Virus record (IMG/VR): IMGVR_UViG_3300046697_000072
Length of the DNA stretch: 64,000 bases
Direction: 5' to 3' (one strand)
Source: a virus
Within the stretch, counting starts at the first letter, position 1. Each line of letters opens with the position of its first letter. Below the pieces are notes generated by a model. It was given only the letters and a program-made list of their open reading frames with translations. It was not told the origin of the DNA and searched no databases. A program made the translations under genes and the position numbers. This document shows, in pieces, positions 1 to 64,000 of this stretch.

Positions 1-270
1 TACGGTGCGGACCTCTCCGGTGCGAACCTCTCCGGTGCGAACCTCTCCGGTGCGAACCTCTACAGTGCGAACCTCTCCGGTGCGAACCTCTACGGTGCGG
101 ACCTCTCCGGTGCGAACCTCTCCGGTGCGAACCTCTCCGGTGCGAACCTCTACCGTGCGAACCTCTCCGGTGCGAACCTCTACGGTGCGGACCTCTCCCG
201 TGCGAACCTCTCCGGTGCGAACCTCTACGGTGCGGACCTCTCCCGTGCGAACCTCTCCGGTGCGGAGGGT
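1..270 (+). repeat. Tandem 15-nt coding repeat with 90-nt and 45-nt higher-order units
   Basis: nt 1-90 and 91-180 differ at one base (tacagt vs taccgt). nt 181-225 and 226-270 are near-identical 45-nt units. The array runs off the window edge. Confidence 0.9.
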
Positions 271-627
271 ATAAAGGATCTCGCTTCTCTGGAGTGGTTC
301 ATGAGAAACTTCAAGAAAACCAAACATGGAGTGATCGTGTATAAGTGTTTTCACGGCACTTTCGCTCCAAATCCATGCTGGAAAATCGAACCGGGGACCG
401 TCCTCACCGAGATCTGTGGACCAATGCCGACCGATGACTGCGCCTGCGGCTTAAACTTCGCCACGTTGGAATGGGTCAGAGCGAATCACCCCGGGAAAAT
501 CATCTGGCGTTGCCTGATCCGCTGGGCGTGGCTCCCCGGAGTTGTGATCCCGTGGAATACGAACGGGAAGGCCCGGTGTTCGAAACTGATGCTCTTACGG
601 CCACTGAAGGAGGGTGAAACAAAATAG
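1..627 (+). CDS. Pentapeptide-repeat protein, 5'-partial, with Cys/Trp-rich C-terminal domain
   Basis: Frame 1 is open from nt 1 and reads [15 protein letters not shown] ... (about 17 A[DN]LxG-type pentads, nt 1-270). It continues in-frame into track ORF 301..627. Track ORF 5..274 (RTSPV repeats) is the same repeat read in the wrong frame. Confidence 0.8.
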
Positions 628-674
628 TACGGGGCAGGCTCAGCCTGCCTCCCGCTCCAATGGGTGCCTGCACA

Positions 675-688
675 GTGCAACTTTGGAC
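675..688. repeat. GTSCAACGTTGSAC dyad motif, degenerate copy
   Basis: GTGCAACTTTGGAC (core G>T). Intergenic, 41 nt upstream of ATG 730. Confidence 0.55.
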
Positions 689-729
689 TCGGAGGCTGTC
701 TGAACAACAGCCCACAGGAGGAAGCGCCT

Positions 730-1269
730 ATGTTAAAACCAGACCTAAATCCGCACTGTCTGTTCCCGGAGATATGCGGGCCGAAGAACGGGTACCAATG
801 CGAGAACTGGCTTCGCAACTTGGAGGGGTGTGCGGCTGTTCACACCCGAAAAGCAGCGCGGTCCATGGCCACCGACAAACGCAAGAGCGCCCTAAGAGCC
901 GATGTGGACGCAAAGATGAAGGCGCACGGCTACGACGGCACCTTTAGGCTCGAATTGCTCTGGGAGATCATCGACTCCCTGGTGGATGAGTGCGCCACCT
1001 GGGAGTGGGCGGTCGGCAAGAAGGACAAGCAGATCTTGGACCTGGCGGATGAGTGCGCGGGTTCTACCACGATGGAATACCGCTGCCTCTGGGAAGAGAG
1101 ACTTGCAGGGGAGTGGTATCCATTCAGCGGAAAGGTGCAAACTTCGGAACTGTGCCTAGCCGAAGCCGAAAGACGAGGGCAATCCCCTGAATACCGTATG
1201 GTACACATCGAGGCCCGGCGGAAATCTAACCGGGAGTGGATACCCCCGTGTGACGTGCAGGGGTCCTGA
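730..1269 (+). CDS. Hypothetical protein
   Basis: Track ORF 664..1269. The internal ATG 730 is preceded by AGGAGG (about 716-722), so it is the likelier start. Confidence 0.6.
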   Translation: MLKPDLNPHCLFPEICGPKNGYQCENWLRNLEGCAAVHTRKAARSMATDKRKSALRADVDAKMKAHGYDGTFRLELLWEIIDSLVDECATWEWAVGKKDKQILDLADECAGSTTMEYRCLWEERLAGEWYPFSGKVQTSELCLAEAERRGQSPEYRMVHIEARRKSNREWIPPCDVQGS

Positions 1270-1628
1270 TGTCTTTCCGCTTCACGCCCGAGCAGGTAAA
1301 GGAGATCTTCCAGAACAGCCGCGCGAAGAAGCCTCGTGCGCTGGTGATCCCGCCCGGAACCGAGCTTATGGTCCCGGACCTGGACTACATGCCGTGCCTG
1401 CCCAAGCGCCAGCCGTGGCAGCTATTCCCGACCCGACCACGGGAGTACAAGAAAGCCGTCGCCGTTCTGTCCAAGATGCAGCGATGCTCCCGCACAGGGA
1501 AGGCTTTCTCGGCTCTGTACGCCGAGCTTCCGACGTGGGCTCAGTGGCGGGAACGGTACAACGTGATGGCTTGTGTTAGACCGGGGATGCGATTTCAGAA
1601 ACGCGCTCCCCGCAGAAAAAAGTCTTGA
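1269..1628 (+). CDS. Hypothetical protein (119 aa)
   Basis: Track ORF. TGATG stop/start overlap with the upstream gene. Confidence 0.6.
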   Translation: MSFRFTPEQVKEIFQNSRAKKPRALVIPPGTELMVPDLDYMPCLPKRQPWQLFPTRPREYKKAVAVLSKMQRCSRTGKAFSALYAELPTWAQWRERYNVMACVRPGMRFQKRAPRRKKS

Positions 1629-1654
1629 CAACGACGCATTAAAAGAAGTATGAT
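1625..1654 (+). promoter_or_regulatory. Sigma-70-type promoter (early)
   Basis: TTGACA (1625-1630), 18-nt spacer, TATGAT (1649-1654), with an upstream A-tract. Followed by GATATCACAGA...ACACAGGAG and ATG 1681. Near-duplicate of the promoter at 3651-3679. Confidence 0.7.
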
Positions 1655-1680
1655 ATCACAGAAAACACAGGAGATACCGA

Positions 1681-1863
1681 ATGCAGAACATCGACACCAA
1701 TACCGCCCGCCTGTACTTCGATGACGGTACGGTGCGGACTTTTTCCGACCAATCCATAGCGTATTCCGTATGGCTTGGTCTTCGGCGCGGAATTCGTTGC
1801 GCCTTCCGGGGGGCCGGGGATATCCGCCCTGTCTATTCCTGGGATTACGTGGATAACTTATGA
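1681..1863 (+). CDS. Hypothetical protein (60 aa)
   Basis: Track ORF. AGGAG lies 8 nt upstream of the ATG. First gene after the promoter. Confidence 0.6.
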   Translation: MQNIDTNTARLYFDDGTVRTFSDQSIAYSVWLGLRRGIRCAFRGAGDIRPVYSWDYVDNL

Positions 1864-2168
1864 CCCACGAATACACGCCCGAGGAAGTGCGTGAGCGCTT
1901 CATTGAATCCGTGCGTAGCATCGTGGACTACTGGGAGCACGTCCCGAATCCGTATGGGACGAGAGAAAGCGGGGTAGCCTTCTCTATCTTGTCCATGTTG
2001 GATGGCTGCAATGGCGGACTCCCCGGCTTTGTAGTGGCACCGGCTCCGCACCCGGACGACAAGCAGTACTACATTGACCATGGAGAAAACTACTACCCCG
2101 AAGCCCCTGAAGTGAAATGTGATATCGCCGGGGGGCTGCATGAACATTTTGCCAAGGAGAAACCATGA
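1860..2168 (+). CDS. Hypothetical protein (102 aa)
   Basis: Track ORF with ATGA overlap to the upstream gene. Confidence 0.6.
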   Translation: MTHEYTPEEVRERFIESVRSIVDYWEHVPNPYGTRESGVAFSILSMLDGCNGGLPGFVVAPAPHPDDKQYYIDHGENYYPEAPEVKCDIAGGLHEHFAKEKP

Positions 2169-2383
2169 CCCGCTTGCTGCTGGACTTCCTGAAATACCTG
2201 GGATGGTGCCAACACACGAAGTATTCTTTCCCCCGCACTGACCCGGCCACCGGCGTTATGAGCACGGTCTGTTTGGACTGCACGCATCGCTTCGAGTACG
2301 ACTGGGAGCACATGCGCCGGGGTAAACCGGTGCCGGACCCCGCAACCCCGCGTCCAACGTTGCACAAGGAGGTGACACAGTGA
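2165..2383 (+). CDS. Hypothetical Cys-containing small protein (72 aa)
   Basis: Track ORF with ATGA overlap. Confidence 0.55.
   Translation: MTRLLLDFLKYLGWCQHTKYSFPRTDPATGVMSTVCLDCTHRFEYDWEHMRRGKPVPDPATPRPTLHKEVTQ
2352..2365. repeat. GTSCAACGTTGSAC dyad motif copy
   Basis: GTCCAACGTTGCAC directly abuts the SD AAGGAGG (2366-2372). GTG start at 2380. Confidence 0.9.
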
Positions 2384-2970
2384 AGCTCATCAACCGAGCA
2401 AGATTGGTCTACCCCGATCAGCGGGTTCAACTACTCGGGCTTTTCCAGGTCGAAACCGCCGTGTTCCGTTGGGTCTGCCAAGACACCGACCGGCGCTTTG
2501 ACGGCGTAGACTACGTGGACAAGCCCTCGGCGGTTGTCGGCCTGCGGGTGACCGTAGAGGGTGACCCGGCTTTCAAAGGGTGCGATCTAACGGTCAAAGA
2601 GATCGAGCCATCCCCGGAAGAACGGGCGGCACTATTGATGGCTCAAATGGCTGTGAGGGAAGTGGGACGGGCTGAAAACCTTGAGGATTTGTGCGATAGG
2701 ATTGAAGCACTTCAACCCACGATTGCACTGATTATTCAGGAAGAGACCGGCCTGTCTGAACTGTTGGAGCACGCCAACACGATTCTCGCCTACCTAATCA
2801 CTCGTGGCGGCCATCGGGACTTATCCTTAGGTGGCCTGATGCTCAACCTTTTGGGGGCACTCGAAAAGACCTCTGGTGTCAAGTACGACGCCTTGCGGAA
2901 GGCTCTGACCGAGCCGCCCCCACAAATCATCCCCGCGCGCAACATGCCGGGGAACAAGTTGGTGCAGTAG
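2380..2970 (+). CDS. Hypothetical protein (196 aa)
   Basis: Track ORF with GTGA overlap and a strong SD. Confidence 0.65.
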   Translation: MKLINRARLVYPDQRVQLLGLFQVETAVFRWVCQDTDRRFDGVDYVDKPSAVVGLRVTVEGDPAFKGCDLTVKEIEPSPEERAALLMAQMAVREVGRAENLEDLCDRIEALQPTIALIIQEETGLSELLEHANTILAYLITRGGHRDLSLGGLMLNLLGALEKTSGVKYDALRKALTEPPPQIIPARNMPGNKLVQ

Positions 2971-3051
2971 TTCATCTCCTGTGGCTCTGCACCCTCCGGG
3001 GGGAGTGGTGGCGTTGCCCGTCCGCTCTCCCCGGTATGAAAGGATTCTCAT

Positions 3052-3289
3052 GAAAGACGATACACGAAGGAAAATCTTTTGTAAGGCTCGCCAATTGGGG
3101 TTCTCTGTCAAGATGTCTGCCGCCGCCTTTGACCTTGCCGCCCGCGCCTTATGCCGAATGGCACAGAACGGGGATAGCGACATCCGGAAAGCGCTGGAAC
3201 AGGAAGCCCCAGATATCGACGCGGCCACGGACTACGCGGCAGAAGTTTTGTGCCGTGCAACGTTGGATTGCTCTGAGGAGGTGAAATAG
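3052..3289 (+). CDS. Hypothetical protein (79 aa)
   Basis: Track ORF 2981..3289. ATG 3052 (MKDDTRRK) is preceded by AAAGGA. Confidence 0.5.
3255..3268. repeat. GTSCAACGTTGSAC dyad motif copy
   Basis: GTGCAACGTTGGAT (last base off consensus). Followed by SD GAGGAGG and ATG 3292. Confidence 0.85.
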
Positions 3290-3291
3290 TC

Positions 3292-3534
3292 ATGAAGCAC
3301 ACAGTAGATCTAGTAGTGCAGTGCGATACCGTGGGCGACCTTTTGGACGCGCTTGCACAAATCGCCAAAGACTCGCATACCAGCGACTTGCTTGACGCCT
3401 CGATTGACGGGCCGAACGGCGAGATATTCAACAGGTTCAAGATCGTTCGACGCACTTTGAGTGACAATTCCGAGGTGCTCGACTTTGAACTCATAGAAGA
3501 AGATCCCGGAGGTGATCCCGAAATCGTAACGTAG
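3292..3534 (+). CDS. Hypothetical acidic protein (80 aa)
   Basis: Track ORF with a GAGGAGG SD. Confidence 0.6.
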   Translation: MKHTVDLVVQCDTVGDLLDALAQIAKDSHTSDLLDASIDGPNGEIFNRFKIVRRTLSDNSEVLDFELIEEDPGGDPEIVT

Positions 3535-3545
3535 GCACAATACGG

Positions 3546-3568
3546 GGGCCGGACAGGGATTCCGGCCC
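3546..3568 (+). terminator. Terminator-like hairpin (no U-tract)
   Basis: GGGCCGGA-cagggat-TCCGGCCC, an 8-bp GC stem 12 nt after stop 3534 and upstream of the promoter at 3651. Confidence 0.4.
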
Positions 3569-3650
3569 ATGGCGGCTTGCCCCACTTCCGGGTACGTTTC
3601 AAGATGCTCAAGTGCCGCTGGTAACTCAAACGGAGCACCGAAAAAACCTC

Positions 3651-3679
3651 TTGACATCGCAGCGCAAAACGGCTACGAT
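3651..3679 (+). promoter_or_regulatory. Sigma-70-type promoter (early)
   Basis: AAAAAACCTC-TTGACA (3651-3656), 17-nt spacer, TACGAT (3674-3679). Followed by GATATCACAGA...ACACAGGAG and ATG 3715. Confidence 0.75.
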
Positions 3680-3714
3680 ATCACAGAGCAACAAAACACA
3701 GGAGCAAAACACCG

Positions 3715-4779
3715 ATGCAGGTAAACACAAAAGAGTTCGCCGCCGAGGTCGATTTCGCGGCGAGATTTATCGACAAGAAAAGCACCGTCCCGATTCTGGG
3801 CAATGTCGCCCTGATTGCCGAACCCGGCAAGATCGGACTGGCTGCAACCGACCTGGAGACCGCAGGGATCACCAGCGTCAAAACCAAAGGCAAAGGCGAG
3901 TGGTCCGTCTGTACCCCGGCTGGACTGCTGCTCAAGTATTTGCGGAAAGTCGAAGAGGAGTCCGTCGAACTGAACGCCAACGGCCCAATCCTGGAGATCA
4001 CCCACGGACACGGCGGGAAAGTGACGATCAACGGGATGTCCACGGAGTCATACCCGGAGTTGCCAGCACCCAAAGCAACCGTCCAGTTGAAGAACCTGGC
4101 TTTCGCCTTACCCCGCGTGATGTTCGCCATCTCTGCGGAGGAGTCCCGGTTTACGCTGAACGGGGCACTCATGGAGATCGGCGAAGCCGGTTCCCGGATG
4201 GTTGCCACGGACGGCCACCGGTTATCGCTGGTCGATCTGGACTGCGAACCGAAGGACAAGCTCAGGACGCTGATCCCGAAGAAAGCACTGTTCGAGGTCA
4301 ACCGGCTCGTCAAAGAGAACACCACGGTCTGGTTTGGGATGGATGACAACCACCAGATTTTCATAACCGGGAAACGGGCGATTGTCTCGAAAAAACTGAC
4401 CGGGAATTTCCCTGACTGGCAGAGAGTGATCCCGAACAACCCGCCTCACAAGATCGACATCCCGGTGCAGGCTCTTTCCAAGATCTTGGACCGGGTGGTC
4501 ATATTCGCAGATGTCCGGGCCAAAGCAGTTAGGTTCTCGCTTCAGAAGGGCTGCTTGACGGTTTCGGCCATGGCCGTCGAGGTTGGTAACGCCTCCGGCC
4601 AAATCCCGGTCGCATGGGGCGGTGAATCCATGGAGTTTGAATTCCATCAGCCCTATATACAGGACATCCTGAAGCTGTGCGCCACCCCGAACACCGAGTG
4701 GCAGTTCACCGAGCCAAAGAATGCCTCGCTGTTCAGCATGGATGGCTGGGTGGGGGTAGTTATGCCGATGCGTTTGTAG
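3715..4779 (+). CDS. dnaN: DNA polymerase III beta sliding clamp (phage-encoded)
   Basis: 354 aa. N-terminus reads ...FIDKKSTVPILGNVAL...GLAATDLE..., with internal ATDGHRL. The length and three-domain layout are typical of DnaN. Confidence 0.85.
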   Translation: MQVNTKEFAAEVDFAARFIDKKSTVPILGNVALIAEPGKIGLAATDLETAGITSVKTKGKGEWSVCTPAGLLLKYLRKVEEESVELNANGPILEITHGHGGKVTINGMSTESYPELPAPKATVQLKNLAFALPRVMFAISAEESRFTLNGALMEIGEAGSRMVATDGHRLSLVDLDCEPKDKLRTLIPKKALFEVNRLVKENTTVWFGMDDNHQIFITGKRAIVSKKLTGNFPDWQRVIPNNPPHKIDIPVQALSKILDRVVIFADVRAKAVRFSLQKGCLTVSAMAVEVGNASGQIPVAWGGESMEFEFHQPYIQDILKLCATPNTEWQFTEPKNASLFSMDGWVGVVMPMRL

Positions 4780-4781
4780 TA

Positions 4782-4795
4782 GTGCAACGTTGGAC
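4782..4795. repeat. GTSCAACGTTGSAC dyad motif copy
   Basis: GTGCAACGTTGGAC starts 2 nt after the dnaN stop and abuts the SD AAAGGAG of the next gene. Confidence 0.9.
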
Positions 4796-4810
4796 AAAGG
4801 AGAGCAATAC

Positions 4811-6700
4811 GTGAACGAACAAACGACCGCGCTGGTCCCTCAACAGGACATGAGCGCATTCACGGAATATAACCGTGATCAAATCGAACTCGTCAAAGCC
4901 ACAGTTTGTCGTGGCGCAACCGACGATCAGTTGAAGCTGTTTCTAACGGTGTGCAAACGGACTCAGTTGGACCCGTTTGTGCATCAAATCTATGCCATCC
5001 AGCGAAAGAGCCGGGACGCATCCGGAAACTGGGTGCAGAATATGACAATCCAGACCGGCATCGACGGGCTTCGCCTAGTAGCCCAACGTTCCGGCGAGTA
5101 CCAAGGGCAGGAAGGCCCTTTCTGGTGCGGAGACGACGGCGTATGGAAGGATGTATGGCTATCTCCAGATCCTCCCGCTGCCGCAAAGGTGGCCGTCTAC
5201 CGCAAGGGATTCGTCAAACCAGTCTGGGGCGTGGCCCGATTCTGGGAATACGCTCAAACGACCTCCAAGGACGGTAAGAAGTTCCTGACCGGACTTTGGA
5301 AAACGATGTACAGCAACCAATTGGCCAAGTGCTCCGAGGCCCTAGCACTCCGCAAAGCATTCCCCAATGAAAGCTCTGGCCTCTATATCCGGGAAGAAAT
5401 GGATCAAGCTGGGCCTTCCACGATGGATGAACCTACCGCCGATGACCAGCGCCGGGTGGATAAGGTTGCCGACGATATGGGGGGCTACAAGGTCGGGCTG
5501 AAGGCCGTCCCGAAGACCGGACCGGCCCCGGAGCCGCAACCCGATCCGGTGAAGACGGTCGAGGTGAGGGCCGAAGCGCCAGATCCTGCCCCGGAGCCCG
5601 TCAAGGATGAACCGAAGCCCGATCCGGTGATCGAGTTCTGGGTGTGCTCTATCTCCAAGAAGTCCGGTAAAGACGTGCCTACGCCGGTTGAAGGGGAAGT
5701 ACCCCAGAATCGACAGGACACGGCCACACTACGCGCCCGGTCTTTGTGCAACGAGAAGGGCGTGACGTTCGTAGTAATCAAAACCCAGGACGGGAAGTTC
5801 GTCGATACGGTGTCGATCTGCAATCCCCTGTCTAAGCCCGCTCCGGCCCCTGCTGCTGCCCCGGCACCGGCTCCGGCCCCAACACCCAAGCCGGTGGCTA
5901 CCGGCGATCCCAAGGCCGCTGCGGAGACGATCAAGGCCCGGTTTAACGAGTTCGCGGCCCTGCTGGACCTGCCGGGTAAGACGGCCATTACGCGGTTCAA
6001 GGCGTTCGTGGCCGGTTACATGGGGATTAACCTGAAGGATCTCCCCAACAGCCCCCTGGAATGGCTGGAAGCTGTCGAGGAACTGGGGTATAGCCTGGGA
6101 TACGACCCGAACGAGTTCCGTTCCGGCCCGGAGTCTGCCGGCAAGCTGGCTCACCAGCGCCGGTTAGAGATTATGGGGTACATCCAGAAAGAATGGAAGG
6201 ACAGCCAGACTCAGACCTTGGCTCTGGAGGTGGCCCGTAAGTACGGATATAGGGTCAGTGACTTCCAGAAGTGGGCTGAGTTCATTGGGCTGGAGCCCAA
6301 ACTAGCAGAGGATGGTGCCTATCACTCTCTGTCTACCAAAGATGCCAACGCTTTCCTCCGGGCCTTCAAAGTCACCCGCGAGGCCGGTATCCTGCCAAAA
6401 CTGGCGAAGGATCACAACCTGGAGGTCTCCGCGATCATCGATCAGATCGAACAGCGCGGCCTGAAATGCAAGCTGGAGGAGTCCACGCCGGGCGACGTGG
6501 AGAACGCCATCAAGGGGTTCACGCTGGCCGTCAGGGAGGAAGCGAAAGCCGCCGCCGCCCCTACTCCGGTCTCGCCCTCAGCCCCAGTGAACGAGCCTTC
6601 TGGGACCGAGCCGCCAGCAGCCGAGGGTGGACCCGAAGCAGACGGATCTGGCGAGGAATCGGACGAAGGGCAAGATAACATCTTTGCGAGTCTGTTCTGA
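4811..6700 (+). CDS. recT: RecT/Bet-family single-strand annealing protein with a ~400-aa C-terminal extension
   Basis: N-terminal ~230 aa contain ...QLKLFLTVCKRTQLDPFVHQIYAIQRK...GIDGLRLVAQRSGEYQG.... GTG 4811 follows the SD (the track starts at TTG 4790). P/A-rich linkers are followed by extra domains and an acidic/hydrophobic tip, DEGQDNIFASLF. Confidence 0.8.
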   Translation: MNEQTTALVPQQDMSAFTEYNRDQIELVKATVCRGATDDQLKLFLTVCKRTQLDPFVHQIYAIQRKSRDASGNWVQNMTIQTGIDGLRLVAQRSGEYQGQEGPFWCGDDGVWKDVWLSPDPPAAAKVAVYRKGFVKPVWGVARFWEYAQTTSKDGKKFLTGLWKTMYSNQLAKCSEALALRKAFPNESSGLYIREEMDQAGPSTMDEPTADDQRRVDKVADDMGGYKVGLKAVPKTGPAPEPQPDPVKTVEVRAEAPDPAPEPVKDEPKPDPVIEFWVCSISKKSGKDVPTPVEGEVPQNRQDTATLRARSLCNEKGVTFVVIKTQDGKFVDTVSICNPLSKPAPAPAAAPAPAPAPTPKPVATGDPKAAAETIKARFNEFAALLDLPGKTAITRFKAFVAGYMGINLKDLPNSPLEWLEAVEELGYSLGYDPNEFRSGPESAGKLAHQRRLEIMGYIQKEWKDSQTQTLALEVARKYGYRVSDFQKWAEFIGLEPKLAEDGAYHSLSTKDANAFLRAFKVTREAGILPKLAKDHNLEVSAIIDQIEQRGLKCKLEESTPGDVENAIKGFTLAVREEAKAAAAPTPVSPSAPVNEPSGTEPPAAEGGPEADGSGEESDEGQDNIFASLF

Positions 6701-6711
6701 GGAGATACATC

Positions 6712-7044
6712 ATGGGAAACAACGCAGCGTTTACAAGTTTTGAAGCGTCGGTAATCGCCGTCTACAACAGGGGCGTTCTCGACAAGGAACTGCTCGATGC
6801 TCTGGCCGCTCCCTACGAGGGCATGGACATCGACCGGGGCGGCATGGAAGGCACGCTTACCAAGGACGGCCTGGACATCGACGGGGTGATCTGCAAGGTG
6901 TACGGCATCGTGCTGGCACCGTATCCTGACATCCCGAAGGACTGGCGCGAACAGACACCCGAGCAGCAGGACCTCAACGATGAATGGGTGGAAGCCAAGT
7001 ACGAGGCCATCCACAAGATCCAAGAGAAGTGGGGCTGGGGGTAG
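6712..7044 (+). CDS. Hypothetical protein (110 aa)
   Basis: Track ORF with GAGGAG SD. Confidence 0.6.
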   Translation: MGNNAAFTSFEASVIAVYNRGVLDKELLDALAAPYEGMDIDRGGMEGTLTKDGLDIDGVICKVYGIVLAPYPDIPKDWREQTPEQQDLNDEWVEAKYEAIHKIQEKWGWG

Positions 7045-7047
7045 GCC

Positions 7048-7722
7048 GTGTCCAACGTTGAACTAACGTACAACGCCGAGAAGCACGAATACCGAATCGG
7101 GGGCCGAAAGGCCCCCGGCATAACGACCGTGCTTTCGGCCATGTCGTACTATCCCTCTCAGGGGCACTACACGGATGAGAGCCGCAGGCGTGGAACGGCA
7201 GTACACCACGCCTGCTACCTCCTGGACGAGCACTGCCCCCAGGCAACCACGGTCGATGAGGCCCTGGAAGTCCTGGACCTGGACGACCGCCTGATCCCCT
7301 ACATGCAGGGGTACTTGGCTTGGAAACGGGAGAGCGGGTTCATCCCTCAGAGGCATGAGTTTCAGGTTTGCTCTGCCAAGCTGAACATCGCGGCCACACC
7401 GGACCTGTACGGGATATTCCCCGGACCATGCGGAGGTGTGGTTGAACTGAAGACTTGGAAAGCCGCCCCGCCGAAGTGCCAGCGATCCGCTGAACTCCAG
7501 ACCGCCGCGCAAGCCTTGATGATCGAAGAATACCTGGGGCTCCCGGTCGAGCGCCGGGTGGTGGTGGCGTTGACCGGGAACCCGGATCACCCACACCGGG
7601 CTTACGTCTGTGACCGGCCCGGAGACAAGAACATCGTAGCGTTCCTGGCACACGTGTTCTGGGACCGCGTTAACTCCCGGTTGCTGGAATGGACCGGGGA
7701 GGAAGAGGAGGATGAAGAATGA
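7048..7722 (+). CDS. PD-(D/E)XK (RecB/Cas4/YqaJ-like) exonuclease, partner of the annealase
   Basis: N-terminal ...EKHEYRIGGRKAPGITTVL.... D...ELK core (ATPDLYG...GGVVELKTWK). Acidic tail EEEEDEE. Confidence 0.7.
   Translation: MSNVELTYNAEKHEYRIGGRKAPGITTVLSAMSYYPSQGHYTDESRRRGTAVHHACYLLDEHCPQATTVDEALEVLDLDDRLIPYMQGYLAWKRESGFIPQRHEFQVCSAKLNIAATPDLYGIFPGPCGGVVELKTWKAAPPKCQRSAELQTAAQALMIEEYLGLPVERRVVVALTGNPDHPHRAYVCDRPGDKNIVAFLAHVFWDRVNSRLLEWTGEEEEDEE
7050..7063. repeat. GTSCAACGTTGSAC dyad motif copy
   Basis: GTCCAACGTTGAAC overlaps the GTG start codon (7048), giving the N-terminus (M)SNVEL. Confidence 0.85.
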
Positions 7723-8039
7723 TATCTGATAGAAGAAACTTAAATGTCGTTCCATCAGAGTTGCCCTGCGGGGCGCACCTACTGGCCGTGGCCTACGGGA
7801 CAGGTAAGGACGACTACCTAGCGGTAGTTCTTGGGTTCATCCCCGCCGAAGAAGGGATGCGGGAGAAGTGGGTGACCTGGATTTGGAACTCCGACCCCGG
7901 TTGTTTCGGGTTTGGGGATGGCCACTATATGAACCTGGGAGAAACTGGCTGGGCAAACTTTTGCGAGCGATCCAAGGAGTTCGTGCTGAAGGCAATTCTC
8001 TGGGACGAAGTTGGGCTGTTAAGGGGGACGGGTGTATGA
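7719..8039 (+). CDS. Hypothetical protein (106 aa)
   Basis: Track ORF with ATGA overlap. Confidence 0.6.
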   Translation: MISDRRNLNVVPSELPCGAHLLAVAYGTGKDDYLAVVLGFIPAEEGMREKWVTWIWNSDPGCFGFGDGHYMNLGETGWANFCERSKEFVLKAILWDEVGLLRGTGV

Positions 8040-8185
8040 ACGAAGAACGAGACTTCACGCTTGAGGAATTGCGTGATTTGAAGATCGCAGTAACACGGGC
8101 TATGGACACAACGCGCCCAAGCGAAACTGAGTTGTACGACCGATTTGAGGCGCTATACCAGAAGCTAAGAAATCTGGGGGCCTGA
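8036..8185 (+). CDS. Hypothetical small protein (49 aa)
   Basis: ATGA overlap with stop 8039. MNEERDFTLEEL... is the C-terminal part of track ORF 7868..8185. Confidence 0.5.
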   Translation: MNEERDFTLEELRDLKIAVTRAMDTTRPSETELYDRFEALYQKLRNLGA

Positions 8186-8188
8186 ATT

Positions 8189-8542
8189 ATGAGGACCGAG
8201 AAGCAGGTTTTGACCCCCATGACCGTAACCGAATGGCGGGCGGAGGCCGTAAGGCGTTTCGGCCCTGATCCGATGAATTGGCGCTTCATCTGTCCAGTCT
8301 GTCACCACGTAGCTTCGGTGTCCGACTGGAAGAACGCCGGTGCCACAGAGGGTGAGGCTGCCTTCTCTTGCGTCGGGCGGCGCACTGGAGGCCGTCAGGC
8401 ATTTGAAGAGAAAGGTGTCGGCCCATGCAACTACGCTGGAGGAGGGCTCTTTCGGCTCAACCCCCAACCCGTCATTAACGAAGATGGAAAGACACATCAC
8501 GTGTTTGCCTTCGAACCGGAAGAAGAGGAGGCCGAAGAATGA
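8189..8542 (+). CDS. Cys-rich phage protein (VVA0879-like, tentative)
   Basis: Pattern W-F-CPVC...SCVGR...GPCNYAGGGLFRLNP...HVFAF, with an acidic tail EEEEAEE. The family name is from memory only. Confidence 0.55.
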   Translation: MRTEKQVLTPMTVTEWRAEAVRRFGPDPMNWRFICPVCHHVASVSDWKNAGATEGEAAFSCVGRRTGGRQAFEEKGVGPCNYAGGGLFRLNPQPVINEDGKTHHVFAFEPEEEEAEE

Positions 8543-8638
8543 TCACCGAGAATCACACGTGCGAAGAGAGGGTCTTCCGTAATTGGAGAGAGCATACCTG
8601 CGGGATAACCGCCCGGTTTGAGCACGGAGGAAGGGATT

Positions 8639-8887
8639 GTGCTTCGCCCGCGCGGATTCGGCCAAGTCAGTATTCGTACCGGCTCTGGCCTGACAATAAC
8701 AACCGACACGAAAGACTTGGAGGTTATCCCTGAGGACCTAAGCCAACAGCACTTGGTCCTCAGGAAATCACCGAACGAAGTAATTCCATTCAACCTTGCG
8801 GCACACGAGTTTCAATCCACGCCCGGACATCCGGGCGAACTACAGACTGATTGTACCACAACAAAGGAGCGTAAAAACACGTTATGA
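8639..8887 (+). CDS. Hypothetical protein (82 aa) with EVIP repeats
   Basis: GGAGGA (8626-8631) lies 7 nt before GTG 8639, in the frame of track ORF 8618..8887. I prefer this over ORF 8539..8733. Confidence 0.5.
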   Translation: MLRPRGFGQVSIRTGSGLTITTDTKDLEVIPEDLSQQHLVLRKSPNEVIPFNLAAHEFQSTPGHPGELQTDCTTTKERKNTL

Positions 8888-9633
8888 CACCGACTGAGGT
8901 AATCCCCTTCGATCTTGTCGCTCATGAGAAGGCCGCAGTCCGGCTGACGGAAGGCACCAACATGTCAGCCTTACAGGCTACTGCCAAGAGCTTGCAGGTC
9001 ACCGACGAAGAATCCAACGTGGAGTGCCTGGGACTCAGGAACGCCTGCGCCACAATCGAGAAGCGAATCACCGACTACTGGGCTCCGCTGGCCGACATGG
9101 CAAACAAGCTCCACAAAGCCATCACCGGCAAACGCGGGCAGATGACCAAACCGTGGACCGATCTCAAGGACGCCTTCACCAGCAAGAGCGAGAAGTTCAT
9201 CATGGATCAACGCGCCGCCAAGCGCCGGGAAGAGGAAGCTCTCGCCCGGATCGAAGCTCAGCGCAAACGGGAACTGGAACAGGAAGCCGACGCACTGCTG
9301 TCACGCGGCTACGTGGAAGCGGCCCAAGCCAAGATCCAGCAGGCCGAGATCACGGACATGCCAACCCTGCCGGATGCCGTAGGAAAGATCGAGGGCTCCC
9401 GGATCGGCACGACCTGGAAGGCGGAAGGCGCGGACCTGATCGGCACCATGCGGGCGATTGTGGCCGGGCAGATCCCGATCCTGTGGGACAACGGCAAGGG
9501 TGAGCAGGAGCCGATCCTGGTCTACAACCAGCAGGTGCTCAACGCCATTGCCAAGCGGTCTCAGGGCAGTCTCAAGATCCCCGGCGTGAAGTTCATCGAG
9601 GGAGTTCGGATCGGCGCAGCGCGTCTAGGATAA
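8884..9633 (+). CDS. Hypothetical coiled-coil protein (249 aa)
   Basis: Track ORF with ATGA overlap. The central segment is rich in charged residues. Confidence 0.65.
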   Translation: MTPTEVIPFDLVAHEKAAVRLTEGTNMSALQATAKSLQVTDEESNVECLGLRNACATIEKRITDYWAPLADMANKLHKAITGKRGQMTKPWTDLKDAFTSKSEKFIMDQRAAKRREEEALARIEAQRKRELEQEADALLSRGYVEAAQAKIQQAEITDMPTLPDAVGKIEGSRIGTTWKAEGADLIGTMRAIVAGQIPILWDNGKGEQEPILVYNQQVLNAIAKRSQGSLKIPGVKFIEGVRIGAARLG

Positions 9634-9646
9634 CAGGAGAATAACC

Positions 9647-9868
9647 ATGGAAAACAGAACAGCACTCGAATCAAGCAATCTGCATAGCGCCGGATGGGAA
9701 TCCGGCATTCTCGAAGTCGCGTTCCGAGACAAAACCGGGGCTGTCCGGGCCGTGTGGCAGTACTCGGCACCCAAGGAAGCCTACGACGGCCTGATTGCCG
9801 CCGAAAGTTCCGGGAAATACTTCAACTCTTCCATCAAGGGCGTCTTCGACGGACACCGGGTTGACTAG
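9647..9868 (+). CDS. KTSC domain protein
   Basis: ...SSNLHSAGWESGILEVAFRD...VWQYSAPKEAYDGLIAAESSGKYFNSSIKG... matches the KTSC pattern. AGGAG SD. Confidence 0.75.
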   Translation: MENRTALESSNLHSAGWESGILEVAFRDKTGAVRAVWQYSAPKEAYDGLIAAESSGKYFNSSIKGVFDGHRVD

Positions 9869-9870
9869 CC

Positions 9871-10116
9871 ATGTCCAACGTTGCACTGACCATACAGGAG
9901 CGGATCAATCTGGTCCGCTCCGCGATTGAGAAAATCCGGGATGCTGAAGCCCAGTTGAAGGAGTTCGGTTGTACGAGTTCCGAGAAGCCTTTCTTCGATC
10001 TGGTTAAGCGAGCTGAGGCTAGGGGCCGTCTCGAAGCCGCCCGATACAATTGGCGCGGACAATGGTCCAACGTCGAAGTCATCTTGCAGGAAGGTCTGAG
10101 AGAGGAGCTGCGGTAA
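9871..10116 (+). CDS. Hypothetical protein (81 aa)
   Basis: Track ORF. ATG lies 2 nt after the upstream stop. N-terminus MSNVAL is encoded by the dyad motif. Confidence 0.55.
   Translation: MSNVALTIQERINLVRSAIEKIRDAEAQLKEFGCTSSEKPFFDLVKRAEARGRLEAARYNWRGQWSNVEVILQEGLREELR
9873..9886. repeat. GTSCAACGTTGSAC dyad motif copy
   Basis: GTCCAACGTTGCAC overlaps ATG 9871. The 18-mer ATGTCCAACGTTGCACTG is identical to 59490-59507 on the minus strand. Confidence 0.9.
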
Positions 10117-11886
10117 GTGGGGCTGCGACCGTATCAGCAGGAGGCAATCCAGAGCATACAGGACGAGTTCTCCCATGGGATCTCCCGGCAACTGGTCGTG
10201 ATGGCCACGGGATTGGGAAAGACGGTCGTAGCTGCCCACGTTCCGCACTTCATGCCGAAACGTAAGCGGGGAATGTTCATCGTACACCGGAACGAACTTT
10301 GCCTACAGGCCCAACGTCAGTTTGAGAAACACAATCCCGAACTGAAGGTCGGAGTGGAACGAGCGGAATACCGAGCCGGTGATGCCGACATTGTGATCGC
10401 CTCTGTCCAGACCATCGGCAAGATGAACGGAGACGGCAAACCCGGTGACCGGCTCAAGCAGTTCCGGCCCGATGATTTCTCGTGGGTCATCTGTGATGAA
10501 GTTCACCACGGGACCTCGGACACGTACCGGGCGATCTTCCGGCACATGCGGGTTCTGAAGGGGGAGCCGGACTGTAACGAATTCAAGCTGTTCTGCGGCA
10601 TAACCGCGACTCCAAACCGTTCAGATTCGATAGGGTTGGAGTGCCTGTTCGACAAGATAACCGTAGTCAACGACATCCGATTCGGAGTCCGGGAAGGCTG
10701 GTTGTCTCGTATTCATTGCAACGTAGTGGAGACGGAAATAGATCTCAGCCGCGTTCACATTACTGCCGGGGACTTCAACGCGGCGGAACTCAGCGCAACC
10801 GTGGATACTCCCACCAGGAATGAACTGATCGCGCAAGAGTACTTGAAGAACCGGCCAGACGGGCCATCGTTCTTCTTTGTTGTCGATATAAACCACGCCC
10901 ATAATCTCTCGGAAGTCTTACGCGGGCACGGGATACGCACCTATGCCATCTCTGGGAAGACTCCGGAAGATGAGTGCCGCCGCTTCATGAAGATGATCAA
11001 TGAGGGATCGATAGACGGGCTGGCCTCCGCAGGTAAGTTGAACGAGGGCGTTGACGCTCCCAGGGTTTGCGCAGCTTGGATGTGCAGGCCGACAAAGAGC
11101 CAACTCCTCTATCAGCAGATGGTGGGCCGAGTTTTGAGGCCATTCCCCAGTCCGGAAGACCTACAGGCGTTGTCCAACGTTGGACAGGCCCCGGCATGGG
11201 TCAAGCCCTTTGCGTCCATCACGGACTTCGTAGACATCTGCGGGAGGCACAGCTTATGCACAACCCCGACTCTGTTCAGCCTTCGGCACAAGTTTGACGC
11301 GAAGCGCAAGGATATCATCGAAGCCGTTGAAGAGATCGAGGCGTTGGAGGCCGAGCACCCCGGTCTGGACTTGCGGAGCGCCCCGAACCTGGACGCGATC
11401 AAGACCTCGCTGCACCGGCTGGATCTTCTTGCTACCCCAACCACTCCGCCCGAGCTTCGCAAGATCAGCAAGTTCGTATGGCTGAAAGAGCAGGAAGATT
11501 CTTTCCACCTGGGGCTTATGGATGGGGCGCTTTTATCAGTGCGCGTGAACACCCTTGGCCAGTGGGATGTCTACCGCCACATGAAGGGTATCCGGACCAA
11601 ACTCTGGGTGGCACACGATCTCAAGGAGGCCGTGCAGAAGGCCGAAGAGGAGATCCCCTCAAGGGAGGCTCGAATCCTCTCTGCCGAAGCTGGCTGGCGT
11701 CGAGAGGGGCCTACCGAAAAACAAGCGGCACGATTGATTATGCGGGACCACAAGCTCCGTCAGGAGTTCGGTAACTCCGAAAATCTGTACGCTTTCCTGT
11801 GTGACCGGTTTGAGCATGGAGATCTATCCGCGTCACGCGGAAATATATCCGCCCGCATCTCGTCACTTGAGGAAGCAAGACGTTAG
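10117..11886 (+). CDS. SF2 (DEAD/DEAH-like, ResIII + helicase-C) helicase with C-terminal extension
   Basis: Motif I MATGLGKT, motif II ICDEVHHG, motif VI QQMVGRVLR. GTG start after GAGGAG. Confidence 0.85.
   Translation: MGLRPYQQEAIQSIQDEFSHGISRQLVVMATGLGKTVVAAHVPHFMPKRKRGMFIVHRNELCLQAQRQFEKHNPELKVGVERAEYRAGDADIVIASVQTIGKMNGDGKPGDRLKQFRPDDFSWVICDEVHHGTSDTYRAIFRHMRVLKGEPDCNEFKLFCGITATPNRSDSIGLECLFDKITVVNDIRFGVREGWLSRIHCNVVETEIDLSRVHITAGDFNAAELSATVDTPTRNELIAQEYLKNRPDGPSFFFVVDINHAHNLSEVLRGHGIRTYAISGKTPEDECRRFMKMINEGSIDGLASAGKLNEGVDAPRVCAAWMCRPTKSQLLYQQMVGRVLRPFPSPEDLQALSNVGQAPAWVKPFASITDFVDICGRHSLCTTPTLFSLRHKFDAKRKDIIEAVEEIEALEAEHPGLDLRSAPNLDAIKTSLHRLDLLATPTTPPELRKISKFVWLKEQEDSFHLGLMDGALLSVRVNTLGQWDVYRHMKGIRTKLWVAHDLKEAVQKAEEEIPSREARILSAEAGWRREGPTEKQAARLIMRDHKLRQEFGNSENLYAFLCDRFEHGDLSASRGNISARISSLEEARR
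11172..11185. repeat. GTSCAACGTTGSAC dyad motif copy (perfect palindrome)
   Basis: GTCCAACGTTGGAC lies inside the helicase gene, just after motif VI, and is read as LSNVGQ. Confidence 0.9.
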
Positions 11887-11936
11887 AACCCTGAACACGG
11901 CCGGTGGCGTTACGCCCGGCCACTGAAAGGAGAATC

Positions 11937-12164
11937 ATGGAACGTGTAGAGGTAACAAACGGATTTTTGGGGATCTGCCACATGCAGGTTTGTGCGGTGG
12001 CCGATGCTACCGACGATGAAATCCTGGAGGTGTGCGACTCGCGTAACCCCTCAGGAACATCGAACGGATGGTGCCACGTAATCAGAGAATCGGAACATCC
12101 GAACATGCAGCCGGTAGCCTGCAAGGAACACCCGGAGCGAAAGCATTTCCTGGTGGCCTGCTAA
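11937..12164 (+). CDS. Hypothetical Cys/His-rich protein (75 aa)
   Basis: AAGGAG lies 6 nt before ATG 11937 (track ORF 11904..12164). Confidence 0.55.
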   Translation: MERVEVTNGFLGICHMQVCAVADATDDEILEVCDSRNPSGTSNGWCHVIRESEHPNMQPVACKEHPERKHFLVAC

Positions 12165-12301
12165 TGACCGAGGCCTTGCAATCCCTCACCGCCCGGGCCA
12201 TCGACCACTGGCCCGGCATACTGGTGCCCATCGTTCTGTTGGGCTTCATTGGGATGGTATGGACGGCTACGGTGTGGGCATTCAGGAGAAAACAACGATG
12301 A
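12164..12301 (+). CDS. Small membrane protein (45 aa)
   Basis: TAATG overlap. One hydrophobic helix, WPGILVPIVLLGFIGMVWTATVWAF, followed by RRKQR. Confidence 0.5.
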   Translation: MTEALQSLTARAIDHWPGILVPIVLLGFIGMVWTATVWAFRRKQR

Positions 12302-12373
12302 CATACGAATTTCGCAGTAACGGACGGCCCGAGATCGAGCACTTCGACACCAAGGTCAGGAGTTTGACGATTG

Positions 12374-12697
12374 ATGGATAAAATAACCCCGCTGTGGCGG
12401 TCTTACGAATATGGCTTGCGGAATGGTTGGGGACAGCACCCGACTAAGGGCGCTGCGCTGCTGGACTCCGCCGCGCGCTCCCTGGTGGACGGCGAACCGG
12501 TCCTGGCGACTCCTAAGGAGATTTCCGAGGCCCTGGGAACCAATCCGTCGATTATGGGTATGTGCCCATTCTGTGGCGCACATCCGCTGACTCCCTTTTG
12601 TGGCCCGAGATGCCGTGCGGAGCATTCTCCCGATTGCGAGGCACTGGAGGGAAGCCATCAGTGGGTGAAGGACAGGGAGGCCGCTTGTGGCCTGTAG
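12374..12697 (+). CDS. Hypothetical Cys-rich protein (107 aa)
   Basis: Track ORF 12371..12697 with ATG at 12374. Contains CPFCG...CGPRC. Confidence 0.5.
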   Translation: MDKITPLWRSYEYGLRNGWGQHPTKGAALLDSAARSLVDGEPVLATPKEISEALGTNPSIMGMCPFCGAHPLTPFCGPRCRAEHSPDCEALEGSHQWVKDREAACGL

Positions 12698-12872
12698 AAT
12701 ATGCGGTCGAGGAGCGTGTACCGAATCCTTCCATTCGATCCAAGATCAGGAAGAGTGGCAAACGAAGACGGGCCGGTATGCCCCCGAAGATACAGAGGAT
12801 ACCCAGCACCGCGAGCAGGACGCCGCTGCGATTCTGGTAGAGCGGGCGGAGGAAATCGGAGAGAATCGGTGA
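12687..12872 (+). CDS. Hypothetical small protein (61 aa)
   Basis: AGGGAGG lies 6 nt before GTG 12687. N-terminal CRICGRGAC. Ends at the hairpin at 12868-12884. Confidence 0.4.
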   Translation: MACRICGRGACTESFHSIQDQEEWQTKTGRYAPEDTEDTQHREQDAAAILVERAEEIGENR

Positions 12873-12884
12873 GGCTACCTCACC
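12868..12884. terminator. Hairpin between convergent blocks
   Basis: GGTGAGG-cta-CCTCACC between the rightward block end and the fibre-gene stop (12893). No U-tract on either strand. Confidence 0.3.
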
Positions 12885-12892
12885 ACTCCCCG

Positions 12893-15800
12893 TTACCGTG
12901 TTACCGTGCCGCTCCCGAACACGGGCCGGTAGGTCACGACGCCAGAGACCCCCATCAGGATCGCGGCCTCTCCTGCCCGGAGCGAGACGCTCGTCACCGG
13001 AGCGCCCAGAGTTCCGTCCGCGCTCAGAAGCTGGTACGTGCCCCCCAAGGCGATGGCCTGCGATGGCGTATCCAGTTCGGCCTCCAGGTGCAGGCTGCCC
13101 CGAAACGGCCTCATTAACACGATGCCATTCGTGAAATCCCGCCGCCATACGTTCGGGCATCCGCCGGTTGAGCAATCTCCAAGAGGAGAGTGCCCAGAGA
13201 TCGCGCTGCCGTACAACCAGGGCGTCCCCCCGGTTTCATCAGCCGCACGAACGCCGGCCCTGTACCCTGCAGTGTTTGGAACACCCAGATCCACGCCCAT
13301 AGCTGGAAACCAGGTGGTCCAACCCCATACGTTCGCCACGGACGGACTTGTAATGGCAGCCAAGTGCTGAGACTGAATGCAGCTTGCCGCCGCGCCAGCG
13401 AGGTACGAATTGTAGATCGGGCTTGTGGTGCTGAAAATCTTCCAGTCAGAACTGCGGATCGTGCTCACTGTTGGCTGATGTCCCGTCGTGTCCAGGGTGC
13501 CCGTGATCCAATACGCGGTCACTCCCCCTATCGAGGTAGTGGCCCAGTCGCCGGGTGGGGTGAATGTGATTGTCCCCGAGTTGTGGAGGACGTTCGTGCC
13601 GTCTGCCACTGTCAGTGCCACCTGAGCCGAACCATTCCAATAAGTCCAAGTGAGATACGCGCCACCTGACGGATCAACCACGCCGAAAGACAGGTGGCTG
13701 AACGGTGTAGAATACCCGGCCTGAATCGTGGCAGTCGGGTACGAACCCAAGAGCATGGTGGGTGATCCACCCCACGCCTGCAAAGAAACATCCCCTCCGA
13801 GGACCCGAACATAGCCAGGAGCCGATGCTTTTACCACATCCCCCGACGGTCCCAACTGCATCACTATCCCATTTGCCTCAAACACGCTCCCCACACAAGT
13901 ATCGACACTCATCAAGCTGATCGCCTTGGCGCCGGATGACGTATCTGCTGGAATAGGGGACGCCAAAGTGGTAGGCGTGTCGTATGTGTCCACTTGATCC
14001 GTGACTAAATAGTACCCGACAATCTCTTGCCCACCGTGATACATGTACCCCGTGTTGCTGTTGGTCCCCATATAGTGCATGGCCAGGGTGAGCATAGGTG
14101 TGCGGTTCGCTCGGTCCACAAAATGCCAAGTCGCCATCGAACCATTTCCCGGACTCCAACTTGATGCCGCGTTGAGGGAACTGGTGTCATAGAATGCCGT
14201 GTATACCTTGACGTTGTTCGGGTTGTTCGCCGTCAAAAAGTCGTCGTAGTTAACACAGCAGGCCCCCCCAAACGTGTAATCCGGGAAAGGATTCCGGGTG
14301 GCTGCCGCCGAGTAATAGTTGCCCGGCATGATCGCGGTTTCGAGCAGGTTCGCATCTCCGATCGGGTAGCCTCCCAAGAGCAAGGTCTGTCCATTGTTCG
14401 TGACCCAGAAGTTAGAGCCATGCTCAGACTTGAGGCGGGCAATCAATTCGGTGTGGAGCGCCCCCCACGCAGGCAACCAACCCTCGGTGTGATTGTAGTC
14501 CAGCGAGGCATCGGCATTCGAGGGCAGATTCGTCGCATCGTCATAAAACACGGCGTCGTAATTGTCGGTTGGGTTGAGGGCTGAATCTACTATGTCTGCA
14601 AGCGCCCGTCCCCAAGTCCGAATGCCGCTTTGAACATCGGACGGATTGCCGTACATGTTATTGCCGCCAGCTGTGGCGCGAGCCTGATATTGGAACTTGG
14701 CGGAAGCGGTTCCCGGTGGCGTCGGGTTGTACTCTAGGCGCGTTCCCACGTTAATCCGATTCGCGTCTGTTGCGTTCCATCCCCTGAAGGTATTGCCTGC
14801 CGACGAGACTGCCCAATCGTCACCCTTCACGGTGGAGTATATCGGAGAAACCGATGCACCGCTCACTACGATCTGCACCCAGTATTTCAGGTGAGTGGTC
14901 GTAATTGGGAATGGAGTCGTCACGTTCACCGTGAGAGTTTTCTGCGCCCAGTCCGACGGCGGATACCAGTATACCTTGCCAGAGGTCGTCAACCCCGAAG
15001 TTCCATCCGAGAGGTGACTCGATAGCGCGGTCCATGCTGAACCGTTCCAGTAATTGTAGGCCACCGTCCCACCCGTCCGGGCGGTTGTAATGGCAAAGTT
15101 CATCTGGTCGAACGGCTCCTGATAGCCAACGTATAAGGTGCTGGCTACGGTCGTGGTCGGAGAACCGAACCAGCTTCCATTCGTCACGTCGGCGTAAGCG
15201 CCGCTCGAATACGTGAACACGCCGCCGTCGTAATTTCCCCCACCCAGGTAGGGCTCGAAAGCGTCGAACCGAGTCATGTCTGATGTATACGCGGTAAGGG
15301 CTGAATCCACGTTGGCGTGGAGGTACATGTTCTCCAGTACGAATCCGTTAGTTATCGCTGTGTCTTGCGCCAAGTATCCAACCTCGGCGGTGAAGTCTGG
15401 CATGTCCTTATAAGTCGAGTAGTACGTCTTCGTGAGATTCCCGCCATGCGCATCTCCAGTACCGCCGCCACCGAGAACCCAGTCGAAACGGCTGCCCAAC
15501 CAGGTGTTGATTGTGCTCCAGAGCCCTGGCGGAGTGGTGTACTGGCCGTAGTCTACTATGGCCGTTGAGAGGTGTGGGAAATGGGGCGTGTGGGCTGCCA
15601 CCGTCATCGGCGCAACCGTGAAAGGAGACGAGTAGCCGGAAGTCCCTCCGGCGGCGGTAACGTCCATCTTCCACGATCCAGCCGTAAGGGATTGACTGTT
15701 GACGGTCAAGAGCGTCGAACTGTTGACGGTCACGCTGGAAGCTGCCGTGCAAGCTCCGCCTCCAGTCGGACAAAAGTTGACGCCCACGGGGGCAATAAAG

Positions 15801-16576
15801 GTGGTCCCTATGATGGAAGCGTTGAACGGAACCGACGGCCATGGAGATCCAGCCGATAGCGTATAGCCGCTCAGTGTAGGCGCGGCCGGCGCGACGTAGG
15901 GCTTGAACGCCGCGATCAAAGCTGCCGATGCGTTCGTGGTCGGAGAGAGCGCCCACGTCGGATTGCGTGCGGTGGCCGTCGCTTGGATCTCATAAGCGAG
16001 ACCCACTGAGTTGTTCGTGCCATTCGAGGAGGCCACATGCTGCGCGTAGTTGGAACTGAAAGGAGAATCTACACCGCTGATGTCGATGCTCTGGTACGTG
16101 CCTCCTACCGTTATCAGCAGTTCCCCGTTTCCGGCTGGCGTGAGCGTTCCAGGCTGGAGTGTTGCTCCTGTATCCTGGCCGCCGCCCGTAATCGCGTCCA
16201 ACACCAGACTTGATGCCGTACCCGAAAATGCGGTCACAGCAAAACTCATGTAGGCACCATAGGTTGTGAACGTGTGGCCCGTTCCCACGCTCGTCGGAAT
16301 GCTGTACCAGAGCGTCGCGTTCGCTGCCATCCCTGGTGCATGATAAGTTCCCGCGCAGGTCCATCCGTTACTCTTCGAATCGGCTACACCGTAGCTGCAA
16401 TTTCCACCCGTGGTGTAGTTGGATAGACCAATGACCAGCAGGGTGGCTCCAGTGGTGTCAATTGCAGACGTGGTAGTCGTCGCAAGGTTGCTCGGGTTCG
16501 CCACACTCGTGCTGGCCACGGGAGCGATCTGCCCCCACGCCGGAGCGCAGAGCAAGAGGATGAGCAGGGGCCTCAT
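12893..16576 (-). CDS. Giant fibre/depolymerase-like protein with N-terminal signal peptide (1227 aa)
   Basis: Track ORF 12893..16606. ATG 16576 forms an ATGA overlap with the upstream gene. N-terminus MRPLLILLLCAPAWGQ-IAPV. T/S/G-rich, beta-rich composition. Confidence 0.75.
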   Translation of the reverse strand: MRPLLILLLCAPAWGQIAPVASTSVANPSNLATTTTSAIDTTGATLLVIGLSNYTTGGNCSYGVADSKSNGWTCAGTYHAPGMAANATLWYSIPTSVGTGHTFTTYGAYMSFAVTAFSGTASSLVLDAITGGGQDTGATLQPGTLTPAGNGELLITVGGTYQSIDISGVDSPFSSNYAQHVASSNGTNNSVGLAYEIQATATARNPTWALSPTTNASAALIAAFKPYVAPAAPTLSGYTLSAGSPWPSVPFNASIIGTTFIAPVGVNFCPTGGGACTAASSVTVNSSTLLTVNSQSLTAGSWKMDVTAAGGTSGYSSPFTVAPMTVAAHTPHFPHLSTAIVDYGQYTTPPGLWSTINTWLGSRFDWVLGGGGTGDAHGGNLTKTYYSTYKDMPDFTAEVGYLAQDTAITNGFVLENMYLHANVDSALTAYTSDMTRFDAFEPYLGGGNYDGGVFTYSSGAYADVTNGSWFGSPTTTVASTLYVGYQEPFDQMNFAITTARTGGTVAYNYWNGSAWTALSSHLSDGTSGLTTSGKVYWYPPSDWAQKTLTVNVTTPFPITTTHLKYWVQIVVSGASVSPIYSTVKGDDWAVSSAGNTFRGWNATDANRINVGTRLEYNPTPPGTASAKFQYQARATAGGNNMYGNPSDVQSGIRTWGRALADIVDSALNPTDNYDAVFYDDATNLPSNADASLDYNHTEGWLPAWGALHTELIARLKSEHGSNFWVTNNGQTLLLGGYPIGDANLLETAIMPGNYYSAAATRNPFPDYTFGGACCVNYDDFLTANNPNNVKVYTAFYDTSSLNAASSWSPGNGSMATWHFVDRANRTPMLTLAMHYMGTNSNTGYMYHGGQEIVGYYLVTDQVDTYDTPTTLASPIPADTSSGAKAISLMSVDTCVGSVFEANGIVMQLGPSGDVVKASAPGYVRVLGGDVSLQAWGGSPTMLLGSYPTATIQAGYSTPFSHLSFGVVDPSGGAYLTWTYWNGSAQVALTVADGTNVLHNSGTITFTPPGDWATTSIGGVTAYWITGTLDTTGHQPTVSTIRSSDWKIFSTTSPIYNSYLAGAAASCIQSQHLAAITSPSVANVWGWTTWFPAMGVDLGVPNTAGYRAGVRAADETGGTPWLYGSAISGHSPLGDCSTGGCPNVWRRDFTNGIVLMRPFRGSLHLEAELDTPSQAIALGGTYQLLSADGTLGAPVTSVSLRAGEAAILMGVSGVVTYRPVFGSGTVTR

Positions 16577-19128
16577 TGCACCTTCACTCCCTTGCAGAGG
16601 ATGCACTGCTTTATAGGCGACGCGCCGGCCCCTTCCGTGATCTGGTAGACGTGCGCTCCGTATGCGCCGAATGAATCCGTGAACGTGGAACCACTTGGCG
16701 TGATCGTGCGGCTCTCGTTGTAGACTGTCACGGTCGAAATCGGAGCGTGCCAGGTGAATGTCGGGGCCACTGTCCCGCTGGTGGTGTTGCTGGCGATCAA
16801 GGTCGGAGTCGCCCCGGACTTTACGCGCGTGTGGACGGTGGCCGTATCGTTGCTAGTCAGTTTGGTATTGTCATCCAACGCGGCGAGAGGAGTGGCTAAA
16901 CCATCGATCTCTCCTATGACGTTCTTCAAATTGGTCCAGTTTGCAATCCATGTTGCATTTTGTAGACTTCGAACGGTTCCATCGAACGATCCAGAGAAGG
17001 CCGATGAGTTCACGGGTATAGTGAATGTATTGGCATCTATGACCGTAGGCCGGTAGCTCTGATCGTTCATGGCAGACCAGCTACCAGTCGCGCCGTAAGT
17101 ATAGACGTAGCTAAAATCAGCAGTCAATCCGTGCCCAGGGATAGTAAACGTCGTTACCGCTCCCTTGGTCACAGTGTCTAGTGCTGCATTCGTATCATCG
17201 ACAGGCGTCCCCGTCCCAAACACTAAGTGCCCGTTGAATGTACCAGCGAAACCGGTAGAGTTTACTGGAACGGTGATATTGGATGAACTAGACGTAGCGG
17301 TAATCGTCTGCGCTCCATTCAGCGCAGTCCAATCTCCCGTAGCCCCGGTGATTGTGGCGCTGCACGTCCCCCCGCACTGCGGATGCCAAGGCGAAATAAT
17401 AGTCGTTGGAGACCCAGGAGTCACAGACGTAATACCGCCTAGTTCCGTAAAGATAGAACTCAACTGCCCCGCAGACCAGTACATCAATCCATTGGCTCCG
17501 TCTGCTACTGCCATGTAGCTCATATCTCGCAGTTCGGCCTGTGTGGGCCATCTAATAGTTCCAGTAAACTGGAAGTACTGAATAACAGTCATTACTGGGC
17601 GTGATGATTGAACCGCTGACATTGCAGCAGTTGTCCATGTGCTCACTTCGTTGAGTGGGTAGCCAGATCCTTCGGCTCCAAACAGGGGGTACGGATCGGT
17701 AGCCAAAATATCCACGGTATCTCTCCACAGGGGTAGAGAGGAGTCCCCCAACTGAGCTCCGAGTATGGCCGCTCCTGGTGCCAACCTATCAGTGCGGGCC
17801 TTCGTCGCAAACGTGGTGGCTGCCACCGATGCGGCGCATTCGTCTGTACGATAGATTCCCCAAAACCCAGGCATTGCCGCCCGCGCTTCTATCTCCGCGT
17901 CTGACCCGATGTACCAAAAAAAGCTCGAACCTGGGATGCTGGTGGTTACGCAGTTATCTGTTTCTATCCACCCCACACCACTACCGTAAGTCTGGAGAGC
18001 TGCAATGAATGGGGAGGCTGCCAAGTTTGCCAAGTCTCCCATCCAGTAATTCAAATAGAGATTCACTCCCGTGAGCCCAGACAACTCTATCGTGCTATTC
18101 AATTGGTTCAGGAAAAAGGATTCTGAGGTGCTGTACCCGCCCCCTGAGTCATACAACCCCAACATGAACGTCGGCACACCGTTTTTCAAAATTCTCTGAT
18201 TCTGGTCTGCGCTTGTCTGGAATCCGGTGCGCGTGCTCCCTGGGTATTTGTAGATCGAGTAGTATGGATACTGATTGTTGGAACTTGCGTTTCCTCCACT
18301 GGAAGTCTGAGTCAACTGAAACGACACACGGTACTCAGTGGACTCCGAGAGTGCGGCCATGTCAAAGGTTGCCGTGGTGCTGGCTAACGCGGGCCACGAT
18401 CCCGCCAGAACTGTGGTTCCATCCGCTGTCTTGATTGTGCCATCAACCGTGTAGTCAGAAAGCGTCAAGTCTGTTGGATACATCCCCTGTGATGGATTTG
18501 GGACCACACTGAAAGTTGTGATCTGTGATTGATCGTCAAACAGCATCCCCTTCCAATTCGGGTACTGCATGAAGACAGAGATCGGCCTCTGCTCTTGGGT
18601 AAGTACTACATCATCGAACCAAGCCGTTCCGCTGGTGCCATTGTAGGCTGCCTCAAGACTCACTTGGATCTGAGCCGCGCTGCCCAAGGATAACCCCGGA
18701 AGAAGTATCTCGGTCCAATCATTTGTCCCCGTTAACGCTGGCGAGGAAGTCCAGATCAATGCGTAAGGAAATGACGGAGGAGCAAATACGCTCACTCGCA
18801 CTCCATTTCCCGTTATTGAGCTAGTCTTTACCCACACGCTCAAGTCATACACTCCTGCTGGCTGTGTGGAGATAGTCTGCTGAAGATTCACAACAGACCC
18901 GGAGAGGACCATCTTGGCGCTGTATGTACCAGTGTGTGCGTAATCACTAGCCACAGTAATGGCCCCCCCTCCGCCAGTCCAACCCGTGAAGTCCCCAGAC
19001 TCTAATCCAGGATTGGATAGAAGGTTGGAGCTAGGAACTGCTGCGGGATAGGAAGACAGTCCGCCGGGAGTCTGTGCCAAAGCAGTGCTAGCAAGCGCCA
19101 GAAAACACAGTAATTGTTTCATAGTCAT
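16573..19128 (-). CDS. Secreted-type CBM (CBM4/9-like) plus glycoside-hydrolase-like depolymerase/fibre (851 aa)
   Basis: N-terminus MTMKQLLCFLALASTALAQ-TPGG. Then NPGLESGDFTGWTGGG...HTGTYSAKM...WFDDVVL, the typical CBM4_9 pattern. Confidence 0.7.
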   Translation of the reverse strand: MTMKQLLCFLALASTALAQTPGGLSSYPAAVPSSNLLSNPGLESGDFTGWTGGGGAITVASDYAHTGTYSAKMVLSGSVVNLQQTISTQPAGVYDLSVWVKTSSITGNGVRVSVFAPPSFPYALIWTSSPALTGTNDWTEILLPGLSLGSAAQIQVSLEAAYNGTSGTAWFDDVVLTQEQRPISVFMQYPNWKGMLFDDQSQITTFSVVPNPSQGMYPTDLTLSDYTVDGTIKTADGTTVLAGSWPALASTTATFDMAALSESTEYRVSFQLTQTSSGGNASSNNQYPYYSIYKYPGSTRTGFQTSADQNQRILKNGVPTFMLGLYDSGGGYSTSESFFLNQLNSTIELSGLTGVNLYLNYWMGDLANLAASPFIAALQTYGSGVGWIETDNCVTTSIPGSSFFWYIGSDAEIEARAAMPGFWGIYRTDECAASVAATTFATKARTDRLAPGAAILGAQLGDSSLPLWRDTVDILATDPYPLFGAEGSGYPLNEVSTWTTAAMSAVQSSRPVMTVIQYFQFTGTIRWPTQAELRDMSYMAVADGANGLMYWSAGQLSSIFTELGGITSVTPGSPTTIISPWHPQCGGTCSATITGATGDWTALNGAQTITATSSSSNITVPVNSTGFAGTFNGHLVFGTGTPVDDTNAALDTVTKGAVTTFTIPGHGLTADFSYVYTYGATGSWSAMNDQSYRPTVIDANTFTIPVNSSAFSGSFDGTVRSLQNATWIANWTNLKNVIGEIDGLATPLAALDDNTKLTSNDTATVHTRVKSGATPTLIASNTTSGTVAPTFTWHAPISTVTVYNESRTITPSGSTFTDSFGAYGAHVYQITEGAGASPIKQCILCKGVKVQ

Positions 19129-19138
19129 TGTCTCATGG

Positions 19139-19885
19139 TCAGGGGTGTATGGTTATGATAATCCCGCCACCAGTTACACTGCGATCTCCGGTCGCCGTTG
19201 CGGTATAAGCTGCCTTAGCTGATACCGCTGCGGTCTCCAACAGCACGTTTCCGGGATTAGTGGGGCTCCGTTGCTGAAAACTAATGGGCGAAGATTCTGG
19301 AGTAAAGTTTATGCACCACGGGTAATCTGGCTGGACCGCAGACAAAACCGCCACTAATGCTTCATTTGTGTAGCTGGTGGTTGCTGTGGTTCCAGTCGTG
19401 TACGTGGAAGTTGCCACAAAGGTGCTGGTGGCATACAAATCAACCGGCGATGCGGACGCCCCGCTATACTCTATGACGTTTGTTATGTAGTTTGAGTTTG
19501 TGCCGCTACAGAAAATAGACACCGTAGTAGCCCCAGTAGTTGCTACGCTTGCCCACCACGCGGCGGTCTCAGTGACGCCGGAAGTGTCCAGGTAGTCAAC
19601 AATCAAATGCCAAGTCACAGCATTCGGCGTATTTGAAACCGTAAAACTAGAGCAGGTCGAGCTTGTGACGGCTCCGAAGACAAATAGTTTATAGCCGGCA
19701 GTGGGCGAGTAGCTAACGCTATCGCTGTAAGCCGACACGGAATGTGATGCGCTTCCCACGTAGGCTGGAGCTGCTGAATCGGCCGCCGTCTGATACATCC
19801 CCGGCCCCGGAAACGGGAACATCTGAAACATCGGCCCCAGGAGGGCGCGAAGCATTAGAGTTGCGATTGCGATTGTGCTGGTCAT
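19139..19885 (-). CDS. Fibre-associated protein (248 aa) with hydrophobic N-terminus
   Basis: Track ORF 19139..19984. ATG 19885 forms an ATGA overlap with the upstream stop. N-terminus MTSTIAIATLMLRALLG.... Confidence 0.6.
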   Translation of the reverse strand: MTSTIAIATLMLRALLGPMFQMFPFPGPGMYQTAADSAAPAYVGSASHSVSAYSDSVSYSPTAGYKLFVFGAVTSSTCSSFTVSNTPNAVTWHLIVDYLDTSGVTETAAWWASVATTGATTVSIFCSGTNSNYITNVIEYSGASASPVDLYATSTFVATSTYTTGTTATTSYTNEALVAVLSAVQPDYPWCINFTPESSPISFQQRSPTNPGNVLLETAAVSAKAAYTATATGDRSVTGGGIIITIHP

Positions 19886-21693
19886 CGGGTTACACTCCAA
19901 TTTAAGGTTACTGCTCCTGGAACGATGGCCGTTCCTGTTTTGTTTGCCAGGCGGAAATGCACGTAACCAGCGGTGGGCCACCAATACACAGCCAAGCCGT
20001 CTGTGGTCAGTGCTCCGTAGCCGGTGACCCCGCTAATGTCAGCATTTGGAGTGATGTAAATTGTGTCGGTTGAAACTACTCCGGTTGCAACCACATTCGT
20101 GGCCGTGTCTTGTGCGTTCAGCGCAATTGAGGTTGTGCGAAGCGCCTGCGCTCCAGCAGCGATCCTGATAGGGCTGTTCGGCATGATCCAATCTGTTCCG
20201 TTGTAGTAGAGCAGCACGGGCACGCTAGTTTGAAGTTCGCTTCCCAACAGAGCCGCTCCGTTGTGAAAGATCGGAACCGCGCCCCCTGAGTTGATCGCCA
20301 GCGTCATGGTTGAGGCGTTCACCGCGCCAGGAACGAACCAGATAAAATCCCCGGTGGCGAGCGTGAACGTGGGAGCTAGAGTACAGGTCTGGGCCGACGT
20401 GCTGGAAGACCCCGTGCAGGTCATCGGCACCGTGATGTTATGCGCTGTAGCTGCCACAGGAGCGCCATAGGCCCCAGTCCCAACAAGATTAGCCGAAGCG
20501 GGCACCGCAACCGCAGTAGGGGCAGCCGCGCCGCTGGTGTTGTTCAGCAGTTCGGTGGCGCTGGCCTGTGTTGCTAAATTCGTGAGCGGCACTGTCGGCG
20601 TGCAGGATGTACCGCTCGTGCAGGTTGTTCCGTAAACGCTCACGGTCGGATTCGACTTGTGAACCACGCCCGCGGGGGTGATGTAATCCACCCACTGGTT
20701 ACTCGTGGCACTGGATTCGGGTGCCACCATCGTGCCGGTTAGAACGCTTGAGGCATTTAGGTACTGCGGCATGTGGGCCGTTGAATCCAGATAGACTGTC
20801 GGAACCGTAACCGTAGGAGCGGCCTCTTCCAGTCCCTGCAATAGCAGAGCCGTGCTCGATCCAGTGCTGAACCCTCCATCGGCCTCAATGATTCCGCTGA
20901 CGTTGATGTTCCCTGTCTGCTGTGTGCCAGGAGCAGAGGATTGCAGGTTCACGCCAGCGACAGACCCTGTTGGCACTACGAACGCCGAACCGTTCCACGA
21001 ACACATGGAATAGGTGGGTATCGTGCCGCCACCCGTTGGAGGACATGCCCCGGCTACGGTGGCATCCGTAAACAACATCGTGTCACCGGCAGACGGAGAT
21101 CCGGGCTTGCTCCCGAAAACGCCACGATAAGTGAAGCCTGTGCCGTTCGTGCCCGCTGCACCGTTCGTTCCGTTCGTGCCATTGGTCCCGTTGCTGCCTG
21201 CCGCTCCAGTTGTGCCCATCGCGCCCGTCGTTCCGGTAGCGCCCTGTATGCCTTGGATTCCCTGAATACCTTGCGAACCTGTTGCGCCAGCCGCACCCTG
21301 TGGCCCAACCAACGACGTGCAGGTCCCTGGCCACGCCCCCGCCGCCTTGGGGCCGTACATGCAAGTGGTGTCGGTCTTCAGGTAGAAGTCCCCGTTGTTT
21401 CCCCCGGATGGCGCACCGGTCCCATTGAGGATCGAGTTTCCGTTGGTTCCGTTCGTTCCATTCCCGGCGATGACTTCCCAGGAATAACTTCCTGACCCAA
21501 CTTGGGAGCACCCGTAGAGGCTGGCATTCGCCGCTTGGGTGTTTTTCCGGTAGTAGACCTTCCCTACGTCACTGATGGTTCCACAGCCGCCCGATGGGGC
21601 CCCCGTGCCACTTGTGATCCTCTGTGCCGTCGAAGTGAACTGCGCCAACACCGGGGTGGACAGGAACAGGATTGTTGCCAGTAAGCGTTTCAT
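19882..21693 (-). CDS. Collagen-like-repeat fibre protein with signal peptide (603 aa)
   Basis: ATG 21693 follows GAGGTG. N-terminus MKRLLATILFLSTPVLAQ-FTST. A G-X-Y run, GPQGAAGATGSQGIQGIQGIQGATGTTGAMGTTGAAGSNGTNGTNGTNGAAGTNGTG, lies at about 21136-21306. Confidence 0.75.
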   Translation of the reverse strand: MKRLLATILFLSTPVLAQFTSTAQRITSGTGAPSGGCGTISDVGKVYYRKNTQAANASLYGCSQVGSGSYSWEVIAGNGTNGTNGNSILNGTGAPSGGNNGDFYLKTDTTCMYGPKAAGAWPGTCTSLVGPQGAAGATGSQGIQGIQGIQGATGTTGAMGTTGAAGSNGTNGTNGTNGAAGTNGTGFTYRGVFGSKPGSPSAGDTMLFTDATVAGACPPTGGGTIPTYSMCSWNGSAFVVPTGSVAGVNLQSSAPGTQQTGNINVSGIIEADGGFSTGSSTALLLQGLEEAAPTVTVPTVYLDSTAHMPQYLNASSVLTGTMVAPESSATSNQWVDYITPAGVVHKSNPTVSVYGTTCTSGTSCTPTVPLTNLATQASATELLNNTSGAAAPTAVAVPASANLVGTGAYGAPVAATAHNITVPMTCTGSSSTSAQTCTLAPTFTLATGDFIWFVPGAVNASTMTLAINSGGAVPIFHNGAALLGSELQTSVPVLLYYNGTDWIMPNSPIRIAAGAQALRTTSIALNAQDTATNVVATGVVSTDTIYITPNADISGVTGYGALTTDGLAVYWWPTAGYVHFRLANKTGTAIVPGAVTLNWSVTR

Positions 21694-21700
21694 GGTCACC

Positions 21701-22024
21701 TCACAGGAGCCCGTACAAGTACTGAACGCCGTCCCCGGAATTGTCCAAATCAACGTAGACGGTCCTCAGGTCGTAATCATGAACCGGCCATGCGACACTC
21801 GCATCTCCGGGGTGGATCGGGCATCCGGAGCCGGAAGGGATCGCCCCGGAATCAGCAGCATTGGGGACCCCGCCGATCCGGACTTCTCCGACGTTCGCTA
21901 CCCCGCCTACAACACGGGGAAAGAACGTGATCCATGTTGCCGGGACGGGATTCAGACCCGAGGCTAAAGGAACGGCGGTTCCAGGGGTGGTGGAAGTTTT
22001 GAAGCCGTGATACAGTGCGGCCAT
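21701..22024 (-). CDS. Hypothetical protein (107 aa)
   Basis: Track ORF. GGTGAGG SD before ATG 22024. Upstream member of the fibre operon. Confidence 0.6.
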   Translation of the reverse strand: MAALYHGFKTSTTPGTAVPLASGLNPVPATWITFFPRVVGGVANVGEVRIGGVPNAADSGAIPSGSGCPIHPGDASVAWPVHDYDLRTVYVDLDNSGDGVQYLYGLL

Positions 22025-22091
22025 AGGTATACCTCACCCCGATGCTACACCTTATTTAGCTTGATTTCAAGTGCTTGAGCGGGTAATTCTG

Positions 22092-22247
22092 TCAGGCTGC
22101 GGCTGCGGAGTCCAACGTTGCACAAGCCAACGCCGACTCGGTGTCTTCCCGCTTCTGCTCAGGATCGAACGGGACGGACAGGGCTTCGGCCAGGAGAGTG
22201 ATCTCGTCCTCGTCGTAGTCGAGTTTTCGTAGCCAGTGCCGATCCAT
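22092..22247 (-). CDS. Small acidic ORF (51 aa), absent from the ORF track
   Basis: Hand translation: MDRHWLRKLDYDEDEITLLAEALSVPFDPEQKREDTESALACATLDSAAAA*. First ORF downstream of the promoter at 22272-22299. Confidence 0.4.
   Translation of the reverse strand: MDRHWLRKLDYDEDEITLLAEALSVPFDPEQKREDTESALACATLDSAAAA
22110..22123. repeat. GTSCAACGTTGSAC dyad motif copy
   Basis: GTCCAACGTTGCAC in the last codons of the 51-aa ORF (read as ATLD), about 85 nt upstream of ATG 22024. Confidence 0.9.
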
Positions 22248-22271
22248 ACAAACTACCATCTTGACTACTAG

Positions 22272-22299
22272 GATATACCCACGATCATGTGGTTGTCAA
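22272..22299 (-). promoter_or_regulatory. Sigma-70-type promoter for the fibre operon
   Basis: Minus strand: TTGACA (22299-22294), 16-nt spacer, TATATC (22277-22272). ATG 22247 lies 25 nt downstream. Confidence 0.5.
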
Positions 22300-22330
22300 G
22301 GGGTTTGTGGCGGGAGGGTATTCCGGGAGC

Positions 22331-22369
22331 GGGTGGCATAAGTCTGGGATCGGCCCATTATGCTCACCC
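22331..22369. ncRNA. Strong extended hairpin within a ~240-nt non-coding leader
   Basis: GGGTGGCATAA...TTATGCTCACCC forms 11 bp with one bulge, and an inner TGGG-atcgg-CCCA stem lies within the loop. I see no convincing CDS between 22300 and 22540. Confidence 0.35.
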
Positions 22370-22543
22370 GCCCTATTACACCTACTTGCGTTACGTCGCG
22401 TGAGGTTATCGAACCGGGGTACGGATCATCGCTCGTGTCGAGGGCCACTACCGTTTCGCAAGGGCGCAGAGCCGTGAGGACGCGCTTGCCCGCTAACAGG
22501 GGGACTCCAAAACCGTAGCTCCCCAGATACCCCAGCAAGTACG

Positions 22544-22572
22544 ATTCTACGGCAACCCCGGTTTTATGTCAA
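22544..22572 (-). promoter_or_regulatory. Sigma-70-type leftward promoter (divergent pair)
   Basis: Minus strand: AAAAAACTC-TTGACA (22572-22567), 17-nt spacer, TAGAAT (22549-22544). Confidence 0.7.
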
Positions 22573-22584
22573 GAGTTTTTTCGC

Positions 22585-22614
22585 TTGACAGCGGAAACCG
22601 GGCGGGTGTAGTAT
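22585..22614 (+). promoter_or_regulatory. Sigma-70-type rightward promoter (divergent pair)
   Basis: TTGACA (22585-22590), 18-nt spacer, TAGTAT (22609-22614). Its -35 box is 12 nt from the leftward -35 box. Confidence 0.65.
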
Positions 22615-22739
22615 CGAAGTGTCTGCCGGTCGCGCAAACCGGCAGACACTCTGGGTCCGGGACGGGTCAAGAGTTTCAGTGGGTCCAGCGGGGCGGCTCC
22701 ATACGCCCCGCCCCCACAACCACATGGAGGTGGTTGACG

Positions 22740-23303
22740 ATGCATTCTGACGCTTTGAAATCCTTCAGGGTTGACCTTTCTGAAGATCGACTCGAATCCC
22801 TCTTTGAAGAATTTCTCGTAATGTTCCTGGGGGAATGTAACGAGGAGCCCTCCTTCATTCTGTTCACTGATAAACACCGGCAGAAACTGATCGATCTTGT
22901 TGGTGAGGCATACACGACTTCCCGGCACTACAACCAAATAGCGGAGTGGTCAATTGCTTGGGAAAACGGTAAGGCCGATGCCGACCAGATACTCTCTGTT
23001 TATGTTTTCGACCACTGTAGAACCCTTGAACAGGCAGAGGAACACCTTCGGGAAATGAAGTCTCTCCCGTATGTGGAATTCCTTAAGACGGATTACTGGT
23101 CAATCGTGCGGCGGGCCGTCATACGGATGCACAACGGGAAATGCGGGGTTTGTCTGTCTTCCGACCATCTCCACGTTCATCATAAATCCTACGATCACCA
23201 CGGGGAGGAGCATGAACATCTTGAGGATTTGATCCCATTATGCCGTTCGTGTCACGAAAAGTTTCACAATAAAGTCCCAACTCCCGGAGTATCTGCTCAA
23301 TGA
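22740..23303 (+). CDS. HNH-motif nuclease-like protein (187 aa)
   Basis: GAGGTGG SD before ATG 22740 (track ORF 22566..23303). C-terminal CGVC...HVHHKSY...LIPLCRSCHEKFH. Confidence 0.65.
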   Translation: MHSDALKSFRVDLSEDRLESLFEEFLVMFLGECNEEPSFILFTDKHRQKLIDLVGEAYTTSRHYNQIAEWSIAWENGKADADQILSVYVFDHCRTLEQAEEHLREMKSLPYVEFLKTDYWSIVRRAVIRMHNGKCGVCLSSDHLHVHHKSYDHHGEEHEHLEDLIPLCRSCHEKFHNKVPTPGVSAQ

Positions 23304-24523
23304 AAACCGATGACCCGGTGTTCAAGCTCCTCACGGAGTTTTGCGGGCAGAGTGCCCAGGTCACCATACCAAGGGCGCTCATCTCCCTTACGGGTGACTT
23401 GAAAACCGCGATGGTTCTTTCTCAGGTCGTCTATTGGTCTGGCAAGAAAGACCAGTCTGACGGTTGGTTCTATAAAACTTACGACCAATGGAATGAGGAA
23501 TTAGCGCTTTCCAAGCATGAGGTTTCTAGGGCTGTTGATTGGCTTTCTAGTGAGGGATTAGTTGAGTTCGAAACCCGCAAGGAAGGTGGTGTCCCGAAGC
23601 TCCATTACCACTTTTCGATCTCCGGTTTCCGGAAGTGGATAGTTAAAAAAGGGGAAGTCGATAGTGAAAAAATCGGAGATCTGAACAGCGAAAAACCGGA
23701 AGTCCCTAATAAGGAACAGAAGAATACTCCAGAAGAGTACAAACAGAAGAATACAGAAGAACCTCCGCCGGAGGAAAACGGAACTATAACCGGAATTGAA
23801 AACCAAGAACCTTTTGACCGGGAGGCCCTTCCAAAACTTTTGTGTTCGCGGTTCAAGAGGCTGAGGGGGGTTCGGTCGTTTCCGAAAAGTTGCAGGGATC
23901 TCGTCCAACGTTGCACGGGCATTCTTAATTCGAACTGGTCCGAAGACCAAGTTCTATCTGTGTTCGAGGATTGGGAATCTGAGGAGTTCTGGAGATCCTT
24001 TACCATTGAGCATAAAGTGCATTCATTCTTCAAGTATACCGAGTCTCACTCCCCTCGCCAGAAGACCGAACTACTGGAGCCCCCCGGAGCATCCCCCCAG
24101 CCTGAGATCCCGGTGCTGGTTACGGCAACTCCAGTGGCCCCTGCGATTGATTTCCCGGCCCGGTGGAACGAGCTTGTACCAGCGCGGCCTACGGTTTGGA
24201 ACCAAGCTCGGGATTCATGGCGCGGGGTGGGGGTGTTTTCAGACCCAGAATTTGCAGCCAAATTTGACGACTTGTGCCGCACATGCCAGAAGTTCATCAC
24301 AGCCAAGCCGGATGCAGATTGGGTTCACTTCCGCTGGATGATCGGAGCCAAGGACGGACACCCGAACTGGCACCGGGTAGACAGTGACGAGTTCCATATC
24401 AGCGAGAAGCGCCACGGGTCCGGCATGACCGCTGAAGAGAAAGGCCAGATGACCCGTAATCTAGCCAAACAGATGGAGGAAGAGAATGAAACTCGAAAGA
24501 AAGCAGCCGCTCAGAAGTCTTGA
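23300..24523 (+). CDS. Replication-initiator/organiser-like protein (winged-helix N-terminus)
   Basis: N-terminus ...VTIPRALISLTGDLKTAMVLSQVVYWSGK...GWFYKTYDQWNEELALSKHEVSRAVDWLSSEGLV... resembles phage replication-organiser wHTH domains. It lies just upstream of dnaB. Confidence 0.55.
   Translation: MKTDDPVFKLLTEFCGQSAQVTIPRALISLTGDLKTAMVLSQVVYWSGKKDQSDGWFYKTYDQWNEELALSKHEVSRAVDWLSSEGLVEFETRKEGGVPKLHYHFSISGFRKWIVKKGEVDSEKIGDLNSEKPEVPNKEQKNTPEEYKQKNTEEPPPEENGTITGIENQEPFDREALPKLLCSRFKRLRGVRSFPKSCRDLVQRCTGILNSNWSEDQVLSVFEDWESEEFWRSFTIEHKVHSFFKYTESHSPRQKTELLEPPGASPQPEIPVLVTATPVAPAIDFPARWNELVPARPTVWNQARDSWRGVGVFSDPEFAAKFDDLCRTCQKFITAKPDADWVHFRWMIGAKDGHPNWHRVDSDEFHISEKRHGSGMTAEEKGQMTRNLAKQMEEENETRKKAAAQKS
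23903..23916. repeat. GTSCAACGTTGSAC dyad motif copy
   Basis: GTCCAACGTTGCAC inside the initiator-like gene, read in the third frame (VQRC). Confidence 0.9.
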
Positions 24524-24872
24524 GGACCGCACCACTGATGTCATGAAATCCATCGACAGTCTCTCTTGGATGCCGAAGTACCCGGAAAAACCTGAACACC
24601 TGAAACTCATCGCATCCTGTATCGCGTCATTCTGTGACACCGGGGAGATCAACTACACGGACTTCGACCCGGACGATCCGACGCAAACCAAACCCGGCCC
24701 GATGGCCTGGGGCTGGCAGAAGCCTCTCGATTGGACGGTTAAGCGGGTGGCCGAAACCTGCTACTCGTTCCCGCCTCCCATACGCTGGCGTCAGATCTAC
24801 TGTGAGGGAACCCCGTTCTGGCCGGTGGACGGGAAGACGGCGAACAACCTTCTGGCGGTGATCGAGGCATGA
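24486..24872 (+). CDS. Hypothetical protein (128 aa)
   Basis: Track ORF. GGAGGA SD before ATG 24486. Possibly a helicase-loader position, but I recognise no motif. Confidence 0.55.
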   Translation: MKLERKQPLRSLEDRTTDVMKSIDSLSWMPKYPEKPEHLKLIASCIASFCDTGEINYTDFDPDDPTQTKPGPMAWGWQKPLDWTVKRVAETCYSFPPPIRWRQIYCEGTPFWPVDGKTANNLLAVIEA

Positions 24873-26230
24873 AGACGGGCACCGAACAGAGCTTGCCTTG
24901 TAACGTAGACGCCGAGCGGGCCGTCCTTGGCTGTCTACTACTCGACGACTCGCTTGTCAAAGAGATCGACATCGGGCCGGATGCGTTCAGCCTGGATACT
25001 CACCGGAAGATCCTGAAGCATATCCTCAGCGTCTACGAGGAACAGAAACAGGTTGACTACATCACGGTGGCGAACTCCCTGGTCTCAACTGGAGAGATCG
25101 AGTCGGTTGGCGGGGTGAGTTACCTGACATCGCTAACAGAGGGATTGCCGGAACATACGCGCATTACCGGATATCTCGGAATCGTCAAAGAGAAAGCCGC
25201 TCTTCGACGGCTGGTATTTCTGGGAGAGCATCTTGTCAACACTTCACTGGCTCAAGAGTTCACGTCTCTGAAGATTGTCCACGACCTCGAAAAAGCCATC
25301 ACCAAGATGGAGATAGGCGCGGAGAAGTCTTCATTCCAGAGCCTCGCGGATATTGTGGAGTCCTACGGAGGCCGGAAAGAATTCATCTCCCATGCGGTTG
25401 ACCCCGGTGTCAGCTTCGGGTTTCCTCAGTGGGACAACCTGCTGGTTGGGTTGCAGCCGGAATGCCAGTACATCATAGCTGGACGCACCAGTTCCGGGAA
25501 GTCTGCTCTGGCCGGGAACGTCGCGGTCAGCCTCGCCAAACGAGGCATCCCGGTCGCCATCCTGGGGCTGGAAATGGGACGAGGGATCACGCTGGCCAGA
25601 ATGCTTTGCTCGCAGGCTCAGGCCCCGATCAAGTACTACTTGCGGCAGGAACTCACAGCTACCCAGATGATGTACGTCGATCACGCCATGGAGGAAATAC
25701 TGGGGCTCCCGATCTACATTGACGATGATCCACACTTGACCATCACAGACATGGCCCACAAGATCAACCGGATTGTGGCAGAGAAGAAAGTCCGCGTGGT
25801 GTTCTTAGACCACGTACACCGAGTCAACTGGCAAGGCGACAAAGACCTAAAGATCCGAAATGAGTACGAGGGGATCACTACCGCAAGTTGGACATGCTGC
25901 CTACTGGCTCGACAGAACAAGATCTCAACGGTGGTTCTGTGCCAGTTGAATCGGCCACCTGACAAACGCAAGGACGATGCCCCGCCGACACTCAACGATC
26001 TTCGGTCCACGGGGGCTCTTGAGTTCGATGCCACCGGGGTTCTGATGCTCCACCGTCCCGAACTCTACGACAAGACCAAGACTGATTATAAGGGGATTGC
26101 GGAAGCATACGTCCGTAAGTCTAGGAACGGAGAACTCGGGATGGTGAGGATGAAGTTCAAGGGCTACTGCGTTACGTTTGAAGAAGACGAGCCGGGACTG
26201 GTGCCACCGGAAGAGGAGCACACGACATGA
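24869..26230 (+). CDS. dnaB: Replicative DNA helicase DnaB
   Basis: N-terminal NVDAERAVLGCLLLDD. Walker A GRTSSGKSALAGN. LGLEMG, RNGELG. 453 aa. Confidence 0.9.
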   Translation: MKTGTEQSLPCNVDAERAVLGCLLLDDSLVKEIDIGPDAFSLDTHRKILKHILSVYEEQKQVDYITVANSLVSTGEIESVGGVSYLTSLTEGLPEHTRITGYLGIVKEKAALRRLVFLGEHLVNTSLAQEFTSLKIVHDLEKAITKMEIGAEKSSFQSLADIVESYGGRKEFISHAVDPGVSFGFPQWDNLLVGLQPECQYIIAGRTSSGKSALAGNVAVSLAKRGIPVAILGLEMGRGITLARMLCSQAQAPIKYYLRQELTATQMMYVDHAMEEILGLPIYIDDDPHLTITDMAHKINRIVAEKKVRVVFLDHVHRVNWQGDKDLKIRNEYEGITTASWTCCLLARQNKISTVVLCQLNRPPDKRKDDAPPTLNDLRSTGALEFDATGVLMLHRPELYDKTKTDYKGIAEAYVRKSRNGELGMVRMKFKGYCVTFEEDEPGLVPPEEEHTT

Positions 26231-26409
26231 CGCCGAGTACAACGTTGGACAAAGGCAAACGGGACACTTGCAAGGGCTGCGGTGCTACCATCTGGTGGCG
26301 TCCGTGGCCGACAACCGGGAAGATGCACCCGTTCAATGAGAACGGGACTTCGCATTTCGGGACATGCCCGAATGCTTCCCAATTTCGGAAACCGAGGGTA
26401 AAGGCATGA
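26227..26409 (+). CDS. Small zinc-ribbon-like protein (60 aa)
   Basis: ATGA overlap with the dnaB stop. Contains CKGCG...GTCP. Confidence 0.55.
   Translation: MTPSTTLDKGKRDTCKGCGATIWWRPWPTTGKMHPFNENGTSHFGTCPNASQFRKPRVKA
26237..26250. repeat. GTSCAACGTTGSAC dyad motif copy
   Basis: GTACAACGTTGGAC (position 3 is A) covers codons 4-8 of the 26227 ORF (TTLD). Confidence 0.8.
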
Positions 26410-26849
26410 CCCACATGCCCGCAGCACGCGCTCACCGACTGGTGGAGAAGCTACCCACCGGATTTCGGATCTATCCAGAGAAAAGCAGTGAGTATTTCTG
26501 GGTCTGGGTCTACCCGACGCAGGCCCAAATGATTCGCTTTAGCGCCCATCTACGGAGGACCGCCGCCGATCTGGTGCCAGACGCTCTCGCTTATGTTCAC
26601 CCGGTTACTACAAAGGGCATGATTGGCTACGTTCTGATCTGGGAGAAGCACCTGAACCACGCGACGGTCAGCCATGAGATCTTCCATGCCGTCGCGTGGT
26701 GGGCGCACCGGAAGCGCCTGGACCCAGTGAAGTGCCTCTCGTGGAAAGGCTGGAAGACCCAGCGCGGCATTGCCACCCATGAGCGCATGGCGGAAGCGAT
26801 GGGCAAGATGGCAGCGCAGTTCTGGAGGCACATTCATGATGCGAGGTAA
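26406..26849 (+). CDS. HExxH-motif protein (putative metallopeptidase, 147 aa)
   Basis: ATG 26406 overlaps the upstream stop. Contains ATVSHEIFHAVAWW. The family is not identified. Confidence 0.5.
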   Translation: MTHMPAARAHRLVEKLPTGFRIYPEKSSEYFWVWVYPTQAQMIRFSAHLRRTAADLVPDALAYVHPVTTKGMIGYVLIWEKHLNHATVSHEIFHAVAWWAHRKRLDPVKCLSWKGWKTQRGIATHERMAEAMGKMAAQFWRHIHDAR

Positions 26850-27060
26850 CGGAGGCGGAGGCTCGGGATGGGACTACTACGATATCATCCATCCCAACTC
26901 CAGCCAAATCCATTTCAATAACCATCGCAAGGGTACATGCCGATTCCGGCTTCCCGATAAAACTCTCTGCGGGGCTCCGTTCTCTGGTCCCCCTAACCGC
27001 AAGTACTGCTCGGAGCACAGCACCTACACGCAGTACACCGGGATTTTATCCAGAGTGTAA
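26836..27060 (+). CDS. Hypothetical Cys-containing protein (74 aa)
   Basis: ATG 26836 within track ORF 26770..27060. Confidence 0.45.
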   Translation: MMRGNGGGGSGWDYYDIIHPNSSQIHFNNHRKGTCRFRLPDKTLCGAPFSGPPNRKYCSEHSTYTQYTGILSRV

Positions 27061-27068
27061 CGTTGGAC
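27055..27068. repeat. GTSCAACGTTGSAC dyad motif, near copy
   Basis: GTGTAACGTTGGAC (position 4 C>T) spans stop TAA 27058-27060. It lies 24 nt upstream of the -35 box at 27093. Confidence 0.7.
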
Positions 27069-27092
27069 TCCCACGATCCCCAAGAAAAACTC

Positions 27093-27121
27093 TTGACATC
27101 ATGAAACGGCCAGCGTAGAAT
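27093..27121 (+). promoter_or_regulatory. Sigma-70-type promoter
   Basis: GAAAAACTC-TTGACA (27093-27098), 17-nt spacer, TAGAAT (27116-27121). AAGGAG SD and ATG 27143. Confidence 0.75.
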
Positions 27122-27142
27122 CGAAATGCAAAGGAGATTTAC

Positions 27143-27904
27143 ATGCCGGAAGCAAACACCGCTTTAGAGTTAATCAAGAAGAAGCCGACTGAAAAAGAAA
27201 TGAAGTTCTTGGCCGAGACGGCCAAAGAAGGCGTTACCCTGGAGAAGTTGATCCCGGACGACATGGACCCCGGCGACTTGCTGGGCAACATGGACATCGT
27301 GTGCCGAGGGCTGGCGCGGGCCGACACGGTAACCAACGGGCTGATCCCGGTCCTGGGCCGGATGCTGGCCGTGGCGAAGTCGAACCCTGCCGTCATGGAG
27401 AAGGCCGGGGTGGATACCTGGGACAAGTTCCTGGAAGAGAAGGTCTATCCGTACTTCCAGCGGGGCCGGTCCACGGCGTTTTTCGCCCTGCGGTTGGCGA
27501 AGCGATGGCCGAGCCTGGACACCCAGACCTACACCGCCGTCTCCCGGCGCGGGTTCCAGATTCTCATGAAGGCCATCCCGGAGAAACAGACCACGGAGCC
27601 GTGGGCCAAGGCGCTGGTCAAGAAAGCCGCCAAGCTCAGCGTGGACGCGCTGGAGCAGCACTGCGAGGAGCAGGGCTACCTGACGCATGGGTCCGTTACG
27701 GGCGCGGTGATTAGGGTAGCCACGAACAAGGCCACGGCGCGGGCTTGGGAGAAGTTCTGCAAGAACAAGAAAATCCAGGCGTACTGCCAGTCCGACCAGC
27801 CGGACGTGATCCTCAACAAACTCATGGAAGAGTGCGAGATCGAGTGGATGTCGCGGGCCGAAGACGCCGCTGCCGCACCCGTTCAACCCGTGGAGGCCGC
27901 ATGA
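27143..27904 (+). CDS. Hypothetical protein (253 aa)
   Basis: Track ORF. First gene after the promoter. Antisense ORF 27170..27886 rejected. Confidence 0.65.
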   Translation: MPEANTALELIKKKPTEKEMKFLAETAKEGVTLEKLIPDDMDPGDLLGNMDIVCRGLARADTVTNGLIPVLGRMLAVAKSNPAVMEKAGVDTWDKFLEEKVYPYFQRGRSTAFFALRLAKRWPSLDTQTYTAVSRRGFQILMKAIPEKQTTEPWAKALVKKAAKLSVDALEQHCEEQGYLTHGSVTGAVIRVATNKATARAWEKFCKNKKIQAYCQSDQPDVILNKLMEECEIEWMSRAEDAAAAPVQPVEAA

Positions 27905-28287
27905 AACGATCCGCTTTTCTAGCCTCGTTACTAGGGGTGTTGGGGATCGGACAGGCGCAGCAGTGGAGAGAGGATGAACCGGAACGGAGGCTCGACCCCT
28001 TAAACTGCATGGGCTGGGACAAGGAAGGGAATATCACGCGAGTTGCCTGCGGACATTCTGGCAAGCACAAGCCGGCGCTCAACAACCAGTGCCCAGTGTG
28101 CGGCACAATGGCAAAGCCGTACAGCGGCAAGCGGGCGTATAGTGAACCGTGGTGCGAAGGCGGACCGCAGCAATTCCCGCCAACTAAGGAAATGTTGGCA
28201 CAGTGCGAAGACCTGCCGCGACAGAGGATCACTCGCTGCCTACGTTGCTCCGCAGCCTTTTGGCAAAATTCGGAGGATAAGAAATGA
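27901..28287 (+). CDS. Secreted Cys-rich protein (128 aa)
   Basis: ATGA overlap. N-terminus MKRSAFLASLLGVLGIGQAQ-QWRE is signal-peptide-like. Multiple CxxC. Confidence 0.55.
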   Translation: MKRSAFLASLLGVLGIGQAQQWREDEPERRLDPLNCMGWDKEGNITRVACGHSGKHKPALNNQCPVCGTMAKPYSGKRAYSEPWCEGGPQQFPPTKEMLAQCEDLPRQRITRCLRCSAAFWQNSEDKK

Positions 28288-28601
28288 CGACGCTAACGGA
28301 TTTCCAGACTCACTGCTCGAAGACGGGGACAGCCCCGGATTTCGATGGCTTGGCCGACATGTTCGGTGGGGCCGATAAGGTCTTCACGAGCTACCTCGAA
28401 GGCTCGATGGATCAGGATCTCAAGGACTGGGTGCTGATGCACGGCTCCCGCGCCCTGACCGCCTTCACCATGGCTCAACTGGCGCAGTTTGAGGCCAGTT
28501 CGTTCTTCTCGATCATGGGGATGCTCAACCAAATCAACTTGAACCTGAAGGAGATCAACGCCGGGATGAAGGCCATGATCCAGACACCCAAAGTGCAATG
28601 A
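28284..28601 (+). CDS. Hypothetical protein (105 aa)
   Basis: Track ORF with GGAGGA SD and ATGA overlap. Confidence 0.6.
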   Translation: MTTLTDFQTHCSKTGTAPDFDGLADMFGGADKVFTSYLEGSMDQDLKDWVLMHGSRALTAFTMAQLAQFEASSFFSIMGMLNQINLNLKEINAGMKAMIQTPKVQ

Positions 28602-29029
28602 CCCGTTCAAGAGCAGAACGCATCATCGGGTGTGAGGTCTTCCTCGTGGGGCCGAACGGACTTCACGGGCGCACGTGGCGGGCGATGGACGGTGAGACCG
28701 AGATCGCCCGCGTCACCGAGCCAGATGACGACCGGGCTTGGGATAAGCTGGTGCATGTTCTCTACCAGCGCCGGAGCCTTCAGGCGTTCGAGGAACAGGA
28801 CTGGCAGTGCCTCCAGTGCCAAAGTTACCAGCCACTGCAATCGCACCATCTGATTCCGAGGGCGAGGGGACGGTCGGATGTCAGGCCCAACTTGGCCGGT
28901 CTGTGCCCTGCGTGCCACGACAATATCACCCAGAACCGGGTGAAACTCACGCCCCATCCCCGCGTTCTGGAAGCGGTATTCCAGGCATCCGGCCTCCGGT
29001 GGAGCGATACTGGGTGGGTGAGGGAGTGA
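28598..29029 (+). CDS. HNH endonuclease
   Basis: CLQC...QSHHLIPRARGRSDVRPNLAGLCPACHDNI. Confidence 0.8.
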   Translation: MTRSRAERIIGCEVFLVGPNGLHGRTWRAMDGETEIARVTEPDDDRAWDKLVHVLYQRRSLQAFEEQDWQCLQCQSYQPLQSHHLIPRARGRSDVRPNLAGLCPACHDNITQNRVKLTPHPRVLEAVFQASGLRWSDTGWVRE

Positions 29030-29030
29030 C

Positions 29031-29564
29031 ATGGCAACCTCGAACACTGTCGGGTTGGAGGAAGACTGGTACGACGACCCCCTGATGGATGAAGATCCGG
29101 GACCGGACAAACCCGGCCCGCTTCTTCCGCCACCGCCGAACCCCGCAGCAATAGGCGTTCCCCCTCCTCCGCAGATCGGAGATTACAAACTGACTCAAGA
29201 TGGGACCGAGATGGTCTACACCCTTACTGGGTGGAAACAGGTTCCTGCTACTGACCTGACCGAATGGCAGGATACCGAATGGACGGATTTCGGTTCACCT
29301 AAGAAAATCCTGAAAGGGGTTCATCTTAACGTTGATGCCCCTCCCGGCATGAAGTTCAAGGTGTCAGTTGATGGCGAGGAGGTCCCATTCAAGTTTTATC
29401 CGGGCTCGGTGACCAAATCTACCGAGGTTTTTCTGGGGACAGCGCTCCCCTATCCGTGGGAAGCCCCCCCCTATTCCTCGAAACCAGCCCCACCGACGCC
29501 CAAGAAACCGGCCCCGGAGCCCATGGACCTGACCAGCAAACGGAGGATCGCGCTAAATGAGTGA
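29031..29564 (+). CDS. Hypothetical protein (177 aa), Pro-rich N-terminus
   Basis: Track ORF with GGGAG SD. Confidence 0.6.
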   Translation: MATSNTVGLEEDWYDDPLMDEDPGPDKPGPLLPPPPNPAAIGVPPPPQIGDYKLTQDGTEMVYTLTGWKQVPATDLTEWQDTEWTDFGSPKKILKGVHLNVDAPPGMKFKVSVDGEEVPFKFYPGSVTKSTEVFLGTALPYPWEAPPYSSKPAPPTPKKPAPEPMDLTSKRRIALNE

Positions 29565-29787
29565 CACCCGCGAGATCGAAGAACACATGGAAGAGTTCAA
29601 GTTCCTGTGTGAAAAGTACATCGTCGGCCAAGAGGTCAAGGGCGTTATGGTCTATGCGGACATCGTGGAGTTAAGTATGGAAGGCGGGGGACGGGTGGTG
29701 TTCCAGTCCGGGTCCGGGCCGATCCAAATCAGCTTCGGCGGGGAGGAACCGGGAGAGATGGCGCTGGCTACGGGGAAGGTGCAGTGA
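29557..29787 (+). CDS. Hypothetical protein (76 aa)
   Basis: Track ORF with an 8-nt overlap. Confidence 0.5.
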   Translation: MSDTREIEEHMEEFKFLCEKYIVGQEVKGVMVYADIVELSMEGGGRVVFQSGSGPIQISFGGEEPGEMALATGKVQ

Positions 29788-30224
29788 TGGGTATTCTCGA
29801 AGACCTCAAAGAGATCGACCGCCTCATATCCGAAGTCGATCCGATAGAAATCGTCCTGCTCGGAAAAGTCCCAAGTAAAAAAAATCGATATAGGCCACGT
29901 AAGGGAGGCAAGGGGTTTTTCAAGGATTCCACTCTTCAGGACGAGCTTGACCGGCTTGCTCTACAAATCCCCGCTGAGGCCCGCGATCTTCGGCTGCGCC
30001 ACCCGGCCATCGATTTCTACTTCACGTACACGAAAGCGAATTATGATCGCGACAATGCCTGCCAGTGTCTTTTGGACCTGCTCGTTTCGCCGTACCGAGT
30101 TCTGGAGGACGACAACATCGCTCAGTGCAACGGCACGATCACCATCCACCCGGCAGTACGCGGAGAGCAGGACAGCGTGCGGATCGTTCTGACACCGAGT
30201 GCAACGTTGGACAAGAGCCGATGA
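29787..30224 (+). CDS. rusA: RusA-like Holliday-junction resolvase
   Basis: ...GKVPSKKNRYRPR...FYFTY...DRDNACQCLLDLLVSPYRVLEDDNI... matches the RusA D-x-DN / DD pattern. TGATG junction. Confidence 0.6.
   Translation: MGILEDLKEIDRLISEVDPIEIVLLGKVPSKKNRYRPRKGGKGFFKDSTLQDELDRLALQIPAEARDLRLRHPAIDFYFTYTKANYDRDNACQCLLDLLVSPYRVLEDDNIAQCNGTITIHPAVRGEQDSVRIVLTPSATLDKSR
30199..30212. repeat. GTSCAACGTTGSAC dyad motif copy
   Basis: GTGCAACGTTGGAC in the last codons of rusA (ATLD), 8 nt upstream of ATG 30221. Confidence 0.9.
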
Positions 30225-30571
30225 GCCGCCTTAAGGAGAAGGTGCGCGAGCAGTTGGCTGGCCAGGAAATTCGCAACGCTATGCGTCAGGCCGGCCGTAG
30301 AACCGCAAGCCAACTCAAGTTGATTTACAATGCCCGCCGCCAGCACAAGCTGGACACCCTGGAGCAAGCCAGTGATTGGCTGCTGCTGGCTGGGATACAC
30401 CAAAGCGATGAAACGTATTACGGAGTAACGATGTTGTACGCGGGCGGCGCAACGCTAGTCTATTCCCCGGACGGGAAGCTCTCAAGCCGGTATGCTCCCC
30501 GGATTTCCGGGGATGAACCCGAGCAGTGGGTTCTGTTCAGCGACGAGTGCCCCGAGATTTCTTCCTCTTAG
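30221..30571 (+). CDS. Hypothetical protein (116 aa)
   Basis: ATG 30221 within track ORF 30065..30571 (MSRLKEKVREQ...). ATGA overlap with the rusA stop. Confidence 0.55.
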   Translation: MSRLKEKVREQLAGQEIRNAMRQAGRRTASQLKLIYNARRQHKLDTLEQASDWLLLAGIHQSDETYYGVTMLYAGGATLVYSPDGKLSSRYAPRISGDEPEQWVLFSDECPEISSS

Positions 30572-30716
30572 AACGCTTCGGGATGTTGTGCCCCTCTTTC
30601 CTCAAGTAGCTCAACTGTATGGCGCGGGCCTGTTTCTTCGAGCGGACGATCTTTCCGCCCTTACCTGAATGCAGCTTGCGCTTTCTGAATCGACTCATGA
30701 CTTCCGAGGCTGGCAT
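30537..30716 (-). CDS. Very basic small ORF (53-59 aa), absent from the ORF track
   Basis: Hand translation: (MPASEV)MSRFRKRKLHSGKGGKIVRSKKQARAIQLSYLRKEGHNIPKRSKRKKSRGTRR*. It starts 4 nt after the 928-aa gene stop, with GGGAG upstream. Confidence 0.35.
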   Translation of the reverse strand: MPASEVMSRFRKRKLHSGKGGKIVRSKKQARAIQLSYLRKEGHNIPKRSKRKKSRGTRR

Positions 30717-30720
30717 ATTA

Positions 30721-33507
30721 CTACTCCCTTCTCAGTGGAGGCTTCACCGGCTTCCGGCCTTTTGGCGTTGGTTCTTCTGGCGGCTTCGGAGGGGGAGTGC
30801 CGCCCCGCTCAGCTATGATCGCTTCAATTTTCTCGTTGAGTTGCGCCATCTCTTCCGGGCTGAGTTGGTGCGAGCGGAAGATATCTTCGGCGGCTTCCGG
30901 CATGGGCACAAATTTGGATTGAGGAGTCTCTTCGCCCGCAGCTTCGGCTCTATTCGCTTCGCCTCGGGTTACTCCCCGTTCCAGCTTACTGTTCTTCCGC
31001 ATGTAATCCACGGCGGCTCCCTGAGCCCGCTGATTCACAAAAGCTTGTTGGTCGACTTGACTTTTACTGGGGTCGAACCGTTCAAGGGCTTTGAAAGCTT
31101 CCACGGCAACTTCCTGCCGGGCATCTTCGCGTAGGCTCGGGGGAACCTTGCGGACGGCCTTATCCAGAACGCCGTCGAACCAGTCGGGAATCTCGGGAGT
31201 AGTTCCGGGCAGTCCCTCCGCTGAAGGTTCAGCCGCCTGCCCCGGTGCTTTTGGGGGGTCTTCCCCTCCGAGATTCTCCGTCCACCGCTTCACTCCCTTT
31301 GGGTTCCCGACCGGCTCAATGTCCAAAGTCGTAGCGCCGGGAGTACTGACGATCAACTGCGCCAATCCCTCCGGGGTAGACTGCCCCAAAGTAATCGTGC
31401 TTTCGCTGAGAACTTTCCCCTTGATTCCGGGCGCGTCTTTGATCTGAACTCGGAATCCCTTCATCCCGCCGTCCTGGGCTTTCTTGAATACCGCATCCGC
31501 CTGGGCAGTAATCTGCGGGGTAACTTCCGGTGCAACGTTGGACTTACCGGCCTTTGATTTAGGCGTGGGGGGCGGCTCACCTTTCTCCGCCCCTTGTTTG
31601 GCGGGCGCTGGTTCCGTGGATTCGGAGGATTTAGAAGCGCGGAGCTTGGCTGGGTATGATGCCTCGTATATCTTCTCTAAGTCGTAAGAATTGAACTGCT
31701 TACCGCCTGTCCTGCTTTCCCATACGTGCGGGGATACCTGGGTGTAATTCTTCTTTTTCCATGCCTCCAGGCCCGGCCTTCGCCCGGATGTCGCAGCCTG
31801 TGCCGTAGTATCCGGTGGGGTTACAGCCGGGCCAGCGGTCGTATCAGGCGGTGTCACTGGGGGTGGCGGAGGGGTTTCAGCCGGTTTCAGCGGAGGCTGA
31901 ATTGGCGCTGGCTTGGGTGCGGGCGGGGCGGGCACCGGGGTAGGGGCCTCTGCCGGGGCCGGAGCGGGGGCAGGGGCCGCAACCGGGGGAGTTGGGGGCA
32001 CGGGAGCTTCCGGAGCGTCCTGGGGTGCCGGAGCCGGAGCAACCGGAGCCGGGGTGGCTGGCGGCGCTGGCGCTAAAGGGTCCGGGGCTGGAGCAGCGGC
32101 TGGCGCTGGGGCCGGTGGCGGCGTTTCCACGGGGGTAGGGGCGGGTTTTGGCTCCGGTGCAGCCTGAGGCCCCGGAGGAGGGGTTCCTGCCGTCTTAGGC
32201 CGGGGGGCGATCCATCCATCCGTCTGCAACTTCTTAATTGTCGCAAACGGCAAGCTGACCGGAGAGGTCTTCCCGGTTGGATCTGTGACGACCCCAGACA
32301 CCCCATCCTGGGATATCTTACTGAAAACAACCGTACTGCCCGATGGAGCCCCAGGGAATCCTTTCTTGGTGACGTACTCCTGAGACGGGGCGGCGGCTGG
32401 CGTTGTCGGGGGAGAGGCTGGTTTCGGGGTCTCAGTGGCGGCTGCTGGTGTCGGAGGGGGTTCTGGAGCCGCTTGCGCTTCAGCCGGTGGATTCGGGGGT
32501 GCTTCCCCCTCAAACGTGCTGGGCGGAACTTTCGGAGGTTTGGGAATCGGGGCGATCTTATCCTGGAGCTTGGCACCAGCCCTGCGAACGGGGGCTGTGA
32601 CTTTCCGAGCACCTTCCTTGGCCAGATTCTTGGCCTCAACCAGCATGTCCTTCGCGGCAGCGGGATCAGCCCCGACCAGAGCCGCCATGGTAGCTCCAGA
32701 AGTGACCATCTTCTGGATGATCTTCTGGGGATCTTCCCCAGATTCCAGACCTTGAATTAGATCGATGGCCATGTTCGGACCACCAGCCCAAATCAGTTTC
32801 TGAAGTCCGGGGACTTTCTGAACGATCCCCAGGTACTTTCCCATCAGGGCCGCACCGACACCGGACTGTACGGCGGGCCAGAACCCCTTGTCGGATTCTT
32901 CCAGAGCTCCAATTCCTCCCATGACCAAAGGGGCCGCTGGTCCCGCCGCCATCGCCGGAGCGTAGGTTGCTACCTGGGGGACTGCTGCGCCGAGTCCCTT
33001 GTAAATCGGAGACGCAAGGCTCTCTGTCTTCGGGGCCACTTCCTCTGACTGTTTCTCGTAGGCTCCGGACTGCTCCCGGAGATACTTATCTAGTTTTTTT
33101 GCCCCAACCAACTTGGCGGCGTTTGCCCCAGTTCTCAGAAACCCAGATGTCCCTTTCAGGTATCCGCTGTAAACCTCTTTCGCTGGGTTGACGAATGCTT
33201 CTTCCATGAAGCCGGGACCGGGGGGGCCGGCTGGTTTCTCCGGCTGCGATACACCCCCCAGGTTCTTCAGAGTATCTTGGATCTTGTTCTCAGGGAGATC
33301 GGCAAACTTAAACCCTGTGCGCTGTCCCGGATCAAGAGAACTGTACCAGAGTGAAGCGAACTCAGGCCGGGTGAGCTTGCGACCGAGTTTGCTGTACTTC
33401 TGTCCGACTTCATTGGCGAACTTCACCGCATCGGGATTGTTCGATTGGAGAGCCTGTTTGAAAGAATCGTAGTATTGATCGACGGTAACGCCTTGCTCTT
33501 GGCTCAT
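30721..33507 (-). CDS. Large virion-internal/ejection-type protein (928 aa) with sigma-70 region-2-like C-terminal segment
   Basis: Gly/Ala-rich hydrophobic N-terminal region, then long PAPAP linkers. The C-terminal segment REDARQEVAVEAFKALERFDPSKSQVDQQAFVNQRAQGAAVDYMRKN resembles ECF sigma region 2. Confidence 0.75.
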   Translation of the reverse strand: MSQEQGVTVDQYYDSFKQALQSNNPDAVKFANEVGQKYSKLGRKLTRPEFASLWYSSLDPGQRTGFKFADLPENKIQDTLKNLGGVSQPEKPAGPPGPGFMEEAFVNPAKEVYSGYLKGTSGFLRTGANAAKLVGAKKLDKYLREQSGAYEKQSEEVAPKTESLASPIYKGLGAAVPQVATYAPAMAAGPAAPLVMGGIGALEESDKGFWPAVQSGVGAALMGKYLGIVQKVPGLQKLIWAGGPNMAIDLIQGLESGEDPQKIIQKMVTSGATMAALVGADPAAAKDMLVEAKNLAKEGARKVTAPVRRAGAKLQDKIAPIPKPPKVPPSTFEGEAPPNPPAEAQAAPEPPPTPAAATETPKPASPPTTPAAAPSQEYVTKKGFPGAPSGSTVVFSKISQDGVSGVVTDPTGKTSPVSLPFATIKKLQTDGWIAPRPKTAGTPPPGPQAAPEPKPAPTPVETPPPAPAPAAAPAPDPLAPAPPATPAPVAPAPAPQDAPEAPVPPTPPVAAPAPAPAPAEAPTPVPAPPAPKPAPIQPPLKPAETPPPPPVTPPDTTAGPAVTPPDTTAQAATSGRRPGLEAWKKKNYTQVSPHVWESRTGGKQFNSYDLEKIYEASYPAKLRASKSSESTEPAPAKQGAEKGEPPPTPKSKAGKSNVAPEVTPQITAQADAVFKKAQDGGMKGFRVQIKDAPGIKGKVLSESTITLGQSTPEGLAQLIVSTPGATTLDIEPVGNPKGVKRWTENLGGEDPPKAPGQAAEPSAEGLPGTTPEIPDWFDGVLDKAVRKVPPSLREDARQEVAVEAFKALERFDPSKSQVDQQAFVNQRAQGAAVDYMRKNSKLERGVTRGEANRAEAAGEETPQSKFVPMPEAAEDIFRSHQLSPEEMAQLNEKIEAIIAERGGTPPPKPPEEPTPKGRKPVKPPLRRE
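31530..31543. repeat. GTSCAACGTTGSAC dyad motif copy
   Basis: GTGCAACGTTGGAC inside the 928-aa gene. Confidence 0.9.
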
Positions 33508-36500
33508 TGTGACGCTCTCCTCTGCCTCTTGCGCTCATCGGACTTATAGGTCTGCACGACCTGCCTCCAGTTGATATTGTTTGCCGCCGCCACAGCCAGG
33601 ACATCCCGAGCCCGGTCCCCATCCCCGTCATCGAGCGCATCCCGGTACGCCTTCTCGGCCCGCATGAAGCTGGCACCCTTGCTGGTGGGTAGGCTGGCAA
33701 ACTGGGATGCGGACTGTGGGGCAGCAACGGCTCTCGGGAATAAGGCGTGTGCGGTTCCTTTCACAATATCTCGGGCGACGAATGGAAGGCCAACGGATTC
33801 CGTGAGCGCTGAAGCTCTCTGCTGGATCTGCTCTGAAGTGGAAGCCCTCGGATCAATCTCTTCAAAACCGGTCCCGGCAGTATGGCCGGTGGCTTGTACT
33901 AGCGCCCCCCGCACCGGTAGAGAGAGCTTCCCCCAGAACATCTGCATCGGGTCGGTAGCCCATCGAAATGGTTCACGAAAACCCTTACCGAACAAGATAT
34001 ACCGGTCACTGCCATCCGTGTTTTTACCTGCGTAGATGTTGAACGAGTTTTCATTTAGCCCGGTCACTGGTTGTCCTGCAACCGTGAATGGCAAACCAGG
34101 GTTGTCGTAAGTCAAGCGCGGCTGGGGTTTCCCTTTGTCGTCCCGGTTGTACCATCCTGAAAGAGCCATGTTCATAGCCTGAGTAGTCAGAAACCAAGAC
34201 GCTGCTGCACCCGCTACATAGCGGTTCGTGAGCCGCACGCCGGCTTCGGTCTCGTATCCAGAAGTCAGAATCCGGATGTTTGAAAACGTCCAGGCCGGGG
34301 CTAGGAACATCCAGTTCAATGACTGCCGGACCTTGGGGCTTAGAAGCATTTTTTCGAAGCTGACCGATCCGAAAGCATTGTTGATGTGCTCAGCGATGGC
34401 CCTCTTGGTCTCAGCTACTTTGGCCGGGCTGGCGTTCTCTCCAAGTTTGGCCAGTTCCTGAGACTTCAGCATCTCATAGCTGTCCAACATCATCCCCTGG
34501 TGGTAGAAATCCCAGAGCGCCCGGTCCCAGCCTTTCAAGACTGCCATCACCGGCTTTGCTGCGACTCCAATCGCCTTGGCGATGGCGTTATGGCTCATCG
34601 CCATGTCCTGCATCTTGGAATAGATAAAGTGCTCCGTTTCTTCGGACTTCAGATTGACCCCGTGCTCGACGGCATCTCCGACGATCTTCTCGTCCATCCG
34701 CATGACTGGGGGAGCGCCGCCATCTCTTCCGATTGCTTCCCAGACTCCTGACTTCACGCCACGGTAGAACTCCGGGTTGAACATAAAAGCTTTGGAAAGA
34801 GTTGTGATTGGGTTCTTGCGCGTGGCGTAAATGGCTTGCGCTTGTTCGCTGAGCGCCCAGTGGTGAAACATGGAAAACGTCAGGGCCGTCTTCTTGCCAA
34901 GAGCCCGAATGGTCTCAGAGGTGTTGAACGCCGGGTTGTCGAATCCCTTGCCGTAGACCGCATTCACGGCATCGTAGAAGTCCGGGTGAACGTAAACCGG
35001 TTTTCGCATGGCCCCCGGTTCCATAGGCTTATCAGTATAGGACGCTCGATAGAGAGCTACGGCATCGGTGGCGGGTTGCCAGTCAGAGAATGCCCGTTTG
35101 GTCTCGGAGCCGAACGGCACGCCGGTTGGTGTCTGCCCTTGTTCCCCGGCTTTCAGGAGCTTCCGGGCCGGTCGCATTTTCATGTACTCCGGTTCGCTGA
35201 CAATCGCACCGAGGTCCCGCAACCATCCAGCCATGCGCCGGTTAGCGATTGCTTTGCTTGCGAAGTCCGCACGGAGTTTCAGGAGATCGAAAACATCGTC
35301 GTATTTTTGCTCTAGCCCTAACGTCTCAATGCCGAACTTGTAGCTGTCGATGGTCTTCTTCTTCAGGAAAGGGTCGTTCATCAGGGTCCGCGCCGCTCGG
35401 CTCCTGGTTGCCTTATCCATCCCCTCCGTTTTCCAGGCTTGCGTCAAGTACGTCTCAGCCTCCTGTAACGGGAGGTCGTTTCCGTATGCTTCATGGAGCA
35501 GCGCATCCTGCTGCTTCACCCATTCGCGGATGATTGGCAGGGTCGCCTTTGCTTCTGGCGAGAGACCGACTTCTTCCGGGGTGGCGTCACCCTGGAGCAC
35601 GTACCCCATCTTGGTGATCTTTCGATCCTCAACCGGGACGGTCTTCTTCCAGTCATACAGCATGTGATTGATTTCGTAATTGCGTTTTGCCAAAAACGCT
35701 GCCCGGTCGAAGACGACATCGGCGGATACTTGCATCAGACGGGGCTTCGGGATGTTAATGATCTTCGCCGGTTCCCGCAACCACGCATTGGCGTAGATCT
35801 TCTCCGAAAACTTTTGGGACCGCGTAGGGTCTTGAACGGCCTTGGCCTCTTCGAGAGCTTTGGTCTTAGCTGGCTGGAGTACGTCCCCCATGGATTTCAG
35901 GAACCGCATGGGCTCGCTGGCCGATCTCAGCATCTGCTTCTCAGGAGAAGTTAAGACGCGCTTCTCTTCCCGCGCCCGCTTGAGGGTCTTTTCCCGCAAG
36001 GTCTTGTACTTGTTCTCGGCATTGCGCCGCGCATCTTCTACTTCGCTGAGCGGTTTCTTGGCCCATGACGCGATCTCGGAAGCTGGGACTTTCTTGTACT
36101 TCTCGGCAATGGTCATCAGGGAATTGATGCTCGGAGGCGTAGTCTGGATATCCGACCGCAATGCTTCCCGTTGTTCCAAGGGTTCGGCCCGGAACTTCAT
36201 AGTTCTAGACAGTAACGTCTTTGAGCCGCCCTTCACCATGCCAACAGAGAATGCGATCCCCTTGATCGCAGAAGCCCATGACTCAGGTGTCCCATCGGAC
36301 ATCGCCTTCCTGATCTCCGGGATCGACTGCATCATTCCTATGCCGCCAAGACCGACATCCACGATGGCCGCGAATGGGAGTGTGGCCGGGAACATGTGCG
36401 CGGCGGTCAGTGCCGCGCCTAACGGCGACTGGATGAAGTCTAGGATCTCCGGGCCACCCTTGGCGATCTCAGTGGTGAACCTCCCCATCCAGCTACTGCC

Positions 36501-36794
36501 ACGTTCTTTCTGCATGGAGTCCGGCAGCAGGCGCTTGACGGCAGACTCATACGCCGAGGTCGCGGTCCCCCCCATGAGAGTTTCGCTGAGTGGTCGAGAC
36601 AGGACCGATCCTTTGAGTTCTTTCTCGGGTCCTGAAGTGCCAGGGGCGGTCGGAGCCGGAGCGAACCACTGGAACCCTGCGCTAGATGCCTGTTTAGGGG
36701 GCTGGGGCGGAGGTTGTGGCGGCTCTACCTTGGGAGTGGCTGCACCTGGAGCGAACCACTGAAACCCTTGCGCTGGTGCTTTCTCCTGGGCCAT
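33504..36794 (-). CDS. Large virion-internal/ejection-type protein (1096 aa)
   Basis: Track ORF with ATGA overlap to the downstream gene. Duplicated GFQWFAP motif at the N-terminus. Hydrophobic Gly-rich segment. Confidence 0.75.
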   Translation of the reverse strand: MAQEKAPAQGFQWFAPGAATPKVEPPQPPPQPPKQASSAGFQWFAPAPTAPGTSGPEKELKGSVLSRPLSETLMGGTATSAYESAVKRLLPDSMQKERGSSWMGRFTTEIAKGGPEILDFIQSPLGAALTAAHMFPATLPFAAIVDVGLGGIGMMQSIPEIRKAMSDGTPESWASAIKGIAFSVGMVKGGSKTLLSRTMKFRAEPLEQREALRSDIQTTPPSINSLMTIAEKYKKVPASEIASWAKKPLSEVEDARRNAENKYKTLREKTLKRAREEKRVLTSPEKQMLRSASEPMRFLKSMGDVLQPAKTKALEEAKAVQDPTRSQKFSEKIYANAWLREPAKIINIPKPRLMQVSADVVFDRAAFLAKRNYEINHMLYDWKKTVPVEDRKITKMGYVLQGDATPEEVGLSPEAKATLPIIREWVKQQDALLHEAYGNDLPLQEAETYLTQAWKTEGMDKATRSRAARTLMNDPFLKKKTIDSYKFGIETLGLEQKYDDVFDLLKLRADFASKAIANRRMAGWLRDLGAIVSEPEYMKMRPARKLLKAGEQGQTPTGVPFGSETKRAFSDWQPATDAVALYRASYTDKPMEPGAMRKPVYVHPDFYDAVNAVYGKGFDNPAFNTSETIRALGKKTALTFSMFHHWALSEQAQAIYATRKNPITTLSKAFMFNPEFYRGVKSGVWEAIGRDGGAPPVMRMDEKIVGDAVEHGVNLKSEETEHFIYSKMQDMAMSHNAIAKAIGVAAKPVMAVLKGWDRALWDFYHQGMMLDSYEMLKSQELAKLGENASPAKVAETKRAIAEHINNAFGSVSFEKMLLSPKVRQSLNWMFLAPAWTFSNIRILTSGYETEAGVRLTNRYVAGAAASWFLTTQAMNMALSGWYNRDDKGKPQPRLTYDNPGLPFTVAGQPVTGLNENSFNIYAGKNTDGSDRYILFGKGFREPFRWATDPMQMFWGKLSLPVRGALVQATGHTAGTGFEEIDPRASTSEQIQQRASALTESVGLPFVARDIVKGTAHALFPRAVAAPQSASQFASLPTSKGASFMRAEKAYRDALDDGDGDRARDVLAVAAANNINWRQVVQTYKSDERKRQRRASQ

Positions 36795-36800
36795 GGATCA

Positions 36801-38504
36801 TCAATCGGGCAGCACTGCTTGCGCTCCCAGTGCAACGTTGGACTTTGGTGGTTTCTTCGGGGTAGTTGGTGTCTCTTCTCCGCCCGGTTTCGGAGGAGGA
36901 GCGCCCTGTCCGTACATCCCCCCGAGCGATTCCACCATGTCATCGTGGTCTTTCTCTAAGTCCTGTAGCTCCGCAGCCTGTAATCCCTGGTACTCTTTCT
37001 TCTTGGCCTCTTTCTCCTTAGGCTTCAGCAGCGGAAGGTCTTTGTCGATGGACGCTATTTTCTGAACCCAGGTCCGCTTGATCCGGTTCTTCTCCGTGGT
37101 GTACTGGGCCTCAGCCCGCACTTGAGCATTACGCGCCTCTTTCTGATCCCGGATCTGTTCGGTGATATTGAAGTGTTGTAGCCATCGGTCGGGAGCTTGC
37201 CTGACGGTTCCAGGGCCTGTGTAGAATTCCCCGCTAGCCTTCTGGAATACCTGTTGCCCCTGTGCGTTCACATACGCCTTGCGGTCCTGGTAGCCCCGGT
37301 AAAATCCAGACCCTTCCTGCCAGTTCTGCATATCCGGGGGGAGGGGAATTCCATCTGAGTCGTACATTTTCCCGGTAGCTACGTCAAGCCGTACCGACCT
37401 AGAATCCGTAGGATCGTTAGGGTTCACAATGTTTCTCATCTGAACCCCTTGGTACGGGATCAGCTTGCCGATGTCTACCGAAACCTCCCGGTTGTTCTGA
37501 TCGAAGAATGCAGCTCGGTCGGGGAGGTCGATGATGTTCCCTCGTATCCGGTTTCCGCCAATCTCCCAATCTTCTCCGGGACGGACTCGCTTCATCCTTT
37601 CAGCGGCTTGCCTTTGGTTGCCAGTCAGTGTTACCCCGGTGAACCCGATGCCTTGGGGCTTGGCCCCTGGTTGCGCCGTGGCGGGAGGCCCCGGTGGAGG
37701 AGTGCCGCCTCCTGCGGCTGGCTTGCCAACCCCCGCCAGCGTCTGCATTTCCGCCGCTGTAGATGGTGCAGTGGGGTATGCCTGTGCTGCCATCTGCGAA
37801 AACGATTGTGCCCCCTGCGGGTCCACCCGAGCCCACTCGTTGAACTTCGCCCTCAATTCTGGATCGGCGTTGACCGTCTCCGGGGGAGTCCCTGGGGGAT
37901 ACTTTTTCAGGATGTTGTTGACCTGGGATGCGTATTGCCCACTGACCGCTTGCACGCTGTACTTGTTTTGATTGCCGTGGTACTCTGCTTCCATCTGCCC
38001 GATGAGTTCATGCGGGTTCACGTCGGGAGCGCCCTTAGGCATTTCCCCGCCAACCAGCCCGGTGGCAACATGTTTCAGGATTCCTGCTACCATTCCCTCC
38101 GGTCCCTGCTGCTGCTGGTCCCCAGCCCCTTTGCCCTTCTTTCCTTTACCGCCTTTCTGCCCGTCGAAGGACTTCAGCGTTTCCGACCCCAGGGCGCTGA
38201 AGTACTTCTGCCGAACAAGCGCCTTGTACTCATCGGTCTTGGTTGGGTCGCTCTCCACGCTCTGCACGTACTGCCCCAGGATGGCGATATTCTTCAGCCG
38301 CTCGTTCTGCTCCATGGAGAACTTGCGAATCCGGCCCTGCGCGGCCCCGCCGACAAACTCCGTGAAGATTTTGGCGATGGCCCCGGCTTTGCTGCCACCA
38401 CCAACTTGAGACGGAGGAGTGGACGGCTGAGGCACCACGCTCTGCTGCGGGTAGGGACCGACCAAGGCGTTGGGGTCAACGGGCTGAAACTGGGTTTGTG
38501 GCAT
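36801..38504 (-). CDS. Virion-internal-type protein (567 aa)
   Basis: Track ORF. Low-complexity G/K/Q/P stretches. Same operon. Confidence 0.7.
   Translation of the reverse strand: MPQTQFQPVDPNALVGPYPQQSVVPQPSTPPSQVGGGSKAGAIAKIFTEFVGGAAQGRIRKFSMEQNERLKNIAILGQYVQSVESDPTKTDEYKALVRQKYFSALGSETLKSFDGQKGGKGKKGKGAGDQQQQGPEGMVAGILKHVATGLVGGEMPKGAPDVNPHELIGQMEAEYHGNQNKYSVQAVSGQYASQVNNILKKYPPGTPPETVNADPELRAKFNEWARVDPQGAQSFSQMAAQAYPTAPSTAAEMQTLAGVGKPAAGGGTPPPGPPATAQPGAKPQGIGFTGVTLTGNQRQAAERMKRVRPGEDWEIGGNRIRGNIIDLPDRAAFFDQNNREVSVDIGKLIPYQGVQMRNIVNPNDPTDSRSVRLDVATGKMYDSDGIPLPPDMQNWQEGSGFYRGYQDRKAYVNAQGQQVFQKASGEFYTGPGTVRQAPDRWLQHFNITEQIRDQKEARNAQVRAEAQYTTEKNRIKRTWVQKIASIDKDLPLLKPKEKEAKKKEYQGLQAAELQDLEKDHDDMVESLGGMYGQGAPPPKPGGEETPTTPKKPPKSNVALGAQAVLPD
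36830..36843. repeat. GTSCAACGTTGSAC dyad motif copy
   Basis: GTGCAACGTTGGAC in the last codons of the 567-aa gene (KSNVAL), 35 nt upstream of ATG 36794. Confidence 0.9.
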
Positions 38505-38508
38505 AGGT

Positions 38509-39183
38509 TTACACCGATATGGGCTTAGAAGTGTTTTTCGTCAAAGCCGACGCCATCAGCCCTCCGGTCACCGCGCTCCCCGCTACCCCCGCCAGTGACG
38601 AGATGAAGTTGAGCGCTTCGGCTTGCTGCGCTTGCTCTTGGTTGTAGACGGTGCCGAACACATTCGCCGCGTTCGCGGTCGCACCCGTGCCCCCGCTGAG
38701 ATATCCCAGCGCGGCCTGCTCCTGCTGGCCAGCCAGATTCGCCAGGACACTCGGGGCCTGCTGAACTGCTGACGCCTCCCCTCCGCCAATTGCGGTGGCC
38801 TTCTGGGTCTCCAGTTGCGCCAGCGCTTGATCGCGGGCGGCTCCCGGTGGGACGTTGTTCATGATCTGGGCTTTCGCCGCTGCATACCCACTGGAGACTT
38901 GAGCGCCGCCTCCGGTCCCCATGAACGCAGAGAGCGCAGCCTTGGGGTCACCTCCGGCAAGGGCGGTCTCCTGCTTAATGAGCGGGGCCTGAAGCTTGCC
39001 TACTTGGTCCTGAAGTGCCGTGGACGTATCCAGCGCATTTGTGCCTGCTCCTGTGAGCGTGTTGGCGGCTCCGGATTCCCCGGCTGACGCCGACTTCATT
39101 TCCCCCGATGGTCCGATGCACTGGATTACTGGGCAGGCCCGCAACTCCAGTTTTGCCCACGCTTTCAGAATGTCATTGAACAT
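38509..39183 (-). CDS. Ala/Gly/Gln-rich virion protein (224 aa)
   Basis: ATG 39183 (MFNDILKAW...) within track ORF 38509..39306. Overlaps the GNAT stop by 11 nt. Confidence 0.6.
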   Translation of the reverse strand: MFNDILKAWAKLELRACPVIQCIGPSGEMKSASAGESGAANTLTGAGTNALDTSTALQDQVGKLQAPLIKQETALAGGDPKAALSAFMGTGGGAQVSSGYAAAKAQIMNNVPPGAARDQALAQLETQKATAIGGGEASAVQQAPSVLANLAGQQEQAALGYLSGGTGATANAANVFGTVYNQEQAQQAEALNFISSLAGVAGSAVTGGLMASALTKNTSKPISV

Positions 39184-39721
39184 ACGACTCCTTCGCCAGA
39201 TGTAGCAGCATTCCGTCGCACCGGGCTCCACGCCACTGTGACCAGATCGGCAGCGGCCCGACTTCGGTAAACCCGATATCCCGCGCCAACTTCCGGCCAA
39301 AGACATTCGGCACCGGGATGCTCCCGTAGAGTGCGTCGAGATTCAACTCTTCGAAGCAGTACTGTACCATAAGCCGGGTAAGGGCCAGCGGGATGCCCCG
39401 GCCCCAGTACTCCCGGAAGTATCCAAACCCGACTTCACCGCGCCCGTTCTGAAGATTCGACGCCCAGCCCATCCCGGCGAATCCGGTCGAGTCCAACGTT
39501 GGACTGGGGTAGACGAACCCACCCAGGAACTTGACGGATTTCTGGTCGTGCAAGTTCAGGAAAGCCTTAATGGTCGGGACTCCCTGCGAGAAAATCACTG
39601 GCAGTAATCTCTCATCGTGAAACCGGATGTATGCCCTGGCGATCTGATTGTCATCGAGAGCTGGGGAGATGCTGAAGCTCTGCCGGACTGCGGTGCTCTC
39701 TAAAACTTTCGTGCCCATCAT
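39173..39721 (-). CDS. GNAT-family N-acetyltransferase
   Basis: ...GFGYFREYWGRGIPLALTRLMVQYCFEELNLDALYG... shows the R/Q-x-x-G-x-G/A acetyl-CoA motif region. 182 aa. Confidence 0.7.
   Translation of the reverse strand: MMGTKVLESTAVRQSFSISPALDDNQIARAYIRFHDERLLPVIFSQGVPTIKAFLNLHDQKSVKFLGGFVYPSPTLDSTGFAGMGWASNLQNGRGEVGFGYFREYWGRGIPLALTRLMVQYCFEELNLDALYGSIPVPNVFGRKLARDIGFTEVGPLPIWSQWRGARCDGMLLHLAKESYVQ
39491..39504. repeat. GTSCAACGTTGSAC dyad motif copy (perfect palindrome)
   Basis: GTCCAACGTTGGAC inside the GNAT gene (PTLD). Confidence 0.9.
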
Positions 39722-39777
39722 TCTCCACGCTACTCCTAAACCTTCTTCAATTCAAGACTTACAGGCAATTCCAGTCT

Positions 39778-40116
39778 TTAAGTCGGTGCCGTATACGCTG
39801 TGATTCGTCCATGCCTGTCCACCGTTAAGGAGCCGAGCGCTCCGCCCGTGGTGAGCTTTGCCAGCTTGACGGTCCAGCCGGGTACAGTAAGCGACGGATC
39901 GGCCCCTACCTGATCCGAAGTTGGGATCGTGCCTGCGGCCTTCGTTGCCGCCGCCGCAGCCGCAGCAGCGTTGTTCGCCGCATTCGCCGCTGCCTGAGTC
40001 TGCTGGTCCATCAGGTCCAGCCGATGGTTTAGCCGGTAAAGCTGCGGGTCTTTCAAGTCGTTGGCGTTGATCTGAATACCTGAAGTGCCGCCAGGGGTCG
40101 TATTGGTTGTGCCCAT
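39778..40116 (-). CDS. Small fibre-like protein (112 aa)
   Basis: GGAGG SD 7 nt before ATG 40116 (track ORF 39778..40122). Poly-Ala/Asn coiled segment. Confidence 0.6.
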   Translation of the reverse strand: MGTTNTTPGGTSGIQINANDLKDPQLYRLNHRLDLMDQQTQAAANAANNAAAAAAAATKAAGTIPTSDQVGADPSLTVPGWTVKLAKLTTGGALGSLTVDRHGRITAYTAPT

Positions 40117-40129
40117 CAGCACACCTCCG

Positions 40130-40138
40130 TGCTATAAT
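40130..40138 (+). promoter_or_regulatory. Extended -10 promoter for the opposite-strand HNH gene
   Basis: TGcTATAAT (40130-40138). No good -35 box. GAAAGGAG SD and ATG 40206 lie downstream. Confidence 0.5.
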
Positions 40139-40205
40139 GCAAGTTGGGCCACGAGTGGTTGTAGCCACGCGCGGCCCTGACCAAGAGATCTTGAAAGGAG
40201 ATCAG

Positions 40206-40739
40206 ATGGCTACTAACCAGTGTAAACCTCTTCCGCCGCTCACGCCAGCCGACATCGCTCGATTTTGGTCCCGCGTTGATAAACGTGGGCCGGATGAGTG
40301 CTGGCCATGGATGAGAGGCCGAGACAAACATGGCTATGGAGTTATTAGCATTGCGAACCGCAACCTTTACGCTGCTCGGGTGGCGTACTCCCTGACAACC
40401 GGGGATGATCCTTACCCACTCGGCGTACTCCATATTTGCGACAACCCTCCCTGCTGTAACGGGAAGCATTTGTTTAAGGGAACGGATGCCGACAATATGG
40501 CAGATAAGATGAAGAAGGGGCGACACCGTGGCGGAGGCGGTCTTAAACATTGCCCTGAGCGAGCTTGCCGTGGAGAGTCTATTCAGTGGGCTAGGCTCAC
40601 CAACCACACAGTTATAGAGATCAGGCATCGATACGAGATCCTTGGACAACACAATTTTCATGAACTTTCCAGAGTGTTTGGAGTCTCTCCAACGACAATC
40701 TCGAACGTTGTTTACCGTAAAACTTGGGCTCATATCTAA
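40206..40739 (+). mobile_element. Free-standing HNH homing-endonuclease-like gene on the opposite strand to the virion operon
   Basis: MATNQCKPL...WPWMRGRDKHGYGVI...HICDNPPCCNGKHLFKGTDADNMAD (HNH_3-type) plus a C-terminal HTH-like tail. Track ORF 40107..40739. Confidence 0.75.
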
Positions 40740-43700
40740 ATCATCATCTGCATGAAAGAAGACAGGGTGGTTTTGGTATACCCTGCATGTCGGTCAGAGC
40801 CAAGCGGCAACCATTCAATCCCAGAGGGATCTCCGTACAAAGAGAAGGTCGTCTCCCCGTCGCTCGATGCTATCGAAATGTCGTAAAGGACGGACTTGTT
40901 CAACCCGGAGCCGAACACGCTCGGGAAAAGATACCGCTCAACTGAGCGAGTAGGATGCGCCGGAAAGGGGACCACCAATGTCCCCGTGCTCGATACGAAC
41001 GTCACGTTGATTGGGACCGCCGACACGTATTCGATCCACAATTGCTTCAGTAACTTGAACGCCGAATACCCAAAACTCTGCTGGTATGAGGTCCACTGGG
41101 TCACTGCGGGAGGCTCTTTCACGATATCCAGGGTCCAATCCCACAGTTGCGCCCGGCCTCCGGTTCCCGGAGTGAACAGCAACCTCCACATAAGCCCTGA
41201 CAGTTCCGGGTTGCAAGCAAGGACTATTCGCCGATTCGTATAAGTCGTGTTCACCAGAAACGTCTGTTGGGTAACTCCGTCGCTTGTTTGAAGTGCCACT
41301 GAGCACGTCACCCCTCCAGTGTTTATGGTTGCGATAAAGTTTCTGGCCAACTTCGGATAGGGGTAGCCGAAATCCTGCCATGGGGTATAAAGTATGACTT
41401 CCGGGGGATCTATAGGCCCGGCTTGATCGAAAGCGTGCCAACGCTCAAACCCCCAATTGAACAATTGAAAGCGCCCGCCAGCCCCTTCGGTAGCAAGGAT
41501 GCGCCACATCTTCGCGTGAGTATCAGCCGGGATTGCGTAGTTGAACTTTCGATTGGTGGGCGTGCCAGTATGTGTTACGGTTAGAACCGTCCCATTTTCA
41601 TTTTGCAGATATACTGTGGAGGGAACGCCAGCCGTATCAGCGTCGAGCCAGAGCCATGAAGGTTCCTTGTCGTTTGGGTCTGAAGCGTCTCGCCAGTCCG
41701 TGGTGTGGATTATGTCTGGTGGGTAATCGACCTTCTGGAAAGTATACTTCCACTGCTTGTAACCAGCCGGGATCGTAACCCCTGTAGGATAGATGCGAAT
41801 CATCTTGGCGACGGTATCGGCGGCAATCGGAAATTCAGTTTTGCCGCGCCCTGTACCGAGCACAAATTGTGCAACGTTGGAGTTCAACGTCACGCCTCCG
41901 ATGCCAGTGAGGGTATCCATCTGAAGCGTGATCGGGCCGCCCAATGTCGTATCGTATTCGAAGACTACCGACAACAGCAGTTTGTCGTAGGGGTGCTCCA
42001 ACTCGTCCCAGTCGAATGTGTGCTGCACTTCTCCTTTGTCTGCCTGCTGGAACTTCAGGGAGTGGTTAAAAAGCTGCCACGTCCCTTCCCTGGTGGCGAG
42101 AGCGGGTTGAGTTAAGTCAACGAAAAGCCTCCAGCGGTAACCCGTCAGTCCGGTCGGGACTGTGATGTTCCTTTGCCGGTCGGCTTCAGTTGAGATCACG
42201 GTAAACTTGAACTTGGTAACATTGTCGGCTTGGAGCCAGCACTCAACAGCTACCCCGTTCGTGTTCACTTCCAAGACCACTTGGTTGGCATACTTGAGGT
42301 ACGACAGCCCGCCGTCCTCCCAGGGGGTGAATCCCGTAACATCCTCAGGGTACGTCTCTTTCTGAAAGTCAACAGAATGGATCTTGAAGAATGCGACTGA
42401 GGATTGGCCAACCGCCCCTACTGTGGCAACAGGCCGCACGCGCACCAGCTTGGCGATAATCCCATCCGTCACAGGGAAAGACTTCTTGGCTCGCCCTGCT
42501 CCCAGAATCGTGGGATTCGAAAGGACAAACGTCTGCACGGCTTCGTTGTAGGTATCCCCGTCCTTCCCTGATATCGTATCCAGAACTATCGTGCGGTCAG
42601 TTCCTTCCGTGTCGAACGTAACCGTCATCTGGTGGAGCTTTTTGTCGAAGGGATGATCCAGGTCCATCCAGTCTGTCGTCCCCCCAGCCGTCAGAAGCCC
42701 CGTCTCCTGGTACTGGAACATCAGGCTATAGAAGGTCGCTTGAGCCGGGTATGCGGTGCCGTAAATATGAAAAGAGATCGCCCGCGCTTCCCGGCCAAAC
42801 GACTGAAGGCCCGCAGCCTTTGACACTACATTGGCAAGCAAGGCCACCGGCTGTCGCCCGGTCAGGCTTGTTCCAGAAGGGATGGTGACTGCCACCGAGT
42901 CTACTGCCGTGTCTGAGTAATCGAGCAGGATCTCCACCGTCATCGAAGAGGCCGGGGAACCTGTGAACAATTGCGGATCTACATCCAGCCAAATCTCCTC
43001 AAATAGTTTTTTGGCGTTCGGAAGACCGAGATCAAACCATGGGAGCCAAATATCGTATGGGACTGCCGATCCCCCGGAAAACGGATCGACCCATCCATCT
43101 GCGGTCTGGTCTGTCCCAGCCGCGATATTCACCGCATCTGCGATAACGAACGTGGCCCCGAGAGAGGGGCTGTCCAGCGCCAGAATTAGAGACTGAGTAT
43201 CCGGCTCGGTGTAGATTGTTGAGATTTCGGAAAATGGCGAATAGGTCTCCGGGTACAGGCTCCATCGATCCCCATAAAGGGGTTCGCACATCAATTCCTG
43301 CATGACGTTATTGATGTCTCTGTAGAGCAGGCGGATCACTCCACGCCGGTATTCCATGCGGGCGTAGAGGAGCGCGTTGGGCTGCATACTGATCGGCGGA
43401 ATCCCGTTGACTTCCATACTGTGGAAGATCGGGTCGATGGCCTCAGTCCGTTTCTGGAGCGATCCACCATCCCAGGACCAGATGCCATCCGTGGACAGGA
43501 ACCAGACTTCAGTTTCCGTCTTACACCATGCCGGCTGCGCGACGAGCCCCTTCTCCGCTATCTTTACCGGAGTCAGCAAAGAGCCTGAGATGAGCGGCAC
43601 TTCAAATAGGCTGCTGACATTCATGGAAAGGATCTGGCCCCGGTACTCACAAAAGTTCACGATCCCGTTGGCTGGGGTTCCGACCCCAATGTTAGTCACG

Positions 43701-45385
43701 GCCCCGGAAGCGTCCGTGCCCACAGGGAAGGCTTCGGGGTAGCCCGACTTGCTCTTGTAGAGTATGTGCGGATTGTTGGGATCACCAGCCACCAGAACAG
43801 CATCTCCCACGTTGGCTGTCAGGTTGCACGGCTGGCCAGCGATGGCATCCACGGTGATGACATCCCCGTCTTCGTGGACGTACTGGAAGTACACGATGAT
43901 CGTGGTGCCGGAGATCGCTCCGATTATGCAGTCTTCGCTCCCGCTGGTTGCGGCTATGTGTGCCAATGTTCCTGGGGTGAGATTATAGGCGGATGGCAAC
44001 GCTGCCAGAGACACAGCCATCCACCCGGCATCGAAGATTCCCCCCGCAGCAGAGATCGTGCTGGAGTACGGGACCGGGACCGTGCTGGTCACCGGCATGT
44101 CGTTGTCGATCTCGATCTGATTGTTGTAAATCTGAACGGTGTCTGCGATGTTGTCCACGAAAGTTGCGGGGTTGGGGACCCCGGCGGTTACTCCTGGATT
44201 GGGGACAGATCCAACGAATCTCCAGGTATCGTAGTTTAGACCCCCACGGCGGTAGATGTTGAGTGTCTTGATATCCACGTCGGGGCTTCCCCAGACGGTA
44301 ACCGCGACTTGGCCCAAATGAACAGCAAGAGGGATGCCGGAATTGTTCCCTCCCATCGCAAAAGAGGCATCCGGCACCATCACCTGAGAAGGGTTCCCTT
44401 CATTGCCTGTCAGCCCAGAAATGCCAGTCCATCGCCAATCGTAAGGGATCGAACTGGCCGGGCTTTCGTCCGCGCCGCCATCTAGCAGCCCGATGGCCAG
44501 CCCGTTGGGAGATCCAATCTGGGTGATCGTCCCAGCGGCAGTGATCGTACCTGAACCTGTCACCATCTGGCCGTTGCTGTCGAAGAGGCGGAACATCGTG
44601 GTCGGGTTGTCGATTGTCACTCCATCCGCATCGACTACCCCAACTCGGATGTCCCATGTGTCGTTAATGTCCGTGCGCCCATCGGTCGTTGTGACGGCGA
44701 AGGTGCCCGTCACCCCCGCGATCTTGACCGTGCTATCGTCCAACATGGGGACCGAAGGTGTTTGATCTTGAGGGGCGGAATCAAGTACGATGACCACCCC
44801 GCCCCAGGTGGGCCAGTTCGTGTAGATGTAGTCAATGGAGATAGCCGGGGCCAAAGTCTTCGGCGTTGCATCTGGGACTTGTACCGCTTGCGCCACTCCG
44901 GCGGATGGTGGAGTACCCCATAGCGGCAACGGAGACTGTGGAGTTACCCCGCTGTCCTTGAGCATGGCCTTCGGACAGGCGAAGAATCCGAATGGCTGAC
45001 CAGTTTCCCCAGCCGCATACGACGCCATCTCCCAGTGCTTGCCAACTCCCTCTACGCTAGCCGCCACCACTACTGCGGTTTTGTAATCGTATGTCCGAAG
45101 GATGTTCTGGTTGATGTCCAGATAGCGAGGGTTGGAAGATGGAACAAGTGGGTCCTCATTTGGCGTCACCACCAACTTTCGTACAACGTTGCACGGGGAC
45201 AAGCCCGCGCCCAAACTGCCAATGAGCTTGGACCCGGTGCGGCTCGAAAGAGCGCCCTCCTGGACGGAATAGACCCCGGACAGACGGCGATACCTTCCGT
45301 CTTTCAGGAGATCCGGGCTCTCTTTGTTCACCATCCCTTGGTGAGAGAACCGAAAGGCGGAAGTTTTTGAGCCCGGATTTTCCAC
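40736..45385 (-). CDS. Giant tail (nozzle/hub-type) protein, 1549 aa, with tandem C-terminal domain repeats
   Basis: GTG start after GAGGAG. The C-terminal half carries at least 5 repeats of a ~110-130-aa module, each ending in a W-R-L/F...QLFNW / LWDW / FQKVDYP-type signature. Confidence 0.75.
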   Translation of the reverse strand: MENPGSKTSAFRFSHQGMVNKESPDLLKDGRYRRLSGVYSVQEGALSSRTGSKLIGSLGAGLSPCNVVRKLVVTPNEDPLVPSSNPRYLDINQNILRTYDYKTAVVVAASVEGVGKHWEMASYAAGETGQPFGFFACPKAMLKDSGVTPQSPLPLWGTPPSAGVAQAVQVPDATPKTLAPAISIDYIYTNWPTWGGVVIVLDSAPQDQTPSVPMLDDSTVKIAGVTGTFAVTTTDGRTDINDTWDIRVGVVDADGVTIDNPTTMFRLFDSNGQMVTGSGTITAAGTITQIGSPNGLAIGLLDGGADESPASSIPYDWRWTGISGLTGNEGNPSQVMVPDASFAMGGNNSGIPLAVHLGQVAVTVWGSPDVDIKTLNIYRRGGLNYDTWRFVGSVPNPGVTAGVPNPATFVDNIADTVQIYNNQIEIDNDMPVTSTVPVPYSSTISAAGGIFDAGWMAVSLAALPSAYNLTPGTLAHIAATSGSEDCIIGAISGTTIIVYFQYVHEDGDVITVDAIAGQPCNLTANVGDAVLVAGDPNNPHILYKSKSGYPEAFPVGTDASGAVTNIGVGTPANGIVNFCEYRGQILSMNVSSLFEVPLISGSLLTPVKIAEKGLVAQPAWCKTETEVWFLSTDGIWSWDGGSLQKRTEAIDPIFHSMEVNGIPPISMQPNALLYARMEYRRGVIRLLYRDINNVMQELMCEPLYGDRWSLYPETYSPFSEISTIYTEPDTQSLILALDSPSLGATFVIADAVNIAAGTDQTADGWVDPFSGGSAVPYDIWLPWFDLGLPNAKKLFEEIWLDVDPQLFTGSPASSMTVEILLDYSDTAVDSVAVTIPSGTSLTGRQPVALLANVVSKAAGLQSFGREARAISFHIYGTAYPAQATFYSLMFQYQETGLLTAGGTTDWMDLDHPFDKKLHQMTVTFDTEGTDRTIVLDTISGKDGDTYNEAVQTFVLSNPTILGAGRAKKSFPVTDGIIAKLVRVRPVATVGAVGQSSVAFFKIHSVDFQKETYPEDVTGFTPWEDGGLSYLKYANQVVLEVNTNGVAVECWLQADNVTKFKFTVISTEADRQRNITVPTGLTGYRWRLFVDLTQPALATREGTWQLFNHSLKFQQADKGEVQHTFDWDELEHPYDKLLLSVVFEYDTTLGGPITLQMDTLTGIGGVTLNSNVAQFVLGTGRGKTEFPIAADTVAKMIRIYPTGVTIPAGYKQWKYTFQKVDYPPDIIHTTDWRDASDPNDKEPSWLWLDADTAGVPSTVYLQNENGTVLTVTHTGTPTNRKFNYAIPADTHAKMWRILATEGAGGRFQLFNWGFERWHAFDQAGPIDPPEVILYTPWQDFGYPYPKLARNFIATINTGGVTCSVALQTSDGVTQQTFLVNTTYTNRRIVLACNPELSGLMWRLLFTPGTGGRAQLWDWTLDIVKEPPAVTQWTSYQQSFGYSAFKLLKQLWIEYVSAVPINVTFVSSTGTLVVPFPAHPTRSVERYLFPSVFGSGLNKSVLYDISIASSDGETTFSLYGDPSGIEWLPLGSDRHAGYTKTTLSSFMQMMI
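41869..41882. repeat. GTSCAACGTTGSAC dyad motif copy
   Basis: GTGCAACGTTGGAG (last base off consensus), followed immediately by the half-site TTCAACGTCAC. Confidence 0.8.
45181..45194. repeat. GTSCAACGTTGSAC dyad motif copy
   Basis: GTACAACGTTGCAC, about 190 nt into the 1549-aa gene. Confidence 0.8.
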
Positions 45386-45888
45386 TACTTCTCCTCAAAG
45401 GTGAACGTCAGGGTGTACGTGGCCTCGATGTGGATGGGCCTCCCGGTGTCGTTCATCCAACTCGCCATCTTCAGGATGAGCTTATTGTCAGGCGGCAGCA
45501 CCCAATCCACCTCATTGTCGAACGCAAAGCGGGACTTCCGGTTCTCTGAGGTCAGAACATCCTGGTGGTAGAGCGGGGTGTTATCCGCGCACCAATCACA
45601 GCGCGTAGACCCATCCGGCCCGCTATCATGGAAGGCCAAGAGCACCCCGACTGTGCTCTCTAGCGGCATGGGTGCGCCGGTTGAGGACGAACGCACCCAA
45701 GCCACCAGATCGCCGCGCAGTCGGGTTATGCGGACGCGGAGGCCCGGCGGCGGCGAAAACGTAATGACCTTCTCCTGAGAGTCGGCGTATCCCCAGCATC
45801 CGGGTCGTGTGTCCTGCACTCCGTAGAGATCAACGGCAAAGTTCCCAGACGGCATGAACGACGCCAGCACCAGGAGAATCGGGATCAT
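45385..45888 (-). CDS. Hypothetical protein (167 aa) with hydrophobic N-terminus
   Basis: ATG 45888 forms an ATGA overlap with the upstream stop (track ORF 45385..45936). N-terminus MIPILLVLASF.... Confidence 0.6.
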   Translation of the reverse strand: MIPILLVLASFMPSGNFAVDLYGVQDTRPGCWGYADSQEKVITFSPPPGLRVRITRLRGDLVAWVRSSSTGAPMPLESTVGVLLAFHDSGPDGSTRCDWCADNTPLYHQDVLTSENRKSRFAFDNEVDWVLPPDNKLILKMASWMNDTGRPIHIEATYTLTFTFEEK

Positions 45889-46205
45889 TTCTTGTCTGCC
45901 CCCTTGGCTTCCGTTGGCGGTGCCGGAGGAGCGCATTGAGGCTTTCCCTGTGCGTCCAGCATCAGTGGGCAGACGGCCTCCATGGACTTCACGGATTCCT
46001 GCATCCGTTTCTGCGCGTCGGTCAGTTTTGCTTGCGCCTCCAGCACATCCGCTTTGGCTTGAAAGAACGTCTCGCGCATCTCAGCCGTGATCTTCGGCGG
46101 GTCTGCTGGCTTGGCCGGTTCTGTCGGCTTCGCCGGTTTCTGTTGCGCCAGTCCCGCAAGGGCAATGGCGAGAATCAAAATGCATCGTGTCGGTGTGTGT
46201 TTCAT
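45885..46205 (-). CDS. Small secreted protein (106 aa)
   Basis: AGGAGG SD before ATG 46205. N-terminus MKHTPTRCILILAIALAGLAQ-QKPA. Pro/Lys-rich, then helical. Confidence 0.6.
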   Translation of the reverse strand: MKHTPTRCILILAIALAGLAQQKPAKPTEPAKPADPPKITAEMRETFFQAKADVLEAQAKLTDAQKRMQESVKSMEAVCPLMLDAQGKPQCAPPAPPTEAKGADKK

Positions 46206-46219
46206 ACGTCCTCCTATAA

Positions 46220-49200
46220 TTAGTGTGTCCATGCTCCGTTTACCTTAACACAGGACTGCCCCGTGGAACTCCCTAACGTGCAGGTTATGTTGCAGTCTAG
46301 GCAGTACGTGTGAGAACTATTCCCTGTGTTTCCTAGACCCACGCTTGTGCTGGTCATCGTGGCATAGGACATCTGCCCCCCCTCAACGATTACCCCGGAA
46401 GACACAGCGTAGGCTTGGCTGGTATATATCGTCCGAGTATTCCCTAAAGTCACGGTGACCCCGGTAGGACTCCCATTGATTAGATATGCGTAATCCACCC
46501 CTTGGATGGTGTTCCCGGTAATCGTCCAGTCGCTAGTAGTCCCCTGGAGCCAAGCCGCGATGTTCGAGTTGGAACCACTTGCCCCTTGAATCGTGTTTCC
46601 GGTAATAGTGCCCCATGGGAATCCTGCGCCGCTCGATCCATTTACCAAAATCGCATCCCAACTGGCGAAGTTACCGGAGTTAGCCATCGTGTTGGCGGTG
46701 ATCGCGGTCTGCGCCCCGTATCCGGTGAGCACGATACAGCCCAACGTCGTGTTCTCGCACTTGTTGTTGGCAATGTTGATCCATCCGCCGCTGGTGGTCG
46801 AATTGTACTCAACGAAATACTTAACCGCGTTTCCGCCATCCAGCGTGTTGTTGGAGATCATGTGCTCTGAACTGCTGTTAATCAGGATCGCGGCTTCCGC
46901 TGCTGGACTAACCGAGTAATTGAGGAACCTGTTACTCGTTACTGTCGGACCTCCGCAGTCCGGGCAAGCGGTGTCCTGAGCAGTGATTGCGGTATGGTGA
47001 AACTGGTAAAATGTGGAGTCGCTGACGCTCAATTGGTTCATCGAGACCCCAAGGATCTCATCGTAGAAGTTGTTGAACAGGACGTGATCCACGCTTGAGA
47101 ACGAAGTCTCTACATTGGAGCCAATGCGGATCGCGTAGTTTCCGCTCGACACCGTTCCTATCGAATCCATCCGTAAATTGGAAAAGCTGACTGCTGGGCC
47201 ACCGTCTACATCGAATAACCCATTGCTCCCATTCCAATTCACAATCAAGGATTGCGATGTCCCGCCTCCGAAGACTCTTGCTCCATTGTCAATGTAAACA
47301 GGAGCGTAAAACGAATATGTCCCAAAGGGAAAGTAAAGCGGTCCTGTCGGGTTTCCGGCGTTCGACGCTCCGGCCGCAATTGCCGCCTCTTGAGCGCCAG
47401 CCGTCGCTGACCCAATGACAAACGACCCACCGTGGGAATAAGACAATCCGTACAGGGTCATCGTTCCGGTTGACGATCCCGAAGTGCAGGTGGTTCCACT
47501 GACGTAAGCAGCCTCGGCTGTCCCACTCCCGCCGCTGATGTAGTACCAGAATGCATGGGGTGAGGCGGGCACGAAAGATGCCGCCCCAACTGGGCAGGGA
47601 GTGAAGGTGAGTGCGTGAGTTCCGCTGGATAATGTGCCGCTGCTGGTTCCTCCAGGGACACAGGTGGAAGTGGTCATGTTACAGGAGTATGGAGTAAAAT
47701 TGTATCCTTGCACGTTGTATGGACCGCTGCTCCCGGATACGCAGATTCCCCCAATGAAAGACGCACATTCGGGACTTGAGGCCCCAATGTAATTCCTCGA
47801 CCCGATTTGCAAGGTGATATAAGGAGTAGACGAAGCCACTGCTACCATTTGGAAAGCACTGTACGTTGCTCCAACACCCGCAGAAAAAACTAGGTCCGCA
47901 TAGGTAGCGGATGGCAAAAATTCCAGTGAAGACCAGTTAGAAGACCCGGACCCGAATGCTAAGAGTTGTCCAGAGTGAGTTATCGAGAACACTTTACCGC
48001 CGCCGCTAGGTTGGCTGTATACATCCAGCAGGTCAGCCGAGCCTCCGGTATAGCCAATTAGCGTTTCGGCAACAATATCCGATGACGGAGTTGCCGCAAG
48101 GTGCCCTGTGGTGAAGATCGTGCCGCCTGCGGTGATGTCCTGAACGTGTCCGATGTCTACCACGGACGGGCTGCCGGTCGCGTACTGGATGATGCCTGTA
48201 TTACCCGTGTACCCGAACGGGTTGGAGGACGGGAACTGAATGTAGAAGCCTGCCGTGTTCGTCGGCGTGGCGTTGGCTGTTACCGATCCGGTGAAAGTCC
48301 CACTTGAACTGTTGACGGTGCCGAGGTGCGCGTTGGCGCTACCGTCGATGATCTGGGTGTTGTAGATGTAATAGCCGCCGTATGTTCCAGCGCCCGACCC
48401 GACATGCCCCGTGCCCGCTCCGACGCACGATCCACCATAAATCTGGCACGTCACGATGTTACCGCTGTTCGAGTTGATGTTGAATACATTCCCGATGTTC
48501 ACTACGCCGCCCAGGGACGCGCTATACTGAATGACCCCGGTGGTCCCGACGTAGTATCCCGCGTCGGGAGTTAGAGCCGTGTTCGCCGTGACCGAACCCG
48601 CGAATGGGTTCCCTCCACCACCGCCGCCACTTATTGTGGCCGTCGATGATGCCGTGACAAGGCCCTTCCCGTTGATGGTAAGAACGCAGGACTGGGTGCT
48701 GCTACCGCAAGACACCGGGCTGGAGTTCACGGTGTTCAGAGTGAAACTCGGCTGGCTGAAAGTCAGATCGCCGCCAGCAGTGAAGCCCCCGAACACGCCT
48801 CCGTTGTTGTACTGAATTTGCCCAGAGCTTCCGCCGGGCGTCCCGCCGCCGCCCCCGCTCCCGCAGTCGGAGCCTGTGCCACTCAACTCCCCCAGCGCGT
48901 TGAAGTGAGCGCACTGAACAGTCCCAGTGATGCCGGAGAATGTCACCGTTCCGGGGAGAATCGTATCGTTAGAGGATGACGTGCAAGTTGCAGGCCAGCT
49001 CGTTCCGTCGTACTTCCCGGAGCAAGTCATGCTCGAATTGATAGGCATGAGCGCCCACAGGCTGCCATCGAACGGAGAGGGAAGCGTGACAGCGTAGACT
49101 GTACTGCCCTGGCTGAAGGTGAACGAAAGATCCACGTATCCGCCAGAGGCCGGTGGGCACGTAACAGATGAGATCGTGACCGGAGCCGTGAGCGTGGTAC

Positions 49201-51442
49201 TGGCCTCAAACCATGAGTTTGCTACCGACGTGCAAGTCAGAGTCGATGTGGTATTCGGGTTGAAAGAATAAGACACGCCTGCGCCAGAACCGCCCCCACC
49301 GCCCGAACCGCACTCCGTACCAGTCCCGGTGACCGCTCCTGTAGGACCAGCATGGAGGCACTGATTGCCAGACCCGGTGACGGTGAGGAGCGTAAGGATT
49401 CCGCTGCCATCAATGATGCTCTGCGCGGACCCGCCCACGCCCAACCAGAATCCGCCGTTGCTCCCCGTGCCTGCGCTGACATGCTGGCCGTTGGCCGTGC
49501 TGATCGTTCCTGCCGCCGCGACGTTGTAGACATTCCCAATTGAGATCGTCGGGCATCCGGTAGCGTCACATTGGATAATCCCGGTGGTCCCGACGTAGTA
49601 TCCCGCTACAGCCGTCAGGCTCGTGTTGGCCGTGACTGAACCGGGGAACGGGTTCCCTCCACCTCCCCCGCCGCCTCCACCTGATCCGCAATCTGACCCG
49701 GTTCCGCCGACAACGCCAAGCGAATTGACGTGAAGGCATTGCGTCATCCCCGCCACGTCGATTGTCAGATGTCCAAGCAGGGACGTGGCACCGGAAACCG
49801 TCAGACCTGAGAACGATCCGTTCCTGCTGGAATCGATGGCCGTTACGCCGCTGATCTCAAAAGCATTGGACGTGTTGACGTAGCCGGTGGTGCTGATGTT
49901 CAAGCTGCCGTCGATGATCGTTGTTCCACCTACTGCGTAACTGCCCGCCGCGATCCCCGCATTTGCTCCGCTCCCTCCAACCTTGAACCCCACCCCTGCT
50001 GCGGTCTGAACTCCGACAGTTCCGCTGAACTCCAATGTGCCCGAGGTGGGCACATAGGCGCTTGCGCCCTGCCACAAGATACGACCAAAGTTCCCTAACC
50101 CGTCGATCTTGATGGCCACAACATTGGCCGAATTCAAGATGGAATTCGCGTCTTGCAGGTTTTGAACCCAGACCCCGTATCCGTTGACCACATGACCGCC
50201 GCCGCCGCCGTAACCTCCTGGTTGCCCAACGATGAGTCCCGCCCAGGTGTTCAGCGTCACACCGGAAGAGACTTGCGCCAAACTTGCCAGGTAGTTCATG
50301 CCCAGATTTGCGGTGTACGCCGATGCGGGAGTCTGGTAGTACAGTTCGGAGTCCACCGCTTTCTGCTGGCCGCGAATGTAAGGCGAACCGTATCCGGAAT
50401 CGGTCGGGAGATTCATCGCTCCAAGGACTACCACTCCGGCCAATCCGAACTGGTCCCATCCGTTCGATCCTTCGTCAACCGTGGTCCGCACCACTCGCAC
50501 TACCGAAGACACGCCCCTCGATTCGTTGTCCTGGTTCAACCAGGTATGGTCGATGTTTGACACCACGTACCCGAGCGCGGTTGAATCGTTCAGGCTCGCG
50601 CCGCCCCAAGCGGTGAACCCGTTCCCGTCGATGACTTGGTTAGAGCCTACGTACACCCCTCCGTTGAAGGTCTTGGCTCCTGTGATCGTTTGCGTGGTGT
50701 TGGTCGTAACGCACGTCGGGCAGTTCGCTGCCGAGATCCCCGTGAGCCATGCCGGGGCGTTGTAGGTCTGCGTGGTGTCCACGGCGTTGGTCACCATGGC
50801 AGCCGTGTAGTCTCCCGTGGTAGGGACCACCGCCCCCGTCCTGGTGTTGAACGAATTGACAATAGCCTGAAAGGTCGGGTCCGCACTTGCCTCGTTGGAC
50901 ACCAGACCGTAGTTGGCTGTACCTGCCGCCGTCACAGAGAGCGCCGAACTCCCTTCCCCGACAAGCACCCCATGAGCAGTGAACGACGAGGCTCCGGTCC
51001 CTCCTTGCGCCAAAGTGATCGGATATACCGCAGACGCCAGCGATGTTGACAAGTAGAAATCTTTGCAGGCCGAGTAGGTCACGGTGGCAGCCCCGGTCAC
51101 AACGATCTGGATGTACGGGTGATAGCCATTTGAATAGGCAATGGGCGGGTTGCTAACCTGAGTGATCGTAGCCTGAGAGCCAAAACTTGTCCACGGACCC
51201 GCGCAAGAAGTGTCGGAGAAGTTCATGGCAACGGTCCATGCTCCGGCCCCGGTGGCGTAGATGCTGTGGTAGTTGTTATGGCGGGAAACTGCGCTGGAGT
51301 TATTTATTCCGTTGGTGCCGCATTCCGCAGAAGCCCAGGAACTTGTGATCCCGTAAATCCTGGTAATCATCAAGCTGGTCTGAGAGGTCTGGGATAGTCC
51401 AACGTTGCACAGCAGAAATAAAAACGGCAGTAGTTTTTTCAT
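46220..51442 (-). CDS. Giant beta-helix fibre/tailspike-like protein (1740 aa) with signal peptide
   Basis: N-terminus MKKLLPFLFLLCNVGLSQ-TSQT. Four G-rich modules (GTGSDCGSGGGGG...). C-terminal parallel beta-helix-type repeats (ISNNTLDG, IANNKCEN, ITANTMAN, ITGNTIQG x2). Confidence 0.8.
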   Translation of the reverse strand: MKKLLPFLFLLCNVGLSQTSQTSLMITRIYGITSSWASAECGTNGINNSSAVSRHNNYHSIYATGAGAWTVAMNFSDTSCAGPWTSFGSQATITQVSNPPIAYSNGYHPYIQIVVTGAATVTYSACKDFYLSTSLASAVYPITLAQGGTGASSFTAHGVLVGEGSSALSVTAAGTANYGLVSNEASADPTFQAIVNSFNTRTGAVVPTTGDYTAAMVTNAVDTTQTYNAPAWLTGISAANCPTCVTTNTTQTITGAKTFNGGVYVGSNQVIDGNGFTAWGGASLNDSTALGYVVSNIDHTWLNQDNESRGVSSVVRVVRTTVDEGSNGWDQFGLAGVVVLGAMNLPTDSGYGSPYIRGQQKAVDSELYYQTPASAYTANLGMNYLASLAQVSSGVTLNTWAGLIVGQPGGYGGGGGHVVNGYGVWVQNLQDANSILNSANVVAIKIDGLGNFGRILWQGASAYVPTSGTLEFSGTVGVQTAAGVGFKVGGSGANAGIAAGSYAVGGTTIIDGSLNISTTGYVNTSNAFEISGVTAIDSSRNGSFSGLTVSGATSLLGHLTIDVAGMTQCLHVNSLGVVGGTGSDCGSGGGGGGGGGNPFPGSVTANTSLTAVAGYYVGTTGIIQCDATGCPTISIGNVYNVAAAGTISTANGQHVSAGTGSNGGFWLGVGGSAQSIIDGSGILTLLTVTGSGNQCLHAGPTGAVTGTGTECGSGGGGGSGAGVSYSFNPNTTSTLTCTSVANSWFEASTTLTAPVTISSVTCPPASGGYVDLSFTFSQGSTVYAVTLPSPFDGSLWALMPINSSMTCSGKYDGTSWPATCTSSSNDTILPGTVTFSGITGTVQCAHFNALGELSGTGSDCGSGGGGGTPGGSSGQIQYNNGGVFGGFTAGGDLTFSQPSFTLNTVNSSPVSCGSSTQSCVLTINGKGLVTASSTATISGGGGGGNPFAGSVTANTALTPDAGYYVGTTGVIQYSASLGGVVNIGNVFNINSNSGNIVTCQIYGGSCVGAGTGHVGSGAGTYGGYYIYNTQIIDGSANAHLGTVNSSSGTFTGSVTANATPTNTAGFYIQFPSSNPFGYTGNTGIIQYATGSPSVVDIGHVQDITAGGTIFTTGHLAATPSSDIVAETLIGYTGGSADLLDVYSQPSGGGKVFSITHSGQLLAFGSGSSNWSSLEFLPSATYADLVFSAGVGATYSAFQMVAVASSTPYITLQIGSRNYIGASSPECASFIGGICVSGSSGPYNVQGYNFTPYSCNMTTSTCVPGGTSSGTLSSGTHALTFTPCPVGAASFVPASPHAFWYYISGGSGTAEAAYVSGTTCTSGSSTGTMTLYGLSYSHGGSFVIGSATAGAQEAAIAAGASNAGNPTGPLYFPFGTYSFYAPVYIDNGARVFGGGTSQSLIVNWNGSNGLFDVDGGPAVSFSNLRMDSIGTVSSGNYAIRIGSNVETSFSSVDHVLFNNFYDEILGVSMNQLSVSDSTFYQFHHTAITAQDTACPDCGGPTVTSNRFLNYSVSPAAEAAILINSSSEHMISNNTLDGGNAVKYFVEYNSTTSGGWINIANNKCENTTLGCIVLTGYGAQTAITANTMANSGNFASWDAILVNGSSGAGFPWGTITGNTIQGASGSNSNIAAWLQGTTSDWTITGNTIQGVDYAYLINGSPTGVTVTLGNTRTIYTSQAYAVSSGVIVEGGQMSYATMTSTSVGLGNTGNSSHTYCLDCNITCTLGSSTGQSCVKVNGAWTH
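51397..51410. repeat. GTSCAACGTTGSAC dyad motif copy
   Basis: GTCCAACGTTGCAC within the signal-peptide codons (LCNVGL) of the 1740-aa gene. Confidence 0.9.
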
Positions 51443-52170
51443 GGCAAATCTCGACTATTGATTGCTTCACACACACCTAAGCACTCGCGCCATTGCGCCC
51501 CGGCGTAAAGCGCGGCCTGGGCGTTCTTGAGTTCGTTATCTCCAGAGTAGATCCGCTCCTCGATGGAGAAAATAAGGTACGCCAAGCTGAACTCATCCGG
51601 GATCAGCGGCAACGGGTCCGTCAATGCCGACACCTGCGTTGTAGCCGCCTGGGTGCCCACGATGCTCAACCCCCGGTGTTGGGCCGGATTCTGTAAAACC
51701 GGGCCACCAATCGTGCTCACGGTCGCGGAGAATGAATCGTAGATCGCAAATGGCGCGTTCGGCCAGTTCGCCCCAATGATCGACTCGGAATTCTGATCCG
51801 GAGTCGGTGCCAGCCCTATGCTCTTGATTGGCAGGCCGTCTTCGTAGAAGTACTGGGGAGCCCCCGGTTTCCGCCGCCAGTCTCTCAGCTTGTTATTCAG
51901 TTCGGCCTGCGTAGCGCGGGGTATCCACTTGCCACCGACAAAGACATCAGAAACTGTGAGAATGTCATCCGGCACGGTGTACACCGCTTGCCCGGCCAGG
52001 ATGCTCTGCGTGTAGATGCGCTTGAAGAGTTCGCCGCGAGTGAAGAAGTCCAGAAGTGAGAGGTTCAGGAGATCGAAGAACTGGGGGAGCGTCAAGATTC
52101 CCAGGACAAGCCCTCCGTCTTCTAGAACGTCGTAGCAGAGCGCATCGTAAACATCCTGTGCGGTCGCCAT
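51439..52170 (-). CDS. Virion adaptor-like protein (243 aa)
   Basis: Track ORF with 4-nt overlap. Shares an overall pattern (...R.W......P..W/Y.....I.L.P.P...) with 52170..52829. Confidence 0.6.
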   Translation of the reverse strand: MATAQDVYDALCYDVLEDGGLVLGILTLPQFFDLLNLSLLDFFTRGELFKRIYTQSILAGQAVYTVPDDILTVSDVFVGGKWIPRATQAELNNKLRDWRRKPGAPQYFYEDGLPIKSIGLAPTPDQNSESIIGANWPNAPFAIYDSFSATVSTIGGPVLQNPAQHRGLSIVGTQAATTQVSALTDPLPLIPDEFSLAYLIFSIEERIYSGDNELKNAQAALYAGAQWRECLGVCEAINSRDLP

Positions 52171-52829
52171 CAGGCACCCACCTTCTGCTGCACAGGGTCG
52201 CTAACCAAGAAATACGGAGGGAATTTCAGGTCTTTCCACAAACTTAGCGGCTTCAATTTGCGGATCATCTCTTGGTAATTAAAAGACGCATCCGCAAACG
52301 GCTTCCCGCTTTCCTTGATCATAATCCGACTTTTGGCATAGTCGATCAGGATGTCGCACATCTGGTCTTCCAGAGAGATCGCCTGCCCGGCAGCGGTGAG
52401 CGGGATCATGGGGACTACACCCTGCACTTCGATCATGTTCCCGCCAGCGGCGTCAATGGGGTGAATCACGAACATCCCGAGTCCGATGGGTGCCCAACGG
52501 TTAACCGGTCCATAGTTGGCCGTGGTGTCCGTCGCCCACTTCCGAAACCGGGTAGCCAATTCTCGCAGACTGAAAGGCTCCAAGATGCGGCCTTCAAAGT
52601 AAATCTTGATCGGTATGACAATGCCGGTAGGAGAGGCATACTCCCGCTGCCCTGCCACGCTGAAACCGGGAACCGGGATGGTGTCCTGCGCGATGCCTAC
52701 CGCGACGTTGAGGCGGCGTAATCCCTCATTGAGCACACCCCTGACGTTGGGTTCCGGGTAGAGGCCAACATTGCCATCCAGGCCATCCCATACGCGCTGC
52801 TCAAGGTCTGCCAGTGTGAAGGTCGGCAC
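52170..52829 (-). CDS. Virion adaptor-like protein (219 aa)
   Basis: Track ORF with 1-nt overlap. Looks paralogous to the neighbouring gene. Confidence 0.6.
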   Translation of the reverse strand: MPTFTLADLEQRVWDGLDGNVGLYPEPNVRGVLNEGLRRLNVAVGIAQDTIPVPGFSVAGQREYASPTGIVIPIKIYFEGRILEPFSLRELATRFRKWATDTTANYGPVNRWAPIGLGMFVIHPIDAAGGNMIEVQGVVPMIPLTAAGQAISLEDQMCDILIDYAKSRIMIKESGKPFADASFNYQEMIRKLKPLSLWKDLKFPPYFLVSDPVQQKVGA

Positions 52830-52840
52830 CGTTCGCCACC

Positions 52841-53083
52841 TTACCCGATGATATGCCCGGCCTTGAACATTGACCCGCCGCGTTCGAGGCGCTTGCCGAA
52901 GTTTCGCAGAGCCCTGTAGTCATGACGAGAAGCTTCGACGAACGGCATCGGCCCACCGTGCTCCATGACCTCGTGGGCTTCGTGAAGATGGTCCTGAGCC
53001 TGCATCATCGCCTGATCTGGGCCGACGAGACGCCGCCCCTTCAATTCGTTGGGAGCCATGTACTCCCGGAAACTGTCGCACAT
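52841..53083 (-). CDS. Hypothetical protein (80 aa)
   Basis: Track ORF, co-oriented and tightly spaced. Confidence 0.5.
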   Translation of the reverse strand: MCDSFREYMAPNELKGRRLVGPDQAMMQAQDHLHEAHEVMEHGGPMPFVEASRHDYRALRNFGKRLERGGSMFKAGHIIG

Positions 53084-53086
53084 ACG

Positions 53087-54241
53087 TTATCCTCCTAATT
53101 GATCGTACACCGAGAAATCGGGCCGAGCCTGCATCGCATTGTAGGAACTCACCCCACGAACCTTGTCGATGAAGTTCGAGAGCATCTGCATGTAGCGCCC
53201 CTGGTCCATGTTGATGGCGTCTTCGAGATAATCTTTGTACTGCTGCTCGCAGAAAGCTGCCGCCGATGGGTCGTAAAAAGGATCGACGCGACCTTCTCGG
53301 GGGATTACTCTCGCGAGAAGAGCATCGGCCTGCGCCCCCGCGATGAAGATCTCTTCGTTCAGGAAGTACGGTGACAGGTCGTTGTCGTTCACCAGCCGGG
53401 GCCAGCCGTCTTCGTAGACGAGATTGATGAGCCTGCCTGTCATCTGCTGGGGGTAAAGCTCCCACTGCATGACTCCAGCCGGGTGCGGTGCCATCATGCA
53501 CATCGCCTCCGGGTCACCGGTGTTCGTCCGCTGCGGGTCCCCCATGTTCAGGAAGTCCTGGGTCTGCTCGGTGTTCAGGACATTCCCGGCCAGTGCGTCA
53601 TAGGCGAAGCGCAGGCGCTTGGCCGTAGGGGTGATCTGGCAGTAGGCCGAGTAGATGACGTATGGGTTGCTGGTCACAGCCAGCCCGCCCCATGGCCGGT
53701 CCATAACGGCGCTGGTGGCCGACAGAATCCCGGTGATGGTGAAGATGTAGTCGTTCACGTCCAGTTGCCGGTTAGCAAGGGTGGATGCCTGGACCGTGGC
53801 CCCGGTGTTGTGCTGATACCGGCAGTAGACCGTGAACGTGTCCGGCCCGGTCTTGCGGATCGGCAGGATCTCCATGATCGAGGGGTTCTCCATCTCGATC
53901 ACAACGTAGATCCCCTGCTGAATCTTGTCCATTGAGGCCGGGGATAGCTCCACAAACCCGGTGTCCCTGGAGTCTGAAGTGAGGGTGGTGTTGACCAGAT
54001 CGTTGACCGGCCACGCGGTTGCGACTCCGGTGACAGCCGTTGAGCCTGGGGTGAGGTCCACAGATCCGGTGCTGTAGGCGTCCGGGACCACCAGTGATCC
54101 CATCCGGAGCGTGTCGCTCCAGCGGTACTTCTCCAGAACGGACCTGATCCGGCGATTTATGAATCCGTCGATTTGTGACGGAGGGGCATTGGGCTTCCGG
54201 TCGGCCACCAATCCGCGCATCGTCCAGAGCGATTCCGCCAT
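53087..54241 (-). CDS. Virion structural protein (384 aa)
   Basis: Track ORF. First gene after the promoter at 54259-54287. The N-terminal pattern resembles the two adaptor-like proteins downstream. Confidence 0.65.
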   Translation of the reverse strand: MAESLWTMRGLVADRKPNAPPSQIDGFINRRIRSVLEKYRWSDTLRMGSLVVPDAYSTGSVDLTPGSTAVTGVATAWPVNDLVNTTLTSDSRDTGFVELSPASMDKIQQGIYVVIEMENPSIMEILPIRKTGPDTFTVYCRYQHNTGATVQASTLANRQLDVNDYIFTITGILSATSAVMDRPWGGLAVTSNPYVIYSAYCQITPTAKRLRFAYDALAGNVLNTEQTQDFLNMGDPQRTNTGDPEAMCMMAPHPAGVMQWELYPQQMTGRLINLVYEDGWPRLVNDNDLSPYFLNEEIFIAGAQADALLARVIPREGRVDPFYDPSAAAFCEQQYKDYLEDAINMDQGRYMQMLSNFIDKVRGVSSYNAMQARPDFSVYDQLGG

Positions 54242-54258
54242 ACACTACCCTCACCGGC

Positions 54259-54287
54259 ATCATACGACAACCGGGCAAGGTTTTCAA
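54259..54287 (-). promoter_or_regulatory. Sigma-70-type promoter
   Basis: Minus strand: TTGAAA (54287-54282), 17-nt spacer, TATGAT (54264-54259). ATG 54241. Confidence 0.65.
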
Positions 54288-54314
54288 TAGCTTAGGGCAG
54301 AATCAGATGGGCGC

Positions 54315-54328
54315 GTGCAACGTTGGAC
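54315..54328. repeat. GTSCAACGTTGSAC dyad motif copy
   Basis: GTGCAACGTTGGAC, intergenic. It lies 3 nt below the glycosyltransferase stop and 27 nt upstream of the -35 box. Confidence 0.9.
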
Positions 54329-54331
54329 GGA

Positions 54332-55027
54332 TTACGCTGGGGTGACTGCCACCGTTCCCCCGCTGGGCATGGGCACCGCCACCACCTCGGACGGGTCGAA
54401 CATGTCGTTCGTAACCCCGGTTACCCGGAGGTGCGTGCTGTAGATCTTCGGGGCCACGTAGCAGGCGATCCCCAGTTTCATGCAGCGCTGGAAGAAGCTG
54501 AAGTCCTCACTGAACTTCCCGATGATATCGAACGGCTCCTCGTGAAGTTCGTTCCAGATGCGCTCGAACACCCGCCTGCGGACCAGCAGGCACCCGGCCC
54601 CGGCGCAGTCGATCTTCACCAAGTCGGCGTTCCAGTCCATCTGCGACACGATCATGTAGGCATTGTTCACCCACATATAGGTGGTTGGCAGGAACGGACC
54701 TGCCTTGTACCGATACAACCCTGTGAGCACGTCGAGGTCTTTCTGCTTCATCAGGGAGACCATCCGACAAACAATATCAGGCCCGAATTGGTGGTCGCTG
54801 TCGGTGGTCCAAAGCCAATCACCGAGCATCGTTCGGGCCAGCCCGTTGCGGGCCGTGACGTGGTAGCTGCTGATCGATCTATCCCGGTGAACAAACTCCC
54901 CCGTCTGGCACATGTATTCCTGATTGTAGACTCGCATGTCTGCCCAGGAATCTGTGAACTCGGTTGGTACGGACATCAGCCCGCCTAAATAGGCCACCGT
55001 TCCTATTGGCCTTCGTAGAATCAGCAC
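54332..55027 (-). CDS. GT2-like glycosyltransferase
   Basis: ...WTTDSDHQF...DVLTGLY...IDCAGAGCLLVRRRVFERI...FSEDFSFFQRC... The start position is uncertain. Confidence 0.65.
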   Translation of the reverse strand: MLILRRPIGTVAYLGGLMSVPTEFTDSWADMRVYNQEYMCQTGEFVHRDRSISSYHVTARNGLARTMLGDWLWTTDSDHQFGPDIVCRMVSLMKQKDLDVLTGLYRYKAGPFLPTTYMWVNNAYMIVSQMDWNADLVKIDCAGAGCLLVRRRVFERIWNELHEEPFDIIGKFSEDFSFFQRCMKLGIACYVAPKIYSTHLRVTGVTNDMFDPSEVVAVPMPSGGTVAVTPA

Positions 55028-55704
55028 GCGCGCTCCTTTGCCAAATACTTCTCCGCCGCTTTCAGACCTTCCGGGGTTCCGATGTCCAAGTAGGGTCCGG
55101 AGGACTCAATCGCAATGACTTGACCTCCGGCCTCCACCCAACGGTTAATCACCGTGCCGACGTAAGGCTCTTGCTGCCACATCCTAGAAAGGGTTCTCAA
55201 CTCCAGGCAGGTCATTCGCATCGCGCCCCATACCCATCCCGATGCTGGCTTTGAAGCCTTGACCGCTACCCTTCTGACCATCCCGGCCTCGTCGTATTCC
55301 ACGGAGTCGAAGTTCTCTGGATCGGGAACCTGGAATACAAGTAGGGACATTCTCTGTGGGAGTTTCTGAAAACCGTACTCTGGGAACCAGACCGTATCCG
55401 GCAACCCGATCAACACATCCCCACTTACAAAAGGCTCGCAGATGAAAATGGCGTCTGCCAGACCAATCGGCTCCGGCTGAATCAGGTAGCAGAGTTTAGC
55501 TGACTTGTAGGTAGTGCCGTACTTACGAAGGATGTCGGCCTTCCCCGGTGCGATCACGATGCAGATCTTATCGGCCCCGCCAATCACCATACGGTCCAGC
55601 AAGTACTCGATCACCGGCTTACCGGCAACCGGGATCAGTTCTTTCGAGCACTGCCGGTTCGGAAGCCGGGTGCCTGATCCCGCTGCCGGGACTATTCCCC
55701 ACAT
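55021..55704 (-). CDS. Sugar-phosphate nucleotidyltransferase (RmlA/GalU-like)
   Basis: MWGIVPAAGSGTRL...KELIPVAGKPVIEYLLD.... ATG 55704 lies within track ORF 55021..55737. Confidence 0.75.
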   Translation of the reverse strand: MWGIVPAAGSGTRLPNRQCSKELIPVAGKPVIEYLLDRMVIGGADKICIVIAPGKADILRKYGTTYKSAKLCYLIQPEPIGLADAIFICEPFVSGDVLIGLPDTVWFPEYGFQKLPQRMSLLVFQVPDPENFDSVEYDEAGMVRRVAVKASKPASGWVWGAMRMTCLELRTLSRMWQQEPYVGTVINRWVEAGGQVIAIESSGPYLDIGTPEGLKAAEKYLAKERAC

Positions 55705-56438
55705 ATTGCCTCCCAGTTCACACACGGTGCCAACCACTCCGTCTCACAGTGGGTGGCCAAAGACGGGATCGGACCCCACAGGGTCCGCTGCGGCTTGCAG
55801 CGCGGATACCGTCCAAGGGACTGAAGGTGCATGAACAACTCCCGATCTTGGGGATGAACGGTCCCTAGGTATGCCGAGATCCTGGCGTAGTCCCATCGCA
55901 GTGTTTCCACCCTAGCCGCGAACGTCATGCACGTAGACTCCTGCGTGCGCCAGTGGTGGCTCCCGGAATGAATAATCTGCTCTCCTCCGGGCCGATCAAA
56001 GTCTTGGCCGTTGTACCGGGCTGGGTGATCGTACAACGTTGCATAATCCGGGTGCTTCTCTTCAAAGAACTCCACCAGTTTCACCAGCGCGTCCGGGGTG
56101 TGCAGATAGTCGTCTTCCACGAAGTACACGATGTCATCGTCCGGGAAACCGGAAGTCGTAGCCAGCCGGAGGGCGTGCCGGAATGATGCCGCGTTCCCGA
56201 TGGGACCACCGGATTCGTCCTTCAGAACCTCTACATCAGCGCCCGACCATAATCCACGGAGCCAATCAGGAGGGTGGTTCCCGTCGTATAGAACTCTTAT
56301 TGCAACCGGAGTAGTCATCCGAGATGCTCTCTGGAGCGCTTCCATCAGACTCTTCAGACAGGCTCTTTTGGAGTACCACGCTGGCCGGTGCTTCGCCGGG
56401 TTCTCGGTCATGCACAGACGGTAGTAGATTCTCAGCAT
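55692..56438 (-). CDS. Glycosyltransferase-like protein (DxD: YFVEDDY)
   Basis: ATG 56438 forms an ATGA overlap with the upstream stop (track ORF 55692..56492). Confidence 0.55.
   Translation of the reverse strand: MLRIYYRLCMTENPAKHRPAWYSKRACLKSLMEALQRASRMTTPVAIRVLYDGNHPPDWLRGLWSGADVEVLKDESGGPIGNAASFRHALRLATTSGFPDDDIVYFVEDDYLHTPDALVKLVEFFEEKHPDYATLYDHPARYNGQDFDRPGGEQIIHSGSHHWRTQESTCMTFAARVETLRWDYARISAYLGTVHPQDRELFMHLQSLGRYPRCKPQRTLWGPIPSLATHCETEWLAPCVNWEAICGE
56031..56044. repeat. GTSCAACGTTGSAC dyad motif, near copy
   Basis: GTACAACGTTGCAT. The core is exact and two flank positions are off consensus. Confidence 0.65.
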
Positions 56439-57106
56439 CAGAGCACCAGCTTCAACCCGGCATCGAACGCCCGTAGCCTGTCTTCGCTCCACTGGGGGTC
56501 ATGTTGGTGGCGGAACGGGTGGCTTACGAATAGGTCATGGTTCAGGCCCATAGCCGGGTTGTTTCTCAGGTTCCAGAACAGCCAGCCTGCTTTCATGGCT
56601 CGATACCCTAAGTTCGAATTGTCGTTGCCCCATTTTTGGTCCTGGTATTCATCGAAGCCGCCAAGATCTTTGAGAGCCTGAAGAGGCGCTGCGGCCCAGT
56701 CGCATTCCCAGTGCCGCCAGTCGATCATCCCGCCCCATGCCGACCGCCACTCTTCCACCACAGAGCCGCTCCACCTCACCTGTTTCCCGAGGTCATTGTA
56801 GGATTGAGCCTTCGGAACCGGGGCCGTGAAGAAATATCTGGGGCTGGACCTGTAGGCATCCCAAAACTTCTGGAGTCCTTCCGGGGGGAACCAACACCAA
56901 TCTTCCACTATGACTACCAGTTCTCCCCGCGCTCGGCGAAGCATGGAGTTGAACGCCTTATTTAATGCGTGAACTCTCCCGTCCCCATATTCTATTAACC
57001 ACTCAAATGATTGGAACGATTGGTCCTTCAAGGACTGTTCTATGGGGCGCAATGCGTTCAAACCCCTGATGGTTGGGCTTAGAACGCTAATCTTGGGGGT
57101 TTCCAT
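56438..57106 (-). CDS. GT2-like glycosyltransferase (222 aa)
   Basis: N-terminal ISVLSPTIRG...QSFQSFEWLI...ELVVIVEDWCWF. Confidence 0.6.
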   Translation of the reverse strand: METPKISVLSPTIRGLNALRPIEQSLKDQSFQSFEWLIEYGDGRVHALNKAFNSMLRRARGELVVIVEDWCWFPPEGLQKFWDAYRSSPRYFFTAPVPKAQSYNDLGKQVRWSGSVVEEWRSAWGGMIDWRHWECDWAAAPLQALKDLGGFDEYQDQKWGNDNSNLGYRAMKAGWLFWNLRNNPAMGLNHDLFVSHPFRHQHDPQWSEDRLRAFDAGLKLVL

Positions 57107-57956
57107 AATTGTTCACCAAATCTACAGCGAGGTCATGCTTTCTTTGTAAAAACTGCCCCCCATTACAATACAACTCTGAGAGTACCCTTTGCGCAATCCT
57201 GTCAGAAACACCGAACCAATATATGTTCCTGCTAGGGCACACTTTAGCCCGACATGAGGGGACCAGATTTTTGACGAAAGCAGAGAACTGATCGAGCAGA
57301 GGTTTCGACCCGACAAGGGTCATTCGCGGGTAGCGCTTGTTCCTTTTTTGGTGAGTTGAAACGCACCCATCCCCGTCAATCACTCCTCTCCAGAAATCTC
57401 GACTTCGATCTATCCCTAATAATGCTTTAGCTGAGAAAGTTTTCCGGGGGACCACGCCGAACTTCGCCAGCGCTCCGACTAATCTGTCTGACCTAACAGA
57501 GAATCTGACCGCTCTCAATGTGGGAACAAGAGTAATCGCATGGGAAGAACCGAGAAAGTCTCGGAACTTCTCTACATGAAGATGATCTTTTTGACCTAGA
57601 ACAAGGGCTACCGTCGGGGCGCTTCCGGGCCACCTGGAGTCCTCTACTATAGCCCCATCAGCCATCAGAAAACCAACCCAATACAGAGACTCTTCCGTAG
57701 GCTCGTCAAACTTAGATTCGTCTACCGGAAGCCGGAGTAATGCGCCCGCCTCCTTAGCGCCTCTTTGTCTTATCCCATTTCTCCTCAGCAGCATCCAGAC
57801 AGCCTGTGGCGATGCCTCATATTCGGATGCAAGCGCCACGGTTGTCCTGCCATTCAGGTATCCCGAGCATATTAAAGATGTTTTCCGTTCGTCAAACTTT
57901 CTCCGAAATCCTTTACGGAATCTATCAGCGATACAAAAACAACTCCCCTTTATCAC
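57087..57956 (-). mobile_element. LAGLIDADG homing endonuclease (two-motif)
   Basis: LYWVGFLMADGAI and FWRGVIDGDGCV motifs. N-terminal HTH-like region. GTGA overlap with the upstream HTH gene. Confidence 0.8.
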
Positions 57957-58195
57957 GGCTTCACCTTCTTCAGCCGCTCAACGAACTCCGGGCTGATGGT
58001 GCGGCGACCATGGCGGATGTCGCAGATGTAGGTTGGGGTGAACTTTAGTCGGCGGGCCAGATCATTGGCCGCACCAAGATTTTCATCGAGGTACTGGTTG
58101 ATAGCCATACGGAGGGCATCTTCTCTTCCAGACACCTGCTCCCGCCCGTCTTCAAGGAATTCGGCACATTCGATGAGCCACTGTAGGTCTGCCAT
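57953..58195 (-). CDS. Small HTH DNA-binding protein (80 aa)
   Basis: ...GAANDLARRLKFTPTYICDIRHGRRTIS... (XRE/Cro-like HTH). Has its own promoter and is translationally coupled to the LAGLIDADG gene. Confidence 0.6.
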   Translation of the reverse strand: MADLQWLIECAEFLEDGREQVSGREDALRMAINQYLDENLGAANDLARRLKFTPTYICDIRHGRRTISPEFVERLKKVKP

Positions 58196-58201
58196 ATTTC
58201 C

Positions 58202-58230
58202 ACTATACGCCTATGCGCTTACAGTGTCAA
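58202..58230 (-). promoter_or_regulatory. Sigma-70-type promoter giving a leaderless or near-leaderless mRNA
   Basis: Minus strand: TTGACA (58230-58225), 17-nt spacer, TATAGT (58207-58202). Only 6 nt separate it from ATG 58195. Confidence 0.65.
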
Positions 58231-58232
58231 GG

Positions 58233-60473
58233 CTAGAGCAGCCAGCCTCCAACCGGCTCCGCCTCGGGGTGCATGGACTTGAAAATCTCCCGGTTGTGAA
58301 TCAGCTTGGCTTCCGCCTCCTCCGTCGATTGGTAGGCTTTGAGGGTCTGGGACTCCCAGTGCCGGGCGGCTATCGGGATGATCTTGGTCTTGAACCCTGC
58401 GCTTCGGACCCGATGAAGAAAATCATCATCATCGTATCCCCACCCGTCCGCGAATACCTCATCGATCCCCCCCACCTTCTCATACACGCTCCGGGGGATA
58501 CAGACCATCGAGAACTCCAGATCCAGTTCCCCGGTCAAGGTGAATGGTCTTCCGGCCCAAGCCGTCACGGTGTCAGGAACAGCCAGCTTGTCCATCCAGA
58601 ACGGATCTTGGATCAGGATGTCGTTGGCAACCACGTAGATCCAGTCCCCGTGGGCCTGGGAAAGCCCCTGGTTCATCGCCTTGGACCAGCCCTTGACGTT
58701 GACCACCGGGATGAACTCGGCACCGCCTACGGTCTTAATGAGGGATTCCCTGACCTTCAGGCGCATCTCCTGCATCTTGTTCTCGGGGTCGTAGTCCAGG
58801 AAGACAACGGACCTTGCTGGCTTCACCGGCTTCGTGTCCTGGATTATCTCCGGGGCATCTTCTCTTGGGACGGACACCACCCCTTCCCCCATGATGTTGT
58901 CGAACCCATAGTCGATGGGATACCGGACGATGGCCTTAAGACCGGCCTGCTCCAGCCATGAGTCGATCACTTCCGGTGGGCAGGCGTGGTGGTGTCCGTA
59001 CCGGGTTGGACCGGTGGCTCCCACCGAGCGACGGTCATCCGGCACCGTGAAGATGATCCGACCACCGGGGGCCAAACACTCTTTGAACTTCCGGAGTTGA
59101 TCCGGGACATCTTCGGTGGCGTAGTGCTCCAGCATGTCACTCGCAACCACGGTATCCCAGATGTGCGGCTGAAAAGGCTGGGGCAACTGCCGGGCATCTG
59201 CCAAGACATTCACGGCGTTGGGCTTCTTCAGGTGAGCGTCTTCTTCGTACAGATCGATGTTGACGGCTCCCATTTCCCGGAGTTTCCCCCCGTCATCGCA
59301 GCAGCCTACGTTCAAAACTCTGCCGGGGAACATCTTGCAGTGCTTCAGGACGAACGCGAACTGGGCGGAGATATTGCGACCGGGCTGATCGGCATACCCG
59401 TGCATCCCGGCTTCAAGAACATCCACGAACCGCTCCCAGTTGAAAAGCGCCCGCGCATAAGGGACCATCTCTGCTCGGATCTTCTCTTGCAGTGCAACGT
59501 TGGACATCAGGCGGTAAATCTCCCCGATGAACCGGGCTTGGGTGAGCGGGTCATTCGGATCGCCGTAAATCCAGATTCCGTGCTGGCAGTAGTCCCCCGC
59601 CGCCCAGGTCGGGCAGATAATCGGGATGGCTCCCATCGCCATCTCTTGGAGTCCACTTATGAATCCAGTTTCCTGAAATTGTGTTGCGTGAACGCTCAAC
59701 CCGCACTGCATGATCTGGCGGTACTGCTCCGGCTGTCCGATGCGCCCGAGCCATGTGACTCCTGGCTGGTTCGACAACTTCTCTATCTCTTCAGCGAGCT
59801 TCCTCCAATGAGATGTAGGAGGGTTGCTCGCTATGATTTTTTTTATGTTATCGACACCGTAACACGCGAAAAGCTCGGCGTCGTGAACCCACTCTCGTAC
59901 ACGCGGCCAGATCTTGAGCAGCGGAATCAATCCCCGGTCGGGGCTGGAACCGAAGAATACCCGGCGTGGGTTGCGCTCCGGTATGCCTTCGGCCTCAATC
60001 CGGCGGATCAGATCAGACCGGATGCCGTTGAATCCCTGCCGGACTTTATGCGCGTACTTCGAGTACTTGGACTGGGTGTATCGCAGATGCGTGGGGCAGA
60101 GCGCGATGAAGTGATCCAGCTTCTCCCACCGCTCATCAGTCCAGTTCCCGTAGTCAACATCTTGGCTCGTTAGGCCGATAATTTGACCCGGATGGTCAAC
60201 CAAAAAATGATCTAGCTCGGCGGGCTGTCTCGAAATCAGCCACAGCCCTTTACGAGAATAATCCGCCTGTTCTAATGGAAGCCACCGGGTTCCTTTCCAT
60301 TCGGACTCGCACCCTTTCGGTACAGGAGCATACACAACTACGTCATGCCCTCTCTTAGCCATTCGCCACGCTGTTTCGACTACGGCGGTTTCTGACCCTC
60401 CAATTCCTGGATTGTCCGGGCTTAGATATGACCATTCCTCGAAATGCACGGGGCTAATAATAGTTACGTTCAT
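58233..60473 (-). CDS. Tri-domain GT4-like glycosyltransferase / SAM methyltransferase / GT2-like glycosyltransferase (746 aa)
   Basis: N-terminal MNVTIISPVHFE...GIGGSETAVVE (GT4). Middle VLNVGCCDDG...ASDMLEH...LAPGGRIIFTVPDD (class I methyltransferase). C-terminal ...GLSQAHGDWIYVVANDILI... (GT2). Confidence 0.75.
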   Translation of the reverse strand: MNVTIISPVHFEEWSYLSPDNPGIGGSETAVVETAWRMAKRGHDVVVYAPVPKGCESEWKGTRWLPLEQADYSRKGLWLISRQPAELDHFLVDHPGQIIGLTSQDVDYGNWTDERWEKLDHFIALCPTHLRYTQSKYSKYAHKVRQGFNGIRSDLIRRIEAEGIPERNPRRVFFGSSPDRGLIPLLKIWPRVREWVHDAELFACYGVDNIKKIIASNPPTSHWRKLAEEIEKLSNQPGVTWLGRIGQPEQYRQIMQCGLSVHATQFQETGFISGLQEMAMGAIPIICPTWAAGDYCQHGIWIYGDPNDPLTQARFIGEIYRLMSNVALQEKIRAEMVPYARALFNWERFVDVLEAGMHGYADQPGRNISAQFAFVLKHCKMFPGRVLNVGCCDDGGKLREMGAVNIDLYEEDAHLKKPNAVNVLADARQLPQPFQPHIWDTVVASDMLEHYATEDVPDQLRKFKECLAPGGRIIFTVPDDRRSVGATGPTRYGHHHACPPEVIDSWLEQAGLKAIVRYPIDYGFDNIMGEGVVSVPREDAPEIIQDTKPVKPARSVVFLDYDPENKMQEMRLKVRESLIKTVGGAEFIPVVNVKGWSKAMNQGLSQAHGDWIYVVANDILIQDPFWMDKLAVPDTVTAWAGRPFTLTGELDLEFSMVCIPRSVYEKVGGIDEVFADGWGYDDDDFLHRVRSAGFKTKIIPIAARHWESQTLKAYQSTEEAEAKLIHNREIFKSMHPEAEPVGGWLL
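59492..59505. repeat. GTSCAACGTTGSAC dyad motif copy
   Basis: GTGCAACGTTGGAC inside the fusion gene. On the coding strand it reads ATG TCC AAC GTT GCA CTG (LMSNVALQ). Confidence 0.9.
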
Positions 60474-60488
60474 GCGTCCTGAATCTCC

Positions 60489-60517
60489 TTGACATACTGT
60501 TTGGTGTCAGGTAAACT
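60489..60517 (+). promoter_or_regulatory. Sigma-70-type promoter for the opposite-strand endonuclease-like gene
   Basis: TTGACA (60489-60494), 17-nt spacer, TAAACT (60512-60517). ATG 60528. Confidence 0.55.
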
Positions 60518-60527
60518 AGATCTTGTC

Positions 60528-61292
60528 ATGTTCATAGTGAACGTTAAACCTGGATGGAAGTTCGGGAAGTGGACTATACTCGAAGAACTTCAGCGGAGCG
60601 GGTATGAGCGAAGGTTCCTTTGCCGCTGTGACTGCGGTAACGTGAAGCCGGTATTTTGGGGGAATCTCACGGAAAGTAAAAGCAATGGATGTCACAAATG
60701 CCCCCGCCTGAACCGCCGCCTCTATGATCGCCCTGCCCGGATTACTCCCGAATGGCAGCGGTGGAGCGGAATGAAGAATCGCTGCCTCAACTCCAAGAAC
60801 CCATCGTATCCTAGATACGGCGGTAGGGGGATTACAGTTTGTGATCGATGGAGTGGAAAAGATGGATTCATTAACTTCCTGGAGGACATGGGGCCGCTTC
60901 CGACTCCGAAACACACCATCGAGCGCCAGAACAGTAACGGCCCTTACTCTCCTGAAAATTGCGTATGGGATACGGCCCTGCGCCAAGGTAGAAATAGAAG
61001 TATCGTGATCAAGGTGAACTTCGAGGGGCAGGTGTGGACACTCCCTGATTTGGCTAACGCTCACGGCTTGTCCCGTAACTTGCTCTACAGCAGGATCAAA
61101 TGTCCGGGATGGGATCTTCACCGTGCCTTGACCCAACCGGTGCGCGTAAATACCAACGGCTCGTTTTCCCTTGTCCCTATAAAACGAATCCCCTCTTCTG
61201 GTCCGATCTTCCAGCGATCCACGCCAACGCTTATTCCAGGGATAAAGCCACGGGACGTTCGATCTTTTCGCGGCGCGACGCCTACCCCCTAA
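60528..61292 (+). mobile_element. Free-standing phage endonuclease-like gene (HNH-associated W..M..RC...YGGRGI.VC..W family), opposite strand
   Basis: ...WQRWSGMKNRCLNSKNPSYPRYGGRGITVCDRWSGKDGFINFLEDMGP...NSNGPYSPENCVW.... Track ORF 60489..61292. Antisense ORF 60516..61412 rejected. Confidence 0.6.
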
Positions 61293-61342
61293 ATCGAAGT
61301 TAACGGGCGAATGAAGCGTTACCTGCATGTTTCGATGTCTCC

Positions 61343-61579
61343 CTAAACTTCCCAGAACTCTTCCAACTGATCGGCGGTCGGCTCGGTAGCCCCGGCGAAC
61401 TCTTTCAGCCATTCCGGGAAGGTGTAGAACTTACTCCCTTTCGGAGCAAGATGATATCCCTGAAGCCACCTGTCGTATTCACCGCAGAACGATTGGACCC
61501 TCTTGCCCTCTGGAAGAATAACGAAATGAACGGAGGCGTCAGCCCAGTCTCCGCCGCCCATGATCGCTGTGATCTTCAT
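61343..61579 (-). CDS. Hypothetical protein (78 aa)
   Basis: GGGAGA SD before ATG 61579 (MKITAIMGGG...) within track ORF 61343..61678. Confidence 0.55.
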   Translation of the reverse strand: MKITAIMGGGDWADASVHFVILPEGKRVQSFCGEYDRWLQGYHLAPKGSKFYTFPEWLKEFAGATEPTADQLEEFWEV

Positions 61580-61596
61580 CGGTGTCTCCCTGTGGT

Positions 61597-62004
61597 CTAC
61601 GCCTGGTGCGTGCCTTCGACGCCGCGCTTGATCCGCTCGCGGGTGCGCCTTTGGAGGCGCATCAGGGCCATCTCGCAATGCTCCTGCGCAATTGCGTTGT
61701 CCTCACACGCGAACGGCCCCGCCTGAAAACTCCGCAGCCGGTCGATCACGATAGCGAGCAACGCCTCTTGCGTGATTCCGTTAACGCCGAACTCTTTGAT
61801 GGGGCCGTTCTGAAAGACGATTGTGGTCTTGAACTGAGCATCATATTGCTCATTTGGGAGCCTTGACTGATTAGATGCCAGATCAAATCCGGCGATCTCG
61901 TACCTGTGGTTTGCTCCCCCCTTCCCCGGCTCATCCGTGACTTCGATGGTGAGTTGGTGGTTCGCTGAGTCTCCCTCAACGATGTGGTCGGTGATTGTTC
62001 TCAT
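61597..62004 (-). CDS. Conserved phage protein of unknown function (135 aa)
   Basis: The C-terminal pattern FQNGPIKEFGVNGITQEALLAIVIDRLRSFQAGPFACEDN...RTRERIKRGVEGT recurs in many phages, as far as I remember. AGGAG SD. Confidence 0.65.
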   Translation of the reverse strand: MRTITDHIVEGDSANHQLTIEVTDEPGKGGANHRYEIAGFDLASNQSRLPNEQYDAQFKTTIVFQNGPIKEFGVNGITQEALLAIVIDRLRSFQAGPFACEDNAIAQEHCEMALMRLQRRTRERIKRGVEGTHQA

Positions 62005-62018
62005 GTCGGTGTGCTCCT

Positions 62019-62032
62019 GTGCAACGTTGAAC
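62019..62032. repeat. GTSCAACGTTGSAC dyad motif copy
   Basis: GTGCAACGTTGAAC sits between the -10 box (62049-62054) and the AGGAG SD / ATG 62004 of the minus-strand gene. Confidence 0.85.
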
Positions 62033-62048
62033 TTCGGCTTCGATTCTG

Positions 62049-62077
62049 ATGCTAACTCTTGACACCGAAAATGTCAA
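62049..62077 (-). promoter_or_regulatory. Sigma-70-type promoter
   Basis: Minus strand: TTTTCTC-TTGACA (62077-62072), 17-nt spacer, TAGCAT (62054-62049). Confidence 0.7.
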
Positions 62078-62078
62078 G

Positions 62079-62119
62079 AGAAAAAGCAACGGCCCGCCCC
62101 GGTTTCCCGAAGCGGGCCG
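62079..62119 (-). terminator. Rho-independent terminator
   Basis: Minus strand: CGGCCCGC...GCGGGCCG, an 8-bp GC stem (62090-62119), followed by TTGCTTTTTC. It lies 26 nt after stop 62145. Confidence 0.7.
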
Positions 62120-62144
62120 CGTGCCGTGCCGACCTGAGTGAGGC

Positions 62145-62606
62145 TCAGATCCTTTGAAGGGTCACAACAATTTCTCCCACGCCGGGGTTGGCCGATGGGA
62201 TCGTCCACATCCAGCCCAGGGCATCGCCCTGCGCCAGTTGGTTACGAGTGGTTGAGTTGAGGATCGTGCCGTACCGCGAAGTGTCTGCGGCGGCAGTATG
62301 GTCGATGGTCGAGGCCAGAACCGGGAACGCGGAAGACCCGAGGGTCGATCCGTTCCAGGCTTTTACCAGCATACCAGTGGTCGATCCCACAACTTCGTGT
62401 CGCTCGGTAACGGCGATCACTTGAGCCGGGGCATCGGCCACCCAGATGGGTTGTGTGTCCAAGGTCTGCCAGAGGGTAGACCCGAAGGTGGAGCCAACTA
62501 AGTCGAGGCTCACCGTAAACGTTTCGAGGGCGGGGGACTCGGAGGACCCCATGACGTTACCGGCAGAGTCTACCGGAAGCCCAGATTTGAAGATTTGAGT
62601 AATCAT
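62145..62606 (-). CDS. Virion protein (153 aa)
   Basis: Track ORF. Last gene of the capsid-proximal unit, followed by the terminator. Confidence 0.6.
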   Translation of the reverse strand: MITQIFKSGLPVDSAGNVMGSSESPALETFTVSLDLVGSTFGSTLWQTLDTQPIWVADAPAQVIAVTERHEVVGSTTGMLVKAWNGSTLGSSAFPVLASTIDHTAAADTSRYGTILNSTTRNQLAQGDALGWMWTIPSANPGVGEIVVTLQRI

Positions 62607-62624
62607 ATGTTCTTTGGTCCTCTC

Positions 62625-62855
62625 TTACACGCCCGGTGCTACCGGCCCCAGAGCGATGGTACACCAGCCGCCAGGGCTTCCCCCGGAAACGCAGACCCAG
62701 GCCCAAGTGCTTGTCGCCACCGTGGGGTACTGATTGATGATCATGTCCCCCAACTGGTACGTGCCTTCACTCGATGAGCCGATGGGTGCCCCGGAACCGT
62801 AGTACTTGGTGTTCGCCGGTCCCCAGTTGTCGCCGTAAGTGATTCCTGATGGCAT
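62625..62855 (-). CDS. Small virion protein (76 aa)
   Basis: Track ORF, Gly/Trp-rich. Confidence 0.5.
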   Translation of the reverse strand: MPSGITYGDNWGPANTKYYGSGAPIGSSSEGTYQLGDMIINQYPTVATSTWAWVCVSGGSPGGWCTIALGPVAPGV

Positions 62856-62869
62856 GTCTCATTCCTCCC

Positions 62870-63352
62870 TTACAGCACGTTGGCCTTGGTTGTGCTCGAT
62901 CCGTACTGCGGCATGGTCGCTGGCGTCTGGACTTCCGTGACCAGAACGTCAATGTTCACCACACCAGCCGTAGCAACCGAGCAAGCAGCGCCGGTTGGCG
63001 TCAGGGTAGCCGCCAGCGTCACCGCCGAAAGCTGGCCCGAAGCCTGAGCGAAGGTCTCCACCAGCGCACCGTCGTAGACGGCCTGCATGATGTCGTAATC
63101 CTTCACGAAGAAATCGGTCACGCCTCCGGATTTTCCAACCCGAAGAACAAGTGCCGAGAGAGCGCCCCCGGAGAAAGCCACGCTGGACTTCACCCGGATG
63201 TACTCGATAATCGCGCCAACACTGAGAGTCCCCAGGGTCCAGGTCTTTGCGCCTGTCCCTGAAGTCGCCGCCAGATCCGCGTAGCTGATCTGGTAAGAGT
63301 GGAGCACCCGCACCATCGTGAGCCGCTGGTCATTTGCAGTAGGATTTGCCAT
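62870..63352 (-). CDS. Head decoration/accessory-type protein (160 aa)
   Basis: Track ORF immediately downstream of the capsid gene. The functional label comes from position only. Confidence 0.55.
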   Translation of the reverse strand: MANPTANDQRLTMVRVLHSYQISYADLAATSGTGAKTWTLGTLSVGAIIEYIRVKSSVAFSGGALSALVLRVGKSGGVTDFFVKDYDIMQAVYDGALVETFAQASGQLSAVTLAATLTPTGAACSVATAGVVNIDVLVTEVQTPATMPQYGSSTTKANVL

Positions 63353-63364
63353 TGTCGTCTCTCC

Positions 63365-64000
63365 TTAGAACAGCGTACTCTGAAGCTGGAACCCGGTCCT
63401 GGGGCTCGGAACCAGAAGGTTGCTGGCCACCAAGAACTGGCCCGCCACATCCAAGTCATCCTTCGCGCCCTTGAACCCGGTCCACCCATACTGGAACAGC
63501 GGAACCTGCGAGAACCACCAGTGGATGTACTTCGAGTTGATCCCGAACATCCGCCCGATGGGGCTGCTGCCAGTTGGCAAATACCGGGAAATCACCACGT
63601 CCGCTGCGTTGAACTTCACGTTCTGGAATCCAACGTTGGCCAGATCGTTGTCTGTGTTGCCGTACCGCATGGAGGGCTGAAGTGACTGCCAGATCAGGCT
63701 CCATCCGTTCGGAGTCACCGGCATGATGTCCGGGTGATCCGATCCCCAGCAGGCGTTCTGATACGCCGTGTTGACTTGCGCCAGCGTGAAACTGGTCAGC
63801 GTGGCAAAGTAGGCGTTCAATCCGCCCACCGTCCCGTTCGCCATCCCGTTCACGTCCGTCCGGAGCTGGCCACCAACGCTCGGGAAGTTCGTCCCGTCGT
63901 CGTACCACTCCTCCAAACCGTTCAGGTACTTCTGCCGGTTCGTCGCTTGCCCGTTCAGGTACATGTTCGTCGCAAGAATCTTCGCCATCTTCAGCGAAGC
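63365..64000 (-). CDS. Major capsid protein-like, 5'-partial (N-terminus beyond the window)
   Basis: The frame stays open past Met 63988 to the window edge. The C-terminal pattern ...GFQNVKFNAADVVISRYLP...MFGINSKYIHWW...DLDVAGQFLVASNLLVPSPR... resembles HK97-fold capsid C-termini. Confidence 0.6.
   Translation of the reverse strand, partial: ASLKMAKILATNMYLNGQATNRQKYLNGLEEWYDDGTNFPSVGGQLRTDVNGMANGTVGGLNAYFATLTSFTLAQVNTAYQNACWGSDHPDIMPVTPNGWSLIWQSLQPSMRYGNTDNDLANVGFQNVKFNAADVVISRYLPTGSSPIGRMFGINSKYIHWWFSQVPLFQYGWTGFKGAKDDLDVAGQFLVASNLLVPSPRTGFQLQSTLF
63628..63641. repeat. GTSCAACGTTGSAC dyad motif, near copy
   Basis: ATCCAACGTTGGCC. The core is exact and flank positions 1 and 13 are off consensus. 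Inside the capsid gene. Confidence 0.6.

Follow-up and report, generated by a model that had tools for sequence, protein, structure and literature searches.

A dispersed 14-bp near-palindrome at cistron junctions of an uncultivated podovirus-like phage, a candidate recognition site for a dimeric protein

Results

A 14-bp near-palindrome, GTSCAACGTTGSAC, is over-represented in a 64-kb stretch of DNA (the window) that forms part of a ~104-kb uncultivated podovirus-like metagenomic genome, and it is selected at the level of the nucleic acid. It is kept in position among relatives, and we propose that it may be read as duplex DNA by a dimeric protein.

The exact 8-mer CAACGTTG occurs 21 times in the window, at coordinates identical to those counted in the earlier note, whereas 100 dinucleotide shuffles averaged 1.14 and reached at most 6. 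Searches for GTSCAACGTTGSAC with up to two mismatches returned 23 sites against 0.86 expected, among them the near-matches that the note had placed at 675 and 27055. At three mismatches there were only 5 further sites where ~10 were expected, so that matches are bimodal, either near-perfect (≤2 mismatches) or absent. The GT and AC ends are retained in 17 of the 21 exact 8-mer sites, again as described before. The repeat extends past the window: the 82 kb of this genome that were read contain 32 sites, a mean density of ~1 per 2.6 kb.

Sites inside ORFs are read in all three frames (SNV/CNV in 10 cases, TLD-type in 7, QRC in 1). Shuffling synonymous codons in all ORFs gave a mean of 5.9 copies (maximum 10); the earlier note had called for a shuffle control, and both kinds of shuffle stayed far below the observed 21. 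Selection is thus on the nucleic acid and is not caused by the encoded peptide, as the note had argued. Its view that the motif lacks strand or orientation specificity is borne out by an 8:8 orientation relative to transcription.

Positions 3 and 12 had been thought to be G or C independently in each half. This was wrong, and their non-independence is a new point: a GTG half is combined with a GTC half in 19 of 24 S/S sites (exact P = 0.008). The resulting G·G or C·C clash lies in the middle of the 5-bp stem and destroys the hairpin. Predicted dG is –0.6 kcal/mol for this dominant form and –4.9 for the perfect form, and 7 of the 23 window sites are predicted to fold to nothing. Symmetry is therefore required and base pairing is not, which leaves the small RNA hairpin suggested earlier unsupported in this genome.

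The sites are strongly enriched at cistron junctions, which had not been noted before. A start codon lies within 50 nt of 11 of the 23 window sites (P = 2e-5) and several abut the Shine-Dalgarno (SD) sequence; distances to start codons range from –48 to +38. The one-mismatch site GTGCAACTTTGGAC (675..688) is intergenic, 42 nt upstream of a start at 730, and GTCCAACGTTGCAC (2352..2365) covers the 3' end of a 72-aa ORF and adjoins the SD of the gene at 2380. Starts at 3292 and 30242 lie 24 and 30 nt downstream of GTGCAACGTTGGAT (3255..3268) and GTGCAACGTTGGAC (30199..30212), respectively. One further copy of GTGCAACGTTGGAC (36830..36843) precedes the start of a 1096-aa gene (36794) by 36 nt, and another occupies the intergenic junction between the beta-clamp and RecT genes (4782..4795). 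Start codons are overlapped by GTCCAACGTTGAAC at 7050..7063 (GTG TCC AAC GTT, M S N V) and by GTCCAACGTTGCAC at 9873..9886 (ATG TCC AAC GTT). GTACAACGTTGGAC (26237..26250) is 10 nt inside a 60-aa ORF, directly past the DnaB stop codon, and GTCCAACGTTGCAC at 51397..51410 is 32 nt inside a 1740-aa ORF.

Sigma-70-like promoters are near only 4 of the 23 sites, at inconsistent distances of about –67, –70, –82 and +17. A copy of GTCCAACGTTGCAC in the divergent control region (22110..22123) precedes the –35 element of a minus-strand promoter-like site by 39 nt. The promoter-like site at 27093-27121 has GTGTAACGTTGGAC (27055..27068) 24 nt upstream of its –35, and the one at 54287-54259, which precedes a putative capsid gene, has an intergenic GTGCAACGTTGGAC (54315..54328) 27 nt upstream of its –35. 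GTGCAACGTTGAAC (62019..62032) would occupy roughly +10 to +23 of the transcript predicted from the promoter-like site at 62077-62049, between that site and the SD and start (62004) of an Acb2/Tad1-like gene.

Nine of the 23 sites are inside ORFs at >100 nt from the nearest start codon. Within genes, GTCCAACGTTGGAC is present at the ResIII/Helicase_C boundary of an SF2 helicase (11172..11185) and, as a perfect palindrome, in a GNAT-like ORF (39491..39504). GTCCAACGTTGCAC lies in an O-like replication initiator gene (23903..23916) with iteron-like repeats ~150 nt upstream, and GTGCAACGTTGGAC in a 928-aa ORF (31530..31543). A 1549-aa ORF holds both GTGCAACGTTGGAG (41869..41882) and GTACAACGTTGCAC (45181..45194; P C N V V). 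Two mismatches are seen in GTACAACGTTGCAT, in a glycosyltransferase-like ORF (56031..56044), and in the weakest site, ATCCAACGTTGGCC, in a 207-aa ORF (63628..63641). Another GTGCAACGTTGGAC (59492..59505) separates the domains of a 746-aa glycosyl/methyl-transferase fusion; its sense strand is ATGTCCAACGTTGCACTG, and the identical 18-mer is found at 9871-9888.

Positions are conserved across relatives. At six orthologous sites in L005 (~87% identical) the motif is identical at 81 of 84 positions (96%), compared with 386 of 720 (~54%) in the flanks. L005 has GTGCAACGTGGGAC in the place matching site 675 and keeps sites 2352 and 7050, while its homology to the window stops exactly at site 3255. 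At the equivalent of 9873 it carries two direct copies of CATGTCCAACGTTGCAC with an extra 61-aa gene between them, where the window has a single copy. In the more distant L209 (~40% protein identity) three positions are kept and only the arms GTCCA/TGGAC persist. Its form of site 2352 is GTCCAACCTTGGAC, both being 187 nt inside a homologous gene, and the beta-clamp/RecT junction holds a site in both L005 and L209. Sites in ORFs are kept while the encoded residues change: the L209 helicase has GTCCAAGGGTGGAC in the identical frame and place with SKGG instead of SNVG, and the L004 ortholog of site 45181 (78% aa identity) is ATGCAACGTCATTC (P C N V I), with two synonymous changes and one conservative change. 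The motif is sparse in L001-L004 (1 copy in 54 kb), and the recently exchanged tail-fibre modules are without it, leaving gaps of 10.9 and 6.2 kb. The centre varies by lineage, being ACGT in the window phage, AYRT/ATAT in L210 and ANNN in L209. Constant arms with a centre that drifts between lineages are the usual pattern of operators for helix-turn-helix (HTH) dimers. The earlier note had held that a lack of the motif in relatives would speak against it; the relatives retain it, often at orthologous positions.

Many marine IMG/VR contigs related to HMO-2011 and the cultured Roseobacter phage CRP-1 also contain copies of the core GTCCAAYRTTGGAC. The earlier note had missed that the window motif belongs to a wider GTCCA-N4-TGGAC family, found in the relatives and in HMO-2011-related phages, of which it represents the form in one lineage. 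The repeats in these HMO-2011-related podoviruses are apparently undescribed. Protein similarity between these phages and the window phage was not detectable, but in both the arms are identical, the unit is 14 bp, each genome has several copies and sites occur immediately 5' of the SD. The centre is CG as in the window phage, or TG/CA or TA. Unlike in the window phage, 181 of 188 sites have perfect arms, and asymmetric flanks such as AAACC...ACACTTT mark individual lineages. Among orientable sites 59 of 70 end 15–24 nt before an ATG, and the centre has a 4:1 sense-strand bias (ATGT 32, ACAT 8); about half of all sites are >100 nt away from start codons. CRP-1, the only complete genome examined, has its sites in the early region, and the first 12 kb of HMO-2011 itself contain zero copies.

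The only HTH protein found in the window phage is an 80-aa Cro/XRE-like protein (57953..58195, minus strand), which is our candidate binder. It has sub-threshold HTH_31/HTH_19/HTH_3 profile matches and matches to Cro/YdaS structures in the PDB (E about 0.5), and the top Foldseek matches of its AlphaFold model (pLDDT 84) are all XRE-family dimers. Its gene sits behind a strong sigma-70-like promoter, TTGACA-17-TATAGT (58202..58230, minus strand), which ends 6 nt before the ATG and thus implies a leaderless transcript. The sole homolog among 5.8e9 proteins, with a nearly identical HTH, is encoded on L210, which carries a TA-centred variant of the motif; shared ancestry alone may explain this co-occurrence. 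No homolog was found in CRP-1 or in the examined stretches of other motif-bearing contigs.

Discussion

We give about an even chance to the idea that a sequence-specific protein with two-fold symmetry (a dimer), most likely the 80-aa HTH protein, recognizes these sites in duplex DNA and acts at many junctions. A dimeric DNA-binding protein was among the options in the earlier note and is still the most economical reading of symmetric sites that need neither orientation nor pairing. Binding by a protein, the identity of that protein and the effect of binding are points that we infer. The over-representation and bimodality of the motif, the conservation of sites in L005, L209 and L004, the drift of the centre, symmetry without pairing and the 8:8 orientation all point this way. 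So do an XRE-type HTH gene behind a strong promoter with its homolog on motif-bearing L210, and the same reading of the Cluster O repeat discussed below. The protein, probably the phage's own Cro/XRE-type product, would read the arms GTSCA/TGSAC, which are spaced by roughly one turn of the helix. Sites are kept over the whole genome, preferentially where coding constraint is lowest, in the order stop codon, site, Shine-Dalgarno, start. Bound at many cistron junctions simultaneously, the protein could act on transcription as a roadblock or operator, tuning it or shutting it down, or alternatively serve as a mark that organises the genome. As a side effect, the repeats may serve as microhomologies where gene cassettes come and go. 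Counting against this reading are the excess of mixed GTG/GTC sites, for which a simple homodimer does not account, the few and inconsistently spaced promoter-proximal sites, and the lack of a motif at the HTH gene's own promoter. The near-fixed start spacing and perfect arms in HMO-2011-related phages would also fit an element read in RNA.

Such an RNA-level, start-associated element 5' of the SD, a hairpin or sequence read by an RNA-binding protein or endoribonuclease that controls translation, processing or stability of single cistrons in polycistronic mRNAs, seems to us unlikely but deserves weight. The start-proximal window sites and the spacing, perfect pairing and sense bias in HMO-2011-related phages favor it, and the missing orientation is no argument against it because a palindrome gives identical RNA from either strand. 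However, the stem is broken mid-way in most sites, compensatory changes are absent so that arm sequence is kept and not pairing, and start distances in the window are spread. Many sites far from starts in both groups are maintained nonetheless, such as the helicase site shared with L209, and deamination of CpG to TpG on the non-template strand can account for the sense bias of the centre. We regard it as improbable that the repeats are mainly recombination joints, that is, module-exchange sites or microhomologies for RecT/exonuclease or a site-specific nuclease or recombinase that drive mosaicism. The L005 gene insertion between direct repeats, L005 homology that begins or ends exactly at three sites (675, 3255 and 9873) and the shared 18-mer at a domain boundary of the 746-aa fusion fit this idea. 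The phage also encodes RecT, two exonuclease-like proteins, HNH and LAGLIDADG nucleases and Endo VII; a similar event has been reported for Cluster O repeats, and the halves match the integron core consensus RYYYAAC/GTTRRRY. Yet the coincidence with breakpoints falls short of significance (about 3 observed versus 1 expected), with gene boundaries as a confounder, 14 bp would be too little for a known recombinase site, and the 82 kb read yielded no integrase or serine recombinase. Exchange between any dispersed repeats is an expected by-product, and strong purifying selection on sites in ORFs is hard to derive from a benefit at the population level only.

More doubtful still is a modification, nicking or restriction-related target centered on AACGTT, a palindromic CpG-containing core identical to the AclI type II site. 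Some HMO-2011-related contigs encode C-5 cytosine methylases, and there the CG centre decays to TG/CA as if the C were methylated. But such an enzyme needs neither site enrichment nor a 14-bp extension, AACGTT has an unremarkable frequency away from the motif (about 5 copies), and L209 and L210 keep the arms and change the centre, the opposite of what an enzyme reading the centre predicts. With no DNA methyltransferase found in the 82 kb and no strand bias, which also argues against T5-like single-strand nicks, this earlier proposal gained no support. We consider least probable of all a host-derived iterated sequence (a HIP1-like palindrome, uptake sequence, Chi-like signal or host transcription-factor box) that the phage mirrors or exploits. 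The core is common to phages unrelated by BLAST that differ in G+C and hosts, which could mean a conserved cellular factor. However, GTGCAACGTTGGAC occurs in GTDB as chance-like single copies over unrelated phyla (among the first 120 stretches listed), the centre differs among related phages, and exchanged modules and L001-L004 are poor in copies. The motif is also symmetric and, unlike Chi or KOPS, is without replication- or transcription-linked skew.

As a comparison, the conserved inverted repeats (CIRs) of the Streptomyces phage phiC31, the C1 operators of P1 and the KorB OB sites of IncP plasmids are each served by one DNA-binding protein at about a dozen or more dispersed sites, some at promoters and others far away, and the window repeat is alike in this. 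The phiC31 and KorB sites are palindromic and the P1 operators asymmetric; all three systems come from temperate phages or plasmids whose repressors are identified. No ParB-family CTPase, the class that includes KorB, was detected in the window phage. Start-associated sequences (SAS) of Cluster K mycobacteriophages reportedly recur immediately upstream of many start codons. SAS include the ribosome-binding site, are asymmetric and are strictly start-linked. The spacing in HMO-2011-related phages is SAS-like, whereas the window motif is apart from the SD, symmetric and often deep inside ORFs.

The stoperators of L5-type (Cluster A) phages mediate genome-wide transcriptional silencing by one phage protein and, like the window repeat, are >20 short sites spread genome-wide, mostly in short intergenic gaps, with lineage-specific consensus variants (PMC9283540). 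They are asymmetric 13-mers for a monomeric two-domain repressor with orientation that tracks transcription, whereas the window site is dyad-symmetric and unoriented. No stoperator-type repressor, integrase or sign of lysogeny was found in the 82 kb of the window phage.

The earlier note named the P1, L5 and Cluster K systems but missed the closest published precedent, the 17-bp dyad repeats TGTTCGGNNNCCGAACA of Cluster O mycobacteriophages (Cresawn et al. 2015, PMC4351075). The two belong to different lineages with other sequences and host ranges. The window repeat has arms of 5–7 bp, a conserved centre and symmetry systematically broken at position 3/12, unlike the invariant 7-bp arms and free centre in Cluster O, and its core is also found outside its lineage whereas reports of the other repeat are confined to Cluster O. 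Each is a short inverted repeat, split by a small spacer and present in >30 copies genome-wide at about 1 per 2 kb, spread over short intergenic gaps, gene 5' ends and ORF interiors, with meaningless orientation and few copies near promoters. In both, positions are kept among relatives with occasional loss by point change, and indels arise via recombination between two copies. A dimeric DNA-binding protein was likewise proposed for the Cluster O repeats by their authors (PMC4351075).

Abundance and anatomy of the motif

The 64-kb window contains 21 copies of the 8-mer core CAACGTTG, each at the position that the earlier note had read by eye, and dinucleotide shuffles gave a mean of 1.14 copies and never more than 6. 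Searching for the 14-mer pattern GTSCAACGTTGSAC with up to two mismatches returned 23 sites versus 0.86 expected, including the one-mismatch copies reported at 675 and 27055, and the GT and AC ends are kept in 17 of the 21 exact cores as the note had stated. Allowing three mismatches added only 5 sites where about 10 would occur by chance; therefore, a sequence is either a near-perfect site or no site. The RecT of this phage is identical to that of a 103,751-bp JGI metagenome contig (JGI 3300046698, Ga0495367_000140) that is circularly permuted relative to the window, and together they gave 82 kb of genome to read. This sequence holds 32 sites (23 within the window), or one per 2.6 kb, showing that the repeat is genome-wide and continues past the window edges. 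The spacing of sites was not distinguishable from random (CV 0.80, P = 0.12), and regular spacing was rejected because significance was reached only once the largest gap was removed post hoc.

The idea that selection acts on the nucleic acid and not on a peptide was borne out by shuffling the synonymous codons of every ORF. This left approximately 5.9 copies (maximum 10) compared to the 21 observed, and the survivors are essentially the intergenic copies that the shuffling leaves untouched. Copies that fall within ORFs use all three frames, giving SNV/CNV ten times, a TLD-type peptide seven times, and QRC once. The two kinds of shuffle and the frame usage rule out an artefact of composition or peptide sequence. 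There was also no match to a known RNA family, tRNA, or Rfam element.

The dyad, GTSCA-ACGT-TGSAC, consists of two arms and a short spacer and is symmetric at 12 of its 14 positions. Positions 1–2, 4–11, and 13–14 are near-invariant, and the flanks carry no information except that G is depleted immediately outside the site. The dominant 14-mer of the window is GTGCAACGTTGGAC; other forms of the dyad, in this phage or its relatives, are GTCCAACGTTGGAC, GTGCAACGTTGCAC, and GTCCAATATTGGAC. The earlier note took the choice of G or C at position 3/12 to be independent in each half, and this part of the description had to be given up. A GTGCAAC half is joined to a GTCCAAC half in 19 of 24 sites, with GTC/GTC found three times and GTG/GTG twice (exact test P = 0.008, with the caution that the sites may share descent and are perhaps not fully independent). 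A hairpin of this dominant form would have G facing G or C facing C at position 3/12, halfway along its five-pair stem. The predicted RNA stability of this form is –0.6 kcal/mol, whereas the perfect palindrome reaches –4.9, and for 7 of 23 sites no fold is predicted. Counted against the sense strand, the mixed GTG/GTC form is oriented 8:8, in line with the earlier reading that orientation ignores transcription, and has no evident relation to the putative origin or the genome strand.

Position of the sites relative to genes

Sites were placed on a crude ORF map of our own making that broadly agrees with the JGI gene calls. Eleven of the 23 window sites lie within 50 nt of a start codon compared to an expectation of 11.6% (P = 2e-5), 14 lie within 93 nt, and the other 9 are deep in ORFs. 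The junction sites are found from –48 to +38 nt relative to the start, and the Shine–Dalgarno (SD) sequence is separate from the motif. A common order is stop codon, site, SD, and start (2352, 3255, 4782, 30199, and 36830), and at 7050 and 9873 the site overlaps the start codon as ATG/GTG-TCC-AAC-GTT. Good sigma-70-like promoters occur near 4 of the 23 sites at inconsistent positions: sites 22110, 27055, and 54315 are upstream of the –35 element, and site 62019 follows the promoter of the Acb2-like gene and precedes its SD. A class I activator site was rejected because the distances to the predicted transcription starts (–67, –70, –82, and +17) are out of phase. A phage RNA polymerase promoter or strand-specific hairpin promoter was rejected as well, because the mixed form is oriented 6:4 relative to downstream genes and there is no conserved flanking element.

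The two longest stretches without a site, of 10.9 kb and 6.2 kb, consist of tail-fibre-like genes shared in mosaic fashion with otherwise different phages, which suggests that these genes were imported recently. Separately, an identical 18-mer, ATGTCCAACGTTGCACTG (M-S-N-V-A-L), occurs at 9871–9888 and 59490–59507. The first copy is the start of an 81-aa gene at 9871 and the second is an internal domain boundary of a 746-aa fusion ORF, suggesting that the fusion arose from two cistrons formerly parted by a copy of the repeat.

Gene content of the phage

The phage had no megablast or tblastn match in INPHARED and no relative among GenBank phages. Window genes encode a beta clamp, a RecT fusion, two exonuclease-like proteins, an SF2 helicase, an O-like replication initiator, DnaB, HNH and LAGLIDADG nucleases, a collagen-like tail fibre, a sugar-modification cluster, and an Acb2/Tad1-like anti-defence protein. 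A pair of neighbouring SU10-type adaptor paralogs (PF24175; 51439–52829, minus strand) is a podovirus hallmark and assigns the phage to the podoviruses whose tails are C3-like or SU10-like in architecture. Five giant ORFs of 928, 1096, 567, 1549, and 1740 aa (also summarised as 928–1740 aa; 30721–51442, minus strand) had no Pfam or PHROG match. There is a weak Sigma70_r2 match at residues 792–840 of the 928-aa protein, and the 1740-aa protein has a lipoprotein-like signal peptide at its start and beta-helix or fibre modules common to proteins of many unrelated contigs. A 15-bp tandem repeat, CGGTGCGAACCTCTC, present 17.5 times at 3–264 and continuing to the left of the window (stretch L012, 8508–9359), is coding and not non-coding, since on the plus strand it specifies the G-A-N-L-S units of a pentapeptide-repeat protein of 283 aa.

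Upstream of DnaB, a 407-aa ORF (23300–24523) encodes a lambda O-like or DnaD-like replication initiator. Its linker (23620–23760) contains A-rich iteron-like repeats, two of GGAAGTnGATAGTnAAAAAA and two of AACAGAAGAATAC, which are probably a replication origin inside the initiator gene as in lambda. A divergent control region (22040–22660) has five sigma-70-like promoters, including two 11/12 matches back to back at 22544–22614. The approximately 260 bp at 22300–22560 contain no credible ORF and no Rfam match, an 11-bp perfect hairpin (22620–22650) is found at the predicted start of the rightward transcript, and the region may encode a non-coding RNA. The 135-aa protein with an Acb2/Tad1 hairpin domain (PF24729; 61597–62004, minus strand) is of the type that acts as a sponge for anti-CBASS/anti-Thoeris signals; ahead of its gene are a strong terminator (62120–62089), a promoter-like site (62077–62049), and one motif copy. 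The sugar cluster (54332–60473, minus strand) encodes a nucleotidyl-transferase, several family-2 glycosyltransferases, and the 746-aa glycosyltransferase/methyltransferase fusion, and may glycosylate a virion or cell-surface component.

Conservation of sites in relatives

A close relative, the mosaic stretch L005 (approximately 87% nucleotide identity), has 7 sites along 17.5 kb. Over six orthologous positions, 81 of 84 motif nucleotides are identical, versus 386 of 720 in the ungapped 60-nt flanks. Homology between L005 and the window starts or stops exactly at three sites, and L005 has an extra 61-aa gene between two direct copies of CATGTCCAACGTTGCAC where the window has a single copy. In stretch L004, where the 1549-aa protein is 78% identical, the site reads ATGCAACGTCATTC (P-C-N-V-I) versus GTGCAACGTTGTAC (P-C-N-V-V) in the window, a difference of two synonymous changes and one conservative change.

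More distantly, a stretch with conserved synteny and a RecT of 40% identity (L209) has six copies of ATGTCCA-N4-TGGACAT in 21.8 kb versus 0.14 expected. Three of these are orthologous to window sites: one is 187 nt into a homologous 72-aa gene, one directly follows the clamp gene, and one is in the helicase, in the same frame and at the same domain boundary as in the window with different residues (SNVG versus SKGG). Stretch L210 (41–67% protein identity) has four copies of GTCCAATATTGGAC or GTCCAATGTTGGAC in 11.7 kb. Based on these variants, the arms GTCCA/TGGAC are old and conserved and the centre is lineage-specific. No enriched dyad was found in the 21.9 kb examined of a further relative of about 100 kb (L207/L208; RecT 34% identity). 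The translation-initiation context ACAGGAGAGA(N4-6)ATG recurs with striking uniformity in L207 (1208–5738; five or more genes), which also has a GGGGAC tandem repeat with a 6-bp period (5590–5710). Scans of IMG/VR with the 1096-aa protein and RecT gave no match.

The same core in other phages

Across all of IMG/VR, GTGCAACGTTGGAC occurs in 68 stretches as scattered single-copy chance matches with no clustering. Among the IMG/VR matches listed for the perfect forms GTCCAACGTTGGAC and GTCCAATATTGGAC, many contigs had several copies; 51 stretches with at least three sites gave 156–188 non-redundant sites. A distant DNA search linked two of the site-rich contigs to Puniceispirillum phage HMO-2011 and Roseobacter phages CRP-1 and CRP-345. 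The cultured phage CRP-1 (MK613343, L452) has four exact sites in its first 7 kb (429, 1059, 2228, and 6868), and HMO-2011 itself has none in its first 12 kb. In the HMO-2011-related set the arms are perfect in 181 of 188 sites with CG, TG/CA, or TA centres, and only two of seven variants at position 3/12 are compensatory. In these phages (L332–L451 and CRP-1), GTCCAAYRTTGGAC is multicopy and directly 5' of the SD of early genes, with 59 of 70 orientable sites ending 15–24 nt before the ATG. These repeats appear to be undescribed, and the motif 14-mers were not found in the searchable literature.

Several other features of these phages were observed. Flanks are lineage-specific, for instance AAACC...ACACTTT or AACTA...CTTA, and TG exceeds CA as the sense-strand centre by 32 to 8, as would be expected if a methylated CpG were deaminated on the non-template strand. 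Immediately downstream of a motif copy, CRP-1 gp03 (1093–1677) is a DUF7178 protein with a weak HTH_11/HTH_7 match at residues 32–54, making it a possible DNA-binding candidate in this group; it is unrelated to the window helix–turn–helix (HTH) protein by BLAST.

A 108-kb, low-GC contig (IMGVR_UViG_3300014204_000130; L258, L315, and L296) has approximately nine core sites in 22 kb, or about one per 2.5 kb. Several of them are followed by a conserved AAAATTAA and then by an SD and ATG, and three sites are packed into 100 bp (L258, 309–404). Another contig (IMGVR_UViG_3300000116_000075, L329) has five sites in 1.75 kb with a 25-nt consensus, AAACCGTCCAAYRTTGGACACTTTT. Proteins of CRP-1, the other motif-bearing marine contigs, and the 108-kb contig have no BLAST-level similarity to those of the window phage.

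A candidate binding protein

Pfam and PHROG scans of about 70 ORFs, together with precomputed Pfam calls for the flanking 18 kb, yielded a single HTH candidate, an 80-aa ORF at 57953–58195 on the minus strand. It has sub-threshold matches to HTH_31, HTH_19, HTH_3, and YdaS and weak sequence matches to Cro/YdaS structures. The structural model has five helices and is confident (pLDDT 84), and its Foldseek neighbours are all XRE-family dimeric DNA binders (HigA, C.Esp1396I, SinR, ClgR, YdaS, and HipB), with probabilities up to 0.99 and E-values of only 0.4–1.5 because the domain is small. A TTGACA-17-TATAGT promoter (58230–58202) is so near the gene that the predicted transcript is leaderless. 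Directly behind the HTH gene is an inserted LAGLIDADG-like gene (57087–57956) that L210 lacks at that locus.

Among 5.8 billion proteins the sole homolog is on L210, with 50% identity and a nearly identical HTH segment, and L210 carries a TA-centred variant of the motif. This pairing is no more than suggestive of a binder and its site. L210 is in any case related to the window phage, no motif copy lies at the HTH gene's own promoter, and CRP-1 and the other motif-bearing stretches examined yielded no homolog; IMG/VR scans with the HTH alignment returned one identical fragment, and hmmsearch with an HTH profile over the ORFs of the collected stretches gave one spurious, out-of-frame match. The O-like replication initiator was rejected as the binder because its own gene carries different, iteron-like repeats.

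What the sites may be

We put about even confidence in the idea that the motif copies are duplex-DNA recognition sites for a two-fold symmetric protein. This reading is favoured because the dyad symmetry is conserved and pairing of the arms is dispensable in the window genome, because it is the sequence of the arms and not their pairing potential that is kept across very divergent phages, and because the centre drifts as non-contacted spacers do. It is also favoured by the maintenance of deep-ORF sites against coding constraint and by the irrelevance of orientation. The bias toward cistron junctions could be explained by a lower coding cost there, and a bound protein at a junction might be a roadblock or an operator for the individual cistron. 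Binding might serve early shut-off, silencing, or genome organisation. The leading rival reading is a start-associated element acting at the RNA level, which seems rather unlikely overall. It is a good fit to the HMO-2011-related phages but a poor one to the window genome, where a clash breaks the stem and many sites are remote from start codons.

That the sites are primarily recombination joints is improbable, and the support for it is anecdotal. We see little support for a modification or nicking target, which we regard as very improbable; a LAGLIDADG or HNH homing target was rejected because the phage would cut itself more than 30 times and L210 keeps the motif with no LAGLIDADG at the locus. 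A host-derived repeat also has little support and is likewise very improbable. In GTDB, GTGCAACGTTGGAC occurs as scattered single-copy chance matches, with no clustering, among the 120 stretches listed (of at least 120).

A broader proposal takes in the range of GTCCA-N4-TGGAC, which includes soil or freshwater phages of approximately 100 kb and contigs related to the abundant marine phage HMO-2011. The core could be an old 'cistron punctuation' signal widely shared by environmental podoviruses, read either by a conserved cellular factor or by a phage protein that is small and evolves fast, that gates expression cistron by cistron and doubles as a joint for cassette swaps. We think this unlikely. 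If true, phages would have a counterpart of integron-like cassette systems, one coupled to regulation. Should the sites be a genome-wide regulatory or cassette-exchange signal, they would explain both expression and mosaic evolution in large, lytic-looking phages with almost no recognisable regulators. Because the core is present in the cultured CRP-1, a relative of the ocean-abundant HMO-2011, the question is experimentally tractable.

Comparison with known systems

The stoperators of temperate L5-type phages are asymmetric 13-mers with an orientation that follows transcription and are bound by a monomeric two-domain repressor (PMC9283540). The window motif, being dyad-symmetric and oriented 8:8, does not belong to this asymmetric, orientation-dependent, monomer-bound class; neither an integrase nor a two-domain immunity repressor was found in the 82 kb read. 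Cluster K start-associated sequences were rejected because the sites have no fixed position, 9 are far inside ORFs, and the ribosome-binding site is not in the motif. An RNA or single-stranded DNA hairpin, such as an N4-type hairpin promoter or a small regulatory stem-loop, was rejected based on the stem clash, the lack of a compensatory pattern, and the conservation of arm sequence across lineages. Host-wide palindromes or uptake sequences (HIP1, DUS/USS) and Chi would be expected at a similar density in the host chromosome, and Chi is asymmetric with strand skew; the window motif is symmetric with no skew. The halves GTCCAAC/GTTGGAC resemble the RYYYAAC/GTTRRRY of integron attC, but attC is an imperfect hairpin of 57–141 bp with R''/L''/L'/R' boxes that is used by IntI, whereas the window site is 14 bp and no tyrosine recombinase was found in the 82 kb read. 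Other resemblances were considered as leads (a CpG-centred LacI-family operator, FNR/CRP TTGAT-N4-ATCAA, NtcA GTA-N8-TAC, the LexA Cheo box, sigma-54, IHF, and the integron core) and rejected, because no matching protein was found and sequence or spacing differs. With a 14-bp dyad (approximately 14–17 bp in this class) and an encoded small HTH protein whose modelled neighbours are XRE dimers, the phage would resemble a Cro/XRE operator–regulator pair, except that no site lies within approximately 1.2 kb of the regulator's own promoter.

Among published systems, the nearest is the 17-bp dyad repeat found in Cluster O mycobacteriophages, known since 2015, which has 34 copies and no assigned function (PMC4351075). 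Its positions are split three ways, it has no orientation, few copies are at promoters, and indels arise by recombination between copies (PMC4351075). Every testable defining feature of this kind is found in the window repeat: inverted-repeat arms with a short spacer, tens of copies genome-wide, a mix of intergenic, 5'-proximal, and internal positions with four near promoters, an evenly oriented mixed form, and a recombination-type indel in the extra gene of L005. The window thus provides an independent and evolutionarily deeper example, with conserved arms, a drifting centre, and a single plausible candidate binder. Beyond what is seen in Cluster O, the positions of the window repeat are kept to approximately 40% protein identity while the centre diverges, and the core recurs in marine phages unrelated by BLAST, one of them cultured.

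Follow-up and report, generated by a model that had tools for sequence, protein, structure and literature searches.

A dispersed 14-bp dyad in an uncultured phage as a candidate multi-copy operator at gene boundaries and promoters

The Streptomyces phage phiC31 carries conserved inverted repeats (CIRs) that are reportedly bound by the phage repressor. The CIRs are present in many copies genome-wide, mostly in short intergenic regions, and some are associated with promoters. The KorB OB operators of the IncP plasmid RK2 and the ParB-parS-type sites are palindromes of 13–16 bp with a central CG, scattered over a mobile genome. In Cluster A mycobacteriophages such as L5 and Bxb1, stoperators are twenty to thirty-odd dispersed sites of 13–14 bp, one of which is the promoter operator, and their variants diverge between related phages (PMC6550527, PMC9283540). 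Their sequence is asymmetric, their reader is a monomeric repressor, and most of them point one way relative to transcription (PMC6550527). The start-associated sequences (SAS) of Cluster K phages are asymmetric elements of 13 bp that contain the Shine-Dalgarno (SD) core AGGAG, lie 3–7 bp from the start in one orientation and occur in the non-structural genome half only; for the ESAS inverted repeats, the authors thought protein-binding DNA sites likelier (PMC3203893).

Here, we describe a repeated 14-base near-palindrome in the genome (about 104 kb) of an uncultured phage. The analysed stretch, hereafter the window, is 64 kb long, and the 75 genes that we called anew in it agreed with the stored gene calls of near-identical contigs. 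When up to two mismatches to GTSCAACGTTGSAC were allowed, the window contained 23 copies, compared to 0.86 expected and a maximum of 3 in shuffled sequences. The dyad is a 14-bp inverted repeat with the half-site (A/T)GTSCAAC; all 14 positions were constrained, including the centre, and nothing was conserved in the flanks past the W at ±8. Half-sites standing alone were not enriched (13 versus 17.6 expected), indicating that the full dyad is the functional unit, as for a dimer. One half-site was systematically weakened in the window lineage, with GTCCAAC paired to GTGCAAC in 15 of the 23 sites (p about 0.01–0.02), while the self-paired GTGCAAC (G/G form, GTGCAACGTTGCAC) was found in none of them. 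The copies were never clustered, with a minimum spacing of 818 bp (P=0.0005) and a mean of about 2.8 kb, and an 11-kb module of the window had no copy. About half of the copies were intragenic, the copies in coding sequence used all three codon frames, and both the structural part (capsid and large-structural-gene region) and the non-structural part (replication region) contained dyads. AGAGGTTCGCACCGGAGAGG, the other abundant repeat in the window, encodes a pentapeptide protein in tandem units of 15 nt and has no relation to the dyad. The 23 copies, with their counterparts in related phages (L080, L083, L084, L085 and L207), are as follows:

675–688, dyad GTGCAACTTTGGAC with 1 mismatch; intergenic, 48 nt past stop 627 and 41 nt ahead of ATG 730
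2352–2365, dyad GTCCAACGTTGCAC; final codons of gene 2165–2383, adjoining AAGGAGG and then GTG 2380; kept in L083 at 4695
3255–3268, dyad GTGCAACGTTGGAT; 3' end of gene 3050–3289, followed by GAGGAGG, 23 nt ahead of ATG 3292; the L083 blastn match stops here
4782–4795, dyad GTGCAACGTTGGAC; begins 3 nt past the pol III beta stop (4779), adjoining AAAGGAG and then GTG 4811 (RecT); kept in L083 at 7964, with the L084 variant at the same junction
7050–7063, dyad GTCCAACGTTGAAC; overlaps start GTG 7048, 6 nt past upstream stop 7044; kept in L083 at 10599
9873–9886, dyad GTCCAACGTTGCAC; overlaps start ATG 9871, 5 nt past upstream stop 9868; two such copies in L083, at 13657 and 13844
11172–11185, perfect palindrome GTCCAACGTTGGAC; within helicase gene 10117–11886; related site GTCTAATATTGGAC at the aligned L085 position, absent from L083
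22110–22123, dyad; divergent control region rich in promoters, 39 nt ahead of the -35 of leftward promoter 22070–22042, centre at about -81
23903–23916, dyad; linker of the O-like replication initiator gene 23300–24523; L080 copy at most about 5 codons from the aligned position
26237–26250, dyad GTACAACGTTGGAC; codons 4–8 of the 60-aa Cys-rich gene 26227–26409, 7 nt past the DnaB stop
27055–27068, dyad GTGTAACGTTGGAC; overlaps stop 27060, 24 nt ahead of the -35 of promoter 27093–27121; syntenic dyad and promoter in L080 at 17981
30199–30212, dyad; 3' end of gene 29787–30224, 8 nt ahead of ATG 30221
31530–31543, dyad; low-complexity linker within a 928-aa sigma70_r2-containing ORF; L080 copy about 15 alignment columns off
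36830–36843, dyad; 3' end of gene 36801–38504 (minus strand), 35 nt ahead of ATG 36794, where the 1096-aa gene starts
39491–39504, perfect palindrome; within acetyltransferase-like gene 39173–39721, alignment column shared with the L080 copy at 7274
41869–41882, dyad with 1 mismatch; within the 1549-aa gene
45181–45194, dyad with 1 mismatch; within the 1549-aa gene, about 200 nt from the gene start
51397–51410, dyad; codons 11–16 of the 1740-aa gene (start 51442), 29 nt past upstream stop 51439
54315–54328, dyad; intergenic gap, 3 nt past upstream stop 54332 and 27 nt ahead of the -35 of promoter 54287–54259
56031–56044, weak dyad with 2 mismatches; within gene 55692–56438
59492–59505, dyad; within the 746-aa methyltransferase/glycosyltransferase gene, in-frame ATGTCCAACGTTGCAC (MSNVAL)
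62019–62032, dyad GTGCAACGTTGAAC; about +10 to +23 of promoter 62077–62049, adjoining AGGAG and then ATG 62004 (minus strand); operator-like position
63628–63641, weak dyad with 2 mismatches; within gene 63365–64000

The weak copies at 56031 and 63628 could be chance matches. For RecT, the stored call (P0009) starts at TTG 4790, overlapping the dyad; we preferred GTG 4811 because of its SD.

An initial annotation of the window had placed eleven of the 23 copies near gene starts, and every one of these coordinates was confirmed. With a limit of 50 nt, 11 of the 23 dyad centres were close to a start, compared to 11.5% of genome positions (binomial p=1.7e-5). When the distances were tabulated with intergenic bias considered, 8 of the 18 wholly coding copies were still near starts (versus 9.7%; p=1.4e-4), indicating that the enrichment is more than an effect of intergenic bias. 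The distances to stop codons were as small as those to starts, and often smaller. Six centres lay 1–14 nt past the upstream stop (versus 1.6% of the genome; p=1.5e-6) and five lay 15–31 nt upstream of a start (versus 1.9%; p=7e-5), both intervals having been picked after viewing the data. The gene junction, rather than the start as such, is the enriched feature, with 11–13 of the 23 copies at junctions. The spacing from centre to start at junctions was variable, from -48 to +38, 12 copies were more than 50 nt from every start, and both orientations relative to the mRNA occurred at junctions (6 versus 5). Like the Cluster K SAS, the motif is a short repeat that recurs near gene starts; unlike them, it is a dyad without an SD, which, where present, comes after the motif, and it takes variable positions in both orientations, in the structural region as well.

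The common asymmetric form of the dyad folded into no hairpin (0 to -0.6 kcal/mol), the initiation regions were, if anything, less structured than their shuffles (z +0.5 to +1.5; z -0.65 for the region of 4782), and an Rfam scan of the window gave zero family matches. The proposal that the element is docked on translation starts in the manner of the SAS, acting in ribosome loading or as RNA, was thus not borne out: SD, fixed spacing, single orientation and RNA fold were all missing, and the copies conserved most deeply in relatives were intragenic or promoter-adjacent, none of them SD-adjacent. What stood was the suggested control at gene boundaries, as the boundary enrichment is real and a stoperator-like roadblock would fit it, while a role in translation initiation found no support. 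Most likely, a phage regulator binds the dyad as DNA at gene boundaries and promoters, and the dyad is not a translation-start signal.

The related phages carried the same dyad or, when diverged, a variant of it with the outline GTCCA-N4-TGGAC. L083 had 7 copies of the same 14-mer, L080 had 5 copies of AGTCCAAC(N)GTTGGACT, L084 had 6 copies of ATGTCCA-N4-TGGACAT, and L207 had 4 copies of GTCCAATATTGGAC, so that the dyad centre and spacing differ among related phages (CG, C-N-G, N4 and TA). Judged from these sequences, such lineage-specific variants form the pattern that would be expected of a diverging phage-encoded specificity and not of a fixed host factor. Some intragenic copies held their position in proteins merely 20–28% identical. 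For the copy in the acetyltransferase-like gene, the L080 site lay in the same column but in another codon frame (SPTLD versus VQPLD) at 28% protein identity, and the positions of the copies in the O-like and sigma-like linkers were roughly kept between the window and L080. Position kept at 20–28% identity, once in another frame, indicates selection on the DNA. Further relatives were not detected when 20 kb of the window were compared to GenBank phages by megablast (no match), when IMG/VR was scanned for the exact 14-mer (chance-level single matches only), or when IMG/VR was searched for loci related to the 1096-aa protein (nothing). PDB sequence searches with five candidate proteins returned nothing meaningful, a literature search for CAACGTTG retrieved only primers and CpG oligonucleotides, and a tRNA scan of the window found none.

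Several dyads accompany sigma-70-type promoters, one of which follows a terminator-like hairpin:

22042–22070, minus strand, sigma-70-type promoter TTGAAA-17-TAGCAT; dyad upstream
27093–27121, plus strand, sigma-70-type promoter TTGACA-17-TAGAAT; dyad upstream
54259–54287, minus strand, sigma-70-type promoter TTGAAA-17-TATGAT; dyad upstream
62049–62077, minus strand, sigma-70-type promoter TTGACA-17-TAGCAT; dyad just downstream, at +16
62089–62120, minus strand, intrinsic terminator-like hairpin with a 14-pair stem (11 G-C) and a T-run; directly upstream of promoter 62077–62049

The 384-aa gene behind promoter 54287–54259 is probably that of the major capsid protein. Four of the 11 strong intergenic TTGACA-type promoters had a dyad within 85 nt (p=0.003). 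In L207, terminator, promoter and dyad followed in the same order as at 62 kb of the window, at the syntenic place, and the dyad at 5639 lay inside the spacer and -10 of TTGACT-17-GACAAT, behind the terminator. L080 has two dyads ahead of a -35, at 7 nt and at 10 nt, and one of the two is the syntenic counterpart of the window copy at 27055. Taken over the window and its relatives, the promoter-flanking copies were thus in the spacer, at +16 or 7–39 nt ahead of the -35. An operator overlapping or adjoining the core promoter is the position of a minority of copies (window 62019; L207 5639). Against an operator role, no recognisable sigma-70 promoter was found within 70 nt downstream of 19 of the 23 copies, so that most copies need a putative roadblock role or some other role, and the promoter-upstream copies followed no helical phasing to a single face (centres at -51, -53.5, -66.5, -69.5 and -81.5).

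The window encodes one recognisable HTH protein, which we infer to be the candidate reader of the dyad:

57953–58195, minus strand, 80-aa HTH protein of the Xre/Cro type; no other HTH recognisable in the window
58202–58230, minus strand, promoter TTGACA-17-TATAGT, ending 6 nt ahead of the HTH gene ATG; kept in L207

The distance of 6 nt between promoter end and ATG implies a leaderless mRNA. Residues 43–74 of the protein matched HTH_31 (E=0.0018), and the HTH_31, HTH_19 and HTH_3 matches were all sub-threshold. Its AF2 model had a mean pLDDT of 84, with HigA, C.Esp1396I, SinR, a phage Rep, ClgR and YdaS as the top structural matches (probability 0.9–0.99). The only detectable homologue (50% identical) was on the L207 contig, which carries a dyad variant too; a metagenome scan for further homologues gave one identical short contig only. 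Two points weigh against the operator model here: the assignment of the HTH protein to the dyad rests on co-occurrence in just two lineages, with 74 kb of the genome of about 104 kb covered, and the promoter of the HTH gene is itself dyad-free. Like the operators of small dimeric Xre/Cro-type proteins (434 and P22 Cro and cI, restriction-modification controller C-proteins, SinR and HigA), which are dyads of about 14–18 bp, the site is a 14-bp dyad as full-site unit, and the predicted fold of the candidate ligand would match, as would the core-promoter overlap in L207 and the window copy just past a transcription start. Such operators usually form clusters at one or two promoters and are often autoregulatory, whereas the window copies are single and dispersed, with none at the HTH promoter.

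We propose, with moderate confidence, that the dyad works at the DNA level, as an operator in many copies through which a dimeric regulator encoded by the phage acts on transcription. A dimeric sequence-specific DNA-binding protein, most probably the phage's own, would read the dyad. Promoter-proximal sites, such as the copy at +16 of the promoter starting at 62077 and the L207 copy in the promoter spacer, may serve repression, while copies 7–39 nt upstream of the -35 may modulate sigma-70-type promoters in some other way. The copies in tight junctions and long genes would perhaps act as an orientation-independent roadblock to RNA polymerase or as an insulator, as stoperators do. The closeness to SD and start would be a by-product of packing a 14-bp site into tiny intercistronic gaps, because a genome that is about 97% coding leaves few cheap places; the cheapest would be the bases right after a stop, the first or last few codons, or a variable protein linker. 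Two features speak against the operator model: a simple homodimer does not explain the asymmetry of the weakened half-site, and classical operator arrays cluster, whereas the window dyads are over-dispersed.

By analogy, the best reading is that the window dyad joins multi-copy phage operators such as the phiC31 CIRs and stoperator-like sites. It resembles the CIRs as a multi-copy conserved inverted repeat with intergenic copies, some of them at promoters, and a presumed phage regulator as ligand. It differs in that sequence and protein homology are missing, about half of the copies are intragenic and there is a systematic weakening of one half-site. Stoperators are bound by the immunity repressor of a temperate phage, which carries an integrase or parABS, and the bound repressor halts elongating RNA polymerase; in the 74 kb examined of the genome of about 104 kb, neither an integrase nor a partition gene turned up. 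The likeness to stoperators lies in the 23 copies of a 14-bp site over 64 kb, in early and late regions and often in tiny gaps. In contrast to stoperators, the window site is a dyad, and its residual asymmetry at positions 3 and 12 comes without orientation bias (6 versus 5); an orientation rule of the stoperator kind was looked for and dropped. A more speculative and doubtful version is that about 30 evenly spread single dyads and a small Xre-type dimer in a large, possibly strictly lytic phage would provide roadblocks or insulators after stops and in linkers, with a strong half (GTCCAAC) and a weak half (GTGCAAC) for tunable occupancy, and would time elongation genome-wide, unrelated to lysogenic immunity and with a specificity diversifying between sister phages.

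An unlikely alternative to the multi-copy operator is that the dyads are sites of a genome-organising, partition or replication protein, with their number and even spread outweighing any relation to promoters, and junctions and linkers being merely the cheapest places. The regular dispersal would also suit such a function, as would the missing nearby promoter for most copies, the intragenic copies in variable linkers and the copy that the O-like gene carries some 150 nt away from origin-like repeats. Palindromes of 14 bp with a central CG are typical of sites such as KorB-OB and ParB-parS on plasmids and matS, SlmA and Noc sites on chromosomes, and the window palindromes, like KorB OB and parS, lie at varied distances from promoters and inside genes. 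However, ParB/KorB-family proteins and partition genes were absent among the families listed in Pfam, PHROG and NCBIfam scans of the window proteins, one module of 11 kb is free of dyads, and specific gene and promoter positions are kept in relatives 20–50% identical, which favours local cis-regulatory roles over copy number.

Also unlikely is binding by a host transcription factor, a LacI/CcpA-like or CRP/Fnr-like dimer, that would couple phage expression to host physiology. A central AACGTT and a GT-N10-AC outline in a 14-bp palindrome resemble LacI-family and CRP-family operators. Copies lie upstream of, over and downstream of promoters, like cre sites, and the search for a phage-encoded regulator gave one weak HTH match and nothing clearer. 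Yet the centre and spacing vary among sister phages, which is a better fit to a specificity encoded by the phage and co-evolving fast, every one of the 14 positions is constrained, whereas NtcA/CRP sites have a free centre, and a scan of GTDB genomes for the exact 14-mer gave a single match per stretch among the at least 120 listed, with no prophage or host regulon.

It is improbable that the dyads are boundaries for recombination or gene-cassette exchange, or footprints or targets of mobile elements or homing nucleases, which would explain their location at borders. Such a role would agree with an additional small gene in L083 that sits between two identical ATGTCCAACGTTGCAC copies, with two window-to-L083 breakpoints at dyads (3255 and 9873), and with the RecT and several HNH endonucleases that the phage encodes. 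But the majority of mosaic breakpoints lie away from dyads, phage breakpoints are usually at gene borders anyway, and 14 bp is short for homologous exchange. Further, intragenic copies are kept in place over deep divergence, and old orthologous sites turned from symmetric to asymmetric via parallel point changes and not by copying.

An action in the mRNA or at the ribosome, as an SAS-like element, translational operator or RNA-processing site for initiation of the downstream gene, is highly improbable and largely refuted by orientation and placement: six SD-adjoining copies in three lineages have their start 14–17 nt past the dyad (window 2352, 4782 and 62019; L083 4695 and 7964; L207 461), but the asymmetric form occurs in both sense-strand orientations, so that the RNA sequence varies between sites, the dyad-to-start distances at window 4782 and L083 7964 are 2 nt apart, and the intragenic or promoter-upstream position of conserved copies means that the element is partly untranscribed.

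Other candidates were tried and rejected. SD sequestration by an RNA hairpin was dropped with the unfolded asymmetric form and the unstructured initiation regions, and a protein-coding repeat with the use of all three codon frames. A promoter for an ECF or phage sigma factor was rejected, as the bipartite spacing is absent, the copies face either way and some of them lie over start codons; in an N4-type hairpin promoter, the stem would be broken by the mismatch at positions 3 and 12. The fully constrained centre, which differs between sister phages, does not match an NtcA/CRP-type GT-N10-AC site. Iterons of the O-like initiator were discounted, as the gene has one copy only and other A-rich repeats nearby look more iteron-like, and so was a restriction-modification or methylase site, for which 14 bp is too long and the positions are conserved.

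Nearly all large proteins of the window phage lack a family match, and the dyad is one of few handles on its regulation. The intragenic copies kept at 20–28% identity, one of them frame-shifted, are a clear case of a DNA signal constraining protein sequence. In a compact genome, SD proximity can arise as a packing artefact, and caution is needed when translation control is inferred from proximity alone. The specificity variants of the sister phages (CG, C-N-G, N4 and TA) are material for a study of regulator-site co-evolution, and the dyad defines a testable regulon: about 23 sites and four promoters, with one HTH protein as the candidate regulator.

The 14-bp dyad GTSCAACGTTGSAC occurs 23 times in the window when up to two mismatches are allowed, compared with 0.86 copies expected. 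The coordinates that the initial annotation had assigned around these copies were all correct on re-checking, and the enrichment near translation starts that it had described was confirmed, with 11 of the 23 centres lying no more than 50 nt from a predicted start, a zone that takes in 11.5% of genome positions (p = 1.7e-5). As wholly coding copies were enriched as well (8/18 against 9.7%, p = 1.4e-4), intergenic bias alone is insufficient to explain this. The dyads are separated by a minimum of 818 bp and show no clustering (P = 0.0005). No dyad was found across the 11 kb of 11186-22109, a leftward tail-fibre-like module (collagen repeat, CBM_4_9), which is also strain-variable (704 aa versus 849/851 aa) and may be a recently exchanged host-range module.

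The window has a G+C content of 57%, and about 97% of it is coding. Gene calling with an ad hoc codon and ribosome-binding-site model gave 75 genes, in agreement with the stored calls of near-identical metagenome contigs; they run rightward at 1-12.9 kb and 22.7-30.6 kb, and leftward at 12.9-22.2 kb and 30.7-64 kb. The recognisable genes encode RecT, DnaB, an O-like initiator, a pol III beta clamp, a DEAD/ResIII helicase, HNH endonucleases, sugar-modifying enzymes, a pentapeptide protein and a major capsid protein of podovirus type; no family match was obtained for the largest ORFs (1740, 1549, 1227 and 1096 aa). No near match to the window was found among GenBank phages. A 103,751-bp JGI contig carries the same proteins in a circularly permuted arrangement, which implies a genome of about 104 kb that is circular or terminally redundant; about 74 kb of it was covered here. 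The window is without tRNA genes. In ORF 1-627, 16 near-perfect tandem 15-nt units at 11-256 encode pentapeptide repeats (Pfam Pentapeptide, 1e-43), and the units resemble one another at the nucleotide level more closely than is usual for coding repeats. An HNH endonuclease gene (28598-29029) is present in the window and in strain contig L002 and replaced by small ORFs in strain contigs L001 and L003, a pattern typical of a homing endonuclease.

Diverged relative contigs were fetched via homologues of the 1096-aa protein, RecT and an 80-aa helix-turn-helix (HTH) protein. The dyad family GTCCA-N4-TGGAC recurs in them in lineage-specific forms:

L083 (RecT 91% identical): same 14-mer as the window, 7 copies in 17.5 kb
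L080 (1096-aa protein 50% identical): AGTCCAAC(N)GTTGGACT, 14 or 15 bp, 5 copies
L084 (RecT 42% identical): ATGTCCA-N4-TGGACAT, 6 copies
L207 (HTH protein 50% identical): GTCCAATATTGGAC, 4 copies
L082 and L085 (distant): few dyads or none

The dyad is anchored at the gene junction rather than at the start. It lies as close to the nearest stop as to the nearest start; in the window, six copies are centred 1-14 nt past an upstream stop (1.6% of the genome, p = 1.5e-6) and five are centred 15-31 nt ahead of a start (1.9%, p = 7e-5), both ranges being picked post hoc. When lineages were pooled, 13 dyads began 0-7 nt after a stop, with the next start +8 to -156 nt away. In wide gaps, dyads 27055 and 54315 (named, like all copies, by start coordinate) hug the upstream stop and lie upstream of a promoter, 62019 adjoins the start and 675 is mid-gap. 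Tight junctions are of two types, either stop-dyad-SD-start, with the start 14-17 nt past the dyad (six cases in three lineages), or a stop, 2-5 nt and then a start codon that merges into the dyad (7050, 9873, three L083 copies and L084 9836). Between window copy 4782 and its L083 orthologue, the dyad-to-start distance differs by 2 nt. Such arrangements are expected if a 14-bp DNA site must fit into a genome almost without spacer.

The stored RecT call (P0009, 636 aa) starts at TTG 4790, within a dyad, and GTG 4811, with an AAAGGAG SD 8 nt upstream, seems the better start. An uncalled 53-aa Cys-rich ORF (MSNLGHRQYRCLECKD...; L084 9836-9997) has its start right on the dyad that separates pol III beta from RecT, and several small Cys-rich window proteins also touch dyads (26227-26409, 26836-27060 and 2165-2383). 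The 25 nt right after dyad 675 (689-713; L083 3563-3587; TCGGAGGCTGTCTGAACAACAGCCC, hairpin GGCTGT/ACAGCC) are 100% identical in L083, whereas both flanks and the dyad itself diverge, and they make up a further conserved element lying before the SD.

Isolated half-sites, (A/T)GTSCAAC, were not enriched (13 versus 17.6 expected), indicating that the full dyad is the unit, and no flank conservation was found past position +/-8. The dyads use all three codon frames, and the orientation of asymmetric forms is independent of transcription direction (6 versus 5 at junctions). GTCCAAC is paired with GTGCAAC in 15/23 window copies, with three C/C and no G/G pairs (p about 0.01 and 0.02), and all seven L083 dyads are of this mixed kind. 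Where L080 has symmetric dyads, the matching window places have mixed ones, so the asymmetry came from parallel changes, not copying. It removes the RNA/cruciform hairpin (from -4.9 kcal/mol to 0 or -0.6), and a simple homodimer does not account for it.

Intragenic copies are also kept in place. In the acetyltransferase-like gene, window and L080 dyads share an alignment column at 28% protein identity, with a different codon frame in the left half (SPTLD versus VQPLD); in the O-like gene both lie in the linker, about five codons apart at most, and in the sigma-like ORF in the same low-complexity linker. The helicase dyad recurs in the distant L085 (LSN[VI]GQ) and is absent from the close L083. 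Selection thus acts on the DNA at defined places, which argues for a cis-acting role tied to neighbouring genes.

The O-like initiator gene also contains about three A-rich direct repeats, ACAGAAGA[A/G]TAC (23715-23761), where the G+C content of the window is at its lowest; dyad 23903 follows about 150 nt downstream. The repeats may mark an origin located within the initiator gene, as in lambda. The 928-aa sigma-like ORF (30721-33507, minus strand) matches sigma70 region 2 weakly at residues 792-840; in strain contig L001 this region has a gene call of its own (247 aa), whose start lies 66 nt downstream of the dyad, and the ORF measures 669, 716 or 1269 aa in relatives. L083 13272-13860 holds two small genes more than the window, the second between identical ATGTCCAACGTTGCAC copies (13655, 13842), an arrangement suggestive of cassette gain or loss between dyads.

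The few intergenic gaps of the genome hold clear sigma-70-type promoters (CTTGACA-17/18-TAnnnT) with leaders of 0-38 nt. At four of about 11 such promoters a dyad lies 85 nt away or less (p = 0.003), centred at about -81.5 (22110), -66.5 (27055), -69.5 (54315) and +16.5 (62019). Dyad 62019 comes after a strong terminator and a promoter and is itself followed by the SD of a 135-aa gene. At the syntenic place in L207, TTGACT-17-GACAAT comes after a terminator and has the dyad within its spacer and -10, a classical repressor position. In L080, TTGACT-18-TAGCAT, which precedes a homologue (32% identical) of window gene 27143, has a dyad 10 nt upstream, and TTGACG-18-TATACT, which precedes tRNA-like sequences (22960-23213, GGTTCGATTCC T-arm motifs, after dyad and promoter at 22904-22955), has another 7 nt upstream. 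A strong promoter occurs within 70 nt downstream of only 3/23 window dyads (2.9% expected, p = 0.03), and most copies are thus not promoter-proximal. The 135-aa gene (61597-62004, minus strand) is flagged in a precomputed table as PF24729 Acb2_Tad1_hairpin (anti-CBASS/Thoeris sponge fold); our own Pfam scan of it gave no match at E<=0.1.

Family scans of all window proteins detected one HTH, in the 80-aa product of 57953-58195 (minus strand; HTH_31 E = 0.0018, also HTH_19, YdaS and HTH_3; residues 43-74). Its AlphaFold2 model has five helices (mean pLDDT 84), and its best PDB matches were all Xre/Cro-type DNA binders, namely HigA, C.Esp1396I on its operator and SinR, as well as Salmonella phage Rep, ClgR, YdaS and AcrIIA15 on palindromic DNA (probability 0.9-0.99, TM about 0.5 over ~50 residues), with weak E-values (0.4-1), as expected for so small a domain. 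The gene is served by a TTGACA-17-TATAGT promoter of its own, which stops 6 nt short of the ATG (57953-58230), implying a leaderless mRNA. The sole detectable homologue, P0130 of L207, has the same promoter arrangement (9965-10003); the dyad variant on its contig is TA-centred, and the putative recognition helices begin differently (TPTY versus SPQY). The HTH protein is a candidate dyad ligand, co-occurring with the dyad in two lineages only; a metagenome scan for further homologues yielded nothing but an identical short contig.

Taken together, we lean, at somewhat better than even odds, towards the dyad being a dispersed operator for a phage-encoded dimeric regulator acting on DNA. It is nearest in kind to the phiC31 conserved inverted repeats and to operators of small Xre-type dimers. 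Its layout of single, evenly spread copies is unusual. Genome-organising or partition-type sites seem improbable to us, as do, to the same degree, sites for a host transcription factor, and recombination or cassette boundaries are less probable again. The action at the translation or RNA level proposed in the initial annotation is very unlikely, being contradicted by orientation, placement and folding alike. Nor did the suggested likeness to the start-associated sequences of Cluster K mycobacteriophages survive: those contain the SD, lie 3-7 bp from the start, keep one orientation and are confined to the non-structural half (PMC3203893), and the dyad shares none of these features. The comparison with Cluster A stoperators stood in part, as the dyad is likewise dispersed and placed at junctions but lacks their asymmetry and orientation rule (PMC6550527). 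As a dispersed operator, promoter-proximal dyads would allow the bound regulator to repress or modulate transcription, junction and intragenic copies would perhaps make it an orientation-independent roadblock or insulator, and closeness to the SD or start would be a consequence of packing.
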